64,000 nucleotides of DNA from an uncultured virus (IMG/VR IMGVR_UViG_3300031963_000089). Lineage: Duplodnaviria; Heunggongvirae; Uroviricota; Caudoviricetes. The DNA is taken from positions 1 to 64,000 of the IMG/VR virus record IMGVR_UViG_3300031963_000089; one strand, written 5' to 3'. Below, in pieces: positions 1 to 64,000 of this stretch; positions within the stretch are counted from its first letter, which is position 1, and every line of letters starts with the position of its first letter. The position numbers and the translations under genes are program-made. The notes beneath the pieces are model-generated. The model saw only the letters and a program-made list of their open reading frames with translations. It was not told the DNA's origin and made no database searches.

Positions 1-245
1 AAGTCCCCAAACGATGAAAATGGGTCACCTCCCATATCACCAAAAGGATTACTTCTTCTCATATCATAATCTTTTCTTTTTTGTTCATCACCTAAGGTAT
101 CATAGGCTTCAGATATTTTTTTAAATATTTCTTCATCTCCACCTTTATCAGGGTGTGATTCAACGGCTTTTTTTCTATAAGCCTTTTTAATTTCATCCTG
201 TGATGCCGTTTCTGTAACACCTAAAATATCGTAAAAATTTTCCAA
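1..245 (-). CDS. dnaJ: DnaJ (J-domain) co-chaperone, runs off the left edge of the window
   Basis: Not in the ORF track. Manual translation from TTG at 245 gives [61 protein letters not shown], then a G/F-rich segment. The HPD motif is intact. Confidence 0.93.
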
Positions 246-283
246 CTGTTTTTATTTTTGAAAAGTTTATTAATTTATATTCT

Positions 284-916
284 ATGAACGATAAATTTCA
301 TATATACATCTTTAAGAATAATAAAAAAAAGAAAAAACTCAAATCCTTTGTGAGAGAAAAACTTGCAAAAGATTATTACGAAAATTTAATTAAAAAGTCA
401 AATGAAATAATTTTTGATAAGAAATTTGAATCAGGTAAAGAATGTCGTTTTCACATTGCACTTATCACCAATAAATTTATTGATGGTAACATTCATTATT
501 TAGATGAATTTGGTAGGAATATCACAATATCCCCTAAAATTGATGATACAAATTATATCCAAATTATTAAAACGTATAAAGTTGAAGAATCAATATATGA
601 TGTAAAAAATGATACCCGTATTTCAATTGACGACTTTTTTAAACAATACATTAAAAAAGATAAAATATATATGGTCTCTCAACTTAAGAATAAATTTATA
701 CTTCAAAATGATGATGATTATAAATTATTCTCTTTAAAAAATTCTGAAGATTGTGATAGATTATTGGAAATATTCACAACACTTAGAGATAAAGGTAATA
801 TGATAATAGTTAAAGATATCTCAACTGTTCAAAGAAAATATCTCTATAATTTACTTATTGAAAGGGGGTTTAATAAGAAATTTTTATATACAAGTTACAC
901 TACTTATCCAAGATAA
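284..916 (+). CDS. hypothetical protein, 210 aa
   Basis: Long ORF divergent from dnaJ. No recognised motif. Confidence 0.7.
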   Translation: MNDKFHIYIFKNNKKKKKLKSFVREKLAKDYYENLIKKSNEIIFDKKFESGKECRFHIALITNKFIDGNIHYLDEFGRNITISPKIDDTNYIQIIKTYKVEESIYDVKNDTRISIDDFFKQYIKKDKIYMVSQLKNKFILQNDDDYKLFSLKNSEDCDRLLEIFTTLRDKGNMIIVKDISTVQRKYLYNLLIERGFNKKFLYTSYTTYPR

Positions 917-1115
917 AAATAAAATCAGTTCCTGAGATGTCAATTTTAAACGTCTCACTATCATAGTTACCATCAACATTTGCAACTACATGATAATACT
1001 CTTGTTCTTTTAATTCAAATATAACACTCGCCTTACCATTAAAAAGGTTTTGTGATGCATCCGCAATTATTGCTAATTTACTTAAAAGTTCAGTACCTTC
1101 TTTATCCTTTGCCAT
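900..1115 (-). CDS. hypothetical protein, 71 aa
   Basis: Part of a tightly overlapping minus-strand gene run. Confidence 0.65.
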   Translation of the reverse strand: MAKDKEGTELLSKLAIIADASQNLFNGKASVIFELKEQEYYHVVANVDGNYDSETFKIDISGTDFIFILDK

Positions 1116-1279
1116 AATGTTATTTTTTTTGGTTTTTCAAACAAATCGTCTTTTTTTAACTCTTTGAAGAAGTTTGCCGTGTTTTCTTTTTCTCTTTTTA
1201 AATCTTCATTGAGTTTATTCCTCAATGAGTTCAGAGATTCCAGCTGTTTCTGTATTTCCTTGTTTTGGTCCATTGTCAA
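1082..1279 (-). CDS. hypothetical coiled-coil protein (start may be 1273)
   Basis: ORF with heptad-like helical composition, overlapping its neighbours. Confidence 0.6.
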   Translation of the reverse strand: MTMDQNKEIQKQLESLNSLRNKLNEDLKREKENTANFFKELKKDDLFEKPKKITLWQRIKKVLNF

Positions 1280-1652
1280 CTAAAACATTTTGTGTTAATT
1301 CAAATTTTAATTTCTTAAGATTTTCTAAATTTTCTTTATCAAATATATTTTTAAGTTCAGAAACTCTATCTTCAAATAGTTTTTCCTTAGCCTCTCTTTC
1401 TAAATTGTATCTAACAATACCTAATATATTATTCTGAATTAAGTTAAGATTATTCTCATCAAAATCAGAAACAAATGATAAATATAATTTATCTTCTAAA
1501 GTTCCATTATTCAAAAATTTATCTTCAACTATATATTTTTTAGGTATTTTCCATGTTTTAGAAAATAACACATCGAAAACAATATAGTTTTCAAGTTTTC
1601 TAACTTGGTGTAGGTAGTCAAATATTGGACTAATTTCTTTGTAAAAACTCAT
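1215..1652 (-). CDS. hypothetical protein, 145 aa
   Basis: ORF with an ATGA overlap to the upstream gene. Confidence 0.7.
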   Translation of the reverse strand: MSFYKEISPIFDYLHQVRKLENYIVFDVLFSKTWKIPKKYIVEDKFLNNGTLEDKLYLSFVSDFDENNLNLIQNNILGIVRYNLEREAKEKLFEDRVSELKNIFDKENLENLKKLKFELTQNVLVDNGPKQGNTETAGISELIEE

Positions 1653-1840
1653 ACTGAAAGTATTATATATGTAATAAAATAAGTTAATGTAAAATGGAAT
1701 AAAAAAGCTTCCCCATTACCTAACACCATTTTTTTAGGTGGTGTTTGTAATAGGGAAGTTATAAACACTGTTGAAATTTTCAAAACATTTAAAATGCTAA
1801 ATACAAAAATAAATAAAAATAAATTTTCTAAATTAATCAT
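1649..1840 (-). CDS. small two-TM membrane protein (start re-assigned to ATG 1840)
   Basis: MINLENLFLFIFVFSIL... with two hydrophobic segments. This ATG overlaps the end of the Hc1-like gene. Confidence 0.6.
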   Translation of the reverse strand: MINLENLFLFIFVFSILNVLKISTVFITSLLQTPPKKMVLGNGEAFLFHFTLTYFITYIILSV

Positions 1841-2009
1841 TTTGTTTTCTTCCTTGTAAAATTTCACCTCTGAACTGTTGAAGTAACGCTTTCAATTCTT
1901 GAGCAGTTTTTCTTGCTCTAGTACCAGCACTTTTGTTGCCATTATAGAACTTACCAGCATCAACAGAAAGAGATTCAGTCAATTCTTTGATTTTGTCTAC
2001 TGTTTCCAT
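1833..2009 (-). CDS. histone H1-like (Hc1-family) small DNA-binding protein, 58 aa
   Basis: Not in the ORF track. Translates as METVDKIKELTESLSVDAGKFYNGNKSAGTRARKTAQELKALLQQFRGEILQGRKQND. GNKxAGxRARK is the Hc1-like signature. Confidence 0.85.
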   Translation of the reverse strand: METVDKIKELTESLSVDAGKFYNGNKSAGTRARKTAQELKALLQQFRGEILQGRKQND

Positions 2010-2062
2010 TTTCTTAAATATAAAATTTGTTTATTACACTATCAAGAGTAAGGATTATTTAT

Positions 2063-2536
2063 CTATTGTAAACTTAATTTTAAAGATTTATCTAATGATT
2101 TGTAAATTGATGTTAGTAAATCTAAATCTGACTTTGTTGGTGATTTATCAAGATTAAAAACCTCATCAAAAAACTTATTCAAAGACATTTTAACTTCTTT
2201 AATCTTTTGTCTATAAAAAGTTTCTTCTAAAAAACTTTTCATAAAATCTTTATGGTCACCCTTTTCACCAAAAAAGATACCCTCTTTATTAAAATTTTCA
2301 ATTGTTTTACCCCAACACCATTCAAAGTGTTTGATATTATCCTCATCTGTTATGTTTATATTAGTTTCTTGACCTTCTGGGTCACCTAAATAGGTTTTAT
2401 ATACCAAGGAAACCAAAGATTTAACAAAGTCTTCAAACAACTCTAATTTTTGATGACAGATATCATTACTATCAATCCAAAATTGTAGCTCTTCGTCAGT
2501 AACTGGCTTAGATATATAAGAAAAAAAATTCTCCAT
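2063..2536 (-). CDS. hypothetical protein, 157 aa
   Basis: ORF whose start codon lies inside a hairpin (see findings). Confidence 0.75.
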   Translation of the reverse strand: MENFFSYISKPVTDEELQFWIDSNDICHQKLELFEDFVKSLVSLVYKTYLGDPEGQETNINITDEDNIKHFEWCWGKTIENFNKEGIFFGEKGDHKDFMKSFLEETFYRQKIKEVKMSLNKFFDEVFNLDKSPTKSDLDLLTSIYKSLDKSLKLSLQ

Positions 2537-2552
2537 AGTTATATGGAGAATT
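2520..2552 (-). terminator. intrinsic terminator overlapping the start codon at 2536
   Basis: Perfect 11-bp inverted repeat AATTCTCCATA-TAAC-TATGGAGAATT followed by a T run on the minus strand, about 30 nt after the stop of the 498-aa gene. Confidence 0.75.
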
Positions 2553-2580
2553 ATAATTTAAAATATTTTAAAGTAACTAA

Positions 2581-4077
2581 TTATTTTTTATACTGATAAC
2601 CAATTAACTTTTTCATGTTTTCCATTTCTTCATTCAACAATTTACTTGTTTCACTTTCTTTTGATTCTCCAAGATTATTCAATATTTTTTCAGCCTTATT
2701 AACTGAAGAAGTTTTTGAACCTTTTTTCTTAATAGAACCCTTTTGAGTCGTTTCACCAGCAACATCAACAGGTTGTGATTGTCTCTTATATGACGCTTCT
2801 AATTGTTCAGCACCATATAAATTTTCTTCATAGTTCTTATAAAATTTATCACCTGTCTCTGTTGGTACAACATTACCAAGTGGGTTACCGTCGGCATCAA
2901 CTTGAGCGTTTCCAGTTTTAGAACTACCTTTTAGATTCATTTCAATCCACTCATCATTTGGTTTGATTTCATCGAATACAAGATTTGTCTGTCCAGGATA
3001 AGCAAAAGCATCTACATATTCATCAACATATTCTGATGGAATATACGCCTTTTTACTCATTTTAGAAATTTCACCATTACCTTTTGGAAACATTACAGGA
3101 TTAGATTCAAACTTACCTTTAGAACCATCCTTAACGTACTCTGCCATTTTTTTGAATGAATCTTTATTTGCTTTAGAGTTTTCATTTTTTTCTTTTTTAG
3201 AAACTCTGTCATATTGAACCATTCCAGCAGATTTACCCGTCTTCTTAAGATTATCCTTAGTTTTTTCTTCAAGAACTAATTCTTCAATCATTTCAATTAA
3301 TTCAGATTCCTTTAAATCAAGAAAATCACCATCACCCATTTTAATTCTATAATTAATTGAATCTTTATCGTCACCCGAAACAAAATCAACTTCTTGGTCA
3401 ACTTCTTCAGGATAATTTCTCATGTACTTTTTCTTCAACGATTGTACTCTTGGGTTTTCATCATCAGATAGATTAATATCTTCAAAGTCATCGTGTCCCA
3501 TACCTAAACCCATACCACCTAAATCTTCAGTCACTTCATATTCTTTACCATCAACTTCAAAAGATTTTTTACCTTCTTTTTTCGCCTTTGCTAAAGCCCC
3601 AGTAAAAGCATTTCCTTCTTCCACTTCTTCTTCCATTTTTTGTAATTTTAAAAAATCCGCTTTAGTGAGTTTACCTTTAGGTTCTGCAACATCTAATTTT
3701 TTTTGACCACCATGTAGTCTTTCAGTTGTTTCACTTCTTGCATCTTTAGAATCTAACGCTAATGCTAAATCAGTGTCTTGGTCTTCTTTAATTCTTTTTT
3801 TCATGTTTGATATTTGTTTTTCACCAAAGGCGACTTCGCCACCTTTTTTATTTCTTTTAAAATGAAACGGCCCATGTGACGAATGTTTACCTCTTCTCAT
3901 AAACGTATAATCTTCTTCGTCATCATCAAAAACATAGTCATTACCAACTTCTAAATCGTACTTATCAACATCTTCATTTGATTCAATTTTTTTGTTGATA
4001 GTGTCAGTAATTTCGTTAGCCCTTTCAGTTAAACTTTCATTAACTAAACTTTTTATTATTTCATCAAATTTTGACAT
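2581..4077 (-). CDS. acidic/Lys-rich protein, putative head-internal or prohead core protein
   Basis: Highly charged and low in complexity. Has an EF-hand-like DVAEPKGKLTKADF segment and many L/I-x-E sites, and is preceded by the TATTTATA motif. Confidence 0.5.
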   Translation of the reverse strand: MSKFDEIIKSLVNESLTERANEITDTINKKIESNEDVDKYDLEVGNDYVFDDDEEDYTFMRRGKHSSHGPFHFKRNKKGGEVAFGEKQISNMKKRIKEDQDTDLALALDSKDARSETTERLHGGQKKLDVAEPKGKLTKADFLKLQKMEEEVEEGNAFTGALAKAKKEGKKSFEVDGKEYEVTEDLGGMGLGMGHDDFEDINLSDDENPRVQSLKKKYMRNYPEEVDQEVDFVSGDDKDSINYRIKMGDGDFLDLKESELIEMIEELVLEEKTKDNLKKTGKSAGMVQYDRVSKKEKNENSKANKDSFKKMAEYVKDGSKGKFESNPVMFPKGNGEISKMSKKAYIPSEYVDEYVDAFAYPGQTNLVFDEIKPNDEWIEMNLKGSSKTGNAQVDADGNPLGNVVPTETGDKFYKNYEENLYGAEQLEASYKRQSQPVDVAGETTQKGSIKKKGSKTSSVNKAEKILNNLGESKESETSKLLNEEMENMKKLIGYQYKK

Positions 4078-4089
4078 TTATGTTTTATA

Positions 4090-4097
4090 TATAAATA
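4090..4097 (-). promoter_or_regulatory. putative late promoter TATTTATA
   Basis: The motif recurs just upstream of many structural gene starts. Here it ends 12 nt before ATG 4077. Confidence 0.6.
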
Positions 4098-4098
4098 C

Positions 4099-4629
4099 TT
4101 AATTAATTGAGTTTTTTAAAATATCTTCTTTAATTATTTTACTTAAAATATTTTTGTCAATTTGGTATTCCTTTGATAATTTTTCAAGTAAACTTTCAAA
4201 AATATCTAATTCAGTTAATTTTAAAGCGTTAATATCTCCTTGATTACAATATGGGTATTTTAAACATTTCTTTTTTACTTTAACAAACTTACCACCTTTA
4301 TATAAAGGTTTTGAAGCTCCTCTCCAATCTTTCTTACTTTGGGATTTAGCTAAAAATGATGGCCCTGAATATTGTCCCGCAGAAGACGCCCCTGTCGCCT
4401 CAGTCGCTTCAACTTTTTTAATGTCATCAGAATTTTCTTCTTCCATTTTACTACCAAATAACGGTGCCGAAAAACTACCAGCACTACCAGCACCAGTCGC
4501 TTCAGTATTCTCTTCTTTTTTCTCACTCAGTTCTTCTGAGAATTTGTTAAAATCACGAATTGAATCTGAATCTTTTGTTGTATAATTTGACTTAATCGCC
4601 TTCATTAAATTTTGTTTCAAGTTTTCCAT
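4099..4629 (-). CDS. hypothetical protein with an internal TEATGAxSAGxxSxP repeat
   Basis: Two copies: TEATGAGSAGSFSAPLF and TEATGASSAGQYSGPSF. Confidence 0.7.
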   Translation of the reverse strand: MENLKQNLMKAIKSNYTTKDSDSIRDFNKFSEELSEKKEENTEATGAGSAGSFSAPLFGSKMEEENSDDIKKVEATEATGASSAGQYSGPSFLAKSQSKKDWRGASKPLYKGGKFVKVKKKCLKYPYCNQGDINALKLTELDIFESLLEKLSKEYQIDKNILSKIIKEDILKNSIN

Positions 4630-4634
4630 CTCTA

Positions 4635-4889
4635 TTATTTTTTAATTTTTGATTCCCAAACACTTCTATTCATCCAAAGATATTCATAGAAATCTTTCAT
4701 GGATTTTGCGATTAAATCTCTAACATTTTTTTCTAACTTACCTCTTTCAATTTCTTTGGAAATTAACTCTAACATTTTGTTTTCAAATTGTTTAACAGTT
4801 TGTGAATCTAAAAAACTTTTGATTTCAGATTTAACAATTTTTTCTATTTCGTTTTTTTCAGATTGATTGAAAGCCATTTTAAAATGCAA
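4635..4889 (-). CDS. hypothetical protein (start probably MAFNQ at 4877)
   Basis: Helical ORF within the operon. Confidence 0.65.
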   Translation of the reverse strand: MHFKMAFNQSEKNEIEKIVKSEIKSFLDSQTVKQFENKMLELISKEIERGKLEKNVRDLIAKSMKDFYEYLWMNRSVWESKIKK

Positions 4890-5301
4890 GTATTAATAAT
4901 AATAGTGTTAATCCTCCACCTGTGAAGGTTCCGACTTTCCACCATTTAGTTTTATCGTTATTGGTTTTAATCTCATCTTTTAAATCATCAGTCATATTAA
5001 CATACAAACCAATTTGTTTATCTTTCTCCCCAATGATTATTTGATTGTTTTTATCTTTCTCTTCTAAAATCTCAATCTTCTTATCTTTATCCCCTTCTCT
5101 CTTTTCTAATAAGGAAATTTTAGAATATAATTGTTGGTTTTCTTCAACACAACCATCTAACTTAATTAAATCTTTGGCAATCTTTCTTGCAACTTCAGAA
5201 CTGATAACAACCTTTGTAGTATCTTTACTTACCGTATTTGTCTGTGAAAAAATGTTGAAGCTCATCATTACCGAGATTATCAACAGAAGCAACTTTTTCA
5301 T
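4879..5301 (-). CDS. exported coiled-coil protein with C-terminal TM, spanin-like candidate
   Basis: Signal peptide MKKLLLLIISVMMSFNIFS|Q, a coiled coil and a C-terminal hydrophobic helix. Overlaps the upstream gene by 77 bp. Confidence 0.55.
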   Translation of the reverse strand: MKKLLLLIISVMMSFNIFSQTNTVSKDTTKVVISSEVARKIAKDLIKLDGCVEENQQLYSKISLLEKREGDKDKKIEILEEKDKNNQIIIGEKDKQIGLYVNMTDDLKDEIKTNNDKTKWWKVGTFTGGGLTLLLLILAF

Positions 5302-5569
5302 TTGTTTTCTTTTTAATTACGTTTATGTTGTTATCAACTAATTGAATTTCTTGAGTTATTTCAGATATATTAACATCAAGTTCTACCAATTTATTATCCA
5401 ATTCTTTGTTTAGAATTGAAACTGAATCAATTTTTGTTTGAATACTATCAATTGAGTTTTGATACTTTTCAACATCAGTTTTAATTTGGTTTGTCGTAAT
5501 AATATTATAGACAAACAAACCAATAATAATTAAAAATAAAATTCCAATTATATTATTCTTATTGCTCAT
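5225..5569 (-). CDS. N-terminal TM plus coiled coil, i-spanin-like candidate
   Basis: Anchor IIGILFLIIIGLFVY followed by a long heptad coiled coil. Lies near the amidase gene. Confidence 0.55.
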   Translation of the reverse strand: MSNKNNIIGILFLIIIGLFVYNIITTNQIKTDVEKYQNSIDSIQTKIDSVSILNKELDNKLVELDVNISEITQEIQLVDNNINVIKKKTNEKVASVDNLGNDELQHFFTDKYGK

Positions 5570-6170
5570 TTGTCTCAGGTTTTGTTTTCTTTCTACTAGC
5601 GATTATTTTAGCCCATTTAGACTTAAACTTTTCATAATAGGTTTGTAACTTATTAATTGCTTCAGTAAAGTTTTCATCAACTTTCACCATATCACCACTA
5701 ATATATAATCCGTTATTCTCACCAATAGTGAAATAGAATTCAATATCAAAATCAACAATTTTACCACTCCAATCAACATTATTTTGATAAACGTTTAATT
5801 GATTAAAATTAACCAAATCTGAAACTTCGGCAACAAACTCATCCATTGTTTCTTGGAAAGCTTTCTTATCATCCGTTGTTAATTCAACATCTTTTCTATC
5901 TTTTCCGTGTATAGTTAAAATACCTCCTGAAATTCTGTAACCTTGTTCGATTTCATTTTTCTTTTCTTCATCGTCTTGAATTTCATCTTCAACAGCCGCA
6001 GGTACATTATACTTTGTTGCAATTGTATCAACTTCAGGTTTTTCAGATTGTTCAAACAAATAAGTTTTCTTTATCTCTTGGATATGTTCCTTAACAACAG
6101 AATTATTGTTGTTAACCAAATCTCTCATTTTTTTAATTTGGTCTTTAATGTCTTGGTTATCTCTCATCAT
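5559..6170 (-). CDS. hypothetical protein, 203 aa
   Basis: ORF overlapping both neighbours. Confidence 0.7.
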   Translation of the reverse strand: MMRDNQDIKDQIKKMRDLVNNNNSVVKEHIQEIKKTYLFEQSEKPEVDTIATKYNVPAAVEDEIQDDEEKKNEIEQGYRISGGILTIHGKDRKDVELTTDDKKAFQETMDEFVAEVSDLVNFNQLNVYQNNVDWSGKIVDFDIEFYFTIGENNGLYISGDMVKVDENFTEAINKLQTYYEKFKSKWAKIIASRKKTKPETNEQ

Positions 6171-6759
6171 TTTCTATTAAGTTTTTAAATTTTTCATAAT
6201 CAAATGCCGGACTTATATCGGTATATCTACTATTATAATTACTTCTACATACAATACCGTTGAATAATTTAACACCATCAACTTTTGTATTATGTCCAAT
6301 AAACTTATTGTCTATTGAAAATTTTACAAGTAATTTTTTTGAGAGCTCTACAAGTGAATTTAATTGTTCTTCACTATATGGTTCCCAATATAACTTATCC
6401 TTCCATTTTTTTTGAAAAATAGATTTACTATAAATATCCCCAATCCAATTAGAATACGATAAACCTAATGGTGTTTTTTGTAACCATCCAAGATTTTCTA
6501 AACAAATTACGATTGAATTTCGATTTACCTCTTGGTCATCAAAATAGTTAGTATAACTATCATCTGAAATTAAGTTTAAAATATTCCCTTCTTTTGTTAT
6601 AAAGTAGTTCGGTATCTTATCATAAGAACCATTCTTACGATATTTTAATGAATTAAGAAAATTTTCAGCGGGACGAAAACTATGACAAAGAACTATTTGT
6701 CTTTTTTTCTTATTTTTTTCAAACTTAGGAAACTTTCCATATTTTTTAATATTAAGCAT
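6157..6759 (-). CDS. N-acetylmuramoyl-L-alanine amidase (Amidase_2/T7 lysozyme-like), atypical first Zn ligand
   Basis: IVLCHS, NYFITKEGNI, NRNSIVICLEN, YSEEQLNSLVEL, FIGHN and TDISPAFD follow the Amidase_2 motif order. Confidence 0.75.
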   Translation of the reverse strand: MLNIKKYGKFPKFEKNKKKRQIVLCHSFRPAENFLNSLKYRKNGSYDKIPNYFITKEGNILNLISDDSYTNYFDDQEVNRNSIVICLENLGWLQKTPLGLSYSNWIGDIYSKSIFQKKWKDKLYWEPYSEEQLNSLVELSKKLLVKFSIDNKFIGHNTKVDGVKLFNGIVCRSNYNSRYTDISPAFDYEKFKNLIENDER

Positions 6760-7690
6760 CCCTCTTTGTATAGTTTAAAACCTTGTAAACTTCACCCTGT
6801 TCGGAAAGTTCATTATTTTTTTTTTCAACCTCTTCAGGTTGTATATCAATTTCTTTATCAAGTAATCCCATGTAGACAGTATTATCATACTGACTTTCTT
6901 CAGTAATAGGTTTAATTTCTTCGATAGGTTCTTCTACAACATCTTTAGTTATTATTTGATTATTATTAATATTTTCATTAACAATTTCAGTATAAGCATT
7001 TAAAACTTCTTCAATTTTACGTAAATCTTCTTCTGATGGTTGGTATGGGTTACTTTTAGGTTTTTGTTCAACAGGATAGTTATTTTTTATTATTTCCTCT
7101 AACTTATCCAATTCTTCACTAGTAGGTGTCCATTTTTCTTTCTCTTTCTCTTTAATTTGTTCTTCAAATATCTTTTGAACATCTTCCTCGGTCAATTCAG
7201 TTTTAATATCCTCAACCACTTCTTTATTCTTTTCAGTAAATTTAACCAACATGTGAGCAAATGTAAGAGAGATGATTGGTAGTAATCCACCAGTTAAAAA
7301 AGCTAAAACTGTCTTATGACTATTCAAATCAGTTTTTTCAATTCCCATATTCTCAAACAAACCTCCAACCATTGAAATCCAATCTTGGAATGTTTGTGAT
7401 GTTTCATCAATATATGTAAATGAAAAGAATATGTTCCCCAACATTTGAATAAATGTTACGATGATAAACGGGAAATAAACAAACCTACCCATGTTAACTG
7501 ACACCGCTGCCAAGGCCGATAATGCCGCAATTTCAATACCCACCGAAAGGTATATAGCCCAAGTAAAAGGATTAGATAAACCATAAAAACTCGTAACGTG
7601 TGATATAGACACAAACGCTACGAGTAATATTGGAATAACAAAAGCTAAAGAAATTATGTTTGTTAAATTTCTACTAAACCAATTTTTCAT
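6752..7690 (-). CDS. multi-pass membrane protein with acidic tail, holin-like candidate
   Basis: About four TM helices in the first ~150 aa, then a Glu-rich tail with a repeated (W/Y)xPxxExLxKxEE motif. Confidence 0.55.
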   Translation of the reverse strand: MKNWFSRNLTNIISLAFVIPILLVAFVSISHVTSFYGLSNPFTWAIYLSVGIEIAALSALAAVSVNMGRFVYFPFIIVTFIQMLGNIFFSFTYIDETSQTFQDWISMVGGLFENMGIEKTDLNSHKTVLAFLTGGLLPIISLTFAHMLVKFTEKNKEVVEDIKTELTEEDVQKIFEEQIKEKEKEKWTPTSEELDKLEEIIKNNYPVEQKPKSNPYQPSEEDLRKIEEVLNAYTEIVNENINNNQIITKDVVEEPIEEIKPITEESQYDNTVYMGLLDKEIDIQPEEVEKKNNELSEQGEVYKVLNYTKRDA

Positions 7691-7965
7691 TGACCCAACT
7701 CATTCTTGTAATGGTTTATGGGCATATGATTCTTATCCGACAATTCTTCAATTTCCAAAGTTTTCCAACTTGGAGTTTCTTTGATAATGTTAACTAGTTT
7801 ATCTTGAGATACTACGATAGTACTTAAAGAGTCAACTTTCTTTGTTAACAACTCAACTTGTTTTTCGGTTGTCTTAACTTGTGTTGATGTTCCACATCCT
7901 TTAAAAAAGGATAGTAATACGATTACTAAAATCGCGGGAATAAAGTATTTCTGTAATTTTTCCAT
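7687..7965 (-). CDS. putative lipoprotein
   Basis: Basic N-terminus, a hydrophobic stretch and a lipobox-like FKG|C. Confidence 0.6.
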   Translation of the reverse strand: MEKLQKYFIPAILVIVLLSFFKGCGTSTQVKTTEKQVELLTKKVDSLSTIVVSQDKLVNIIKETPSWKTLEIEELSDKNHMPINHYKNELGQ

Positions 7966-8013
7966 AATGTTTTTATATAATTTAAAATTAAATTTATAAC
8001 AATAAATAGTTGA

Positions 8014-8814
8014 TTACATATAATCGAACAAGGTAACACTCTCATTACGTAACTTACGAAGAGCTTTTTCTTTGATTTGTCTAACTCTTTCTTTAGTTAA
8101 ACTGAAATCTGAACCGATATCTTCAAGTGTTCTTGGGGTACCTGAAATACCATAGTAATCTTCAATAATCTGTCTTTCTCGTTCATCTAAAATATTCATG
8201 ATGTTGAATAACCCGTCTTTAAGTTGTTGGTCATTATTGAATACTTCATCAGGCATATCACTATCCTTATTCACAATCAAATCAATCAATGTATCACCAT
8301 CCTCATTAATCTGAGTTTGTAGGTTAATCGTTGATGGTAGGTTAGCAAATCGGTCATCAATTCTTTCACCTGTCTTATCTGTACGTTTTTTCTCTTTGTA
8401 TAAGTCTTGGATGACATTTACAGGAATACGAATTGTTCTTGAGTGTTCGTTCAAAGATTGTAGGATAGATTGTCTAATCCACCATACCGCATATGATATA
8501 AAACGAAGGTTCTTTGTCCAATCAAAACTTTGAATTGCTTTCATAAGTCCGATATTACCTTCAGCAACTAAGTCACTGAAATCAACACCCTGCCCTTGAT
8601 ATTGTTTAGCGACTGTAATAACAAATCGTAGGTTACCTTCTAACAATTCTTTACATATACCCGCCTTTTCACTATCCGATGTTTCAGGACTTTGCATCTT
8701 CGCAGATAATTCCCTTTCTCTCTCAGGAGTCATTACCTTAATACGTCTAAGTTCTTTAAGGTAGATTTGTACTTCGTCTTGATTAATTGGTATAACTTGG
8801 TTTTTTTCCATCAT
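8014..8814 (-). CDS. phage-encoded sigma-70 family RNA polymerase sigma factor (RpoD-like, no region 1.1)
   Basis: Region 1.2 YLKELRR; region 2 NLRFVITVAKQY, DLVAEGNIGLMKA and FISYAVWWIRQSI; region 4 TLEDIG...LTKERVRQIKEKALRKLR. Confidence 0.95.
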   Translation of the reverse strand: MMEKNQVIPINQDEVQIYLKELRRIKVMTPERERELSAKMQSPETSDSEKAGICKELLEGNLRFVITVAKQYQGQGVDFSDLVAEGNIGLMKAIQSFDWTKNLRFISYAVWWIRQSILQSLNEHSRTIRIPVNVIQDLYKEKKRTDKTGERIDDRFANLPSTINLQTQINEDGDTLIDLIVNKDSDMPDEVFNNDQQLKDGLFNIMNILDERERQIIEDYYGISGTPRTLEDIGSDFSLTKERVRQIKEKALRKLRNESVTLFDYM

Positions 8815-9365
8815 ATTATTTGTTTTGAGTAAATTTCTAATTGTTTTAATTGGTTTGCCGACAAACTATCTATACCTTTCTCTTTAATCTTATCCAATAA
8901 ATCATTAAGCGTCATGACTGGTTCTTCTTGAATAACTTCTTCATAAAAGAGCTTAAAGAAATCATCAAAAGAACGAGACTTGTGAATATGAATACCTCCG
9001 AAAAATTCTGGAATTCCCGTACTATCACTTGTGTATTTATTATATTTTAATTCTTCTTTTTCTGTCAAAATGTCAGTGTTTCCAAACAAATGTTTTTCTA
9101 TCTCTTCGTTCATAGAATATATCATGTCAGGGTCAATAGGAAAAACAAAATACATTGCCGTTAATTTAACAATATTTTTTTTCATATAGTCGTCTATATG
9201 TTCCCAATCCAACTTCGTGCCAAATGTTATTATGACACCACTATCCCCATGTTGGAATTTTATCTCACCATTTGATATCTGTGATACTGTTTCAGTTAAA
9301 AGGTTTAAAGCCTGTGGGTTTTCTTTATATTCCCCGAATGCGAATAATATGTAATCCATAATCAT
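8811..9365 (-). CDS. hypothetical protein with C-terminal DUF6576-like helical motif (start re-assigned to 9365 or 9359)
   Basis: C-terminal LNDLLDKIKEKGIDSLSANQLKQL. The track start at 9386 falls inside the promoter. Confidence 0.6.
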   Translation of the reverse strand: MIMDYILFAFGEYKENPQALNLLTETVSQISNGEIKFQHGDSGVIITFGTKLDWEHIDDYMKKNIVKLTAMYFVFPIDPDMIYSMNEEIEKHLFGNTDILTEKEELKYNKYTSDSTGIPEFFGGIHIHKSRSFDDFFKLFYEEVIQEEPVMTLNDLLDKIKEKGIDSLSANQLKQLEIYSKQII

Positions 9366-9372
9366 AGTTCTA

Positions 9373-9403
9373 CAAAGATAATACAATTTTTTAATTTACC
9401 AAA
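9373..9403 (-). promoter_or_regulatory. Bacteroidota primary-sigma promoter (-33 TTTG / -7 TAnnTTTG)
   Basis: TTTG (9403-9400), 19-nt spacer, TATCTTTG (9380-9373), then 7 nt to ATG 9365. Confidence 0.8.
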
Positions 9404-9404
9404 C

Positions 9405-11732
9405 TTATTGTGAAACTTTGGAAATGTTGTCAGTTTTTGTAATCTTGATAATGTTATCAGACCAATTCGAAATCATAGGGTTGTGAGTAATAACAAGTAT
9501 GTTTTCAAAGTATTCTTTAATCTTAATAAAGAACTCATAAACCATTTCTAAGTTGTCGTTAGAAATCTTACCAAATACCTCATCAAATACTGTAATGTTT
9601 GGTTTAGGTAAAGAACATACTTTAGCCATCACCGCTCTCAATGCCAGTGACGCAATTGTCTTTTCATATCCTGAACCTGAAGTCATTAACTTTTCAATTT
9701 GAGTATTATTGTCTATCATCCAAAATTCAACCTCATTCTTTTCACTAATACGAATTTCCAATCTGAAGTAACAAGAGTCCTGCAATAATCGTTGAAGTTC
9801 AGAGTTAATCAAAGGCATCATACTCTTCATAATTCTTTTTGAAATACCGTTCTTACCAAACAACTCTAAATAAACTTTATACTTAACTTCTTTTTGTTGT
9901 TCTTCGGAAATCTTAATGATTAAGTTGTTGTTAGAATTAATCTTTTCAAGGTTATTAGTTATCTTAAATCTTGTATTAGAAACCTCTTGTTGGACAAGTT
10001 GTTCCTCTCGTTTTAATTCTTCTAATCTTAGATTTGCCTTAATAATTTGACTTTCAATCTGTTCGTTAGATTTAATAACATCTTGTAGCTCATCATACCT
10101 TTTTAACTTGTCTAACAAACTTTCTTTCTTTAATTCAAAGTTTTCAATAGTCGCTTGGTATTTTTCGTATACAAGTTTGTTTCTTTCATACTCATCAAAG
10201 TCCTTTTTAAGTTTAACAAATCCTTGTTCTTTGTCCGATAATTCTTGCATTAACCCCTCAATTTGGGTTTTTTTCCCGATAAGTCCGTCAAGTTCAGCAA
10301 TTCTTGATTGGGTAATTGCGGCGTTCATAAGTTCAATACCACAGTGTTCACACTTGATACCACCACTTACCGAACTCTTTAACTTTTGAATGGATGATAT
10401 GTTGGTATCTAACTCAACCTTTTGCTTATAGGTTTTCTGATACTCTTCCTTAACCTTATCATGTTCATTCTCATAATAAAACTCCGAAGGTTCAACAATC
10501 TTAACACCATCTCTTAACTGAACGTTTTGTTTGATTTGATGTTCAAAGTTTTCAACTTCTTTCTTTGTATTGTCAGGATTAAGTAATGAAATTTCTCTAT
10601 CAACAACAACCTTTGATTTCAAAAGATTATCACGATATTCTTGTCCTTTAACAATCCTACCCTTAACATCTTCAATCTTAACTTCACTTTCTATAATGTT
10701 CTTTTCAAACTCTTGGTTTTTAACCAATAGTTCTTCGTTCTCATTCTTCAATGTTTCAGTATTGTAAATGTTTGAAATCATTGACTTGGAAAACTCTGAA
10801 TAGATTTCTTTACCAGTCTCTTCTTTTCTTTTAAGAAAATCTAATCCTAAAAATCTTGATAGGACTTGTCCACGAGCCGTTGGTTTTGCCTCCAACAAGT
10901 CCTCAAGGTTAGTACCAGTAGTTAATATCGTCATCAAGAAGTCCTCATAACTTCCAATGGATGTCTTAATGAACTTTTCAGTTTCACGTCGTTGTTCACC
11001 TGTAAATTTAACCAATGAACCATCGGGAAACTTCTTAAAAAAATCTAATTCTGTTTTAACATTCCATTCACCTGACTTAGATTTCTTACGTTCAAGTTCA
11101 CGAACAATAATATAATCTTCACCATCAATCACAATTTCACCTCGAACAGATACTTTATCTTTGTCAGAATATCTGTTGAATATTTCTTCAGCTTTGTTTG
11201 TTTTTGTTGTTGTATTGAAAAACAAGAACATTAACAAATCCACAGACAACACAGTTTTACCTCCAAAGTTAGGTGGGTCTGATTCAATCACAGTAATCCC
11301 ACCCAACTTTTCGAAGTTTATATGTTGGTTTTCACCATAAGATAGAAAGTTAGAAAACTCAATCTTCTTGATATACCACTTTTTAAATGAAGCAATCTCA
11401 TCTTGTTCGGCAATCATCTTATTGTTTACCGCCGAGTCAATCTTCAGTATATCTTCGTAAAGGTTTTCTTGAGATTTAGATTGAAGGATGGACTTAATCA
11501 AATCGTGTTGATAGTTCTCGTCCATAATGTTGATAGTTACATCAACATTGTCTTGTACCTCTTCTGTTTTCTTTAACTTGGTAATAACATTTACGCTTGT
11601 AGTTGAATACTTTTTTTGAAAGTATGCTTTCACACTTTTTAACTTTTCTTGTGTAAAATTCTCTGGTGTGTCTTCCCATACTACTTGTACGTAAGGATTC
11701 TCAAGTTTTGAAAAATCTAAATCTTTTATCAT
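9405..11732 (-). CDS. SbcC/Rad50/gp46-like SMC ATPase with an N-terminal extension (start 11732, or 11786 as in the track)
   Basis: IEFSNFLSYG, Walker A variant PPNFGGKT, Zn hook CEHC in the coiled coil, signature SGSGYE, Walker B VFDEVFG and H-loop VITHN. Confidence 0.9.
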   Translation of the reverse strand: MIKDLDFSKLENPYVQVVWEDTPENFTQEKLKSVKAYFQKKYSTTSVNVITKLKKTEEVQDNVDVTINIMDENYQHDLIKSILQSKSQENLYEDILKIDSAVNNKMIAEQDEIASFKKWYIKKIEFSNFLSYGENQHINFEKLGGITVIESDPPNFGGKTVLSVDLLMFLFFNTTTKTNKAEEIFNRYSDKDKVSVRGEIVIDGEDYIIVRELERKKSKSGEWNVKTELDFFKKFPDGSLVKFTGEQRRETEKFIKTSIGSYEDFLMTILTTGTNLEDLLEAKPTARGQVLSRFLGLDFLKRKEETGKEIYSEFSKSMISNIYNTETLKNENEELLVKNQEFEKNIIESEVKIEDVKGRIVKGQEYRDNLLKSKVVVDREISLLNPDNTKKEVENFEHQIKQNVQLRDGVKIVEPSEFYYENEHDKVKEEYQKTYKQKVELDTNISSIQKLKSSVSGGIKCEHCGIELMNAAITQSRIAELDGLIGKKTQIEGLMQELSDKEQGFVKLKKDFDEYERNKLVYEKYQATIENFELKKESLLDKLKRYDELQDVIKSNEQIESQIIKANLRLEELKREEQLVQQEVSNTRFKITNNLEKINSNNNLIIKISEEQQKEVKYKVYLELFGKNGISKRIMKSMMPLINSELQRLLQDSCYFRLEIRISEKNEVEFWMIDNNTQIEKLMTSGSGYEKTIASLALRAVMAKVCSLPKPNITVFDEVFGKISNDNLEMVYEFFIKIKEYFENILVITHNPMISNWSDNIIKITKTDNISKVSQ

Positions 11733-11748
11733 TCTAACTTTTGTGAAA

Positions 11749-11931
11749 TTAATTTGCGGGCTGAACAGGTCCATTTGTTTCTTCACCTTCTGTTTTTTCA
11801 GAAGCCGCTTGTCTCATTTTTTCAAACAATTCTGACATTGTTCTTTGATAGCGTCTTTCAGCATGGATGTTTCTTAATTTCCACGCAGCAACCTTCTGCT
11901 TGTGGTTTGGTCTTAATCTTGACTTTGGCAT
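11749..11931 (-). CDS. small basic protein, 60 aa
   Basis: MPKSRLRPNHKQK..., Arg/Lys-rich, fills the intergenic gap. Confidence 0.6.
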   Translation of the reverse strand: MPKSRLRPNHKQKVAAWKLRNIHAERRYQRTMSELFEKMRQAASEKTEGEETNGPVQPAN

Positions 11932-11951
11932 ATATTTATTTGGTTTTTAAA

Positions 11952-12302
11952 TTAATCTATTTTAGCTGGTCGGTTTACTTCAAACCATTCGATGAAAGCG
12001 TTGATTGCCCATACCGCACCTGACGCGAATAATCCGTCAAAGAACCATGAAATGTATGGACTTGTTCCGAAAAATTGATATGTAGGTGAGAATAAAACTG
12101 CTCCCACGAAAAATCCTACCCAAGTGGAACAACACATCATACAGGATAAAATACCTGAAATAAAATTGAATGTGTCTGAAAAAATTAAATCGGAGTTTCC
12201 ATAAGCTTTGATAAAATCTCTCATTCCTTTAAAGATGGTTCCATAAACCATAATTGTTGAAAACCCGTAGGCTAAAATCATAAATAATACTAACTGTGTC
12301 AT
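11952..12302 (-). CDS. DUF1360-like membrane protein with CxxC
   Basis: Hydrophobic helices plus LSCMMCCSTWVG. Confidence 0.65.
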   Translation of the reverse strand: MTQLVLFMILAYGFSTIMVYGTIFKGMRDFIKAYGNSDLIFSDTFNFISGILSCMMCCSTWVGFFVGAVLFSPTYQFFGTSPYISWFFDGLFASGAVWAINAFIEWFEVNRPAKID

Positions 12303-12757
12303 ATTCTATTTGTTAAGTTTGAATTCTTCAGGTAGAAAGCATAAGAAGTTTTTGTCATATCTTCAAGCTCATTCACCTTTCTTGTTAATTCTTTTATTGT
12401 GTTATTTTTATCACTTAATTGTCTGTTTAGTTCAAAAAGGGTTTCCTGTAGTTTACCACATTCTACTTCCTTTTTATCTTCCAATTTACCTTTAAGAATG
12501 TAAATTTCATTTTGTAGTTCTTCAATCTTTGAGTTATCCTCAACAACAACTTCCTTTTCAAATTCTCTGTCAATTACATCAGGTAAGTTCCCTTGGTTAA
12601 GTAATCCATATTTTTCAATATAGTATCCTTTACGGAAACATAATTTAACAAAACCATTAGGGTCGGTTATTTCATTAATCTTACAGAACGAGTTAAAATC
12701 CTCAACATCCTGTTTAGATAACTCAATAGTTAACGAATTTTTCTGTTCCATTTTCAA
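12299..12757 (-). CDS. hypothetical protein with C-terminal coiled coil
   Basis: ORF overlapping both neighbours. Confidence 0.65.
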   Translation of the reverse strand: MKMEQKNSLTIELSKQDVEDFNSFCKINEITDPNGFVKLCFRKGYYIEKYGLLNQGNLPDVIDREFEKEVVVEDNSKIEELQNEIYILKGKLEDKKEVECGKLQETLFELNRQLSDKNNTIKELTRKVNELEDMTKTSYAFYLKNSNLTNRI

Positions 12758-13502
12758 TATCTTCGTATGAGTTTATTCTAAATGATATGAAAGGTTTTGG
12801 GTTGAATAAATCAACTGTCGTGTATTCATCCTTTTCAACATCGTAAATTCCATATCCGTGTTTGGTTACCGTTTCACCATAGTTCTGTCCAATGGTTGAA
12901 CCAATCATATAAGCCTTCTTACCACCAGGTATATCAAAGATTTGTCTCTTGTGAATATCACCACATAATACCAAGTCACATCCATCAAACTTTGATGTTT
13001 CAAACCCATCCTCAAACTTAAATCCTAAGTTGGTTGTAAGTCCCTGAACTGGCCCGTGAAATAATCCAATCTTAACTCTATCAGTTTTTTCAATTGTAGG
13101 TGGGATGTTATGGTCCATAAGTGAATACACACACCAATCAATGTTATCATCCTGATACACACCTCTGTTCTTGTAGTAAACCACCATATCATTTTTAAGT
13201 GAATCAACCACAGGTGTTAGAGCGTCCAATCGTTCCATATTGTTTTCAAGGAAGTCGTGGTTACCAGGTATTAAGATTGTTTTAGCAATCTTTGAACACT
13301 CGGTCAATACCCACGCGATGAACTCAACAAGTTCAGGTGTCATTTGGTTCTTACTATGAACCAAGTCACCAGTGAATACAATTCTATCAGGAGCAATATC
13401 TTTCCATTGTTTAAACGCCTCTTCTAAAATTGACTTATACAATTGGTGGTCTTTGAACAACCTAATGTGTAAATCAGAAAAATGAACTAATTTTTTTATC
13501 AT
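12723..13502 (-). CDS. SbcD/Mre11/gp47-like metallophosphoesterase nuclease (catalytic domain only)
   Basis: Motifs SDLH, TGDLVH, PGNHD, FHG and GDIH. Confidence 0.9.
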   Translation of the reverse strand: MIKKLVHFSDLHIRLFKDHQLYKSILEEAFKQWKDIAPDRIVFTGDLVHSKNQMTPELVEFIAWVLTECSKIAKTILIPGNHDFLENNMERLDALTPVVDSLKNDMVVYYKNRGVYQDDNIDWCVYSLMDHNIPPTIEKTDRVKIGLFHGPVQGLTTNLGFKFEDGFETSKFDGCDLVLCGDIHKRQIFDIPGGKKAYMIGSTIGQNYGETVTKHGYGIYDVEKDEYTTVDLFNPKPFISFRINSYEDIENGTEKFVNY

Positions 13503-13732
13503 AGTTCTAATTTCGGAGATTCAATATGAAATGGGTTTAACTCTTCATTTACATTACCACAAGCTAAACAAGCGTATGTTGGAAATGGTACAACGGTATC
13601 ATCAGGTGAGCCAGTTAGTAACTTTGGTACACGTTTTAGGTAAGTGACTTCTTTAAACTCGTTATGACCACATTTGTCACAAACGATGAAATCCATTTCT
13701 CGTAAATTAATTCTTGGTTTTTCTAGTTCCAT
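13499..13732 (-). CDS. zinc-ribbon protein
   Basis: CDKC...CLAC. Confidence 0.75.
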   Translation of the reverse strand: MELEKPRINLREMDFIVCDKCGHNEFKEVTYLKRVPKLLTGSPDDTVVPFPTYACLACGNVNEELNPFHIESPKLEL

Positions 13733-13733
13733 A

Positions 13734-13931
13734 TTATTCTTCTATAAACATTATTGTATTATTAATCGGTACTCTAAGTACTGGTTTAGATTTCTCATCA
13801 ATTTTAATCATTACTTCGTAGTAACCTTCCCTTACTTGTACGGTTGACACATTAAGATAGTTATTACTCGTTTGATTTCCAAAATCAACAAACGCTGTTT
13901 TGTCTGTTGTGTTAAATGTTAGTTTTATCAT
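13734..13931 (-). CDS. hypothetical protein, 65 aa
   Basis: First ORF behind a sigma70-like promoter. Confidence 0.65.
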   Translation of the reverse strand: MIKLTFNTTDKTAFVDFGNQTSNNYLNVSTVQVREGYYEVMIKIDEKSKPVLRVPINNTIMFIEE

Positions 13932-13939
13932 AGTTGTTA

Positions 13940-13968
13940 AATATATAACTTTTTAGTGGGATTGTCAA
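13940..13968 (-). promoter_or_regulatory. sigma70-type promoter TTGACA-N17-TATATT
   Basis: TTGACA at 13968-13963, 17-nt spacer, TATATT at 13945-13940, ATG at 13931. Confidence 0.7.
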
Positions 13969-14819
13969 TTCAGATAGTCCTTTACATTCATAGTCATCAC
14001 AGTATCTATCACATCTTGTGGTACTCTAAACTCTTTGAACTCTGAATCCTCTTGCAATAATACGACAATACATCCATATAATTTCATGTTTTCGTATTTT
14101 GTTCCTTCCAACATTTTTAAGATTAACTTACCGTATAAAGGTAGTTGAACATAATAGTGCCCAAGAGCCGTATTTGGTAGGTTTTGGAATGGTTTATACA
14201 TAGGTTTTGTAAAGTTATTACTTTCAAAGTTTTTAGGTTTGTTTGTCTTCCAGTCAGTTATCAATAACCCAAACCCGTCTTTCTTCTTATTTATCACTAA
14301 CCAAACCTTATCGGGTTGTCCTGTATATCCTAATTCAGGATGACCCAAAACAATCTCCGTATCCAACAAAACAACTTCACGTTCTTTCATTAGTTTTAGA
14401 AATTTGGAACCTGCAGTAATCATACTATCACCCTTTAGAATCTGTGTAACATCACAATCAAAAATTGGTTGACGAACTTCTTTATAACTTCCACTACTTT
14501 CAATCAACTTCTTCTCCAAAAAGAAGTGAACCCTACTACCCATATTGGTAGAATAATCACCAGCGGCCGCCCATTCCTCAATCAGTTGTTGTTTAATTAC
14601 AGGGTCACCTTTTGATTTCTTTTCCGCAGCTTCGTCAGTTGGGAACTCAGGGTAGAACTTCTTTAACACCTTTGATACTGATGGGAAATTGTTTTTAACA
14701 ACACCATCAACATCTTTCATAAAATACGTGTGGGTATCCTCAATAAAGGTTAACTCCAACTCTTTTCTTTTGTTCTCTAAAATTTCTCGTAATTCTAAAG
14801 CAATTTCTTTTAATTCCAT
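13965..14819 (-). CDS. PD-(D/E)XK superfamily exonuclease
   Basis: GSRVH, DTE, GQPD, DWKT and HYYVQLPLY (QxxxY) motifs. Confidence 0.85.
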   Translation of the reverse strand: MELKEIALELREILENKRKELELTFIEDTHTYFMKDVDGVVKNNFPSVSKVLKKFYPEFPTDEAAEKKSKGDPVIKQQLIEEWAAAGDYSTNMGSRVHFFLEKKLIESSGSYKEVRQPIFDCDVTQILKGDSMITAGSKFLKLMKEREVVLLDTEIVLGHPELGYTGQPDKVWLVINKKKDGFGLLITDWKTNKPKNFESNNFTKPMYKPFQNLPNTALGHYYVQLPLYGKLILKMLEGTKYENMKLYGCIVVLLQEDSEFKEFRVPQDVIDTVMTMNVKDYLN

Positions 14820-14820
14820 T

Positions 14821-15717
14821 TTAATAACTCATTTCATAAAAATAATCATCTATCTTACCTTTCAAATCTGCAATGTCAGAATCTTTTGGTAATTTTAGAA
14901 TCTTCACTCTCCCTCTTAACTTCCCTCCATTTAGTTGGTTATAAAGTTTTTGAGCGTCTTTCCAAGCATCAGCGTCCAAACATATAATAACATCGGACTT
15001 AGCTTTGGTATATATTGTTTCAAATAATAAATCGGATAGCACCTTACCTAATAGAACAACAGGGTTAGGTGTAAAGTACCCATCTATGGCGCCTTCACAG
15101 ATATAAATAGGTTTCTCCCAATCAATTAGTTTCTCATTGAATATAATTGTTTCCTTTGGGTATTCAGGGTTTTTATATTTGTTCTTTGTCTTAAACCAAG
15201 CTCTTGAAATAAAGTAATTAATCTCTCCGTCTAATCCATATGACGGCATAATAATTCGTCCACCATATTCACCTTCAGTTGCAAAACCAATGTTAAACTT
15301 TTCAATCATCTCATCAGTAATACCACGTGTCTTAATATATTTTAAAACTTCTCTATGTGGAATATGAAGTGGGTTAGCATCCTTAATAGAAATAAACTCT
15401 TTTGGTAACTTTAACTTTTTTAATTCAACATGTTTTGATTTGTGTTCTTCAGGTTTAAATAAATCGTAAGTTTTCTTTTGATTTTTTGTCCCAAATAAAT
15501 CAATTAGTTTACCTAAAACACCATGTGTCCCGTTGAACTCAGAACAAGCCCAACATTTATAAACGTGTTCATTAATATTAATCTCAAGATTCCCCTTGTT
15601 TTTTCCATCATCACAATAAGGACAATTTACAGAAATCTGACCCTTTGAAGCATAATAATGTTTCTCTTTACCAAATAAGTCCCTTATAATTTCAAGTAAA
15701 ATTTCGTCTTCGTCCAT
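14821..15717 (-). CDS. DNA primase (Zn finger + TOPRIM); start re-assigned to ATG 15717
   Basis: CPYC...YKCWAC zinc finger, YIKTRGI, RIIMP, KYKNP, CEGAID and CLDADA. Confidence 0.9.
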   Translation of the reverse strand: MDEDEILLEIIRDLFGKEKHYYASKGQISVNCPYCDDGKNKGNLEININEHVYKCWACSEFNGTHGVLGKLIDLFGTKNQKKTYDLFKPEEHKSKHVELKKLKLPKEFISIKDANPLHIPHREVLKYIKTRGITDEMIEKFNIGFATEGEYGGRIIMPSYGLDGEINYFISRAWFKTKNKYKNPEYPKETIIFNEKLIDWEKPIYICEGAIDGYFTPNPVVLLGKVLSDLLFETIYTKAKSDVIICLDADAWKDAQKLYNQLNGGKLRGRVKILKLPKDSDIADLKGKIDDYFYEMSY

Positions 15718-15724
15718 TTTCTTA

Positions 15725-15753
15725 ATAATAAGATAAAAACTTATTGTTGTCAA
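15725..15753 (-). promoter_or_regulatory. sigma70-type promoter TTGACA-N17-TATTAT
   Basis: TTGACA at 15753-15748, TATTAT at 15730-15725, then 7 nt to the primase ATG. Confidence 0.7.
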
Positions 15754-15779
15754 ACTTCACAAAGTTTTAAACCCTTTTA

Positions 15780-15787
15780 TATTTATA
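15780..15787 (+). promoter_or_regulatory. putative late promoter TATTTATA
   Basis: Same motif, now on the plus strand, 4 nt before ATG 15792. Its orientation follows the gene. Confidence 0.65.
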
Positions 15788-15791
15788 TCAT

Positions 15792-16016
15792 ATGCCAACA
15801 ACAATTACACTAAGTAACGTTATTTCAGGAGCATCCCCCTTTGATGTTTATATATGTCTTTCAGGTGGTTCTCCTTGTTATTATATTACAAGTATTGATA
15901 GCGGCGATTTACCTTATGATTTTACAGTTCCTTCTCCAATAGAAAAATTTACTTACTATTGTATGAAGGTCGTTGATTCAGATGGGTGTATAATAACAGG
16001 TTGCACAAGTATATAA
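15792..16016 (+). CDS. small Cys-rich beta-domain protein (paralogue of 23449..23670 and of the N-terminus of 54543..55547)
   Basis: Shared pattern GxxP[FY]xxxxC...C...KxxDxxxC. Confidence 0.75.
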
Positions 16017-16020
16017 AAAA

Positions 16021-18477
16021 TTGGCATTAAGTTGGTATTCATTTTCGGGTTGTTGTAGTGGAACTACGTTCCAAATTCAATCAACGTATTCTGCTGGAAC
16101 GTTCACTTCCGGTTATTCGTATTATTTGGTAACAGATTTTTACACAGGTTGTTCACAATATATAACAACAGGTTTTGTAACAGGAACACCAATATACAAT
16201 ATTATATCTTTAGATGTAAAATCATATTCATCTTGTACCGCATGTACCACAGTTAATCCTTGTGTCCCCGGTCCAACACCAACACCTACATCAACACCAG
16301 CGCCAAGCCCCACTCCAACAAAAACTCCAACACCTACTCCTACGGTAACAAAAACCCCAACTAATACTCCAACACAAACTAAAACCCCAACACCAACCAA
16401 AACATCAACTAGTACTCCAACACCATCAGTAACCGCAACTATAACACCAACTCCAAGTATAACACCAACTAATACACCTACAGTAACAAAAACACCAACT
16501 AACACCCCAACACCAAGTATTACTCCAACACATACACCAACAAGAACGGTTACCCCAACACCAAGTGTTACACCAACAATAACACCAACAGCAACTGTAA
16601 CAAGTTCACCAACACCAACTTTATCAATAACGCCAACAACAACTCCAACACCAACAGTTACTAAAACACCTTTACCAACTTTTTGTGAAACACCAACACC
16701 AACATTATCAACAACTCCAACATCAACCCCAACACCATCACCTGTATATACCGCATGTCCACAATCGAGTTATTGTGTATTCACAAATTTGAGTGGTTAT
16801 ACAAATTATGATGGCACTTATTACAACTATGATGTGTTTAATGGTAAAAATGTATTTTATAAACCAGATAATACAAATCCTTATTACATATACTACAACA
16901 CAGGTGAAACAAGATGGTGTCTATCAACTTGTGTAAACGGTGAATGTAAACTATTTGGGCCAACAGGTAGTAATACCGTTTGCCCTGATTTAGATGTAAC
17001 CTATTTTGGGTCGTCATGTCCAACACCTACCCCATCAAATACCGACGCTTGTAACACTTTTGATTTTACAGCAGTATTTGATTGTAACGTAACTTCAGGA
17101 GCAACTCCGACACCAACACCAACGTTAACACCAACTAACACACCAACAACAACACCTACACCAACTCCTTTATGTAATGGTAAATCATTATCGTTTAGTG
17201 GTGTAAACTACAATTATCCAGGTCCTTCACCAACACCAAGTGTAACACCGACAAATGCAGTTAAAGGTGTTGTTGTAAGTGGTTCGGTAATATACGATAC
17301 GTTTTCATCTAAATTTACAAGTTTATATTCAAAGTTACTTTTAGATTGTAACTCATCTAACAAATACGTTGTCGGTGAAACAATACCTTTTAATACAGGT
17401 TCTACATTTAGCGCAATAATTGATTTTAAATCTGTTTGTGTAACTTACGATTCTGATATTTTAGGTTCCCCTACTAATATTCTTCAATCTATTGAAAGTG
17501 GTAATTTATTTGATTGTGAGTTTTGTTCTCCAATTCCAACCGCAACACCAACACCAACTGTAACACCAACACCAACTGCCACTCAATCATGTCCAAACAT
17601 AATACAAACAATATCAGTGGGAACAGGTCCATTCTTTATAGTATTTGACGAAGTTAATGAATACATGTATGTAATTAACGAAACAAGTAATAATGTTTCA
17701 GTAATCGATATTAATGATTACTCTATTGTATCAACAATTTCTGTTGGTAATCAACCTAGAGGTGGGGTATTAAGTAATGATAGTAAATTACTATACGTTA
17801 CTAATTTCGCAGATAATACAATATCAGTTATAAATCCTCTTACACTTACCGTTCTATCAACAATACCTGTTGGTAATGGCCCTTATGGTTTAACATATGA
17901 TACAGTTAATGAGGTATTATATGTTGCTGAATATAACGCAGGAACTGTGAGTTCAATACCTGTTAGTACAATTGTTAACACTTACACTACCGGTACTAGA
18001 CCAATTCAACCAGGATTTAATGAAAATAATTTACAAGTATACGTTCCAAATAGTTTAAGTAATACCGTCGTATCTATTGATACAATAAAAGGTATTACCG
18101 CATCAACTATAACAATGCCTTCAGGTTCTTTACCAAGATATTGTTTATATGTTCCAACAAATAATACGGTATACACAGTATTAAATGGTACTAACCAAGT
18201 AATAACAATTAATCCAGTAACAAATACAACAGGAACAACTATTACAGTTGGTATTGGTACAAATCCTCAAAGTATGGCATTTGATGTTAATAGTAATAGA
18301 TTATATGTCACTAATTTAGTAACTGATAATGTATCAGTAATCGATATTAACACTAATGAAGTCGTTAAAACAATCACTGTTGGTGACGGTCCAAGAGGTA
18401 TTGCTTATGACGCTAAATACGATAGAATTTACGTTGAAAATAGTATATCAAATACTGTATCAGTATTATGTACATAA
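16021..18477 (+). CDS. virion protein: Cys-rich N-terminus, mucin-like Pro/Thr repeats, C-terminal YVTN/YncE-like beta-propeller
   Basis: TPTPT tract of about 150 aa. Repeats of VGxxPxG...LYV(T)N...VSVID from ~17600 to the end. Confidence 0.85.
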
Positions 18478-18502
18478 CAAAAAAGGTGTCGAATGACACC
18501 TT
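18478..18502. terminator. intrinsic terminator between convergent genes
   Basis: Hairpin AAGGTGTC-GAAT-GACACCTT, with a T run on the minus strand. Confidence 0.8.
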
Positions 18503-18523
18503 AAATTTTAAATAAAAATCTTA

Positions 18524-19117
18524 TTATTTTTTAGCGTTTAGATAACTTAATACAACAGTATAAGCATCTGTCATATCAAAATTCTCTTTCTTTAAAGTAT
18601 TGTTTCTTGTATATAACCAATTAATTTGTGGTTCTCTTTTCGCAACAAGTTCCCATATAATCATCTTCTTATCACAATCTTTTGGGTAACCACCAAATAA
18701 AACAAACTTACCTTTTTCGTTTTTTCTAACTAATTCAGGCCAAGCCTCTTTTCTTGAATTATACGTTGAGATATATTCAGGGACAATACCTAACACATCA
18801 TATACCTCTTTACTAATCAATGTATTATATCGTAATAAAGTACCAATGGTATAAGCATTATTACTATTTAATAAAGGTTCTTCAATTACACATCTAACAA
18901 CACCAACACCTTTATATTCCTCAAGCTTCTTTCTGAATGTTGCAGACTTAAGAAGTAGTTCCTCCATCTTATTATCGGGTTGAGGTTTCGGTTGTGGTGA
19001 AACATGTGTCAACTCTAATAAATCTCTTGAAGATAAATCAAATAACGCAACACCAATAGTTTTAGTTGAAACGTCTAAACCCAAAATCTTAGGAGAATTT
19101 TTTATACTTTTTGCCAT
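18524..19117 (-). CDS. RuvC-like Holliday junction resolvase
   Basis: ILGLDVSTKTIG, VIEEP and DMTDAY give the acidic RNase H-fold tetrad. Confidence 0.85.
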   Translation of the reverse strand: MAKSIKNSPKILGLDVSTKTIGVALFDLSSRDLLELTHVSPQPKPQPDNKMEELLLKSATFRKKLEEYKGVGVVRCVIEEPLLNSNNAYTIGTLLRYNTLISKEVYDVLGIVPEYISTYNSRKEAWPELVRKNEKGKFVLFGGYPKDCDKKMIIWELVAKREPQINWLYTRNNTLKKENFDMTDAYTVVLSYLNAKK

Positions 19118-19173
19118 ATCTAATATTAGTTATTAGATTTAATATTAAAGTAATTAACTTAATTGTAAATAAT

Positions 19174-21345
19174 TTAGAAATCTAACTTAACAACTGCTTG
19201 TTGTATACCTTGTCTAACTTGAGGTGATTGGAATTTAGATAATACAAGTAAGTTTTTGTTAGCGTCATATAATCCTATTTCAGACATATAAGGTGTAACA
19301 CCTTGTGTCCAAGTAGGATTTGATGAATTTACAAATTGAGCGTTTGGTAAATTTATAAGATATCTCATTTCGTAAATTGTTGCCTGAATATCAGTATTAA
19401 CATTTCCGTAGAAGAAATATTCATCACCAAAATATAATGTTGACGAACTACCACTAATAGTTGGTAATTCTAATTGATTACCTAAATTATATGTTGCCCC
19501 ATTAGCATAAGTTGTAGGTGTAATTGTAAATGTTGTTGCCGTAAGACCTGATGGATTGATATAACCACCTGATAATGCGGTAGAATAGTTCATTCTAACC
19601 CAATTGTTTGGATTAGGTCTATTCTGAGATGTTGTTCCTGTTTGTGCTAAAATGTAAAAGTCAGTTGCAGAAAATCCTTGTGTTGTACCTGTTGTCATAC
19701 ATTTAAATTCGTTTCCAAATTTAACTGTTACGTTTTGTTCAGTTAGACCACATCCAGTAACAGGCCCAATTATCTTTTGATAATAGTTACAATGCATCCC
19801 TGTCCAAGGACTATCAAAACCATATGTTACCCATACACATTGATTATCATTGTCAAGTAATCCATCAGTTGATGTATCGTTACAAAGTCCAGGTGCACTA
19901 TATCCAAGTTTTGGTGCAGGTAGTGTATAGTTTCTATTTGCAACATAAGTCATTGCCGCAATAATTTCCTCATCATCAAAAACAATTACCTTATCATCAG
20001 GAAATACTTTACCAACTCTACTTGGTCTTCCATCAGGATTTGGGTGAGTATCATATAAATGAAAATACCTAATACCCGGATTATTCATATCAAGATTTTC
20101 ATTTGATTGAATATAATAAGGTGTTAATAAATCATATCCATCAAACCCTGGAGGGTCAATCCAAAATGTTTCTCCACTACAACAACTTATTGGATTTTTA
20201 TGCCACATTAACCAAGGTAGGTTAATTGTAAAATTCCTTGCTTGTCCTGTTGCACCAGGATTTGTTGTATCATATGCCTCACAAGCAAATTTCTCACCAT
20301 AAAAATTAATTATTGTATTGTTTGTATAGTGAACAATTGAAATTGCTTTTTGTTCTTCAGGGGTTACTAATATTTGTTCACCGTATGAATTATAATATGT
20401 AACACCTGATGTATCTGTTTGTCCACTTGAAGACATATACCCGTAATATTCTTTGGTACTAATATAATCTTTGGAACCAAATTCACCATATTGACTATAT
20501 AATGTGGAAATTAATCCCGCAGGACTTTCAGACCACGGAATATTCATATTCCAAATTTTAACTAACCCATCTTCAGGTGTACAAACTGATTCATAATTAA
20601 TAACACTATCACTCCAATAATTCATAGGTGTCGGTAAATCATAACCTGTCATACCTGATGGGTAGAAAAATAATCTAGCTTGACCAGTATTACCTGATAA
20701 ATTAGGTAATAATCTATCAACAACAAGTTGTGTTGTTCCTGAATTCCAACTCTGAACTTGGTAGGTTAATACAGGATAACAAGAATCAATACATCCACAT
20801 GAACTTCCACCACTCATAAAAATAGTTACAAGAGTTCCCGCAGAAATAGTTGTTGCTGATACAGAATCAGGACAAGGATTAGAAATAAGTGTTAAAACTG
20901 AAGTGTTACCAGTTAATCCTGATAAGTTTACAACATATTCTGAATTATAGGTATATGCACTTGTATGATAAGGACTAAAACAAGTAGATGCCGTACTCGC
21001 GGTTACAAAGAAACCGTTAGGTGATGCAGTATTAAATACTGACTCATCCGAAGATGCCATAAATGGAATACCATAAGTTAGTCCTGAAGAACCTTGTAAA
21101 TAAAAAGGATATTTTACATCATTTTTAGTTGAGTTAGGAACCCCTGTAGAATTTTGAGCATTATATGACGGTTCAAGTATTTGAAAATTAGTTATATCAT
21201 AATTTGTAATTGCATTATAATTAACCTCACTATCTCCGATTTGAAAATAAGAAACATTAAAATTACCTTCAGAAATTTTTTTACGTCCAGTATCCGTTAA
21301 TCTTGTAATTAATAATCCTTGATTTTCTTTTATAATATATCCCAT
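19174..21345 (-). CDS. baseplate/tail-collar-type structural protein
   Basis: N-terminal LTDTGRKKISEG...FQIGDSE and C-terminal SEIGLYDANKNLL...P...KLDF resemble the two halves of a tail-collar fibre domain around a large insert. Confidence 0.6.
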   Translation of the reverse strand: MGYIIKENQGLLITRLTDTGRKKISEGNFNVSYFQIGDSEVNYNAITNYDITNFQILEPSYNAQNSTGVPNSTKNDVKYPFYLQGSSGLTYGIPFMASSDESVFNTASPNGFFVTASTASTCFSPYHTSAYTYNSEYVVNLSGLTGNTSVLTLISNPCPDSVSATTISAGTLVTIFMSGGSSCGCIDSCYPVLTYQVQSWNSGTTQLVVDRLLPNLSGNTGQARLFFYPSGMTGYDLPTPMNYWSDSVINYESVCTPEDGLVKIWNMNIPWSESPAGLISTLYSQYGEFGSKDYISTKEYYGYMSSSGQTDTSGVTYYNSYGEQILVTPEEQKAISIVHYTNNTIINFYGEKFACEAYDTTNPGATGQARNFTINLPWLMWHKNPISCCSGETFWIDPPGFDGYDLLTPYYIQSNENLDMNNPGIRYFHLYDTHPNPDGRPSRVGKVFPDDKVIVFDDEEIIAAMTYVANRNYTLPAPKLGYSAPGLCNDTSTDGLLDNDNQCVWVTYGFDSPWTGMHCNYYQKIIGPVTGCGLTEQNVTVKFGNEFKCMTTGTTQGFSATDFYILAQTGTTSQNRPNPNNWVRMNYSTALSGGYINPSGLTATTFTITPTTYANGATYNLGNQLELPTISGSSSTLYFGDEYFFYGNVNTDIQATIYEMRYLINLPNAQFVNSSNPTWTQGVTPYMSEIGLYDANKNLLVLSKFQSPQVRQGIQQAVVKLDF

Positions 21346-21371
21346 TGTTTATAATTATCTTTGTTTCATTT

Positions 21372-23402
21372 TTATTGTGTGTTTTCTTCCGGTGGTGAAG
21401 GAGCACTTGGATTACAAATAAGTGACGTATTAGTTAGTGTAATTGGAATTGGTGGTGATGTTTTATTATACCTCATATGAACAGTAGATGTTCCAATAGT
21501 ATAAGTAGGAGGTATGGTTATACAACACTGAGCCCCACTAGGAGTGATTGAATACATTTGAACTGTTACAATACCTCGTACATCTTTATTACTACAAAGA
21601 CCGGATGGATTATTAAATACCCATGCAAAACCACAATTATTTATTTGAATTGTTGACCCAAAAACATTTAGTGTATAATTTGTTGACTCGTAAACTTTAG
21701 TATAAATTACATATGGTGGACAATTACCAACCGCAGGTTGTGTTGTTGATTGGTCAATAATTAAGTTCCAAGTACCCGATGGTAATAATGGCGATATCCC
21801 AATACTTGCCGTGGCACCAGAGTAAAAATATTGATAAGTAATTCTAACTTTACCAATTAGTTGACACGATGAAGGTATATTAGATATTACAGTTTTAAAA
21901 TTCCATTTTTGATTACCACCTGTATTCAAATTAACAAGAGCCCCAGCAGAAAATGCACAATTTGAATACGTGATAGTTGAAGGTGTTGTTGATGTAATAT
22001 TAAATGAAACAATATCACTTAAATTACCATCACCGTCTATTACTTGAGCTGTGTGTCCCCCACTACATAATCCAAAAAATACAGGTGAGTTTTGTTCAAC
22101 ATCATCAACAAAATAAATATATGGCCCACCAAATGATGAACTAGGTATTAAAGTTACACCACCTTGACACTGTGTTGAATTATCACAATAATTTTCAACT
22201 TGTACAGTTAATGTAGGTGTTATTGCCGAGCAAACACCTGAAGTCACAATAATTGATGATATACTTGGCCCAGGTGTAAATGTACCTGAACCGTACCAAC
22301 CACTATCTTGTGGTTTAATCGCAAAAGGATTTTGAATAGTAAATGAAGAAGTTTGTTCTTGTTGACACTGTGTTGGTATTGGTAATGGAGCATTATGGTT
22401 TTCAACTGAACTTACCCAACTTGTATCCCAAAATAAACTCATTCCTGTAACAGAAATCTCAGAAGGATTATCAAGAGTATATAACGGTCTTAAATTGTAG
22501 GTTGATGCACTTGTAAAATTCAAATAAAACTCAACACCACAATAATCAAAATTCATACATAATTTATCAGGATAAATTATCTCAGCAGGATTCTCAACCA
22601 AACAAGATGTTGTTGCAGTTTGTGAATAAATTCCAATACCACTATCAACAACAGTTATGTTGTATGTTCCAGCACTTAAATTAGTAAGTGGTAATGTTAT
22701 AGAAGAACCTGAGTAATAGTAATTATATGGTGGTGTTCCACCTGTAACATACAATGTTAAACTACCATCATTAAATCCATTAATAGTAGGATTTGTAACC
22801 TGACACTCAGCATAAATGTTATCAGGTAACTCAGGAATAACACAATCAATAGTTTGTACATTATCACCATAATAGTCCGCAACTATTGTTGAGTATGTAC
22901 CAGGTATAACATCATTATAAAGTAAATATGTATTATTTGTTGGCTCTATAGCTTGACCAATTTGAGTTTCAGTTCCCGCACTATAAAAACTATATGGTGG
23001 TGTACCACCTGTAACAAATAAACTAACTGAACCAGTTGTTGACCCGTCTAATGTTGGGAACACACTATCACATTCAACATAGAATGGAAAAATTGTTTTA
23101 ACAGTACATTCATTTACTGTTGTAAAAATACCTGTACTCTGACTACCAAAATCAATTGTAATACCTGTTGGACAAGGATTTAATAAAATACAATTAGCAC
23201 AAGATGTCTGTGCAGTCATACCAACTAAATCATAAATCAAAGGTTCATAAAATAATTCAGGTAATTCAACGTATGTTCCACATAACGTATCACCTTGTGT
23301 TGTTTCAATATAATAAATTTCATATTCTGAAACAGAACCAGGTATACCATTTACATAGAAATAGTCCTCAATATCACAACAATTTTGAAATCCAAAAGCC
23401 AT
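21372..23402 (-). CDS. Cys-rich virion protein with SprB-like repeats
   Basis: Repeats of GSxxLxVTGGTPPY...L(S)AGTYxxxVxD. N-terminus paralogous to that of 16021..18477. Confidence 0.75.
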   Translation of the reverse strand: MAFGFQNCCDIEDYFYVNGIPGSVSEYEIYYIETTQGDTLCGTYVELPELFYEPLIYDLVGMTAQTSCANCILLNPCPTGITIDFGSQSTGIFTTVNECTVKTIFPFYVECDSVFPTLDGSTTGSVSLFVTGGTPPYSFYSAGTETQIGQAIEPTNNTYLLYNDVIPGTYSTIVADYYGDNVQTIDCVIPELPDNIYAECQVTNPTINGFNDGSLTLYVTGGTPPYNYYYSGSSITLPLTNLSAGTYNITVVDSGIGIYSQTATTSCLVENPAEIIYPDKLCMNFDYCGVEFYLNFTSASTYNLRPLYTLDNPSEISVTGMSLFWDTSWVSSVENHNAPLPIPTQCQQEQTSSFTIQNPFAIKPQDSGWYGSGTFTPGPSISSIIVTSGVCSAITPTLTVQVENYCDNSTQCQGGVTLIPSSSFGGPYIYFVDDVEQNSPVFFGLCSGGHTAQVIDGDGNLSDIVSFNITSTTPSTITYSNCAFSAGALVNLNTGGNQKWNFKTVISNIPSSCQLIGKVRITYQYFYSGATASIGISPLLPSGTWNLIIDQSTTQPAVGNCPPYVIYTKVYESTNYTLNVFGSTIQINNCGFAWVFNNPSGLCSNKDVRGIVTVQMYSITPSGAQCCITIPPTYTIGTSTVHMRYNKTSPPIPITLTNTSLICNPSAPSPPEENTQ

Positions 23403-23448
23403 TACTTATAAATAACAAAAAAACTGTTTTTATCCACACTTAATTTAT

Positions 23449-23670
23449 TTAACATGAAAGTATTTGAGTTGTTTCACAAGAATTACCATCAATAACTTTA
23501 CAAAACACTGTTGTTGACCCTGTAAGAGATATAGGTAAATTAACAATAACAGGCCAATAAACAGGGTCATATTCCGTTTGAACCAAAGAACAATTATTAC
23601 CCGCGAAATCACATAAATAAATTTGAAAGGGAGGTGTTCCATTAATATTGGATATTTCAACGTATGTCAT
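23449..23670 (-). CDS. small Cys-rich beta-domain protein
   Basis: GTPPFQIYLC...KVIDGNSC, a paralogue of 15792..16016. Confidence 0.75.
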   Translation of the reverse strand: MTYVEISNINGTPPFQIYLCDFAGNNCSLVQTEYDPVYWPVIVNLPISLTGSTTVFCKVIDGNSCETTQILSC

Positions 23671-23679
23671 ATTATATAA

Positions 23680-24558
23680 TTACCAACAAGTTACAATTAC
23701 TAATCCATTTCCACCTCTCCCACCTGTTCCACCTGTGGTTCCAGCACCTCCACCACCTCCACCACTACCAGGTCCTCCATCACCACCATTACCACCAGCA
23801 ACGTTTGCCGAACCTCCTCCTGTACCACCAAGAGATACAAAAGGTTTCCACATAAACATACCGTCAATACCTCTACCACCATCTGCTGCACCACCTGCGA
23901 CATTTTGAACAAACCCTGCACCTGTAATAGAACCTCCAGCTGAGGTCACGTTACCTGCGGTACGACCCGCACCTCCACATCCCGAACCAAGTGGGACTAC
24001 CCCTGTCCCGTATGTGTTTACAGTAGGAACACCAGTTGCACTACCCGCAATACCATTAATACCCGCCCTTGCAACAAATTCACCTAAGGATGTCATGGCA
24101 GCTATGTTAGCCGCTGTGCCAGTACCCCCATTACCTCCTGTACCACCCGCACCTACAGTTCCAGGGTTTCCACCTGAACCACCGTTAAGACTAATTAGTA
24201 GATACGTTTGTGCGTTTCCAACACCTCCAACATTTGTTGCAATTGAAGTTGAACCTCCGTTAGAACCAACAGTATTTGCAGCACCTCCAGCCCCACCAGC
24301 GCCAACAGTAACTATTAAATTATCAGTTAAAAATATCCTTGGAATAATAATACGGTTAATCGCACCTGAACCTCCACCTCCACCACCACCAGCAGCTCCA
24401 GTTGCATCTGTAAAACCTCCACCACCACCACCGCCTGGACTTATTAAAACAACATGTACCATAGAAACACCGTTAGGTAATGCACAATTATGAACACCCG
24501 CACTACTGAAGATTTGTACTTTATGACCAATATTTGTTAAATTATATGCAAAATCCAT
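23680..24558 (-). CDS. glycine-rich virion/fibre protein, paralogue 3
   Basis: PxG(V/I)xM...GGGGG, IPxxFxTDxL and C-terminal GLVIVTCW. Confidence 0.8.
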   Translation of the reverse strand: MDFAYNLTNIGHKVQIFSSAGVHNCALPNGVSMVHVVLISPGGGGGGGFTDATGAAGGGGGGGSGAINRIIIPRIFLTDNLIVTVGAGGAGGAANTVGSNGGSTSIATNVGGVGNAQTYLLISLNGGSGGNPGTVGAGGTGGNGGTGTAANIAAMTSLGEFVARAGINGIAGSATGVPTVNTYGTGVVPLGSGCGGAGRTAGNVTSAGGSITGAGFVQNVAGGAADGGRGIDGMFMWKPFVSLGGTGGGSANVAGGNGGDGGPGSGGGGGGAGTTGGTGGRGGNGLVIVTCW

Positions 24559-24568
24559 AGTTATATTT

Positions 24569-25456
24569 TTACCAACACTGTATTATTACCAAACCATCAC
24601 CACCTCTTCCACCAACACCTCCAACACCTGTGGGTGAAGTACCTGCACCACCTCCTCCACCACCACATCCAATATTACCATTACCACCAGCACCACCTGA
24701 AACAGGAGTTGTTCCTCCACCACCACCTCCACTTCCTCCGACAGAATAAAATGGTGTTAATGAAAATACACCAGGTGTCCCATCAGATGTTATAGTATTT
24801 CCAATACCGCCAGGATTTGTTGGTACAAAACCACCACCTGTCAAATTACCACCGTTTGTTGCCGTAGTCGCACCTGCTGCCATACCCCCTCCACCAGCAC
24901 CTGATGTGAATGGTAACCCAATAGTCGCACCATAAGTAACTGAAGTGCCATTTGTAGTTGTTCCGTTACCACCACCTTGACCTCCAAGAGCAAACCATTG
25001 TCCTAATGTTGAATATAAAGCTTGAGCAACGTTAGCCGCGGTCGCACCAACTCCCCCTGTCGCACCAACACCACCTGTTCCCCCTGAAGCAACAACAACA
25101 AAAGTAGATACACCATTATTACGTGGAACTGGCATATCAACAGACGTGTTACCTCCCACACTACCTGAACCTGCACCTGAGGCTCCACCTGCCCCTCCTA
25201 AACCAATATTTATTATAAGTGAATCTGTTACAAACATTTCAGGAATTATTACTCTTGTAATCGCACCTGAACCTCCACCTCCACCACCTGACCTTGCGTT
25301 AGCGGATGTGTTTGTCGCACCACCAGCACCACCACCTCCAGCACCAATTGCCGTGATAGATAACATAGTTATACCAGGTGGTTTTATCCAACTACCCGAC
25401 TGATAAAACACACTCGTTTTATACGTTGTATCCGCTAAATTATATAAAAAACTCAT
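24569..25456 (-). CDS. glycine-rich virion/fibre protein, paralogue 2
   Basis: WIKPPGITML...IGAGGGG...GLVIIQCW. Confidence 0.8.
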   Translation of the reverse strand: MSFLYNLADTTYKTSVFYQSGSWIKPPGITMLSITAIGAGGGGAGGATNTSANARSGGGGGGSGAITRVIIPEMFVTDSLIINIGLGGAGGASGAGSGSVGGNTSVDMPVPRNNGVSTFVVVASGGTGGVGATGGVGATAANVAQALYSTLGQWFALGGQGGGNGTTTNGTSVTYGATIGLPFTSGAGGGGMAAGATTATNGGNLTGGGFVPTNPGGIGNTITSDGTPGVFSLTPFYSVGGSGGGGGGTTPVSGGAGGNGNIGCGGGGGGAGTSPTGVGGVGGRGGDGLVIIQCW

Positions 25457-25468
25457 ATTATATACTTA

Positions 25469-26377
25469 TTACCAACATGTAATTATTACCATACCAGGTC
25501 CACCATTTCCACCTGTTCCACCTGTGGTTCCAGCACCTCCACCTCCACCTCCACTTCCAATCTCACCCTTACCACCAGAACCTCCAGTACCACCAGCAAC
25601 AGAACCACCACCAGCTCCACCAACACTATAAAAACCTTTTAATCTAGAAGTTCCGCTACCACCATTTTGAGCACCTCCAGCACCTCCACCTGTACCACCC
25701 ACAGATGAAGGCATAAATAAAACACCTGAAACATTACCACCATTAAAATTTCCGTTAGCTGCACTTTTTCCACCTCCAGCGGCTCCTCCTGATACAGTTG
25801 TACTATTACCGTTAATTGTCACACTACCACCTATTGCCGCGTTAGCACCTGCGGCACCCGCCTGACCTGCGATAGATAAAAAAGTCCCTAATGCTTGATA
25901 AACAGCGTTAGTCTGTGCACCAATAGCCCCTGCACCACCTCCAGCCGAAGCACCTCCCGCAACACCTACGTTACCACCTTGACCACCATTAGCCTGTATT
26001 ACTCTTGTTGCCGCAACGTCACTACCTCTAGCACAATCAACAAAAGTATTACCCGCAGTTGCTCCTCCACTACCTCCAGAGCCACCAATACCACCCGCAG
26101 CGACAGTTATTTCTAAACTGTCGGTTAAAAAAATCGCAGGAATAGTAAGTCTTGTTATAGCCCCCGAGCCACCACCTGAACCACCAGACGCAGCGGTACT
26201 AACAGATGAGTTACCTGAACCACCTCCACCACCAGCACCAATTGCCGTGATGTGTATCATGGTAATACCTCTTGGTTTAATCCAATAAAAAACGCTTGAA
26301 GCGGTATTATTACCAATAGGTCCAATAAAGACTTGGTCTTTATATTGATTATCCGCTAAATGATAATAATCTATCAT
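25469..26377 (-). CDS. glycine-rich virion/fibre protein, paralogue 1
   Basis: WIKPRGITMI...IGAGGGG...GMVIITCW. Confidence 0.8.
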   Translation of the reverse strand: MIDYYHLADNQYKDQVFIGPIGNNTASSVFYWIKPRGITMIHITAIGAGGGGGSGNSSVSTAASGGSGGGSGAITRLTIPAIFLTDSLEITVAAGGIGGSGGSGGATAGNTFVDCARGSDVAATRVIQANGGQGGNVGVAGGASAGGGAGAIGAQTNAVYQALGTFLSIAGQAGAAGANAAIGGSVTINGNSTTVSGGAAGGGKSAANGNFNGGNVSGVLFMPSSVGGTGGGAGGAQNGGSGTSRLKGFYSVGGAGGGSVAGGTGGSGGKGEIGSGGGGGGAGTTGGTGGNGGPGMVIITCW

Positions 26378-26383
26378 AATACA

Positions 26384-26572
26384 TTACGCCCATGATGGTG
26401 TTACTTTACGTGGTGGCGAATATTTAAATCTATATCCATACGGACCTTCTATAACTAAAGTGTTACCACTTAAATCAGTTAATCTAAGTAACTCGGTACC
26501 TTCATTATTTAACTCTTGGTATCCTTCACTTACAGGACTACCGTATTCAAAAACAATTTCATAGTATATCAT
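26384..26572 (-). CDS. small hypothetical protein, possible fibre assembly factor (start re-assigned to 26572)
   Basis: MIYYEIVFEYG... with a TAATG stop/start overlap to the upstream gene. Confidence 0.6.
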   Translation of the reverse strand: MIYYEIVFEYGSPVSEGYQELNNEGTELLRLTDLSGNTLVIEGPYGYRFKYSPPRKVTPSWA

Positions 26573-26991
26573 TAGTAATCTCCTCCTATAACTGTAGCTT
26601 GTATTCCCGCAACAACTGCTGTACCTATGGTACAATACATAATATATCCGGCAGGTAATGCAAAGTTTAATGGTAATTCATAGTTTGTTGACGCACTAGT
26701 TTGAGACGCAGTATTTGCAGCAATTGTGATTTCATCCCAAATTGTGCTGTTATTGGGAGTTGCCAAAGCGCCTCCATTATTTATAAAAACCCTAGCCATT
26801 GTAGCGGCATTATTCGTGTTAGTGGACTGATGTCTAAATCTTATCTTTTGAACATAACTTCCGTTAGTATTCGCACTAAAAACCATATATGAAGTTCCCG
26901 CAGACAAGTTACCTGTATTGGCAACCGTCATATTAGTCGTCCACATAATCTCAGGTGTTAGTGTAAAAATTGGAGCTGTATTTGCTGGCAT
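26572..26991 (-). CDS. small beta-rich virion protein, 139 aa
   Basis: MPANTAPIF... preceded by TATTTATA at 27027-27020. Confidence 0.7.
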   Translation of the reverse strand: MPANTAPIFTLTPEIMWTTNMTVANTGNLSAGTSYMVFSANTNGSYVQKIRFRHQSTNTNNAATMARVFINNGGALATPNNSTIWDEITIAANTASQTSASTNYELPLNFALPAGYIMYCTIGTAVVAGIQATVIGGDY

Positions 26992-27027
26992 ATTATTATA
27001 TTAGTTTAATTTCTTTTATTATAAATA

Positions 27028-30000
27028 TTATATATAGTTAAAATTGTTTGCAGTTGTATAAACAAGTCCTAAAGTGAACGAACCACCCGCCGCTCCATCA
27101 ACACCACTTGTTCCTGATGAACCTGAACCAGAACTTCCTGATGAACCACTTGAACCAGAACCTGATGTTCCTGATGAACCAGCAGTACCTGAAGAACCAC
27201 TTGAACCAGAACCTGATGTCCCAGATGAACCCGCGGTACCTGAAGAACCACTTGAGCCAGAACCTGAAGTCCCCGATGAACCCGCAGTACCTGAAGAACC
27301 ACTTGAACCAGAACCTGATGTTCCTGATGAACCAGCAGTACCTGAACTACCTGATGAACCCGAACTACCTGAAGTACCTGATGTTCCAGATGAACCGCTA
27401 GTACCACTACTTCCATTTGACCCTGAAGTTCCCGATGAACCTGAAGTACCTGATGACCCTGAAGTTCCCGATGAACCACTAGTTCCTCTTGAACCCGTAC
27501 TACCCGATGAACCAGAGCTTCCTGATGACCCACTTGAACCCGAACCAGATGTTCCTGAAGAACCTGAACCTGATGACCCACTTGAACCAGATGTTCCACT
27601 AATACCATCTAGACCACTTGTTCCTGAAGAACCTGAACCTGAACTTCCTGATGACCCAGCACTTCCTGATGTTCCCGAAGAACCGCTAGTTCCTGATGAA
27701 CCTGAACCAGAACTTCCCGATGACCCAGCGCTTCCTGATGTTCCTGAAGAACCACTTGTTCCACTACTTCCTGTGATACCCGACGAACCAGAACTACCTG
27801 ATGAGCCAGCACTTCCTGATGTTCCTGAAGAACCACTTGTTCCACTTGAACCAGAACTACCCGATGACCCAGCGCTTCCTGAAGTTCCACTTGTACCGCT
27901 AGAACCTGAAGTTCCCGATGAACCACTGGTACCTCTTGACCCTGTACTTCCTGAAGAACCTGAACTTCCACTTGAGCCTGATGAACCTGATGTTCCCGAA
28001 GAGCCGCTAGACCCACTTGAACCTGATGAACCTGACGAGCCACTCGAACCAGATGTTCCTGATGAACCGCTAGTCCCCGAAGAACCTGAACCTGAACTTC
28101 CTGATGACCCAGCACTTCCACTTGAGCCAGAGGTACCCGAAGAACCTGACGTTCCGCTACTACCTGTAATACCCGATGAACCAGAACTTCCTGATGAACC
28201 ACTACTACCTGATGTTCCTGAACTACCACTAGTTCCACTACTTCCTGTAATACCTGAAGAACCTGAACTACCACTACTTCCTGATGAACCACTAGTTCCA
28301 CTACTTCCTGTAATACCTGAAGAACCACTACTTCCTGATGAACCACTAGTTCCTGATGAGCCAGACGTTCCCGAAGAACCAGTATTTCCACTAGAACCTG
28401 AAGAACCACTTGTACCCGATGAACCCGATGTTCCACTAGAACCCGATGAACCACTTGAACCAGTGCTACCTGAAGAACCGCTAGTTCCTGATGTACCTGA
28501 TGAACCTGAAGTTCCTCTTGAACCTGTACTTCCTGAAGAACCAGAACTTCCGCTTGAACCTGATGACCCACTTGAACCTGAAGTTCCTGATGAACCACTA
28601 GTTCCTGATGAGCCAGCACTTCCTGATGACCCTGAACTTCCTGAAGAACCTGAAGTCCCTGAACTACCACTAGTTCCACTACTTCCTGTTAAGCCTGAAG
28701 ACCCACTACTTCCTGAAGAACCACTTGTTCCTGATGAACCTGATGTACCAGAACTACCTGTATTACCTGAACTCCCACTTGAACCTGAACTTCCTGAAGA
28801 GCCTGAAGTTCCAGAACTACCACTTGTACCCGAAGAACCTGTATTACCCGAACTTCCACTTGAACCAGCACTACCTGATGAACCGCTAGTTCCAGAAGAA
28901 CCTGATGTGCCAGAACTTCCAGTAATACCTGATGAACCTGAACTACCACTTGAACCTGAGCTCCCTGAAGTTCCAGAACTTCCACTAGTACCCGATGAAC
29001 CTGTATTTCCACTTGAACCTGAACTACCCGCACTTCCACTTGAACCCGATGTTCCTGAACTTCCACTTGTTCCTGATGAACCTGTATTACCCGAACTTCC
29101 GCTACTTCCTGAAGAACCACTTGACCCTGAAGTACCCGAAGAACCAGATGTTCCTGAACTTCCACTTGAACCAGAAGAACCGCTAGTCCCTGATGTACCT
29201 GAAGAACCACTTGTTCCTCTTGAGCCCGTACTACCTGATGACCCTGAGCTTCCACTTGAACCTGAGCTTCCTGAAGTTCCAGAAGAACCACTTGTTCCAC
29301 TACTTCCAGTATTACCTGACGAACCTGACGACCCACTTGAGCCAGAAGAACCTGAAGTTCCAGAAGAACCACTTGTTCCACTTGAGCCAGCACTTCCGCT
29401 AGACCCCGAACTACCTGAAGAGCCAGAAGAACCTGATGTTCCACTTGACCCAGAAGTTCCTGATGAACCACTATTACCCGAAGAACCTGAGCTTCCACTT
29501 GAACCAGAAGAACCTGATGTTCCTGAAGAACCTCCAGTACCACTTGAGCCAGTACTTCCACTACTACCTGATGAACCCGAACTTCCTGATGTACCTGAAC
29601 TACCACTAGTCCCTGAAGAACCTGTATTTCCACTTGAACCCGAACTACCCGAAGAACCCGATGAACCTGTACTACCTGAACTTCCACTTGAGCCTGAAGA
29701 CCCTGATGTTCCACTACTACCCGATGTACCTGAGCTTCCACTAGACCCTGACGAACCACTTGAGCCAGAAGAACCTGATGTTCCAGAACTTCCACTAGTA
29801 CCGGATGAGCCAGTGTTTCCGCTTGAACCTGAACTACCCGAGCTTCCTGAAGAACCACTTGTACCTACTGAACCTGAAGTACCAGCACTACCGCTAGAAC
29901 CACTACTTCCACTTGAACCTGATGAACCTGAGCTTCCACTAGAACCAGAACTACCTGATGTACCAGAACTTCCGTTAGAACCTGATGTACCTGAACTTCC

Positions 30001-33000
30001 TGATGTTCCTGATGAACCACTAGTTCCTCTTGAACCCGTACTACCTGATGAACCTGAACTTCCAGTTGACCCTGACGAACCACTTGAACCAGAACTACCA
30101 GATGTTCCTGACGAACCACTAGTACCCGATGAACCTGTATTTCCACTTGACCCTGAACTACCACTTGAACCAGAAGAACCTGATGTACCAGAACTACCAT
30201 TAGAACCTGAAGTTCCAGATGAACCTGATGAACCTGAACTACCGCTTGAGCCAGCACTTCCCGATGTTCCTGAACTACCGTTAGAACCTGATGTTCCACT
30301 TGAACCACTACTACCTGATGAACCTGTGCTACCACTTGAACCAGATGAACCACTTGTTCCAACACTTCCGCTAGACCCTGAACTACCCGAACTTCCTGAT
30401 GAACCACTTGTACCTGATGACCCAGAAGTTCCTGACGAGCCAGATGAACCTGATGAACCAGCACTTCCCGAAGAGCCACTTGTCCCTACTGAACCCGATG
30501 TTCCGCTTGACCCTGTAATACCTGATGAACCCGAACTACCTGAAGACCCACTTGAACCTGATGTTCCTGAACTTCCACTAACACCTGATGAGCCTGAACT
30601 TCCACTAGAACCTGATGACCCTGAAGTTCCTGTTGAGCCAGATGTTCCTGAACTACCACTAGAACCAGATGACCCTGAGCTTCCTGATGACCCACTTGTT
30701 CCCACACTACCACTAGTTCCTGAAGAACCCGTACTACCACTTGAGCCAGAAGAACCTGAACTTCCTGAAGTACCTGTTGAGCCAGATGTTCCTGAACTAC
30801 CACTCGTACCTCTTGAACCTGTACTACCTGAACTTCCGCTTGAACCTGATGAACCGCTACTACCTGATGAACCACTTGTTCCAGAAGAACCTGATGTACC
30901 AGAACTTCCGCTTGAGCCAGATGAACCAGCACTACCACTTGAGCCAGATGTCCCTGATGAACCACTCGTTCCACTTGAGCCAGTATTACCTGACGAACCA
31001 GAACTACCCGAACTTCCGCTAGAACCACTTGTACCCGATGTTCCTGAAGAACCACTAACACCTGATGACCCCGAACTCCCACTACTTCCACTTGAGCCAG
31101 AGCTTCCTGATGTACCACTTGAACCTGATGTTCCTGAAGACCCTGTACTACCACTTGAACCAGAAGAACCTGAACTACCCGATGTTCCAGCACTACCACT
31201 ACTACCACTTGAACCTGATGTTCCAGCAGACCCCGATGTACCAAAACCTGATGACCCCGAACTTCCTCCCGAACCTGAGCTTCCACTAGAACCTGAAGTT
31301 CCTGAACTACCGCTAGTACCTGAAGAACCTGATGTTCCACTAGAACCAGATGAACCACTACTACCTGAAGAGCCAGATGAACCAGCACTTCCAGATGTAC
31401 CAGAAGACCCTGAACTACCGCTAGAGCCTGAGGTACCACTTGTACCTACTGAACCTGATGTACCAGAACTTCCAGATGTCCCTGAAGTACCTCTCGACCC
31501 TGTTGAGCCTGAACTACCTGAAGACCCTGAACTTCCAGATGAACCTGATGTTCCGCTACTACCTGAAGTACCGGCAGAACCTGAACTTCCTGAACTACCA
31601 TTAGAACCTGATGTTCCACTAGAACCTGCACTTCCCGAACTTCCACTTGAACCTGATGTTCCTGCAGAACCCGATGCACCACCTGTTCTATAATAAGTTT
31701 TACCTGTATTATCTACAACAACAAATTTTGTTTGATTATCATCTTGAGTAATTTGAGCAATTGTTAATTCATTTGTTGTTGTTGCCGATGCAGTTATTTG
31801 ATTAACATTAAATAAATCATTCCCTCCTAATCCTAAATCACCTGTCATTTGTCTTCCACCATCAACTAAAAGATATTGTTGGTGGTCATCAGCAGTTAAA
31901 CCTAACAAATTACCGTGTACCGATGTCGCGTTAACACCACTTGACTTAAAACCAATTACAGGTCTAATATCCTCAATTTGAACAATACCTCCAAATCCTT
32001 GTTGGATATAAACAGACGCAATTGATACCACACCATCCGTAAAATAATCAGGAGGTAATGGTAATGGAGCCGCCTCAGCTTCAACAAGAGTCGCATATTC
32101 TTGTTGACCTAAAACTAAAAAGTATTCTTCATTAATACCTTCACCGACAACATATAATGTATGTTTAGTATAATACGATGTGGTTAATGCTGATAATGAA
32201 TTTTCATTTTTATTATATTGAAAATTATTTACAAACGTAGTTGCACTTCTTGTCCAATTTGTACCATTGTTCCAATATTGTGTAAAACTTATTGGTGTTC
32301 CACCTGTTGGTGTAAAATTATTTTCTGATAACCAATAACTACCAGATGTCACATCAAGAGTAAATGATGTTGAACCTGTTGTAACAATAGAACCTGTTGA
32401 ATAAACTGGACCTAACGCTTGTCTGTTAAAGCTTGATAATAAATTTGCAGTATGTTGAGCGTTGTATGGCGCAGCATCAATCAATTCAATACCTGTCGCG
32501 TTTGTAACTACTCGACCCATAATAATATTATAGAATGGGTCAGGTAATCCTGAATTTGCAACTAACGTTCCGTTATTTGAAATATAAATGTAGTTATCAG
32601 TTTCAGCACTTAATGTTAACTGACCATCAACCCAATCATATCTTTTAATAATACTATTATCTGTTTGGTCAGCTAAATATCCAAATCCTGCAGATGTATT
32701 GATTGTTCTACCACTAACAATAGTAATTGTACCACCACTTAATAATCCCATTGGACTACCTTGAAAAATCAGTGTAGAAGCATCTGTATGTGTTCCATCT
32801 GCGAAAGTAACCGATAACTTTCTTGTTACGTCGTTCTCACCATCCGTATCATCCAAGAAGTTCCAATAAAAGTCCTCACTTGCTGTAATTATTTTTGAGT
32901 GGTCTGAAATACCCTGAAATCTACCTATTGTCGATGCGTTTTCAATTAAAAAGTCATTAGTAATTGAATCGTGAATCATGGTACCAACCATTCTAAAAGT

Positions 33001-34938
33001 AGGCCCACCACCTGTATTTGGTACGTAAACGGCAATATCCCATTCTTGAATATCCATACCTGTTCCTTCCAATACCGCAGAGTCTGATAACACAAATGCG
33101 GTTGAACCTGTTAGTAATGCACCTTCAAAAGTACACCCGTTGAACGATAAAAGTGTTCCAGAGCCAGTACCGCTATTACCAATAACATCATCATATGTTG
33201 GGAACAAGAAATAGTTTTCCATATTACCCAACGCCTGAAACCCATTAGTTGCTTCAACTTTTAATCCGTAACTAAACTCACCATTAACATCGACATATTC
33301 ACCATAGAACTTGGTATCTTGTGTTGATGATTTTATCCATACACCAATATCTGAATCATATATTGAAATCTTATGAGCTTGTCCAAAATCACCGATATCA
33401 TCACAGTGAATTGCCGCATATCCTGCACCAGCACCTGATAATGTTAAAAACGATACTTCGTTATTAATACCTATATTAATAATATGTTGAGTAGAACCCG
33501 TTGGGACAATTTGTGTAGTTTGAATATTACTACCCTCAATACTCACATACGGTTTTCCAGTTAAATTAATTTGTCCCTCAGAAAATAACCCAGGTCCAAC
33601 TCTAACCAAAAAACGATTATTAATTGACGAACCTGTAATCCAATCAACTGCACTCTTAATAGATGTAAAGTCACCACCTTTTTTAGCGACCGTAATAACT
33701 CTTGGGTCTTGGTTAACTTCATATAACGGAGCGTCAATCGGTATTGTAGTTTTTAAGAATGTATCAGTACCTTCAATTTTACCTGTTGCAGTTGGATGTT
33801 CAACTAATACGTCTTGAGTATTATTTTCAAAGTTAAGAGCCGAACCAAATATACTTGGAGCTGAGCCCGTGTTTGGAGCATATATCGCAGTTACCCATCG
33901 TTGGAAATTAACTGCCGTTAATCTTAACGAACCTCCGTTTTCAACCCAAAATCCTGTTCCTGCCGCAACCCCAACAGCCTTTGTTAATAAACATCCGTTA
34001 ACAATAAACGTACAACCTGGTTGGTCTGCCTTTGCAAATATTAATCCTGATGTCGTACTAACACCTCCATTAGTAGATGTAACGTTTCTAAGTTGCATCC
34101 TACCAATACCACTACCATCATTTGTAACATAGAAACCTATAGTAAATGGATATCCACCATACTTAACGTTAGAACACTGTATGATACAGTTTCCACCACC
34201 TGTTCCAACAACTTTTGCGTGAGTATAGTTTGTACCAAATCTTACGTTTTCAACATATGCAATTGCATTAGTTTGAGGAGTTGTCGATGATGAATAAACA
34301 ATAGACGACGCACTTGTTCCTGATGAACCTTGAATTTGCATGTCCTGAACCATTGATTGGTCGGCCATGATGAAAACACTATTATTAGGATTACTTGCTT
34401 GTAGGATAGTTGTTGTACTATCACCACCTCTAACCGTAATCCATGATTTCATTGTGATGGTATCTTCAATATATAAACCAGGATAAACTCTAACTTCCCA
34501 AGTACTATTTGGAGTTGCACCTGTTATACTATCTACCGCATCTTTAACGGAATTAAAGTCTGTTGAACTACCACTTAATCCAACAGTTACATAATTTTCT
34601 ATAATTGTATTAAAATTATAACTTAACGATGTCCAATTTGTACCATCACTAGTTATTTGAATTGAATCATTCTGAATTAATGTAACCGTAGTACTCCCAT
34701 CTATAGTTTCACTACCATTTGGGTCAACAGTTATTGTACCGGTACCATTATTTTTAATTACATATAATTTACCCTGCACACCTACCGCAGTAGGTAAATT
34801 AATAGTAAAAGTACCACCAGAGACAGCGACCATATAGTCGTCATCAGTAATCGTATATGTACTACCAATTGTTACTTGTGGATATGTTATACCACCTAAG
34901 GATATTATACCCCTTCTCGCAACAAACTCATTTGCCAT
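27028..34938 (-). CDS. giant fibre-like protein, 2636 aa: beta-helix-like N-terminal region plus ~1,530 aa of G-S/T-S triplets
   Basis: MANEF start, two pectin-lyase-like entry motifs (DFNSVKDAVDSI...VYPGLY and GGDFTSIKSAVDWI...VGPGLF), HGNLLGLTADDHQQY, then the repeat tract. Confidence 0.85.
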   Translation of the reverse strand: MANEFVARRGIISLGGITYPQVTIGSTYTITDDDYMVAVSGGTFTINLPTAVGVQGKLYVIKNNGTGTITVDPNGSETIDGSTTVTLIQNDSIQITSDGTNWTSLSYNFNTIIENYVTVGLSGSSTDFNSVKDAVDSITGATPNSTWEVRVYPGLYIEDTITMKSWITVRGGDSTTTILQASNPNNSVFIMADQSMVQDMQIQGSSGTSASSIVYSSSTTPQTNAIAYVENVRFGTNYTHAKVVGTGGGNCIIQCSNVKYGGYPFTIGFYVTNDGSGIGRMQLRNVTSTNGGVSTTSGLIFAKADQPGCTFIVNGCLLTKAVGVAAGTGFWVENGGSLRLTAVNFQRWVTAIYAPNTGSAPSIFGSALNFENNTQDVLVEHPTATGKIEGTDTFLKTTIPIDAPLYEVNQDPRVITVAKKGGDFTSIKSAVDWITGSSINNRFLVRVGPGLFSEGQINLTGKPYVSIEGSNIQTTQIVPTGSTQHIINIGINNEVSFLTLSGAGAGYAAIHCDDIGDFGQAHKISIYDSDIGVWIKSSTQDTKFYGEYVDVNGEFSYGLKVEATNGFQALGNMENYFLFPTYDDVIGNSGTGSGTLLSFNGCTFEGALLTGSTAFVLSDSAVLEGTGMDIQEWDIAVYVPNTGGGPTFRMVGTMIHDSITNDFLIENASTIGRFQGISDHSKIITASEDFYWNFLDDTDGENDVTRKLSVTFADGTHTDASTLIFQGSPMGLLSGGTITIVSGRTINTSAGFGYLADQTDNSIIKRYDWVDGQLTLSAETDNYIYISNNGTLVANSGLPDPFYNIIMGRVVTNATGIELIDAAPYNAQHTANLLSSFNRQALGPVYSTGSIVTTGSTSFTLDVTSGSYWLSENNFTPTGGTPISFTQYWNNGTNWTRSATTFVNNFQYNKNENSLSALTTSYYTKHTLYVVGEGINEEYFLVLGQQEYATLVEAEAAPLPLPPDYFTDGVVSIASVYIQQGFGGIVQIEDIRPVIGFKSSGVNATSVHGNLLGLTADDHQQYLLVDGGRQMTGDLGLGGNDLFNVNQITASATTTNELTIAQITQDDNQTKFVVVDNTGKTYYRTGGASGSAGTSGSSGSSGSAGSSGTSGSNGSSGSSGSAGTSGSSGTSGSSGSSGSSGSSGSTGSRGTSGTSGSSGTSGSVGTSGTSGSSGSSGSSGTSGSAGSSGSSGSSGSSGSSGTSGSSGTSGSSGTSGSSGSSGSGGSSGSSGFGTSGSAGTSGSSGSSGSAGTSGSSGSSGSSGSTGSSGTSGSSGTSGSSGSSGSSGSSGSSGVSGSSGTSGTSGSSGSSGSSGSSGNTGSSGTSGSSGTSGSSGSAGSSGSSGSSGTSGSSGTSGSSGSSGSSGSSGSSGSTGSRGTSGSSGTSGSTGTSGSSGSSGSSGSTGSSGTSGSVGTSGSSGSSGSSGSSGSSGTSGSTGTSGSSGSSGSSGSSGVSGSSGTSGSSGSSGSSGSSGITGSSGTSGSVGTSGSSGSAGSSGSSGSSGTSGSSGTSGSSGSSGSSGSSGSVGTSGSSGSSGSTGSSGSSGSSGTSGSNGSSGTSGSAGSSGSSGSSGSSGTSGSNGSSGTSGSSGSSGSSGSSGNTGSSGTSGSSGTSGSSGSSGSSGSTGSSGSSGSTGSRGTSGSSGTSGSSGTSGSNGSSGTSGSSGSSGSSGSSGSSGSSGSSGSAGTSGSVGTSGSSGSSGSSGSSGNTGSSGTSGSSGTSGSSGSSGSSGSSGSSGTSGSSGTSGSSGSSGSSGSTGSSGSSGSSGSSGNTGSSGTSGSSGTSGSSGSSGSSGSTGSSGTGGSSGTSGSSGSSGSSGSSGNSGSSGTSGSSGTSGSSGSSGSSGSSGSAGSSGTSGSSGTSGSSGSSGSSGSSGNTGSSGTSGSSGTSGSSGSSGSSGSSGSTGSRGTSGSSGTSGTSGSSGSSGSSGTSGSSGTSGSSGSSGSSGSSGNTGSSGTSGSSGTSGSSGSAGSSGSSGNTGSSGTSGSSGTSGSSGSSGSSGSSGITGSSGTSGSSGTSGSSGSAGSSGSSGNTGSSGTSGSSGTSGSSGSSGSSGSSGNTGSSGTSGSSGTSGSSGSSGSSGLTGSSGTSGSSGTSGSSGSSGSSGSAGSSGTSGSSGTSGSSGSSGSSGSSGSSGSTGSRGTSGSSGTSGTSGSSGSTGSSGSSGSSGTSGSSGTSGSSGSSGNTGSSGTSGSSGTSGSSGSSGSSGITGSSGTSGSSGSSGSSGSSGITGSSGTSGSSGTSGSSGSSGSSGSSGITGSSGTSGSSGTSGSSGSAGSSGSSGSGSSGTSGSSGTSGSSGSSGSSGSSGSSGSSGTSGSSGSSGSSGSSGSTGSRGTSGSSGTSGSSGTSGTSGSAGSSGSSGSSGTSGSSGTSGSAGSSGSSGSSGITGSSGTSGSSGTSGSAGSSGSSGSGSSGTSGSSGTSGSAGSSGSSGSGSSGTSGLDGISGTSGSSGSSGSGSSGTSGSGSSGSSGSSGSSGSTGSRGTSGSSGTSGSSGTSGSSGTSGSNGSSGTSGSSGTSGTSGSSGSSGSSGTAGSSGTSGSGSSGSSGTAGSSGTSGSGSSGSSGTAGSSGTSGSGSSGSSGTAGSSGTSGSGSSGSSGSSGSGSSGTSGVDGAAGGSFTLGLVYTTANNFNYI
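27090..31680 (-). repeat. 9-bp-period coding repeat (GSS/GTS/GST triplets)
   Basis: About 4.6 kb of degenerate triplets with heavy synonymous variation. Confidence 0.95.
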
Positions 34939-35032
34939 TTATTCTTTCCTTTTTTCCCTATCCAAAAGAAAATTCTTCTATGTTTATTTGTTAATAAATA
35001 TACTTGAAAAGTATTCTGTCAATCCTAAAATG

Positions 35033-35066
35033 AAAAAACCATCACATTTATTATTATGTGATGGTT
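35033..35066 (-). terminator. intrinsic terminator after the 1998-aa gene
   Basis: 11-bp stem AACCATCACAT/ATGTGATGGTT, 8-nt loop, T run on the minus strand. Confidence 0.75.
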
Positions 35067-35088
35067 CATGTTTTTATATATTTTAATA

Positions 35089-38000
35089 TTAAATTGTAAT
35101 TCTTGTTGATATACTAATGTTCCAACTACCTTTATTCACATCAGCCCAAAACTCAACATTACCACCTGACACCGTAACCCTTAACTCAATACCCAAAGTA
35201 GAGTCATTTAAGTCAGGAGTTGATATATCAACATAAGTAGCGTTAGATGTGTCCCAAATACTCATTACTTGGCCACCTCTTGTTGCAGTTGTGGTTGGAT
35301 TATTAACCCAATAATCAAAAATTGCACTACGTCCTAATGATGTACTAAATGAACAAATACGTGTTGATGCGGTAATACTTGTACCACTACAAGAAGTTAA
35401 AGATTGTTTTCCATATTCAACAGTATCACCTGTAATACCTAAAGTTGTACCATCAAAAGTTAATTTACTTTGAGCAATCGCACTATTTGTAGAGGTACCT
35501 GAAGCAGTTAATATTCTGTAATCAGCAGGATTAGCAATTGTATTGAAACCTGTACCTGATGTACCAGCACTACCGCTAGAACCCGAAGTTCCACTTGAGC
35601 CGGATGAACCTGAACTGCCAGAAGACCCTGATGTTCCTGAAGAACCACTTGTACCCGAACTTCCTGAGGTACCACTTGAACCTGACGAACCACTTGACCC
35701 AGATGAGCCAGAACTTCCGCTAGAACCAGATGTACCCGAACTTCCTGAACTACCACTACTACCTGAAGACCCTGATGTACCACTTGAACCAGAAGTTCCT
35801 GTAGAACCGCTAGACCCTGATGAACCTGATGTTCCTGAAGACCCACTACTTCCCGAAGTACCTGATGAACCACTTGACCCACTTGACCCACTAGTACCAA
35901 CCGACCCAGAAGAACCGCTTGTACCAACACTTCCTGAACTTCCACTACTACCTGATGAACCAGACGAACCTGAAGTTCCAGATGAACCACTAGTACCAAC
36001 ACTACCTGACGACCCAGAAGAACCCGAGCTCCCTGATGTCCCACTTGAGCCCGATATTCCTGAAGAACCGCTAGTACCTACACTACCGCTACTTCCACTT
36101 GAACCAGATGTTCCTGTAGAACCGCTAGACCCTGATGAACCACTACTACCCGATGAACCTGAAGAACCACTTGTTCCTGATGTACCCGCACTTCCTGAAG
36201 AACCGCTACTACCTGAAGAACCAGAAGAACCACTAGTACCAGATGTACCTACGCTACCACTACTACCAGAAGAACCACTACTACCGCTAGACCCTGAACT
36301 ACCTGATGTTCCACTTGAGCCAGATGTTCCAACACTTCCACTAGACCCTGAACTACCCGATGAGCCAGAAGACCCTGATGTTCCGGAACTTCCTGAAGAA
36401 CCGCTACTACCACTAGTACCAGAACTTCCCGTAGAACCAGATGTTCCGCTACTACCTGATGAACCAGAAGTTCCAACACTACCACTAGAACCAGAACTTC
36501 CTGAACTCCCACTACTACCTGATGTTCCGCTTGACCCAGATGTTCCAACTGAACCTGATGAGCCAGAGCTTCCTGAACTGCCACTTGAACCAGAAGAACC
36601 TGATGTTCCACTACTTCCCGATGAACCACTACTACCGCTAGTTCCTACACTACCTGAAGAACCTGAACTTCCGCTTGTTCCCGAAGAACCAGTTAGACCT
36701 GAAGAGCCTGAACTTCCACTACTACCACTAGAACCACTTGTTCCTGAAGAGCCACTTGTACCTACACTACCGCTACTTCCACTTGAACCAGAAGAACCTG
36801 ATGTACCAGTTGACCCAGATGTTCCTGTACTACCCGAAGAACCGCTACTTCCACTTGAACCTGATGACCCTGAAGTTCCTGATGAACCAGTTAATCCCGA
36901 AGAGCCTGAACTTCCACTAGACCCACTTGAGCCAGAAGTTCCAACACTACCGCTACTTCCACTTGAGCCAGAAGTACCTACACTACCACTTGAACCAGAA
37001 CTTCCTGAAGTACCTGTTGACCCAGATGACCCTGAAGTTCCTGATGAACCACTTGTACCAGCACTTCCCGAAGTTCCAACCGAACCCGATGAACCACTAG
37101 AGCCCGAAGAACCACTACTACCTGATGTGCCACTTGAACCTGAAGAACCTGTTGACCCTGAACTTCCACTACTACCACTTGTTCCAGAAGAGCCAGTTAA
37201 ACCTGAAGACCCAGAACTTCCACTACTACCCGAAGAACCTGAAGTTCCTACCGAACCACTACTACCTGATGTTCCAGTACTCCCCGAACTTCCACTTGAG
37301 CCTGCACTACCTGATGAACCTGATGTTCCACTAGAACCCGATGAACCACTTGACCCAGTGCTACCTGAAGTACCACTAGACCCACTTGAGCCAGAAGTCC
37401 CAACACTACCGCTACTTCCAGATGAACCTGAACTTCCACTTGAACCAGAACTTCCTGAAGTACCTGTTGACCCAGATGTTCCAGAACTTCCTGTAGAACC
37501 CGATGAACCTGAACTACCCGATGAGCCACTTGTACCAGCACTTCCTGAAGTCCCAACCGAACCCGATGAACCACTTGAACCTGAAGAACCTGATGTTCCA
37601 ACACTACCAGATGAACCAGAACTTCCTGAAGTACCAACAGAACCACTACTACCTGAGCTTCCACTTGTTCCCGAAGAACCAGTTAGACCTGAAGAGCCTG
37701 AACTTCCGCTACTTCCTGATGTTCCAGAACTTCCTGTAGAACCCGATGAACCTGAACTACCTGATGAACCACTTGTACCAGAAGTTCCAACACTTCCACT
37801 TGAACCAGATGAACCGCTAGAACCTGATGTTCCTGAAGACCCTGTTAAACCCGAAGAACCACTTGACCCTGAAGTACCAACACTACCTGATGTACCTGAA
37901 GAACCAGAACTACCACTAGAACCTGAACTTCCTGATGAACCAGAAGAACCACTACTACCACTAGTTCCTACACTACCAGATGAACCACTTGTACCACTAG

Positions 38001-41000
38001 AACCTGTACTTCCACTTGAGCCAGAACTTCCACTAGTACCTGTTGAGCCAGAACTTCCACTTGAACCAGAAGAACCCGATGTACCAACACTACCTGAACT
38101 ACCACTAGAACCTGAACTTCCTGATGAACCACTAGAACCTGAAGTTCCAGATGTACCAGAAGAACCTGTTATTCCAGAACTTCCACTTGAACCTGACGAG
38201 CCTGAAGACCCTGATGTACCGACACTACCACTAGAACCAGACGTTCCACTTGAACCTGTACTTCCGGATGAACCTGAACTACCTGAGGTACCCACAGAAC
38301 CTGATGTTCCTGAACTACCTGAACTACCTGATGTACCCGCAGAACCTGAAGAACCACTTGTCCCCGATGTACCTGAGCTACCACTATTACCTGAAGTTCC
38401 GCTAGTACCATTAGTACCGTCAACACCACTCAAACCTGAAGAACCCGATGTTCCAACACTACCTGAACTACCACTACTACCACTTGACCCCGCACTTCCT
38501 GAAGAGCCACTTGTACCAGCAGTTCCTGAAGTACCAACAGAACCAGAACTACCACTTGAACCCGAAGAACCTGATGTTCCAACACTACCAGAACTTCCTG
38601 AAGAGCCTGTACTTCCACTTGAACCTGATGTTCCTGCAGAACCAGAACTTCCTGAAGAGCCTGTGCTTCCACTTGAACCTGATGTTCCTGAACTACCTGT
38701 TATACCACTTGAACCTGAACTTCCTGAGGAACCAGAAGAACCTGATGTTCCCGAAGAGCCAGTTAGTCCTGAACTTCCACTACTACCACTAGACCCTGTA
38801 CTTCCTGAAGAACCTGAACTACCAGAAGTTCCAGATGTACCAGTACTACCTGATGTCCCTGAAGAACCATTAACACCAGAACTTCCTGATGAACCTGTAC
38901 TTCCACTACTTCCTGATGTCCCACTTGAACCTGAAGTTCCACTTGAACCTGAAGTTCCAGCAGAGCCAGAGCTACCACTTGAACCTGAGCTACCAGCACT
39001 TCCGCTTGAACCTGATGTTCCTGAGCTACCGCTTATTCCACTTGAGCCTGATGAACCAGCACTGCCACTTGAGCCTGATGAACCTGATGTTCCTGTACTA
39101 CCTGATGACCCCGTACTTCCACTTGAACCAGAACTTCCAGATGTTCCAGATGAACCTGTTAAACCTGAACTACCCGATGAACCCGAAGAACCTGTGCTAC
39201 CTGACGTTCCTGAACTACCACTAGTGCCTGAAGAACCTGTGCTACCTGACGTTCCGCTAGTACCTGAACTTCCAGTTAATCCACTACTTCCAGAACTTCC
39301 ACTTGAACCTGATATTCCTGAACTTCCTGATGAACCCGTACTTCCACTTGAACCTGACGAACCAGCACTACCTGATGTACCAGAAGAACCTGTTAACCCA
39401 CTTGAACCTGATGACCCTGATGAGCCTGAAGAACCCGAAGAACCCGAAGAACCCGAAGAACCCGATGTACCACTTGAACCTGTACTTCCTGAAGAACCAC
39501 TTGAGCCCGAACTTCCTGATGTACCTGAACTACCAGTAATACCACTTGACCCACTAGAACCTGAAGAGCCTGATGTACCACTAGAGCCTGAAGACCCTGA
39601 TGTTCCTGAAGTTCCAACACTTCCCGAAGAACCACTTGAACCTGAAGAACCAGATGTTCCTGAAGTTCCAACACTTCCCGAAGAACCACTTGAGCCCGAT
39701 GAGCCACTTGAGCCTGAACTACCTGATGAGCCAGACGTACCTGAAGTTCCAGATGAACCTGAGCTACCTGAAGAACCACTTGTTCCTGATGAACCTGAGG
39801 TACCACTTGAACCTGAGGTTCCAGCACTACCACTACTTCCTGATGTTCCTGAACTACCACTTGTACCAGAACTTCCTGATTCACCTGATGAACCAGAACT
39901 TCCTGAAGAACCATCCGCTCCATTATGAATCCAAGAAAATGTATATGTGCTACCACTTGTTAAATTACCATTACAAGTAAAAGGTATGTCTAAAGTAATA
40001 TCCCAATAAGGTCCATTATTAACTATAGTTAAAATTTTGTAAATACCTAATATAGGAAAATTACCAACTTCTTCAATCTGTAAATAAACTTCTTGACTTA
40101 AATTGATAGAATCTTGAATTGCGGTTAACCAATTATCATAATTAATATTATAAACATCATTATCTGCAATAGATATATAATTTACTGAACATAACTCATT
40201 AATGTTTGTTGCAAAAAACCCTTGGTTAGGGTCATTTGGGGTAACTATAGATGATGTCCATAACCATCTACCGCTATTAGCACCGTCATTACCACTATAT
40301 CCACTTGAGCCAGATGTACCAGATGTCCCACTAGCACCATCAACACCGTTTATACCACTTGTTCCAGCACTACCACTTGAGCCAGAGCTACCCGATGTAC
40401 CCGAACTTCCTGAAGAACCGGCGGAACCTGAACTCCCTGACGTACCGCTAGTACCATCACCACCTGAAACGGTAATACCTGTAACACTTACAACGGTACC
40501 ATCACTATTATATAATTCTAAAGTGCTTGTACCTGAAAAGAACGTACCACCAGTTAATTCTGTTCCTTGAGCAAAAACTCTCCATCTCGCATCATTTCTT
40601 GATGTTCCACTAACACCTTCAATTGTTGAACCTGTCCAAGCGTTAATAAATGCCTGTCCTTCAGGTGTATTATTTTTTACAATTGTCTCATAAGATAATT
40701 GAGTAACAGAATTAGCACTTACCGCAGCGTCCCATAAATCGTTATAGTTGTCTATTTGAAATTGGTATGCCGTTTCAGTTTCATTAACCCAAACAATCAT
40801 ACCTAACCTTCTTCTACCTGATGAAAAATTATCAGAGTTAAGGGTTAAATAAGTCGGCATAAATGTACCATTACCAATTGTGATATTAATTGGGATAGTA
40901 TTTGCACTAAGTTGTTGTTGTCCCTTCCCACTAAATGACAACCCTAAATTAGTAAGGTAAGCGGCTTCTTGCCAACCCCCAACATTTAAGACGTTAAAGT

Positions 41001-41085
41001 TGGTTCCGTATGGACTTGTTCTTGCTACACTGAAAGGTCCTGTTATTTGGGACGCACTTATTGGATTTTGATACGGTATTGCCAT
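35089..41085 (-). CDS. giant fibre-like protein, 1998 aa, with ~1,450 aa of G-S/T-S triplets
   Basis: N-terminal domain (SGRRRLGM) paralogous to 50421..54533, the repeat tract, then a ~150-aa C-terminal region. Confidence 0.85.
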   Translation of the reverse strand: MAIPYQNPISASQITGPFSVARTSPYGTNFNVLNVGGWQEAAYLTNLGLSFSGKGQQQLSANTIPINITIGNGTFMPTYLTLNSDNFSSGRRRLGMIVWVNETETAYQFQIDNYNDLWDAAVSANSVTQLSYETIVKNNTPEGQAFINAWTGSTIEGVSGTSRNDARWRVFAQGTELTGGTFFSGTSTLELYNSDGTVVSVTGITVSGGDGTSGTSGSSGSAGSSGSSGTSGSSGSSGSAGTSGINGVDGASGTSGTSGSSGYSGNDGANSGRWLWTSSIVTPNDPNQGFFATNINELCSVNYISIADNDVYNINYDNWLTAIQDSINLSQEVYLQIEEVGNFPILGIYKILTIVNNGPYWDITLDIPFTCNGNLTSGSTYTFSWIHNGADGSSGSSGSSGESGSSGTSGSSGTSGSSGSAGTSGSSGTSGSSGTSGSSGSSGSSGTSGTSGSSGSSGSSGSSGSSGSSGSVGTSGTSGSSGSSGSSGSVGTSGTSGSSGSSGTSGSSGSSGSSGITGSSGTSGSSGSSGSSGSTGSSGTSGSSGSSGSSGSSGSSGSSGSSGLTGSSGTSGSAGSSGSSGSTGSSGSSGISGSSGSSGSSGLTGSSGTSGTSGSTGSSGTSGSSGTSGSTGSSGSSGSSGLTGSSGTSGSSGSSGSTGSSGSTGTSGSSGSSGSAGSSGSSGISGSSGTSGSSGSAGSSGSSGSSGSAGTSGSSGTSGSSGTSGSSGSTGSSGSSGVNGSSGTSGSTGTSGTSGSSGSSGSTGSSGSSGSSGLTGSSGTSGSSGSSGSSGSSGITGSSGTSGSSGSTGSSGSSGSAGTSGSSGSTGSSGSSGSVGTSGSSGSSGSSGSVGTSGTAGTSGSSGSAGSSGSSGSSGSVGTSGSSGLSGVDGTNGTSGTSGNSGSSGTSGTSGSSGSAGTSGSSGSSGTSGSVGTSGSSGSSGSTGSSGTSGSSGSVGTSGSSGSSGSSGSSGITGSSGTSGTSGSSGSSGSSGSSGSSGSVGTSGSSGSSGSSGSTGTSGSSGSSGSTGSSGTSGSSGSVGTSGSSGSSGSSGSSGSSGSSGSSGTSGSVGTSGSSGSSGLTGSSGTSGSSGSSGSSGSVGTSGTSGSSGSSGSSGSTGSSGTSGSSGSSGSSGLTGSSGTSGSSGSSGSVGTSGSSGSSGSVGTSGSSGSSGSSGSVGTSGSAGTSGSSGSSGSSGSTGSSGTSGSTGTSGSSGSSGSSGSSGSSGSVGTSGSSGSSGTSGSTGSSGSSGSSGTSGSSGSAGSSGSSGSTGTSGSSGSVGTSGSSGSSGSSGSSGLTGSSGTSGSSGSSGSTGSSGSSGTSGSSGSSGSSGSSGSVGTSGSAGTSGSSGTSGSSGSTGTSGSSGSSGSVGTSGSSGSSGSVGTSGSSGSSGSSGSSGLTGSSGTSGSSGSSGSSGSSGSTGTSGSTGTSGSSGSSGSSGSVGTSGSSGTSGSSGSSGSSGSSGLTGSSGTSGSSGSSGSVGTSGSSGSSGSSGTSGSSGSSGSSGSSGSSGSVGTSGSSGTSGSSGSSGSSGSSGSVGTSGSSGSSGTSGSTGSSGTSGSSGSSGSSGTSGSSGSSGSSGSSGSVGTSGSSGTSGSSGSSGSSGSSGSSGSVGTSGTSGSSGSSGSSGSSGSAGTSGTSGSSGSSGSSGSSGSSGSTGTSGSSGSSGSVGTSGSSGISGSSGTSGSSGSSGSSGSVGTSGSSGTSGSSGSSGSSGSSGSVGTSGSSGSVGTSGSSGSSGSSGTSGSSGSSGTSGSSGSSGSTGTSGSSGTSGSSGSSGSSGSSGTSGSSGSSGSSGSSGSSGSSGTSGSSGTSGSSGTSGSSGSSGSSGSSGTSGSSGSAGTSGTGFNTIANPADYRILTASGTSTNSAIAQSKLTFDGTTLGITGDTVEYGKQSLTSCSGTSITASTRICSFSTSLGRSAIFDYWVNNPTTTATRGGQVMSIWDTSNATYVDISTPDLNDSTLGIELRVTVSGGNVEFWADVNKGSWNISISTRITI
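35550..39915 (-). repeat. 9-bp-period coding repeat (GSS/GTS/GSV/GLT triplets)
   Basis: About 4.4 kb of degenerate triplets. Confidence 0.95.
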
Positions 41086-41113
41086 TTTGTTACTTACTAA
41101 TAATTATCTTTTT

Positions 41114-42319
41114 TTAGGTTTTATATACCCCTTTGAAGTAGTAATTATTTTTATCAGGAAGTTTTGGTGGTAACAATCCGTCATTAGATAAGTATAAAAT
41201 TCTATATGTTCCCGCAGGTATTGAACCACCTGAGGTTATAACATCCCCAACCGAAATTTTAGGGTCAGGAGTTGCTAAAATGTCAAAGTCACAAGGTTGT
41301 GACTGATAGCCCACATTTACACTCATATTATTCAAAGTTCCTCCGACACCATCAAGTGGTATCCAAATCGTATACATGTACTGTAAACTAGTATTAATAT
41401 CACTATTATTAACTTCAATAGTTTCAAATGTGTATTGGTTAATCAAACATCCAAAACTATCTTTAATCGTACTTGGGAACTGATTTAAAGCACCTTTTAA
41501 GTTTGTAGGTTGTACAAAGTTTCCTGTTCCACCTGTAAATCCTGAGTATGATGCGTATTTGTTCATCATATAACTGTAATTTGGACTTGTTGGTAATGGA
41601 AGCGCTCCTGAATTACCCCATCCGTACCAACTAACATTAGTGTCAGGTGTTACACCATCCGCTAAGTAATACATATAACTTCCTAATCCAAACAACGAAC
41701 CACCTGCAGAAGAATCTTGAGGTTCTGCAAATACGTAAGCATAATACAAAGGTTTTGTAATAGATGGTGTTGGAGTAAATGTTGGTGTTGTAGTAACTGT
41801 TGGTGTAACAGTTTGTGTAACACTTGGTGTAAGAGATATTGTTGGTGTAACACTTGGGGTAATTGATGGTGTCGGTGTTGGTGTCGCTGGTAGAGCCGGC
41901 GCATTACAACATGGTCTATCAATAATGTAAGGATTATTAGTCGGATAAGAGTAAGAATTTAAACTAAAACTACTTAAAACACTTATATATAATTTTTCAG
42001 GTAACGGTATGATAACAATCCCCTGAGATGACTGTTTTAAAAACTGAACTAAAAACTTACCTTCATTTTTTGTTTCTCTACTTGTGAATTGATAATTCAC
42101 ATAATAAGTAATATCTAAAGGATTTACTGTAGACGCACTTGTTGTAATATAACATTCTTTGGATGCAACAATATATTTTTTATTAACTTCGTCATATACC
42201 GAAATTAAAATTGTATTACCCGAAATATTTTCATCTAAACCAAAATCACTTCTTCCGTTTTTTGATACCTCAACTTGGAAAACTGGTAACGTTGAATTTT
42301 TCTTAATAAACCATTCCAT
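41114..42319 (-). CDS. virion protein: BppU-like N-terminal domain, Pro/Thr linker, C-terminal domain shared with 54543..55547 (start re-assigned to MEWF)
   Basis: MEWFIKKNSTLPVF parallels MEFFINKGATLPVL of the adjacent gene. TPTP tract, then YAYxFxEP...YFxG domain. Confidence 0.7.
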   Translation of the reverse strand: MEWFIKKNSTLPVFQVEVSKNGRSDFGLDENISGNTILISVYDEVNKKYIVASKECYITTSASTVNPLDITYYVNYQFTSRETKNEGKFLVQFLKQSSQGIVIIPLPEKLYISVLSSFSLNSYSYPTNNPYIIDRPCCNAPALPATPTPTPSITPSVTPTISLTPSVTQTVTPTVTTTPTFTPTPSITKPLYYAYVFAEPQDSSAGGSLFGLGSYMYYLADGVTPDTNVSWYGWGNSGALPLPTSPNYSYMMNKYASYSGFTGGTGNFVQPTNLKGALNQFPSTIKDSFGCLINQYTFETIEVNNSDINTSLQYMYTIWIPLDGVGGTLNNMSVNVGYQSQPCDFDILATPDPKISVGDVITSGGSIPAGTYRILYLSNDGLLPPKLPDKNNYYFKGVYKT

Positions 42320-42320
42320 A

Positions 42321-42689
42321 TTAGATAGATACGTAACTATTACCAATTTTTATCGTTAGTTTTTCTCTGATTGGTAAAATGTAAGTTCCTGTATCAGTAA
42401 TAAAAACAAACTCCCCTTCATAAAGACCTTCTCTACTTGTATCACTTGAAGTGAATTTATAATAAACATAATATTCTGTCTCAGCGTTTGGGTCAACAAA
42501 TGTCTTCTCAACAAACCCTCCTTTCTTATTCAGAATCTTATATGCTCCCGTTTTAACATCTATCATGGAAAAGTAAATCAACGAGTTTTCGATTATTGAC
42601 ATGAACTCTGTTATGTCAGCAATACCATCTTTAACCACTTGCATTTTAAGAACAGGTAGTGTTGCACCTTTGTTAATAAAAAATTCCAT
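42321..42689 (-). CDS. BppU-like baseplate/adaptor domain protein, 122 aa
   Basis: YxFTSSDTSREGLYEGEF...ILP pattern. TATTTAT motif at 42710-42704. Confidence 0.6.
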   Translation of the reverse strand: MEFFINKGATLPVLKMQVVKDGIADITEFMSIIENSLIYFSMIDVKTGAYKILNKKGGFVEKTFVDPNAETEYYVYYKFTSSDTSREGLYEGEFVFITDTGTYILPIREKLTIKIGNSYVSI

Positions 42690-42718
42690 TAATAGTTTTT
42701 TAAATAAATATCAAAAAA

Positions 42719-44389
42719 TCAACATTCTTTCCTTAAATTACTATCATAATGTTCAAATCTATCATGTTCGGTAGGTGTGAGTAGTAAAATACCAGGTTTT
42801 AACTTACCTTTAATTGTGTTTTGGAAGTTGTGAGACATCAAAGTTTGTTCATATGGGTGTTGATATTTTGTCTCCAAATAACATTTATAACTCCCACTTT
42901 TAGAAAGAATAATTGGCCAGTTACATAAATAAATTTCCCCTGACGCATATGGAATACCCTTATGTGTTTTTATCTCGTTGAACTTTGTTTTTGGTGCGTT
43001 TGGGTCTAAACCATGTTGTGGTAATCTTGGGTTTTTTGGCCAATGTTGTTCTCTGAAATTTTGTGGGACATTATACCAACTCCATTGTGTACTATTATCA
43101 CCATAAAATTCTGTGAAATTTAATTTTAGGAAATCAAAGTTTTCTTTATTAACTATCTCTAAACTTTTCTGATATAGATTACTTACATATCTATTAAACC
43201 CATTTCTACACACTTCATTTTTTTGTGAGTAAAAAAACATGTCGTCCTCAAAAAATAACATATAGTCCAACCCTGTTTCATCAAAATGTTCAGCAATCCA
43301 TTGTCTTCCACCTGTAATACCTATATTATCTTTTTTAATATGTTCAAAATCATATTCTTTACAAAGTCTTAAATATTCTTCGGTTGTTGATAGGTCGGTT
43401 GAGTTATCCAATAAAAACTTTTTTGGTTTATCTAAAAAATCTCTATCGTATTCAATCATGGATTGAATTAATGTTTCAAATTGTTTTGGTGAATTAAATG
43501 TTATTACATATAACGCAACTTTATCAATATCTAAATCGTTTTGGATTTTAACAAACTCTGTCTTTTTAACTAAAACATCATCTTTTAAATTTTCGAAGAA
43601 TTTTCCAAATAAACCGTTATAATCGATTTCAAAATAATTTATATATTCTTTTAACTTATAAACCATTATTGAAAATATTGATTCCTCAGTTCCCATGTAC
43701 CCACTCGATAGTGTATCATTCAATAGATTATAATATTCACCATTCATCTGTGATATGGTTTCTTTCGGTCCACCAAAAAATCCTCCACGAGCAACTTTCT
43801 TTACATCATCTTCAGCCCATTCGTTAATCTTTGGGTATGAAAATCCGTGTATCTCATTATTAGCGTCATATGGGAAACAAACGAATGTAAACTTATCAAT
43901 ATACTTACTTAAATTATTTAAAACCTTATCGTGTGTGAAATATCCTGGATGAACTGTATTTGTAAGTCCAGCATCAATCCAAAATAAAAACTCTGAATTA
44001 AATCTGTCAAAAATCCTTGCGTCGTTTAACAAAAACATTTTAGACATAACAAGAGGATTATACATTTCTAATCTACCTTGTGTCGATTCTTTTAACCAAC
44101 CTGATTGATTATACCATTCAGGGTTATTTCTAATTTCTTGTATCTTATTATAAAAGTCATTTTCAACAAACCAACTCTTATCTCTTAAAATAAATTGAGT
44201 ATTACTTTGGTCTCTTCTTTCCCAAACAAAATCCTCTAATTCTTTTTCACCAAAAATTATTAAGTTTTCCTCAACCTTTAATAGTTGTTCAAATTTTTCT
44301 AAATAATGTGAAAAAGAACGAGACCAACCTTCTTCAAGGTTTTCTCTACCAATATTCCACAATCCTGTAACTAATGTAATATTACTCAT
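42719..44389 (-). CDS. two-domain glycosyltransferase: HtrL/YibB(WlaTC)-like fused to a GT-A/GT2-like domain
   Basis: TLVTGLWNIGR, FWIDAG, RGGFFGG and GTEESIF. The second domain has VITFN...FFEDDM. Confidence 0.75.
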   Translation of the reverse strand: MSNITLVTGLWNIGRENLEEGWSRSFSHYLEKFEQLLKVEENLIIFGEKELEDFVWERRDQSNTQFILRDKSWFVENDFYNKIQEIRNNPEWYNQSGWLKESTQGRLEMYNPLVMSKMFLLNDARIFDRFNSEFLFWIDAGLTNTVHPGYFTHDKVLNNLSKYIDKFTFVCFPYDANNEIHGFSYPKINEWAEDDVKKVARGGFFGGPKETISQMNGEYYNLLNDTLSSGYMGTEESIFSIMVYKLKEYINYFEIDYNGLFGKFFENLKDDVLVKKTEFVKIQNDLDIDKVALYVITFNSPKQFETLIQSMIEYDRDFLDKPKKFLLDNSTDLSTTEEYLRLCKEYDFEHIKKDNIGITGGRQWIAEHFDETGLDYMLFFEDDMFFYSQKNEVCRNGFNRYVSNLYQKSLEIVNKENFDFLKLNFTEFYGDNSTQWSWYNVPQNFREQHWPKNPRLPQHGLDPNAPKTKFNEIKTHKGIPYASGEIYLCNWPIILSKSGSYKCYLETKYQHPYEQTLMSHNFQNTIKGKLKPGILLLTPTEHDRFEHYDSNLRKEC

Positions 44390-44949
44390 TCTGTATCTCT
44401 AACTTTATAGATTATATAATCAACAAATTCACTTTCAAACATTTGTCCTATCTCTTCATAAAAAATAACATCTCCAAAAACATCTTCTTGAAACATCGGT
44501 AAATTATGTGTGTTTGGAATCACACCCATACATTTACCTACATTACCTCTTGTGAAATCTTTTAATTTCCAATTAACATCACCTAACCAATTGTGTTTGA
44601 ATATGTATAACTTGTTTTTATCTTTAACACTTTCTTTAATTACTTTGAATGCTTCTTCAGTGTATCTATCATCATCATCGGCAAACATTATAAAATCACC
44701 TTCTAATGAATTAATGTTCTCATTAATTAATGGATGTCCGTATTTCCACTTTTGTTCCCCTTGATTTAATATATGATTAACTTTGAATTTAAACTCATAT
44801 CTTGATAATACTTCTGAAACAAAGTCGTGATTAATATCAGAGATTATTGTAAAAATATCTGTTGGGTCTAATTGGTCTTTGAATGACTCAATTAATCTTG
44901 GCAGTGTTTCTCTCCCGATTGAAGTACAAACAATATTAAGACTAAACAT
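44386..44949 (-). CDS. GT2-like glycosyltransferase
   Basis: VCTSIGRETLPRLIES...IISD...GDFIMFADDDD. Confidence 0.8.
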   Translation of the reverse strand: MFSLNIVCTSIGRETLPRLIESFKDQLDPTDIFTIISDINHDFVSEVLSRYEFKFKVNHILNQGEQKWKYGHPLINENINSLEGDFIMFADDDDRYTEEAFKVIKESVKDKNKLYIFKHNWLGDVNWKLKDFTRGNVGKCMGVIPNTHNLPMFQEDVFGDVIFYEEIGQMFESEFVDYIIYKVRDTE

Positions 44950-45805
44950 AACATTTCTCCCTTACATATTTTGTTTCATCATAAATGTCTAAAATTTCTA
45001 AAAACGCTTTTTGTAAGTCTAACCAATCACCAAATTCAAAAGCGTGACATTCATCCGAATGTTTACCTGTAATAGCCGTGAGAACTTCTTGTTCACTAAT
45101 AAGTTGGTTATGTGTTGTTAAGTATTGATTAAAAATGTCTAAATATCCATTTAAAATATGTCTAACTTTTTCTGATGTTCCACCGAATAGACATCCAGGA
45201 ACAACCTTTAATTCAACACCAAATAGTTGATTGAATTTAGAAACTGTTTCATAGTTCATCACAATTGAATTACCTTTCAAATGAATAAACCCGTGTTGGT
45301 TTATTTTATCAACCACCTTATCCAAAAAGTTTTTTGAATTAATTAGTGGAGCCATATAATCTCTCCACCCATCATGACAAGACGTTCCAATCAAACCAGC
45401 ATCAATCCAAAAGATATTATCACAATCATGTGATTCATCAATTAAGAATTTAAGTTTATTTAAAACAACTTCTAAATAATTGTTAACACAATAAATTCTA
45501 TCATAGTTAATTCCACCCGATAATTCTTGAGTTCTAATTCTATCAATTAATTCACAAGTTTCAGAAGTATTTAATTCTTTAAATTTAAATTCAACATTTG
45601 GAAAATTAAATTCATACTTTAAATTGAACTTATCATATGAATTTTGGTCAGTATAAATTACGTAACGATATTCAGGATAAATTATGTTTTTAATTGTTGC
45701 AACCAATAATGAAAAATTTTTATATCTCTCACTATTAATTCCTTCAACATATTTTAATTCATAAATCGCCGAAATTATTTTAGTACCATTTGTCATGTTC
45801 TGCAT
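44942..45805 (-). CDS. HtrL/YibB-like putative glycosyltransferase
   Basis: VIYTD, FWIDAG, PGCLFGG and SEQEVL. Paralogue of the N-terminal domain of 42719..44389. Confidence 0.7.
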   Translation of the reverse strand: MQNMTNGTKIISAIYELKYVEGINSERYKNFSLLVATIKNIIYPEYRYVIYTDQNSYDKFNLKYEFNFPNVEFKFKELNTSETCELIDRIRTQELSGGINYDRIYCVNNYLEVVLNKLKFLIDESHDCDNIFWIDAGLIGTSCHDGWRDYMAPLINSKNFLDKVVDKINQHGFIHLKGNSIVMNYETVSKFNQLFGVELKVVPGCLFGGTSEKVRHILNGYLDIFNQYLTTHNQLISEQEVLTAITGKHSDECHAFEFGDWLDLQKAFLEILDIYDETKYVREKCYV

Positions 45806-46490
45806 ATATTATATTTGATGCTTTATAAGCATTATTTTTTATTTCAATTCCATTCAATAATGCCGAGAAACACATCTCATCTATGTTACCAGCGGGTATG
45901 TTTCTTAAACCTTTTTCTTTTTTATATTCAATACACTTGTCCCAAGTATCTAAAAAACTATTAAACTTATCTTCATCAATACTCAAGTATTGAATACAAT
46001 CTTCAGGCATAACCTCCAACTTATCTTTATCAACCTCATGATTGAAATACTTTTCATACTCAAGTAATCGTCTACCTAATTCACTATTGGTATGAACTTG
46101 TTCGTTAAAATTATATGTTACAGGCCCTGATAAACAATTTTCATCAAACGCCCCCAAAATCTTTTCTTGATTAAAAAAAGATGGGTTAACTCTCATATCA
46201 CAATCAACTAATATGATTTTAGTAAAACCAATACTTAAAGCAGCTCTTAACGAATATCTTTTAACTGAAAAATCAAAGTCATAGTAGTTTTTAGCATACT
46301 CCAAATAATTTGGATTAAAATCATTAATGTTAAAAGTGTGGACAAATTCTTGATTATTAATCTTACTTGGGTCATCAGTAATGACAACCAAATTTGTTTT
46401 ATAATCTGATTCTATGATATCACCAATAAATCTATTAACTTGGTTATAATATCTTTCACCAAAACAAAAAGTAGCAAATGTAAATTTCAT
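45780..46490 (-). CDS. putative GT-A fold glycosyltransferase
   Basis: FATFCFGERY, VITDD, KRY, ILVDCD (DxD) and a C-terminal DE..F..L. Located inside the GT operon. Confidence 0.6.
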   Translation of the reverse strand: MKFTFATFCFGERYYNQVNRFIGDIIESDYKTNLVVITDDPSKINNQEFVHTFNINDFNPNYLEYAKNYYDFDFSVKRYSLRAALSIGFTKIILVDCDMRVNPSFFNQEKILGAFDENCLSGPVTYNFNEQVHTNSELGRRLLEYEKYFNHEVDKDKLEVMPEDCIQYLSIDEDKFNSFLDTWDKCIEYKKEKGLRNIPAGNIDEMCFSALLNGIEIKNNAYKASNIIYAEHDKWY

Positions 46491-46493
46491 ATC

Positions 46494-47738
46494 TTATAAA
46501 TTTCCTGTTATTCTATCACACCATCCTTTAGATTCCGAGTGTGGCCAAACCACCCAATATTTAGGTTTTGAATCAGTTAAGAACTCTCTCCAAACTTTAC
46601 AATAACCATCAGGGTCTCTTAGCATTCTATCAACTTCACCTTTATCAGCATCTTGTCTGTAAATGGTTTCATCTAATTCATTATGGAACGCAACAACCCA
46701 AAAGTCATAATCCTTTTCAGGTACTTGAGTAAACCCAATATCAATACAATGTTTGAATACTGATGTAAATGATTTTAACCATTCTTCTTCTGAATTGAAG
46801 TTATTTGGATTAGGTGGATAACCTTTATCTAATGTATATTGTTGAACGGCTCTCTTTGAAAAGAGTAGTCCTGAATATTTTTCATAATCTCTTAAACTTC
46901 TAACTTTACCAAAACCATATTTTCCGTGATTCATATTTTCCTCACCATCCATACCAAATAGAGAACGATTTTTCTTGTGAGCAAAATTATTCTTATCCAC
47001 CCATTGTTTATCGTCGTCCCATTGTTTGGTTCTACCTTTGCGAGTATATTCATGCCAAATCAAAACTTTGTGTGGGTGGAATAAATCATATCCGTGAGTG
47101 TAAGCTCTTGCGGCAATTGAAATCTCTTCTCCGTGAAAATAAAACTCAGGGTCGTGTTGAACTTCTTTAGCGAACTTACCAAGAGTAAAACAGAAGTGAG
47201 CGGAATAAAATCTTGCGGTAACAGGTTCAGTTAGATTTTGCCAACCAGGAATTGTTTCAGGTAAAAAGAAAACCGCACCTTCAGGAATAAATCTATCAAA
47301 CGCCATTCTCCACGGCTCGTTAACACGTAAACTTGGGTCATTGTCAGGGTCAAATGATGAAACATATCCTGTCAATAAAGGTTTCTTATATCCTTTCTTT
47401 TGAAGTTGTTTAATCATCTTAATCATCTCATCATCCCAATCTTCAGCAAACCTCATGTGTGAGTCAATTTGAAGAGTGTAATTTTCCTTATCATACACTT
47501 GTTGTATTTGATTTCTCGCCCAACATGCTCCTCTAGATTCATAATAAGGAATATCAATTATTCTAAATCTTTCATCATCTCTATATTCATCTAAATTATC
47601 AAAATTATCATCGCGATGATACTGACGAGCAATACCGAAAACTAAGTTTTCAGGTCGTTTAGCATTTTCTAATGCAGATTTTATAGTTGGGATTAACTGT
47701 GGGTCTCTATAAGACGCAACTTGTATAAAAATTTTCAT
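46494..47738 (-). CDS. GT60-like polypeptide alpha-N-acetylglucosaminyltransferase (Skp1 Gnt1 / GlcNAc family)
   Basis: IFIQVASYRD, GACWARN, QIDSHMRF..WD (DxH) and FHGEEISIAARAYTHGYDLFHP. Confidence 0.88.
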   Translation of the reverse strand: MKIFIQVASYRDPQLIPTIKSALENAKRPENLVFGIARQYHRDDNFDNLDEYRDDERFRIIDIPYYESRGACWARNQIQQVYDKENYTLQIDSHMRFAEDWDDEMIKMIKQLQKKGYKKPLLTGYVSSFDPDNDPSLRVNEPWRMAFDRFIPEGAVFFLPETIPGWQNLTEPVTARFYSAHFCFTLGKFAKEVQHDPEFYFHGEEISIAARAYTHGYDLFHPHKVLIWHEYTRKGRTKQWDDDKQWVDKNNFAHKKNRSLFGMDGEENMNHGKYGFGKVRSLRDYEKYSGLLFSKRAVQQYTLDKGYPPNPNNFNSEEEWLKSFTSVFKHCIDIGFTQVPEKDYDFWVVAFHNELDETIYRQDADKGEVDRMLRDPDGYCKVWREFLTDSKPKYWVVWPHSESKGWCDRITGNL

Positions 47739-47791
47739 GTAAACGTTTTACCCAAAATGTATTAATTTTAAATAAAAATTAAAGAAATAAA

Positions 47792-48598
47792 TTAATAAGT
47801 TTGAGCAGTTTGATATGTTTGTCTTGCAACAGTTGCAGTAAAGTTATTTACAGTATGTAGCGTAGTCCATGTTGTTCCATTATTACTACCCGCAATAGTC
47901 CATGATTTAGGGTCTCTACTTTCAGCATCATTTGCGGTAGCCCATCTATATCCATTAAATGTTTTAGCAGTTGAGAACTGAAATATAAAATTAGTAACAT
48001 TTCCGTTTGAGACAAAGTTTAAATCTAATCCTTTTGTTGCCAAATTACCATCAATTAATTTTGAGGGTTCTTCACCTACAGGATTACTACCACCAGGATT
48101 TGTAACGGTAACACCCGTCATACTTTGGTCAACACCATTTAACCTAAAAACAAATTCAGCAGCCTGTACAGCATTAGCATCAGGTGGCGATGTCTTTGTT
48201 TGAGTTATTTGCCATCTATAATAAGTAAATGAACTAACATAAGATGTCCAATATCCTGATGAGTTCAACCATGTTTTAGCCGCGGATGCACTTGCAAATG
48301 TTTGTGGTGTTCCCGTAAAACTTGATACGTACTGAGACAAACTAATAAAGTTATTATCTGTCTTACCTGATGTTCTCCAAAAACCAATATAAGCAGGAAC
48401 TCCAACAGGATTTGGTTGTGTTCCTGATGGAACAGTATGAGCAATCACATAACCCAAATCTTCATCAGGCCCATTCCACCATCTTAAACCTGTGGATGTA
48501 AACCCACTTGTTGGTGTACCAATAGCAATACTTCCGACTTGTTCTGTCCCTGATATTGTTGAACCTGTGTTATATGCGAAGGGTCTTGATGTTGCCAT
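47792..48598 (-). CDS. virion protein with C-terminal F5/8 (discoidin-like) carbohydrate-binding domain
   Basis: KLIDGNLATK...YRWATANDAESRDPKSWTIAGSNNGTTWTTL. Confidence 0.75.
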   Translation of the reverse strand: MATSRPFAYNTGSTISGTEQVGSIAIGTPTSGFTSTGLRWWNGPDEDLGYVIAHTVPSGTQPNPVGVPAYIGFWRTSGKTDNNFISLSQYVSSFTGTPQTFASASAAKTWLNSSGYWTSYVSSFTYYRWQITQTKTSPPDANAVQAAEFVFRLNGVDQSMTGVTVTNPGGSNPVGEEPSKLIDGNLATKGLDLNFVSNGNVTNFIFQFSTAKTFNGYRWATANDAESRDPKSWTIAGSNNGTTWTTLHTVNNFTATVARQTYQTAQTY

Positions 48599-48603
48599 TT
48601 TAT

Positions 48604-50421
48604 TTATAATCCATATTTTGATTTAGTATTATTATAGTTTGTTGTTACATCACTGGCGGTTAATCCTGTGGTATAAAAATAACAGGCACCTATTTTACCA
48701 TTTAAATAAAGTGATGATATACCAGTACCAATGTAACCCAAATAAAGAGGGTTAGTTTCACTATATGTATCAGTACCATGAGCGGTTGTTATATATTCGG
48801 TATTATTAATATACACTTTGGTGGTATTAGCAGTTGAGGTAATTCGTGAAACAAATGTAAATAAATACCAAGTATTAATTGAAACGGTTAACGTAGAGTC
48901 GGATATTTTTTGAACCCCCGTTCCATTTGTAACTACCCTCACAACGCCAGCATTCGAGAATAACCCACCCCAATACCCATCAAATCCAAATGAACTGGAT
49001 AGTTTTCCAAAGACCGGAACTTGTTGACCTGAACTAGGTAAAACGTCAAATTTAACCCAAACTTGTATTGTTCTTTGGGTTGTAGTATTTAAACTAAGAT
49101 TAGCAGTATGAGGTATACTTATTGTATTACTAGTCCCATTTAAATCAAAAATACCTCCGTCAGTAGACAACCAAGTGGCACCATTTATAGTTGCGTTATT
49201 CCCATTCCCCGTTTCATCAGTCCAAGTACCACTAACATAATTAGTTGCATCTAACTTCATAAATAAATTACTACTAATTACCCCACCCTCACTTGTTGAT
49301 GACGGAGTAATTGTTGGTGTTGGTGTAATTGTATTTGTTGGGGTTTGTGTTGGTGTTGGAGTATTAGTTTGAGTGTTAGTAGGTGTAATTGTTGGTGTTA
49401 TTGAAGGTGTTGGAGTTTGAGTATTAGTTGGAGTTGGAGTAGGTGATGGTGAAATAAATCTTGATGAAAATGAATTAAAGTTTGTTAACACTTCTGTTGA
49501 ACTTAAAACTCTATTGTAAGTCATTGCAATTGAAACTCTACCATTTAATAAATTACCTCCTGCGCCATAAGAACCAATCCTTGTAGAACCATTACCACTT
49601 ACAGGTGTTTTTTGAGCAGTATATGTACTATCCTGAACACCATTAACATATAGAATGAAACCATTTGTTGTGTCAAAAGTAAGACATGCATTATACCAAA
49701 CACCATTACTAAAACTTGTTGTTGAGGGATAAACACCATAATTACCCCAATTTGAGTGTCCACAGTATAATTTATTTGAACCTGCAAAATACATAAAGTG
49801 TCCACCCGTATCGCTACTTAATAAGTTGTTATCAGCAGTTGAGTTTAGGTAAAACCAAACGTTTTTAGTATATGCTGTTATTCCAACAGGAGTACCTGCA
49901 ACGTTAACATATTGATTACTTCCGTTAAATGTAAGGTATCCATTATTACTTGAACTGAATGTCGGAGTATTAATTAATGTTCCGTTGTTACCACTAAAAC
50001 TTAAATCATCCCATCGTGAACCACTTCTTGGATATGATGAAACATAACCAGCATCAAGTAATAATGTTAATCCATTAGTTACAATATCAGGATAATCAAG
50101 GTTAACACAAATAAGTCCTGTTTGACCTGTATACCATCCTAACGCTTCGTTAGCGGTACTAAATGTTTGACCTGCAAATCCTTGAGTAAACCCAATAAGT
50201 TCTGAGTCGTTTTGAGCAACCACTATGGATGGTCCGGCAACAGCCTTGTTTCCATACATGGTATAACCACCTGATGGTGGTATAATAGAATTCCAAAATC
50301 CTGTAACACTTGTTGGCCCGTATTCCGCACCTTCATTAATACCTAAAACCCAATCCTTAACTTTAATCGTATTAGGATGAAAGGACGTTGAGTATTTTAT
50401 TTTATTTGGTGGTATTGGCAT
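48604..50421 (-). CDS. virion protein with two LamG/concanavalin A-like domains joined by a Pro/Thr linker (start re-assigned to MPIPP)
   Basis: IVTNGLTLLLDAG..SYP..G..WxDLS and LFMKLDA...WTDETGNGNNAT. TAATG overlap at 50421. Confidence 0.85.
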   Translation of the reverse strand: MPIPPNKIKYSTSFHPNTIKVKDWVLGINEGAEYGPTSVTGFWNSIIPPSGGYTMYGNKAVAGPSIVVAQNDSELIGFTQGFAGQTFSTANEALGWYTGQTGLICVNLDYPDIVTNGLTLLLDAGYVSSYPRSGSRWDDLSFSGNNGTLINTPTFSSSNNGYLTFNGSNQYVNVAGTPVGITAYTKNVWFYLNSTADNNLLSSDTGGHFMYFAGSNKLYCGHSNWGNYGVYPSTTSFSNGVWYNACLTFDTTNGFILYVNGVQDSTYTAQKTPVSGNGSTRIGSYGAGGNLLNGRVSIAMTYNRVLSSTEVLTNFNSFSSRFISPSPTPTPTNTQTPTPSITPTITPTNTQTNTPTPTQTPTNTITPTPTITPSSTSEGGVISSNLFMKLDATNYVSGTWTDETGNGNNATINGATWLSTDGGIFDLNGTSNTISIPHTANLSLNTTTQRTIQVWVKFDVLPSSGQQVPVFGKLSSSFGFDGYWGGLFSNAGVVRVVTNGTGVQKISDSTLTVSINTWYLFTFVSRITSTANTTKVYINNTEYITTAHGTDTYSETNPLYLGYIGTGISSLYLNGKIGACYFYTTGLTASDVTTNYNNTKSKYGL

Positions 50422-53400
50422 TATCTTGCAACTTCTGTTATTCTTAACCACATTGATGTAGCCCCATTTACTATTGTAATACTATCATCCGCAGAATCTC
50501 TACGACACGCAACAACTACTGATTTTGCAGTAGTGTTAGAGTTAGTATATCTTCCCGTTAATGGAAACAATACACCACTACGATTACCATTTACAGTACT
50601 TTGTTTTGAATATGTTATTTCACTACCATCAATTTTTATTCTAGAAAAATATGAGTCATTACCTGTACCACTAGCAAAACTATAATCCGCTAAATGATAA
50701 TGTATCACTAAATAACTTGTAGAACTTAATGGTGTATAACTATAAGTAACAAAATCAGTATCCGAAGTACTGGTAGCAATAGTTGTAGTACTAACAGTTA
50801 CCTCAGTATTACTCAAAATAATATCGTTAATTACCTGACCGGCTCTCCATGCATTAGCCTTTATAAATCCTGTAAATACCACATTACCTGAAGTGTCTAC
50901 GGCCATCTTTACAGCCCCACCAGTTTCATTTAATTTATTTGTGATACGAACTAACTGTCCACTTAAAACATCAAATGAACCGTTCCAACTATCAATACCA
51001 TAGTTTGAATTATTAGCATAATAAAACAAAACACCCGGAGTATCTGTACTATTATTATCAAGAATAACATCACCAGTAGCTGACCCCGCCCTTGTAAATG
51101 TTCCGTTACCAAGAGAGGTTACACCTGTAGTACTTATATTACCAGTAATAGTCGTGGAACCAATAATTGTTGTATCACCTGTTACCGCCAGTTTAATTCC
51201 ATCAAAAGTCATTTTAGCTTGAGCAACCGCAGCGTTAGCTGTTCCATCAGATGTTAATATTCTATTACTACCCGGACTTGTAATTGTAGTAAATCCAGTA
51301 CCTGATGTTCCAGCAGAACCTGAACTACCCGATGAACCTGATGTACCAGAACTACCTGACGTACCAGAGCTACCACTCGTTCCTGATGTACCCGAAGAAC
51401 CTCTTGAACCTGATGTACCACTACTTCCACTTGACCCTGAAGAACCTGATGTTCCACTTATCCCATCTAAACCACTTGTTCCCGATGAACCACCATTACC
51501 TGAGGTACCACTACTTCCTGACGTTCCTGAAGAACCCGATGAACCACTACTACCACTAGTACCTGAACTACCCGAAGACCCTGATGTCCCACTACTTCCA
51601 CTTGAGCCCGAACTTCCCGAAGAACCACTAGTTCCAGATGTACCTGAAGTTCCGTTAACACCACCTGTCTGATAATATGTATTACCACTAGTATCAACAA
51701 CAACATAACGAGTATTTCCTGTTGAACTTGTAATTCCTGTAACAGTTAAACTACTTGTTGTTGTTCTACCTGAACCATTAAAATGAATTCTATCAATACC
51801 TGAACCATCTTGAATAACTAACACATTGTCGGCATCCGACGCACTACCTCTTCTAAAAGTAATTCCATCAAGAGTTGAGTTAGTTGTTATTTCTGGTTCA
51901 GATGAGTTGTTATATGCTTGTTGTAATGTAGTTGTCGCAACACCTCCCGCAGAACCTACAGTTTCACCAAATTTTGATGCAAAAAAGAATTGAGCTTTAG
52001 ATGAATCACTTAAATCAGTTGCAGTACTTACAACTGATAAAACACCAATTAAAATACCATTACTTGTAAAATTACTAAACGTATTAAATTGTTCAGTTGC
52101 AAGACCAGCGATTGCTGCAGATAACTGATTATATTCTGTTTGACCATATTGAACTCTAAATTGACCATTTTGAACCAAATAAATTCTTTGGTTGGTTGCC
52201 TTTGTTCCTGTAAGAGGAGTAACAACTCCACCAACATCATAATTTAACGGGTCAATAAATGTTGTATTTGATGCGGTACCACCTGTTTGTGTTCGATATT
52301 GAAAAGTACAAGGACTTGTACCTGTAACATATAACGCGTTTGGAGTTAGTGTACTTGACGCAAAATTAATACCTAAACCATAAAGATATCCTGCACTTGT
52401 ATTAAAACTTAAATTAACACCATTAGCTGACGGATATATTCCACCATTTATAAGATTAATAGGAACAAACATGTCCCTGAGTTGAGCTAATGGAGATAGT
52501 ACAAAATCAGGTTGACTGAACGCGTTAATAATATTTGTTTTGTTTGCATGACCTAATTTACCTAAAAATATATTTTGTCTTCTTTGTTGTTCCGTTAGTT
52601 CAATATTTGATTGAGCAATAGTCGACCCACTTGTAAGATATACCCAAGTCTCAGTATCAGTATTAACATATATTGCAGTATGAGTACCACCACTATAATC
52701 AACATAATAGATTTGAGGACTTAATGGATTTGTTGTATCATCAACTATCCACCCTTTAACAGGTGCAACTCTAAACGTTGTTGTGGATACAATTGATAAT
52801 CCTGTAAATACAAATACACCTGTTGAGTTATTAACAGTACTTCTATCTTGTCCTAAAATTACCCATTGAGAACCATTACTCACAAGTTGTGCGGCGTTTG
52901 TTTCACTTAGAATTAATAAAGTTTTATCGTCAATCTTTTCACTCCCATAGGGTAGAATAGTTACCGCACCTCCACCATTATTTTTGATAGCTAATAGTCG
53001 ACCTTGAATACCAACTGCGGTTGGTAATTGTACATTAAAGGTACCACCAGTAATGTCCACCATATAATCTGAAGGTGTAATATTATATGTACTAGTAACG
53101 GTTTTTTGAGGAAATGTGATACCACCTGTAGATGTTATCCCACTAGTCTGAGTTAAACCTGTAACAGTTAAAGTACTAGCGGTTAATCCGCTTGTAAAAT
53201 AAGTATTACCATAAACAGTTCCACCAGTTAATGGTAAGTAATCACCACTAACACCTCCACCACCTGGTATGGTAACTGTAACCGCAGGACCTCCTGTTGC
53301 ATTAACACCTGAGCCAACAAAATCAATAGATGTTACCCCTGATGTTAATAAACTACCTTCGTTATAAATCGATATAGCGTTTCCTGATATACCACTACTT

Positions 53401-54533
53401 CCTGAACTACCAGAAGAACCCGGAGAACCTGTTGGACCTGAAGTACCCGATGTACCAGAACTTCCTGATGACCCACTACTACCTGATGAACCTGAACTAC
53501 CATTTGTACCAGTACCTCCACCTCCACCATTAACAGGAATAACTGTAACAATCAAAGAAGGGATTGCCGGATGTAACGCAGTTGCCGCCTGAGCATATAA
53601 AGATATATTAGTATTATCTGTCGCCCACATTAATTCAACATATGTTCCAGCGGTAACTGTAACCAAGAAGTCCCAAGCCGCAACAACATATCTATTATTA
53701 GTTTGAACTGTAACTTGAGTATCAGTATAAGGAACGTCAACACCATTTTGCCTTAACCATATATCAACATCTTCACCCGAACCACCACCTCCATTATTAC
53801 TTAATTGAACTGAAAATTGGATGTCATATGTTCCCGCACTTGCGAAAGTAATCTGACTACCCGAAACAATTGTGATACCACTAGCCTCAGCGACACTATT
53901 TAACCTCATTGGATAAGCGGTATTAATCAAAGAAGCGGTTTGTCCTGAAGTATCATAGAATGAACCATAAGCATTCGCTCCCGTAACACCACCTGACGAA
54001 CCCGTTACAAACTTTCTCCATACCGCAGTAGTATATGTTGCCCCACTAACATCTTCAATAGTGTTAGCCGTCCAAGAATTAATAAACGACTGACCCGCAG
54101 CCGTTTTATTATTTATTGTTGTTCCAAAATTAGAAACCTGAGCACATCCCGTACTAGCAGTCGCAGCATTAAATAACGTCTCGTAATCATTAATATGGTA
54201 TTGATAAACTTGGTCAACCTCATAAACATAAGCCAACATACCAAGTCGTCTTCTACCTGATGAGATGTTATCTGAAGCCAAAGTAATTACATCAGGTGAC
54301 CAAGCATCTCCCGTTCCTTTTGTAAACTCAATAGGAATAGTATTACCCGAATATTCAATACTTCCCGTGGTACCTGATGGTATTGTATAATAGAGGTCAG
54401 ATAAACTGAACACCTCCATGTAACCACCCGTATTATTAACACTGAAAGTAGTACCATACGTATTGTTTCTTGGTACAGTTTGTGTTCCATTTGCTTGGAT
54501 AGATGATATTGGGTTTTTATATGGGAAACTCAT
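50421..54533 (-). CDS. mosaic fibre-like protein, 1370 aa, with short G-S/T-S tracts
   Basis: N-terminus is like the 1998-aa protein. The DYMVDITGGTFNVQLPTAVGIQG domain is like the 2636-aa protein. Confidence 0.85.
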   Translation of the reverse strand: MSFPYKNPISSIQANGTQTVPRNNTYGTTFSVNNTGGYMEVFSLSDLYYTIPSGTTGSIEYSGNTIPIEFTKGTGDAWSPDVITLASDNISSGRRRLGMLAYVYEVDQVYQYHINDYETLFNAATASTGCAQVSNFGTTINNKTAAGQSFINSWTANTIEDVSGATYTTAVWRKFVTGSSGGVTGANAYGSFYDTSGQTASLINTAYPMRLNSVAEASGITIVSGSQITFASAGTYDIQFSVQLSNNGGGGSGEDVDIWLRQNGVDVPYTDTQVTVQTNNRYVVAAWDFLVTVTAGTYVELMWATDNTNISLYAQAATALHPAIPSLIVTVIPVNGGGGGTGTNGSSGSSGSSGSSGSSGTSGTSGPTGSPGSSGSSGSSGISGNAISIYNEGSLLTSGVTSIDFVGSGVNATGGPAVTVTIPGGGGVSGDYLPLTGGTVYGNTYFTSGLTASTLTVTGLTQTSGITSTGGITFPQKTVTSTYNITPSDYMVDITGGTFNVQLPTAVGIQGRLLAIKNNGGGAVTILPYGSEKIDDKTLLILSETNAAQLVSNGSQWVILGQDRSTVNNSTGVFVFTGLSIVSTTTFRVAPVKGWIVDDTTNPLSPQIYYVDYSGGTHTAIYVNTDTETWVYLTSGSTIAQSNIELTEQQRRQNIFLGKLGHANKTNIINAFSQPDFVLSPLAQLRDMFVPINLINGGIYPSANGVNLSFNTSAGYLYGLGINFASSTLTPNALYVTGTSPCTFQYRTQTGGTASNTTFIDPLNYDVGGVVTPLTGTKATNQRIYLVQNGQFRVQYGQTEYNQLSAAIAGLATEQFNTFSNFTSNGILIGVLSVVSTATDLSDSSKAQFFFASKFGETVGSAGGVATTTLQQAYNNSSEPEITTNSTLDGITFRRGSASDADNVLVIQDGSGIDRIHFNGSGRTTTSSLTVTGITSSTGNTRYVVVDTSGNTYYQTGGVNGTSGTSGTSGSSGSSGSSGSSGTSGSSGSSGTSGSSGSSGSSGTSGSSGTSGNGGSSGTSGLDGISGTSGSSGSSGSSGTSGSRGSSGTSGTSGSSGTSGSSGTSGSSGSSGSAGTSGTGFTTITSPGSNRILTSDGTANAAVAQAKMTFDGIKLAVTGDTTIIGSTTITGNISTTGVTSLGNGTFTRAGSATGDVILDNNSTDTPGVLFYYANNSNYGIDSWNGSFDVLSGQLVRITNKLNETGGAVKMAVDTSGNVVFTGFIKANAWRAGQVINDIILSNTEVTVSTTTIATSTSDTDFVTYSYTPLSSTSYLVIHYHLADYSFASGTGNDSYFSRIKIDGSEITYSKQSTVNGNRSGVLFPLTGRYTNSNTTAKSVVVACRRDSADDSITIVNGATSMWLRITEVAR

Positions 54534-54542
54534 TTACTATAA

Positions 54543-55547
54543 TTATATATCAACCTTACTTCCTCTAAAATAAAGGTCGTAAGTATTATCCAATTCAAAT
54601 GTATTTGATGGGTATGTAGTATAAACTCTATAAGTTGTTTTTGCAATAGTATTACCCGTATAAGTAAATGTATTAGTATAAATTGTCGGTTCCATCTTTA
54701 CACTTGTAAAGACATTTGGATTTACAATTCCTAAATCAATCTCAATCTGATATTGGTTATTTGTTAAATTAGTCGGTATTATCCAAGTGTACCATGCTTT
54801 ACATCCAATAGTATTTTCAGGTACTTTAACTGTTGGGAAATTATATCGAATATACGGATTACCATATGTATCAAATCCCCCACTTGTTCCTGGCACAATT
54901 TGTTTTATAATACTTGGAAACAATCCTGTTGTCCATCCCGAAAAATTAACATATTTATTCATGTCCAAATCAAATGTACTCGCTGAACTACTCGGTTGTG
55001 TAGTATTTGTAAACCCATAAAAACTTGAGCCAAGTGAGTTCATGTATGAACCAATACTTGATGAACCTGAATACGGTTCAATGAATAAATAAGCGTAAAT
55101 AGGAGTTTCAGGTGTCACAGTTGGAGTAGGGGTTCTTGTAACAGTTGGAGTAATTGTCTGAGTTGGGGTATGAGATGGTGTAACTGTTTGTGTAGGTGTA
55201 ATACTTGGTGTTATACTCGGTGTCGGTGTAAATGATGGAGTGATACTTGGTGTTGGAGTATTTGACGGAGTTAAAGAAATTGTTGGAGTAACACTTGGAG
55301 TAATACTTGGTGTTGGTGTTGGTGTTACACATATATATTCTTGTGTAAAAACACATCCTGTTGAATCAACTATTTTAATTAAAACTTTTGGTGCCGATGA
55401 ATATGGACTCGGAATATTAAAACTAACAGATGGTGGAATATAATCATATATAGTTGTCACAGTTTGACAAGAATATTGAAATATATCACAAACTGAAATA
55501 ACATAAGGAGGTGTTCCTCCCAAACTATCTATTGTTACTAAACTCAT
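54543..55547 (-). CDS. virion protein: Cys-rich N-domain, Pro/Thr linker, C-domain shared with 41114..42319
   Basis: GGTPPY...KIVDSTGC, a TPTP tract and IYAYLFIEP...LYFRG. TATTTAT at 55560-55554. Confidence 0.8.
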
Positions 55548-55574
55548 TTAATGATAAATAGTTTTTCAACTATT

Positions 55575-57755
55575 TTAAGTACGACAAGATATACTATAAT
55601 CTATTCTTACAGATATAGTTAATACTTCATCTTTATAAACTTCAACACCACCAACAACATCTGATTCAATACTAATTGTATTTGTCAGTAAATTAACCTC
55701 GTAAGATTTAATATCAGGTATAGTATTGATTAAAGCGTCAATTGCCGTTTTAAATACTGTTACTGTCGGTGAATTAGATAAAGATGTTGTTGTAAAGAAA
55801 GTACCGGAATAAACCGTTCCGGCAAGTTCTATATCACAATTAAATTTAGCGTATTTAAGTTTACAATCTTCATGTCCTGTCGTTAATGACAAATACCCCT
55901 CATTTAACATTTTTGTAAAATTAAATATTGATGAAGGTAAATATGTTTTATCACCAATTGTATATTTGTAAGTTGAACTAGCGGTTCTTAATGGGTTACA
56001 ACTAATATCAATTGATTTAGTTGTTTCACAATTACTTGTACCGCTAACAGTTAATACATAAGTACCCGCAGTTAAACCTGTAATATATGTACCACTTTGA
56101 CCATTAACATTATCACTCCAAATAAAATTAAAAGGCCCAATACTTTCATTCAATAACACACTTATTGTCCCACCACTACCATTTATACAATCAGTGCCGT
56201 ATAATGCAAATTGGTAAGGAGCTAAATAATCAATTGTAGTTGATGTAGTTTGAGTACATCCTGAAAGATTTTGAATGGTTACGTCGTAATCACCCGAAGG
56301 TAAATTAGTAAAGGTGTATGTTGTTGACGTTGTTGGGTATGAACTAGCCCCATTTGATAATGAATACGTATAAAATGTTGAAGATGTATAACTTGGAGTT
56401 ACTGATATATTAATAGACCCATCATTAAGACCACAATAAGTACTGTTTCCTGTAATAGAAAAATTAAATGATGTATCATTTAATACTGTAATATTATTAG
56501 TATAAGTACAAGCACTACTACTATCATTAATTGTTAAAGTATATGTACCTGATTCTAAACTGTTAAATGTATTGGTTTGAAGTATCGAGGTATTAGTTGT
56601 TGTTACACCACTATTATTACTTAAAGAATAAATAAATGGAGGAGTACCACCTAATAATGTAACAGTTATTGACCCACTATTATATGAACATTGTGAGTTT
56701 GAAACTGTTTCAGAAACTAATGAAAAACTTCTTGGGACTAAAAAATCAACCTCCGTTGAAAAACTACATAACGAAACATCAGTTACTGTTAGAGTATAAC
56801 TTCCTGACCCAATATTATTAAATGTTACAGATGTACCATATGTTGTAACTGAATCACCATTACTTAATAAGTAAAAATACGGAGCCGTTCCACCTGTAAT
56901 ATTAAATGTTATACTCCCGTCAGCATTAAAACAAGTCGGTGGTGTAGTAGTATAAGATATGAATGATATCGGTTCAGCATTTGTAATAGTTGTTGTTTTA
57001 GTTAAACTACATCCATTTGCGTCTATTACAGTTAAATTGTACGAGCCTTGAGTTAATCCAGTCACAAATGTATCACCAGTACCACCGACAGTAGGTGACC
57101 ACTCATATATAAATGGTGAAACTCCAGTAATTCCTGTGACATAAATTTTACCACTTTGTTGTGAACAAGATGGATTGTTAATAACATAAAATTCAAAATC
57201 TAATGTATTTGGATTAGTATGTATTATGACCGACTCTGTTTCACAAGGACAATTACCGTCACCTGTAACTTCAGCATAATACATACCTTCAGATAAATTT
57301 AAAAAAGAATATGAAGTGTTAACTGAAGTTGCTGAAGCATAATAAACATAATCTTTATATAAATTAATTGTTGCACCAACAAAAGTACCCAATGGATTTT
57401 GAATCACACCATTTGTGGTACCTGTAGTAATAACTGTTAAATAAGCACTATCCGGTTGACAAGTTACAAATTCTGAAGTTTCAATGTAAGCAGTACTTGC
57501 AGAAACAATATTAAAATATATTGGCCCAATAACTTCATTTGTCGGGAATGTTGAAGCGGTAATACTAAACCCATAAGTACCCGCGCTTAATCCTGTAACA
57601 GAATAAGAACTCGTAGAAAAAGTTGAGGATGGTAATACGTTATTTTCCCAACCAATCGTATAAGGACTTGAACCAACTAAATTAATAAGTGCGGAACCTG
57701 ATGATGTGTTTGAACAATCTCCCGTTAAATTTATTGTATAAATAGTATTTGCCAT
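55575..57755 (-). CDS. SprB-like repeat virion protein, 726 aa
   Basis: Several C..G.I.....GG..P[FY].Y.W/L...GL..GxYxLTVxDxxxC units. Confidence 0.8.
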   Translation of the reverse strand: MANTIYTINLTGDCSNTSSGSALINLVGSSPYTIGWENNVLPSSTFSTSSYSVTGLSAGTYGFSITASTFPTNEVIGPIYFNIVSASTAYIETSEFVTCQPDSAYLTVITTGTTNGVIQNPLGTFVGATINLYKDYVYYASATSVNTSYSFLNLSEGMYYAEVTGDGNCPCETESVIIHTNPNTLDFEFYVINNPSCSQQSGKIYVTGITGVSPFIYEWSPTVGGTGDTFVTGLTQGSYNLTVIDANGCSLTKTTTITNAEPISFISYTTTPPTCFNADGSITFNITGGTAPYFYLLSNGDSVTTYGTSVTFNNIGSGSYTLTVTDVSLCSFSTEVDFLVPRSFSLVSETVSNSQCSYNSGSITVTLLGGTPPFIYSLSNNSGVTTTNTSILQTNTFNSLESGTYTLTINDSSSACTYTNNITVLNDTSFNFSITGNSTYCGLNDGSINISVTPSYTSSTFYTYSLSNGASSYPTTSTTYTFTNLPSGDYDVTIQNLSGCTQTTSTTIDYLAPYQFALYGTDCINGSGGTISVLLNESIGPFNFIWSDNVNGQSGTYITGLTAGTYVLTVSGTSNCETTKSIDISCNPLRTASSTYKYTIGDKTYLPSSIFNFTKMLNEGYLSLTTGHEDCKLKYAKFNCDIELAGTVYSGTFFTTTSLSNSPTVTVFKTAIDALINTIPDIKSYEVNLLTNTISIESDVVGGVEVYKDEVLTISVRIDYSISCRT

Positions 57756-60718
57756 TATCCTTGTATCTGTATATTATATAATATGTTTATATCACTTATA
57801 ACAACATCATCAAATCCGCATATTGTTGATATTAATTGTAATTGACTTGTATTACTATCATAAACTATTTGTACACCAGCATCATTATTAATTCCACTGT
57901 TTGCAAAATATACTAATCCTTGATTAATTGTGTTAACCCATTGTGTTTCTGTTGGTAGGATAGAAGTGTAATAGTAGGTTGGCCCATTATTATACTCAAA
58001 TGTATATTCTTCACCTGTGTCAACGTGAGTTAATGTAAAACCAAATCCATAAGTTGCACTAACAATAGTATACCCTGCGGTAAACCCTTGTTCAGTAGCC
58101 AACTGTTGTGCAACAATATTTAAACCATCCCCAATATTTTGAATTGATGGTATATCAATATTAAACGTATATGAGTCACAACCATTAGTTTGTAAAGTTC
58201 CCGTTGTAACTGGCCCTACAACTTCTTGTAATACCAATTGACAACCTCTTTGCATTCGATAAATAAACTTCTGTCTATGGAATATTGAATTTTCAAACTT
58301 TGTTCCTGTATTCCAAATAGTTGTTGCTGGGACAAATTGTTCAATTAATTTAATCCAAAAATCACCTAATCCATTAATATACTCAATCATATTTTGATAA
58401 CCAAAATTATCATTAGTTAATCCTGTATCTTGATACATTGTAAGGTATTTCCAAAATAGTGATTGTAATGTTGGATAACCACTTGTTTTTCCGTCGGATG
58501 AAAATTGTCGATTTCTAACATTTATCATGTTTAACCAAAATGTTTTATAAAACTCATAAAAAGTTTTATTTTGTGGTTGTGGGTTAATAAAAGTCCAATC
58601 AATACCACCTATCTGTGGATATGGTGTAGATAATCCTGTGTAAGGTATTGGGTAATTTTTGGTTGACGAAACATACCAAACATCATAAGCAAGAGCTTGA
58701 GCTGGATTTAAGAATATTTCAATATTCTTAACATTAAGTAATAACCTATCAGTTGATATTGGGTAATAAGCATTAAACAAATTATCAATATTTTTTCTTA
58801 ATCCAACATCTTCATTAGTCCAACTCTTTTTATTATCCTGAACTTTTTTAAGATTAAATCCCATATCCATGAATGGGAAATTTCTAAATCTATCTAAGAA
58901 TTTTTGACCATATGTGAATGGTTCTAAGCTAGTCTGAATGTTAACATTTTGTCCTGTATATACACTTGTATTATAATTAATTTCTTCAGGTGCTCTATGT
59001 TGTACTGTAGATTCAATCCAACCAGCACCTTTTTGGAAATAAAAACTTGGTCTACTTGTTGTTCCTTGAGTAAACGCAGGATTTACAGGATAACCCTCAC
59101 TGTCAATAGGATAATCAGATAATGTTGTATTTGTCGGAATTGTAACACCTGATTGTGTAAATGCGGTATATGTTACCCCTTGGAAATTATACGTATTACC
59201 ACTATTTAAAACCGTAAACTGTGGGGTATATGTTCCACCTGAAATTTGGGAATACAATAAATTAAATCTTTCAATATTAATGTTTGTATCCGCCAAATAA
59301 ACGTTTTCATTAAATTCAACAAGAGCGTTAGGTGCTCCAATAAAACCCAATAAAAATTCAATCGCCTTTCTTGTACCTTTAGACCTATATAAATAAGATG
59401 AATTAAGAATTAAATTTCTAAAATATTGATTGTTTAAATCTTGTTTTGTTTGACTTGTAGAGTAAGCAGGAAACGCATTATCAGTTGTACCATAAACCGA
59501 CTCTAAAAAGTCAGCATTTGCAATCGGTGACATTCTGATTGACCAACCAAGTGTTTGGGCTAAATTAGTTACTAAACCTGAAGGTATGTCATTTCCAATA
59601 TTATAATTTACGGAATTAACATATTGTATACCATCAATATATTTTTTAGTCTCATCGAAACTTCTACCATAAATTTTTAAAGTCTTATCAACCTTCTCAT
59701 CTACAGTATCAAATTCCTTTAACGCATTTGTTGTGTAAAATCTAGATACTAAATTTGTTTTATTTTCATCATAACTTGCACCTAATATCTGTAATTCAGA
59801 TATATAATTTTCATATCCAAAAGAACTAATATCAATATTCCATACACCACCTAATGGCCAAGTAATTGAGCGTACAACATTTGAAATGTAACCATCATCC
59901 GATTCAGATGGTGTTTGATATTGGTACGTATATATTGGGTTAGAGTATCTATTTAATAACGCTTCTTCAATTTCTCCTAACTCAAGATTAAAAACTTCAT
60001 TTACTATAGTATCATTTGGTCTAACAACAAAATTTTGAGAAAATGTTGTTAATCCACTAAATGGGTTACCTTTAACATATATTGTTAGGTCGGTTGAAAA
60101 ATCAGAGGTTGTATCAATATAATTTAACTCATAACTTTGCCCGCTAAGAAATAATGAATAACTTCTAAATTGATTTGTTAAATTTCTATATTTTGAAACA
60201 GGAAATCCTAAACTACTAATAAAAACAGTGGCATTAATTCTATAATCAATATTAAAAGGATTACTTATTGTTTGCCAAGGAATAGTTAATACAGTTTCAT
60301 CTAAATTACCATTATAACTAATATTAACCGCAGTATTTGCAGTTGTTGAACCTGATGTATAATTTCTTATTTCTAACGCCGCTGGAAAATAATTTAAGAC
60401 ATTATTAATCGCAACTTCTAATCGTTTACTTAATGAACCATAGGATACAAAATTTGTAACATCAGTTTCATCAAAATTTGGGTATAATCTGAAATTATTG
60501 TTATAAACAGATGCCGCTAATTCAGGTGTTAAATTTAAATCATCATTATTAAATAATGATGAAAATGTACCAGTTTCAAAATTTCTATTAACTTTTTCCG
60601 TAATACTTGTTGAAAATTCAAAAGTACCAAGCGTAAGTCCCCCACCATCAGTCAGTTGTAAACCAACAAGATTATCCGAAAAGTTTCTATTTTGTGGTGG
60701 ACATTTATAAGTCGCCAT
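57755..60718 (-). CDS. putative baseplate wedge protein, 987 aa
   Basis: LAQTLGW...NLILN..YLYRSKGTRKAIEFLL resembles the P2 gpI/T4 gp7-type wedge motif. Confidence 0.6.
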   Translation of the reverse strand: MATYKCPPQNRNFSDNLVGLQLTDGGGLTLGTFEFSTSITEKVNRNFETGTFSSLFNNDDLNLTPELAASVYNNNFRLYPNFDETDVTNFVSYGSLSKRLEVAINNVLNYFPAALEIRNYTSGSTTANTAVNISYNGNLDETVLTIPWQTISNPFNIDYRINATVFISSLGFPVSKYRNLTNQFRSYSLFLSGQSYELNYIDTTSDFSTDLTIYVKGNPFSGLTTFSQNFVVRPNDTIVNEVFNLELGEIEEALLNRYSNPIYTYQYQTPSESDDGYISNVVRSITWPLGGVWNIDISSFGYENYISELQILGASYDENKTNLVSRFYTTNALKEFDTVDEKVDKTLKIYGRSFDETKKYIDGIQYVNSVNYNIGNDIPSGLVTNLAQTLGWSIRMSPIANADFLESVYGTTDNAFPAYSTSQTKQDLNNQYFRNLILNSSYLYRSKGTRKAIEFLLGFIGAPNALVEFNENVYLADTNINIERFNLLYSQISGGTYTPQFTVLNSGNTYNFQGVTYTAFTQSGVTIPTNTTLSDYPIDSEGYPVNPAFTQGTTSRPSFYFQKGAGWIESTVQHRAPEEINYNTSVYTGQNVNIQTSLEPFTYGQKFLDRFRNFPFMDMGFNLKKVQDNKKSWTNEDVGLRKNIDNLFNAYYPISTDRLLLNVKNIEIFLNPAQALAYDVWYVSSTKNYPIPYTGLSTPYPQIGGIDWTFINPQPQNKTFYEFYKTFWLNMINVRNRQFSSDGKTSGYPTLQSLFWKYLTMYQDTGLTNDNFGYQNMIEYINGLGDFWIKLIEQFVPATTIWNTGTKFENSIFHRQKFIYRMQRGCQLVLQEVVGPVTTGTLQTNGCDSYTFNIDIPSIQNIGDGLNIVAQQLATEQGFTAGYTIVSATYGFGFTLTHVDTGEEYTFEYNNGPTYYYTSILPTETQWVNTINQGLVYFANSGINNDAGVQIVYDSNTSQLQLISTICGFDDVVISDINILYNIQIQG

Positions 60719-61623
60719 TAAGCTGTGATATTATCAAAATTTTTAGTTGTATCAATATTACTTCCTCTATTTTGTCTAACCTCATATAACAACTCATTAA
60801 ATTGACTTCTAATTTCATACAAATTGTATTGTTTGTAAATGTTGTTATTTGTGTCATAAATGGTGTATATACCATCTTCAATAGATTTAGTTTGATTACC
60901 ATAAAGAGCAATTGCCAATGTTGAGATATCATTTTCAACAATTTCAACTTCAATCATTATTGGGTCAAAAAAAGTATTTGTTAAAATAATATTTTGTCCC
61001 GCAGCTCCAATATAAGGTGTTGCATTTGGTTTGTTTGAGGGTGATGAACTTGGTGAAACTGTACAAAATAAAAGATTAGTTTCACCATCACTATAAACCC
61101 ATCTTTGTGCTTTATCTGATGTATTATTAGTATTTGCAACTACCGCCTCACAATAAAATGAAGAAGTAATTATTCTAAAAAAATTAGTATTTTTTGTACC
61201 ATCACTATTCAAATATTCTATTCGATAACCCACCAATCCTTGTGGAACAAACCTGTTTAAAAATTCTTGGGGTACATTTGTTAAATCGATAATAATACCC
61301 TTAACATTTGGTAATGCTTGTAATACCCCACAATCAAGAATTTCAGTTCTAATTTGAACTGGTCTAATTAATAGGTTATAAATTCCAAGATTATTAAATT
61401 CTGAAGATGGTAATTTTAAATTATACATCCCACCTAAAATTTCATTTGTTTGCCCACCAATCGCAGGATTACTAAAATAAGGTTGTAACAACTCAAGAGC
61501 ATCTAATTTTTTCAAGATGAAATTATTAGTGAAATCTCTTGATGGTGTATAATTCATTATTATTTCCACATCAGCTGGACTTACATCCGCCAATCTTACT
61601 GTTCCATAATTACCTGTTGCCAT
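60718..61623 (-). CDS. putative baseplate/structural protein, 301 aa
   Basis: TAATG-coupled to the wedge-like gene. TATTTATA at 61646-61639. Confidence 0.65.
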   Translation of the reverse strand: MATGNYGTVRLADVSPADVEIIMNYTPSRDFTNNFILKKLDALELLQPYFSNPAIGGQTNEILGGMYNLKLPSSEFNNLGIYNLLIRPVQIRTEILDCGVLQALPNVKGIIIDLTNVPQEFLNRFVPQGLVGYRIEYLNSDGTKNTNFFRIITSSFYCEAVVANTNNTSDKAQRWVYSDGETNLLFCTVSPSSSPSNKPNATPYIGAAGQNIILTNTFFDPIMIEVEIVENDISTLAIALYGNQTKSIEDGIYTIYDTNNNIYKQYNLYEIRSQFNELLYEVRQNRGSNIDTTKNFDNITA

Positions 61624-61659
61624 TTTTTACCTTATTAGTATAAATATTAATTTTTAATT

Positions 61660-62745
61660 TTATTGACTGTTTTGTATGTTGAAAAAATTATATCCGTAAT
61701 TTACCAAATCCGACATTGTTGAAACTTCACCAATTCTTCTGAAGTTTTCCAACGCAGAGTTTTTACCTCGTTCAACAAAAACACTTGAAAATAATTGAGG
61801 TTGGTCTATTACATTCATAAGAACTTCATTCTTTGTAATAGCACTTTGAACTAACATATCTGAAGTTAATCCTGAAGAAGCCACAACAAAAATTGATGTC
61901 CCACCCGAAAAGTCAATATAGTCAGTATTGTTTATAGTATATCCTGTTTGTTGTGACGTTAAATAATTAACAACACCATACCCACCTCCAGGTAAATTAA
62001 CCGTCTGCCCCACTTGGTATTGTGTCGGCCCATACAATGATAAATCCTCTAATCTTGACGTTGTTACCCCTGTAATAAAATAAGGTACTTGTCCATAGTA
62101 TGAACCTATTTGATACGCAATTTCATTATATGAATCCGCAGTGTAAATAAAATTATATGTTTGAGGACTGGCACTCCAACTTCCACTTGTATTTGCAAAA
62201 GTCACAGTTCCATATGGATTTGAGTTGTCCACAGGTGAATAAGGAACATTAACTGTTTTTGTTGTCGTAACAGTCCCCCACATGTTTTCTTGTCTTAATG
62301 TAATGGTGTAACTTGTTGGGTTAGGTAAAGGATTTGCATAAGTGTGATTTATAAATTCAGGATAAAAAGAATTTATAACTTGTGAACTCCCATCACCCCA
62401 ATCTATTGTATATGTTGAGTCAATTAAATAAACTGCACCCTCACTTGAGTTATTAAATAAACTAACAGTGTATGGACTTTCAGTTGACGCAGTAAATGAA
62501 AAGTTTGCAGAAATAACTTGTTGTGTAATATTCCCATCAAATCCATCATAGTAACCAATGTCTTGATACTTTTGTTTTAATAAAATAGGAAATGTAAGTC
62601 CTGTAAGTAATGATGTTCCACCAGTATTACCTTGTAATATACTTGTCAATCCAGTATATACTCCAAAAGTATACCCACTAGATGTTACTTGTACAATATC
62701 TGATTCTAAAAATTCAGGAGATATTTTAATTTTAATTATTTCCAT
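61660..62745 (-). CDS. structural protein with a PKD-like segment
   Basis: YTIDWGDG...NHTY...YTITL. Confidence 0.65.
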   Translation of the reverse strand: MEIIKIKISPEFLESDIVQVTSSGYTFGVYTGLTSILQGNTGGTSLLTGLTFPILLKQKYQDIGYYDGFDGNITQQVISANFSFTASTESPYTVSLFNNSSEGAVYLIDSTYTIDWGDGSSQVINSFYPEFINHTYANPLPNPTSYTITLRQENMWGTVTTTKTVNVPYSPVDNSNPYGTVTFANTSGSWSASPQTYNFIYTADSYNEIAYQIGSYYGQVPYFITGVTTSRLEDLSLYGPTQYQVGQTVNLPGGGYGVVNYLTSQQTGYTINNTDYIDFSGGTSIFVVASSGLTSDMLVQSAITKNEVLMNVIDQPQLFSSVFVERGKNSALENFRRIGEVSTMSDLVNYGYNFFNIQNSQ

Positions 62746-62747
62746 TT

Positions 62748-63503
62748 TTATACTGTAGGTGGATTTTTATACTCATACCAATTATTCGTTGAAAGTGGAT
62801 TTTGTGTATCAATATTATTTATTGTATATGTTTGTTGAGTAAAATTAAAATTAACTTCTCTCATAAAATAATCAGTCGTCAATCGATATGGTGTCGATGA
62901 ATCGGTCTGTTTTTTTGTTGTAAATGTTGTAAAAGTTCCATCCGAACCATCAAAAAATTTAACAGTCATATACAATTTTGTTAAATTTAATATTTCAGGA
63001 TTTTCAAACCAATAAAGGTAAAAACCTTCAGGATTAGTTAATGGGTTCAAACTATAACTAGGTATTGATAGTTTACCCGTTCCTTGATTATTTCCTAAAT
63101 CAACATCTGTAGTATCATTTTTTTTGTTTAAAATAACAGTTAGAAAATTTCTTCTTCTTAAAGTATTTTGACTATCGTAGAAATCAATCTTGAAAAATGA
63201 TTTCATAAATGCAGTTGTCTTATTTAAAACTTGAGGTTGTGTAAATCTTCCTGATTCAACATAACTATTTACCCAATCAGTATCACCACTGTTTTTAAAA
63301 TTAAAAACATACTTAAAAGGATATGGATATGAAAATCTTGCGGTTTCATAATTTTCAGGTTCACCAATTATTTCAGTAATAATTTGTTCCTCATACAAAT
63401 TAAGAGCATCTTCTCTATCCAAAAAGTCCCAATTCATATTGATTGGGATATTAATACCCTTATCAATATTTGTTTTTAATATTTTAAAATTATTCACAAC
63501 CAT
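62748..63503 (-). CDS. hypothetical (probably structural) protein, 251 aa
   Basis: ORF in the structural operon. Confidence 0.7.
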   Translation of the reverse strand: MVVNNFKILKTNIDKGINIPINMNWDFLDREDALNLYEEQIITEIIGEPENYETARFSYPYPFKYVFNFKNSGDTDWVNSYVESGRFTQPQVLNKTTAFMKSFFKIDFYDSQNTLRRRNFLTVILNKKNDTTDVDLGNNQGTGKLSIPSYSLNPLTNPEGFYLYWFENPEILNLTKLYMTVKFFDGSDGTFTTFTTKKQTDSSTPYRLTTDYFMREVNFNFTQQTYTINNIDTQNPLSTNNWYEYKNPPTV

Positions 63504-64000
63504 CTGTAATTGGGTCGTTAACTTGTGTAGTGTTTATATTATTAACATTACTTCCTTCAGGTATTAATCTAAAAATGAAGTTTTCATGCACATAATGTTT
63601 GTTATTTAAAAAAGGTCTATCAACACCTCGTCCAATATCATCAATGAAACCATAAGGATATATATCTCTCCATCTGAAATCATTATTATAACTTGAGAAG
63701 AAAGCGTAAGTAGGTAAATTAACTAAAGGAAAATTTTGAGGATTACTTTCGTCACTTTGTTCTACATAATCAGAAAAAACTCTTATTTGAAACTTATAAT
63801 GTGGTTTATAGTAATAACCTTCAGTATTTGGATTCGATTCACCAATAGGTGATGTTTTAAATATTTTTTGATTAAAATTTATTTTTTGGTAATATTCAGA
63901 CAAAACAGTTTCAGTTTGTGTCATATCATTCCATTCACAAATATCCCCATCAAGAGTATCTCCAACATTATATGGTAAATTGTAATAAAATCTTAAAGTG
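63490..64000 (-). CDS. hypothetical (probably structural) protein, 5' end beyond the window
   Basis: The frame stays open upstream of the track ATG at 63924 (…LRFYYNLPYNVGDTLDGDICEWND…) to the window edge. Confidence 0.7.
   Translation of the reverse strand, partial: TLRFYYNLPYNVGDTLDGDICEWNDMTQTETVLSEYYQKINFNQKIFKTSPIGESNPNTEGYYYKPHYKFQIRVFSDYVEQSDESNPQNFPLVNLPTYAFFSSYNNDFRWRDIYPYGFIDDIGRGVDRPFLNNKHYVHENFIFRLIPEGSNVNNINTTQVNDPITDGCE

Follow-up and report, generated by a model that had tools for sequence, protein, structure and literature searches.

The window, i.e., the whole stretch of 64,000 nucleotides analysed here, comes from an uncultured freshwater giant phage and carries a sugar-transferase cassette that sits among tail-fibre genes. 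The cassette is formed by five minus-strand open reading frames (ORFs) separated successively by a 3-nt gap and overlaps of 26, 8, and 4 nt (Table 1), and no terminator-like site was found in the region 40900-50600, compared with 3.6 +/- 1.9 in shuffled sequences. The sequence-only reading of this DNA had described five coupled genes with six glycosyltransferase-like domains, the first of them with GT60 motifs, inside a tail/fibre module. This description held. According to the ORF coordinates, Pfam, BLAST, and fold comparison, six glycosyltransferase-type domains are encoded by five translationally coupled genes (47738-42719), Pfam bore out the enzyme families, including GT60 for the first gene, and PHROG tail-fibre matches bore out the location. 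None of the products P0001 to P0005 contained a hydrophobic segment (maximum 19-residue Kyte-Doolittle mean, 1.21), and no TPR family was found among their Pfam matches.

Table 1. Genes of the cassette and of the candidate acceptor proteins in the window
Protein	Length (aa)	Description	Position	Strand	Basis
P0001	414	GT60-type (PF11397) glycosyltransferase; first, conserved cassette gene	46494..47738	-	Pfam, PHROG
P0002	236	GT-A fold, GT6-like; variable middle block	45780..46490	-	AlphaFold model, Foldseek
P0003	287	HtrL-like paralogue of P0005 N-domain; variable middle block	44942..45805	-	BLAST
P0004	187	Small GT2-like enzyme; variable middle block	44386..44949	-	PF00535 near cut-off
P0005	556	HtrL/GT6-like N-domain and GT-A C-domain; last, conserved cassette gene	42719..44389	-	Pfam, model
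P0006	1,998	Fibre protein, 505 Gly-X-Y triplets; possible extra acceptor	35089..41085	-	Pfam Collagen E 1.3e-205; PHROG tail-fibre E down to 2e-215
P0007	2,636	1,080-residue N-terminal part, then 490 Gly-X-Y triplets; possible extra acceptor	27028..34938	-	Pfam Collagen E 2.2e-186
P0009	410	Conserved N-domain, Pro/Thr linker, variable C-terminal domain; candidate acceptor	41114..42346	-	
	122	Paralogue of P0009 N-terminal domain, 3' of cassette	42321..42689	-	Position in related loci
P0010	615	Two concanavalin-A-like (Laminin_G_3) domains joined by Pro/Thr linker; candidate acceptor	48604..50451	-	PF13385 E 4.7e-26, two stretches; phrog_8510 virion structural protein E 2e-30
P0011	334	79-residue Pro/Thr linker, C-terminal region like that of P0009; candidate acceptor	54543..55547	-	
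P0012	1,370	Tail-fibre protein, three short Ser/Thr-rich Gly-X-Y runs	50421..54533	-	Pfam Collagen E 1.3e-19; 14 PHROG families, mostly tail-fibre
P0013	818	Cys-rich, Pro/Thr linkers of 176, 34, and 27 residues, C-terminal beta-propeller; candidate acceptor	16021..18477	+	PF10282 Lactonase-type E 3e-15
P0014	268	F5/8 type C (discoidin-type) domain, weak match; gene adjoins GT60 gene on its upstream side	47792..48598	-	PF00754 26.9 bits, cut-off 28.2; phrog_17517 tail protein E 5.5e-8

Enzymes of the cassette

P0001 matched the Pfam family PF11397 ("GlcNAc", GT60 family) at an E value of 2.7e-68 (231.4 bits; cut-off, 21), over profile positions 95-349 and a second stretch, and phrog_24687 at 7.6e-171 over residues 2-411. 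Its relatives are encoded on 412 IMG/VR stretches; PF11397 scored 180-257 bits in the genomes of five relatives, and the glycosyltransferase genes of phages XacN1, Xoo-sp13, CM1, and RAS14 showed 44-47% identity to P0001. Residues D92-S93-H94 were invariant in 10 homologues of 50-100% identity (alignment A2) and are a candidate for the metal-binding Asp-x-His/Asp motif in the GT-A catalytic core of characterised GT60/GT27 enzymes. A sequence search returned no solved structure for P0001.

The PF11397 domain is shared with the protist GT60 enzymes, namely Gnt1 of Dictyostelium and Toxoplasma, which acts on a hydroxyproline of Skp1, and the mucin-initiating enzyme of Trypanosoma cruzi; like Gnt1, P0001 is without a hydrophobic segment. 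Unlike the protist enzymes, P0001 is phage-encoded, lies in a fibre operon, and carries an additional C-terminal stretch of about 120 residues that is conserved in phage homologues only. In PMC6939170, the GT60 members described are polypeptide alpha-GlcNAc-transferases with UDP-GlcNAc as the donor, and Gnt1 is followed by the two-domain glycosyltransferase PgtA; P0005 likewise has two glycosyltransferase domains, a parallel of layout only. By analogy with this family, P0001 is proposed to be an initiating protein O-glycosyltransferase, its activity being a predicted one.

P0002 had no Pfam or NCBIfam match. With its AlphaFold model (pLDDT, 91.6) as the query, the top Foldseek matches in the PDB were GT6 enzymes (E about 1e-6; TM, 0.5-0.6), with an E value of 8e-7 for ABO GTB (5c48) and a TM of 0.57 for BoGT6a. 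P0003 also lacked a Pfam match; by BLAST it is a paralogue of the P0005 N-domain (27-29% identity over about 150 aa), its homologues aligned to about residues 110-257 of P0005 (24-29% identity), and the syntenic XacN1 ORF332 was 22% identical to it (E 1e-5). P0004 scored 22.9 bits against the GT2 family PF00535, just under the cut-off of 23.3, which was passed at 27.3 bits by a 65% identical homologue (locus L056), while its PglI-like match in NCBIfam was weak and far under cut-off (E 2.7e-5). Residues 3-261 of P0005 matched HtrL_YibB (PF09612; E 2.7e-13; 50.6 bits; cut-off, 24.1), and the Foldseek list for its model (pLDDT, 89.5) was headed by tandem GT-A enzymes. The modelled N-domain (residues 1-268) aligned with GT6 folds at a Z of 13.0-13.2 (rmsd, 3.4-3.6; 196 aligned residues), and the C-domain with the GT-A enzymes B4GALNT1 (Z, 15.5; rmsd, 3.7; 202 aligned residues), GnT-I (Z, 15.4), and POMGnT1 (Z, 15.2).

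Pro/Thr linkers and collagen-like rods

Four proteins of the window contain Pro/Thr linkers: P0009 (residues 149-201), P0010 (328-386), P0011 (72-150), and P0013 (76-251, 356-389, and 500-526), in agreement with the earlier assignment of such linkers to the genes at 41114, 48604, 54543, and 16021. Relatives of P0009 keep the N-domain and vary the C-terminal part, which in one of them (locus L018) is the C-terminal domain of P0010. The 122-aa paralogue of the P0009 N-domain has no assigned family; none of 48 relatives matched BppU_N. Homologues of P0011 adjoin the cassette in many related loci, and the gene for P0013 lies on the opposite strand, at a distance of about 24 kb from the cassette (about 30 kb to the GT60 gene).

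The Gly-X-Y runs of P0006, P0007, and P0012 comprise 1,515, 1,470, and 162 residues, respectively, 3,147 in all, and that at residues 389-1843 of P0006 continues for 485 triplets without interruption. Ser or Thr fills about 92% of the X/Y positions in P0006 and P0007, whose runs include just 5 and 8 charged residues, respectively, and no Pro; two Pro residues occur in the runs of P0012. Given this triplet composition and the Pfam Collagen match, what had been called a G-S/T-S repeat is a collagen-type triplet. Long runs with Gly in each third position, the mark of the collagen triple-helix repeat (PF01391), were found in P0006 and P0007, the helix itself being predicted only. The DNA of the repeats is diverged (periods of 51-108 nt with 70-93% match). 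In a 242-kb IMG/VR record with an identical GT60 (G001), the corresponding place is taken by frames of 2,636 and 2,004 aa; the repeats are therefore not an assembly artefact. With the usual triple-helix rise of 0.286 nm per residue, the P0006 and P0007 rods, each of about 1,500 residues, would measure about 0.4 micrometre as triple helices.

Conserved layout and co-occurrence with Pro/Thr linkers

The GT60 gene came first and a P0005-like HtrL+GT-A fusion last in 73 of the 80 related IMG/VR loci. Between them lies a swappable block of 1-13 genes. The 260 middle genes fell into 61 BLAST families, and 43 of 104 cluster representatives had Pfam matches, among them GT25, GT10, GT2, GT7C, PLOD-GT, 13 methyltransferases, acetyl-/acyltransferases, DegT aminotransferases, and HAD+nucleotidyltransferase; this variable block gives the cassette the character of a glycan island. 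In all 64 loci that could be evaluated, in which the P0005-like gene is followed by two genes or more, a fibre-type gene like the P0009 N-domain stood within three genes of it on that side. Pro/Thr-linker ORFs accounted for 107 of 342 flanking ORFs versus 39 of 921 other ORFs in these loci, which are not independent of one another, and five contigs had a linker ORF within two genes of the GT60 homologue (39-73% identity).

We then compared genomes with and without GT60. The (Thr-Pro)3-coding pattern was present in all six GT60-positive genomes (6, 6, 11, 29, 26, and 19 matches) and in none of eight related GT60-negative jumbo phages, which included a Xanthomonas phage and the nearest outgroup by baseplate wedge (Fisher p, 0.0003). 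In the reverse test, PF11397 was found in 6 of 44 searched IMG/VR records picked by a (Thr-Pro)5 pattern alone versus 0 of 47 control records picked by a Gly-Pro-X pattern (p, 0.011), and in 5 of 9 versus 0 of 6 records of at least 60 kb (p, 0.044), the Pro/Thr-picked records being larger on average than the controls. Since the GT60-positive genomes represent few lineages, the Fisher tests overstate independence, and the (Thr-Pro) DNA pattern also matches non-coding strands, e.g., in locus L143. The Pro/Thr proteins of the window had no detectable homology in the fetched stretches of XacN1, Xoo-sp13, and CM1, so the linker carriers there appear to be of different families.

The collagen-like repeats behaved differently. 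Gly-X-Y runs occurred within the fetched flanks of only 12 of the 80 loci, all 12 with a GT60 of at least 96% identity, and the Collagen match was absent from the GT60-positive G002 (100% complete), XacN1, Xoo-sp13, and CM1. Thus the about 3,000 repeat residues that the sequence-only reading placed beside the cassette are there but are not its conserved partner, and of the two kinds of repeat whose link to GT60 that reading wished to see tested, only one showed it: the GT60 cassette tracks Pro/Thr linkers, not collagen-like repeats. In very small samples, collagen runs of three GT60-positive lineages were Ser/Thr-only and Pro-free, and those of two GT60-negative phages contained Pro. Given the three lineages, the collagen-like repeats may be a second acceptor alongside the Pro/Thr linkers, as judged from composition.

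Among cultured relatives, the Xanthomonas jumbo phage XacN1 has a cassette like that of the window (ORF334, 47% identity to P0001; ORF330, 42% to P0005; ORF332 and ORF331, weakly similar to P0003 and P0002), adjoining baseplate genes and a gene whose 3,313-aa product contains Pro/Thr linkers. Unlike the window, it has an extra carbamoyltransferase and a GT9 gene and no collagen-like repeats. The available text of Yoshikawa et al. 2018 (PMC5852040) reports Schiff-positive virion proteins of XacN1, with at least two stained bands that were not assigned to proteins, by a stain that can also pick up co-purifying polysaccharide. There, the authors proposed that the phage glycosyltransferases make these proteins; two such enzymes are named, and GT60 and the Pro/Thr linkers are not mentioned.

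Proposed protein O-glycosylation and alternative functions of the cassette

With a probability of about 0.6, the cassette serves to O-glycosylate fibre-type proteins of the phage's own virion, in the cytoplasm and with phage-encoded enzymes. That the family of the lead enzyme acts on polypeptides, and that the cassette is coupled to genes of the tail fibre on the same strand, suggests such a role. Which residues are modified, with which sugar, in which order the enzymes act, and what the phage gains we infer as follows. During late gene expression, soluble P0001 would begin the glycan by moving a sugar from a nucleotide sugar of the host onto Thr/Ser hydroxyls; by family analogy, this would be alpha-GlcNAc from UDP-GlcNAc. 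The main acceptors would be the Pro/Thr linkers of P0009, P0010, P0011, and P0013, with the Ser/Thr-only collagen-like rods of P0006, P0007, and P0012 as possible additional ones in this phage. The conserved two-domain P0005 would add core sugars. The outer residues, which would differ between strains, would come from the exchangeable enzymes of the middle block (P0002, P0003, and P0004 in the window), so that even close relatives among the phages would carry unlike glycans. The likely benefits would be protease resistance, stiffening of the linkers, or changed recognition; the sequence-only reading had suggested that the fibres could shield the virion or bait glycan-foraging Bacteroidota. Against this proposal count the action of Gnt1-type GT60 enzymes on hydroxyproline, with no prolyl hydroxylase among the 13 window proteins scanned with Pfam (the others were scanned against PHROGs only); the scatter of Pro/Thr linkers over GT60-positive genomes, beyond the neighbours of the cassette; the 7 of 80 loci whose fetched flanks lacked a linker; and the weak matches of the P0005 C-domain to DNA glycosyltransferases.

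The last of these points to phage DNA as the target, with a sugar chain built on a hydroxylated base as an anti-restriction hypermodification and the middle block diversifying it. The C-domain is weakly similar to TET-associated glycosyltransferases (TAGT, PF20691; 18.1 bits; E 0.0027) and to the beta-glucosyl-HMC-alpha-glucosyltransferase family phrog_842 (E 2e-5), and one homologue (P0212) has a precomputed PF20691 label; however, the former match is under the cut-off of 27.5, the latter covers about 80 residues only, and the structural neighbours are ordinary GT-A and giant-virus glycan enzymes. The glycosyltransferases that act on phage DNA form a diverse set with varied glycan products (10.1101/2023.12.21.572611), but in the known cases, according to PMC13326640, the DNA glycan is built on a hydroxyl that a ThyA homologue or a 5mYOX/TET enzyme has introduced. 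We looked for such base-hydroxylating or -hydroxymethylating enzymes, checking PF00303 in five genomes (the window's own contig has only 75 kb). A gene of this thymidylate-synthase family was present in G002, XacN1, and Xoo-sp13, with scores of 262-314 bits, as for ordinary thymidylate synthases; PF00303 had no match in G003 (98% complete) or G001, which leaves no known route to a DNA hydroxyl there, and Tet_JBP was not found in 5 genomes by a search that was positive in no control either. Moreover, XacN1 DNA is cut by BssHII, NaeI, and SpeI (PMC5852040), characterised members of the lead enzyme's family act on proteins, and the cassette lies in a fibre operon and tracks Pro/Thr linkers. A DNA target is thus less likely than virion O-glycosylation, and in our view quite improbable.

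A non-protein glycoconjugate of the infected cell (LPS core, capsule, or soluble glycan), made or altered for superinfection exclusion or release, seems equally improbable. HtrL/YibB takes its name from a gene in the LPS core region of E. coli, the GT25, GT9, and RfbT-like families of the variable blocks and XacN1 are typical of LPS synthesis, and XacN1 ORF328 has its best match in Xanthomonas. The cassette, however, showed no membrane-spanning enzyme, flippase, polymerase, or lipid-carrier transferase, its genes are coupled to late fibre genes, its lead enzyme family acts on polypeptides, and this reading offers no account of the link to Pro/Thr linkers. It is slightly less improbable, and still unlikely, that virion proteins are glycosylated on the capsid, sheath, or tube, the Pro/Thr linkers and collagen-like rods being plain spacers. 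The unassigned Schiff-stained bands of XacN1 and the linkers far from the cassette would fit such a distribution, but irrelevant linkers would hardly account for the GT60/linker co-occurrence (6/6 versus 0/8; 6/44 versus 0/47), ORFs with linkers are over-represented right next to the cassette, and mucin-like Thr/Pro-rich stretches are the classic acceptors of protist GT60 enzymes. Glycans on capsid and tail-tube C-termini are the precedent for this reading, known from mycobacteriophages (Freeman et al. 2023, as summarised in PMC12619734). These phages encode glycosyltransferases acting on their own virion proteins, as proposed for the window, where the lead enzyme is a GT60 and the candidate acceptors are fibre-protein linkers and rods.

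A bolder version of the O-glycosylation proposal, which we consider doubtful, is that the P0006 and P0007 rods are able to fold and remain stiff only because the cassette O-glycosylates nearly every X/Y position, giving a glycan-stabilised "bottle-brush" collagen. Galactosylated threonine stabilises the cuticle collagen of the tube worm Riftia by the same principle. If so, the fibre surface would differ from strain to strain through the swappable enzymes of the middle block. Clostridioides difficile offers a likeness of arrangement only, a glycosyltransferase gene (sgtA) directly beside that of a collagen-like (Gly-X-Y) surface-fibre protein, BclA3. In PMC7157674, SgtA puts O-GlcNAc in beta linkage on Thr of the BclA3 repeats, and also on Ser-containing peptides of them, and is a GT-A domain fused to TPR; the cassette enzymes are without TPR, the BclA3 repeats are Gly-Pro-Thr in contrast to the Pro-free phage rods, and the phage cassette also occurs without a collagen gene.

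The nearest viral structural neighbours of P0005 were multi-domain glycosyltransferases of giant viruses, and Mimivirus R699 was among its top Foldseek matches in the PDB. The likeness is by fold only, as the viruses and their enzyme sets differ from the cassette. Fibril and capsid glycosylation in Mimivirus and chloroviruses is carried out by virus-encoded, host-independent multi-enzyme systems.

Enzymes of the cassette

The five cassette genes, P0001 to P0005, are coupled: one pair of neighbours is 3 nt apart, and the others overlap by 26, 8, and 4 nt. The product of the first, P0001, matched the GT60 family (Pfam PF11397, E = 2.7e-68) and phrog_24687 (E = 7.6e-171); sequence searches with P0001 alone or with a 10-sequence profile found no solved structure for it. 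P0004 was a borderline GT2 protein (22.9 bits versus a cut-off of 23.3), its homologue in the related locus L056 exceeding that value at 27.3 bits. P0002 and P0003 had no Pfam or NCBIfam matches. The model of P0002 (32 homologues used, pLDDT 91.6) grouped in Foldseek with GT6 enzymes (E ~1e-6, TM 0.5 to 0.6), and P0003 is, by BLAST, a paralogue of the N-terminal domain of P0005. That domain was an HtrL_YibB match (E = 2.7e-13), while the C-terminal one gave weak matches only, to TAGT (18.1 bits, below the cut-off) and phrog_842 (E = 2e-5). Over the whole chain, the P0005 model (31 homologues used, pLDDT 89.5) matched the tandem GT-A enzymes LH3, Mimivirus R699, LARGE1, K4CP, and COLGALT1; within this predicted model, residues 285 to 556 matched B4GALNT1, GnT-I, and POMGnT1 with Z scores of 15.2 to 15.5, and residues 1 to 268 matched GT6 enzymes with a Z score of ~13. 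Given these family matches, folds, and BLAST paralogy, the count of six glycosyltransferase-type domains made in the sequence-only reading stands. None of the five proteins contained a hydrophobic segment.

Variable genes between conserved ends

A tblastn search of 50,697 phage records found P0001 homologues in just four, those of XacN1, Xoo-sp13, CM1, and RAS14 (44 to 47% identity). In XacN1 the cassette runs in the order GT60, carbamoyltransferase, P0003-like, P0002-like, and P0005-like (42% identity), and adjoins baseplate genes, a GT9 gene, and the gene of a 3,313-aa protein with Pro/Thr linkers at its end. P0001 relatives were encoded in 412 IMG/VR stretches, and we compared the best 80 of these, with GT60 proteins 75 to 100% identical. 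A P0005-like gene lay downstream of the GT60 gene in 73 of the 80 loci; in the remaining seven the fetched flank stopped before, or was without, such a gene. The interval between the two held 1 to 13 genes, and the 260 interval genes made up 104 clusters when grouped at 60% identity, or 61 families by BLAST. Pfam matches were obtained for 43 of the 104 cluster representatives and for none of the other 61. They comprised glycosyltransferases (GT25, 10; GT10, 6; GT2, 3; PLOD-GT, 2; GT7C, 1; a weak GT1, 1), 13 methyltransferases of the FkbM, TylF, CmcI, and FtsJ types, three acetyl-/acyl-transferases, two DegT aminotransferases, and one HAD plus nucleotidyltransferase protein; a Crystallin match of one representative looks spurious. 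A relative of the N-terminal domain of the linker protein P0009 followed the P0005-like gene within three genes in all 64 evaluable loci. Such conserved ends around a variable interval are, as read from gene content, the anatomy of a glycan-diversity island within the fibre module. The swappable block further suggests that the phage surface glycans may be under diversifying selection, like bacterial O-antigens.

A BppU_N identity of the P0009 N-terminal domain and of its 122-aa paralogue, a lead from a protein-atlas cluster in which 10% of the members carried that family, was rejected, as none of 48 relatives matched PF10651 at an E value of ≤0.1. In five loci (L027 to L029, L033, and L074) the GT60 gene was followed by a very long block of at least 12 to 13 genes. 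Two of these code for DegT aminotransferases, one for a GNAT, one for a hexapeptide acyltransferase, and others for FkbM methyltransferases, a content that points to amino- and acyl-sugars as putative products. P0005-like genes encoding 751 to 796 aa (L018, L032, L040, L051, L055, L068, L072, L075, and L082) carried an additional N-terminal domain, labelled as a TylF-/FtsJ-type methyltransferase in database homologues (P0226, P0228, P0248, and P0253), and thus specify three-domain enzymes.

Pro/Thr linkers and the proposed role of the cassette

Pro/Thr linkers of 20 to 176 residues occur in the window proteins P0009, P0010, P0011, and P0013. A linker protein was encoded within the flanks of 73 of the 80 loci; at least one of the two upstream neighbours of GT60 coded for such a protein in 56 of 71, and at least one of the three genes past the P0005-like gene did so in 26 of 64. 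Linker ORFs made up 107 of the 342 flanking ORFs versus 39 of the 921 others, in loci that are mutually related. Six GT60-positive genomes contained 6, 6, 11, 29, 26, and 19 matches to a (Thr-Pro)3-coding pattern versus 0, 0, 0, 0, 0, and 1 for the reversed-pattern controls. The pattern was absent from eight GT60-negative jumbo phages picked by baseplate-wedge homology to XacN1, among them XbC2, a Xanthomonas phage, and RsoM2USA, the nearest relative (Fisher p = 0.0003). PF11397 was present in 5/5 positives and absent from the five controls searched; for the other three, absence rests on the tblastn search.

The association was also seen in the reverse direction. The (Thr-Pro)5 pattern picked at least 129 IMG/VR stretches, and among the 80 loci analysed (72 contigs) a P0001 homologue of 29 to 73% identity was present in seven, on six contigs, five of which had a linker ORF within two genes of it; in locus L143 the pattern falls on the non-coding strand. 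Two contigs with 39 to 43% identical enzymes had a minimal layout, in which the GT60 gene is followed by those of a 265-aa protein and a linker protein, surrounded by virion-structural PHROGs. PF11397 was detected in 6 of 44 searched (Thr-Pro)5-picked records versus 0 of 47 Gly-Pro-X-picked ones (p = 0.011), and, for records of at least 60 kb, in 5/9 versus 0/6 (p = 0.044). The linker proteins themselves appear to differ in family: against six fetched stretches of XacN1, Xoo-sp13, and CM1, no tblastn match at an E value of 1e-3 was obtained with P0004, P0009, P0010, P0011, P0013, the 268-aa window protein P0014, or the 122-aa protein, and the XacN1 Pro/Thr proteins ORF232 to ORF237, ORF384, and ORF325 matched no Pfam family.

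We estimate at about 60% the probability that the cassette is a virion-protein O-glycosylation system. P0001 would be the initiating enzyme, P0005 would build the glycan core, the swappable enzymes would supply the outer glycan, and the Pro/Thr linkers would serve as the conserved acceptors. At least two bands of XacN1 virion proteins were Schiff stained, and phage glycosyltransferases were proposed by the authors as the source; in the available text of that report the bands carry no protein assignment (PMC5852040). Sugar hypermodification of the phage DNA by the same enzymes, which draws its main support from the weak similarity of the P0005 C-terminal domain to TAGT and phrog_842, appears improbable. 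It requires a hydroxylated base, the product of a ThyA homologue or of a TET-type enzyme (10.1101/2023.12.21.572611; PMC13326640), yet PF00303 had no match in the GT60-positive genomes G003 (98% complete) and G001; matches of 262 to 314 bits were found in G002, XacN1, and Xoo-sp13. No Tet_JBP was found in a profile search run without a positive control. Moreover, digests of XacN1 genomic DNA by BssHII, NaeI, and SpeI were used in the published work (PMC5852040).

Virion glycosylation is known in mycobacteriophages (as cited in PMC12619734), was suspected by the XacN1 authors in 2018 (PMC5852040), and was raised as a possibility for the freshwater "moraphages," with four core glycosyltransferase groups, in 2025 (PMC12619734). 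One preprint lists GT60 among viral genes, with nothing further on it, and the open-access literature searched yielded no paper that joins phage GT60 to Pro/Thr linkers and none that describes the swappable island. The GT60 family was earlier characterised only in protists. If virion-protein O-glycosylation is correct, mucin-type glycoproteins would be made in the bacterial cytoplasm by Xanthomonas/Stenotrophomonas and freshwater jumbo phages, the latter a very large group given the 412 stretches with a GT60 gene and the P0005 relatives (6,161 among 8,000 scored candidates). Virion glycosylation would then reach well past the mycobacteriophage cases, the XacN1 glycoproteins would be explained, and a compact soluble toolkit would be at hand with which Thr/Pro or Gly-Ser-Ser sequences could be O-glycosylated in the bacterial cytoplasm.

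Collagen-like runs and other features of the window

In the fibre proteins P0006, P0007, and P0012, Gly-X-Y runs account for 1,515, 1,470, and 162 residues, with X and Y nearly all Ser/Thr; the runs of P0006 and P0007 lack Pro and contain only 5 and 8 charged residues, and one uninterrupted run spans 485 triplets. What had been described as a G-S/T-S repeat is a real repeat, to be classed as a collagen-like triplet because Pfam reads it as collagen. The DNA copies are diverged from one another, and another record, from a phage of this type, has frames of 2,636 and 2,004 aa.

Collagen-like runs lay inside the fetched flanks of 12 of the 80 loci, all with GT60 identity of at least 96%. PF01391 was present in G001 and G003, absent from G002 (100% complete), XacN1, Xoo-sp13, and CM1, and found in two of the eight GT60-negative genomes; the rods are therefore ruled out as a conserved partner of the cassette. 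The proposal that GT60 tracks the repeats across related jumbo phages thus held for Pro/Thr (6/6 versus 0/8) and failed for collagen (2/6 versus 2/8). The rods stay in play because the runs of three GT60-positive lineages, namely those of the window, G003, and a 260-aa protein of L168 whose gene is the immediate upstream neighbour of a 43%-identical GT60 homologue, are Pro-free and Ser/Thr-rich (0.72 to 0.94 of X and Y), in contrast to the two GT60-negative lineages, Atu_ph07 and Phosso (Pro 12 to 20%, Ser+Thr 2 to 10%). In the window phage the Ser/Thr-only rods are plausible as a second, still putative acceptor.

Locations of the cassette and of additional features in the window and in related loci
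Feature	Location	Strand	Description
P0001 to P0005	window 47738-42719	-	cassette
Gly-rich trio	window 23680-26377	-	three tandem paralogous genes, 292-302 aa; products extremely Gly-rich (as seen in P0255); weak PHROG "minor tail / tail fiber assembly" matches in 2/3; local GC 0.46
P0013	window 16021-18477	+	Cys-rich modules, three Pro/Thr linkers (176, 34, 27 residues), YNCE/lactonase-type beta-propeller
XacN1 ORF232-237	L093 2049-11105		six-gene array, 401-746 aa; (Thr-Pro)3-coding matches fall across it
PF11397 homologue of G041	L143 8467-9486		distant, 29% identical to P0001, 72.6 bits; genome 108 kb, 100% complete
G003 fibre gene	L224 2-2248; L225 150-2114		P0006/P0012-like start, Ser/Thr-only collagen run, Gly-Pro-Gln-type canonical run, C-terminal globular domain
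"...AIPSLIVT..." domain	P0012 residues ~230-335; L168 6512-7294		globular, beside Ser/Thr collagen run (by eye)

The window covers the initial 64 kb of a viral contig 75 kb in length, with a GC content of ~0.30 that reaches 0.46 to 0.49 across the repeat genes. Its PHROG matches include a sigma factor, SbcCD, a primase, and many tail-fibre families, nearly all genes between 27 and 64 kb are minus-strand genes, and a promoter scan gave no excess of sites (52 versus 51.3 expected). The P0013 gene lies among replication genes, on the opposite strand and distant from the fibre module. G041 is a far smaller complete phage with a PF11397 homologue. The G003 fibre gene is cut off at each end of the 98%-complete contig and changes its type of collagen run along its length, features suggesting that the assembly is circularly permuted and the rod chimeric. 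By eye, the domain found in both P0012 and the L168 protein ends in "...AIPSLIVT...", despite an identity of just 43% between the GT60 genes of the two loci.
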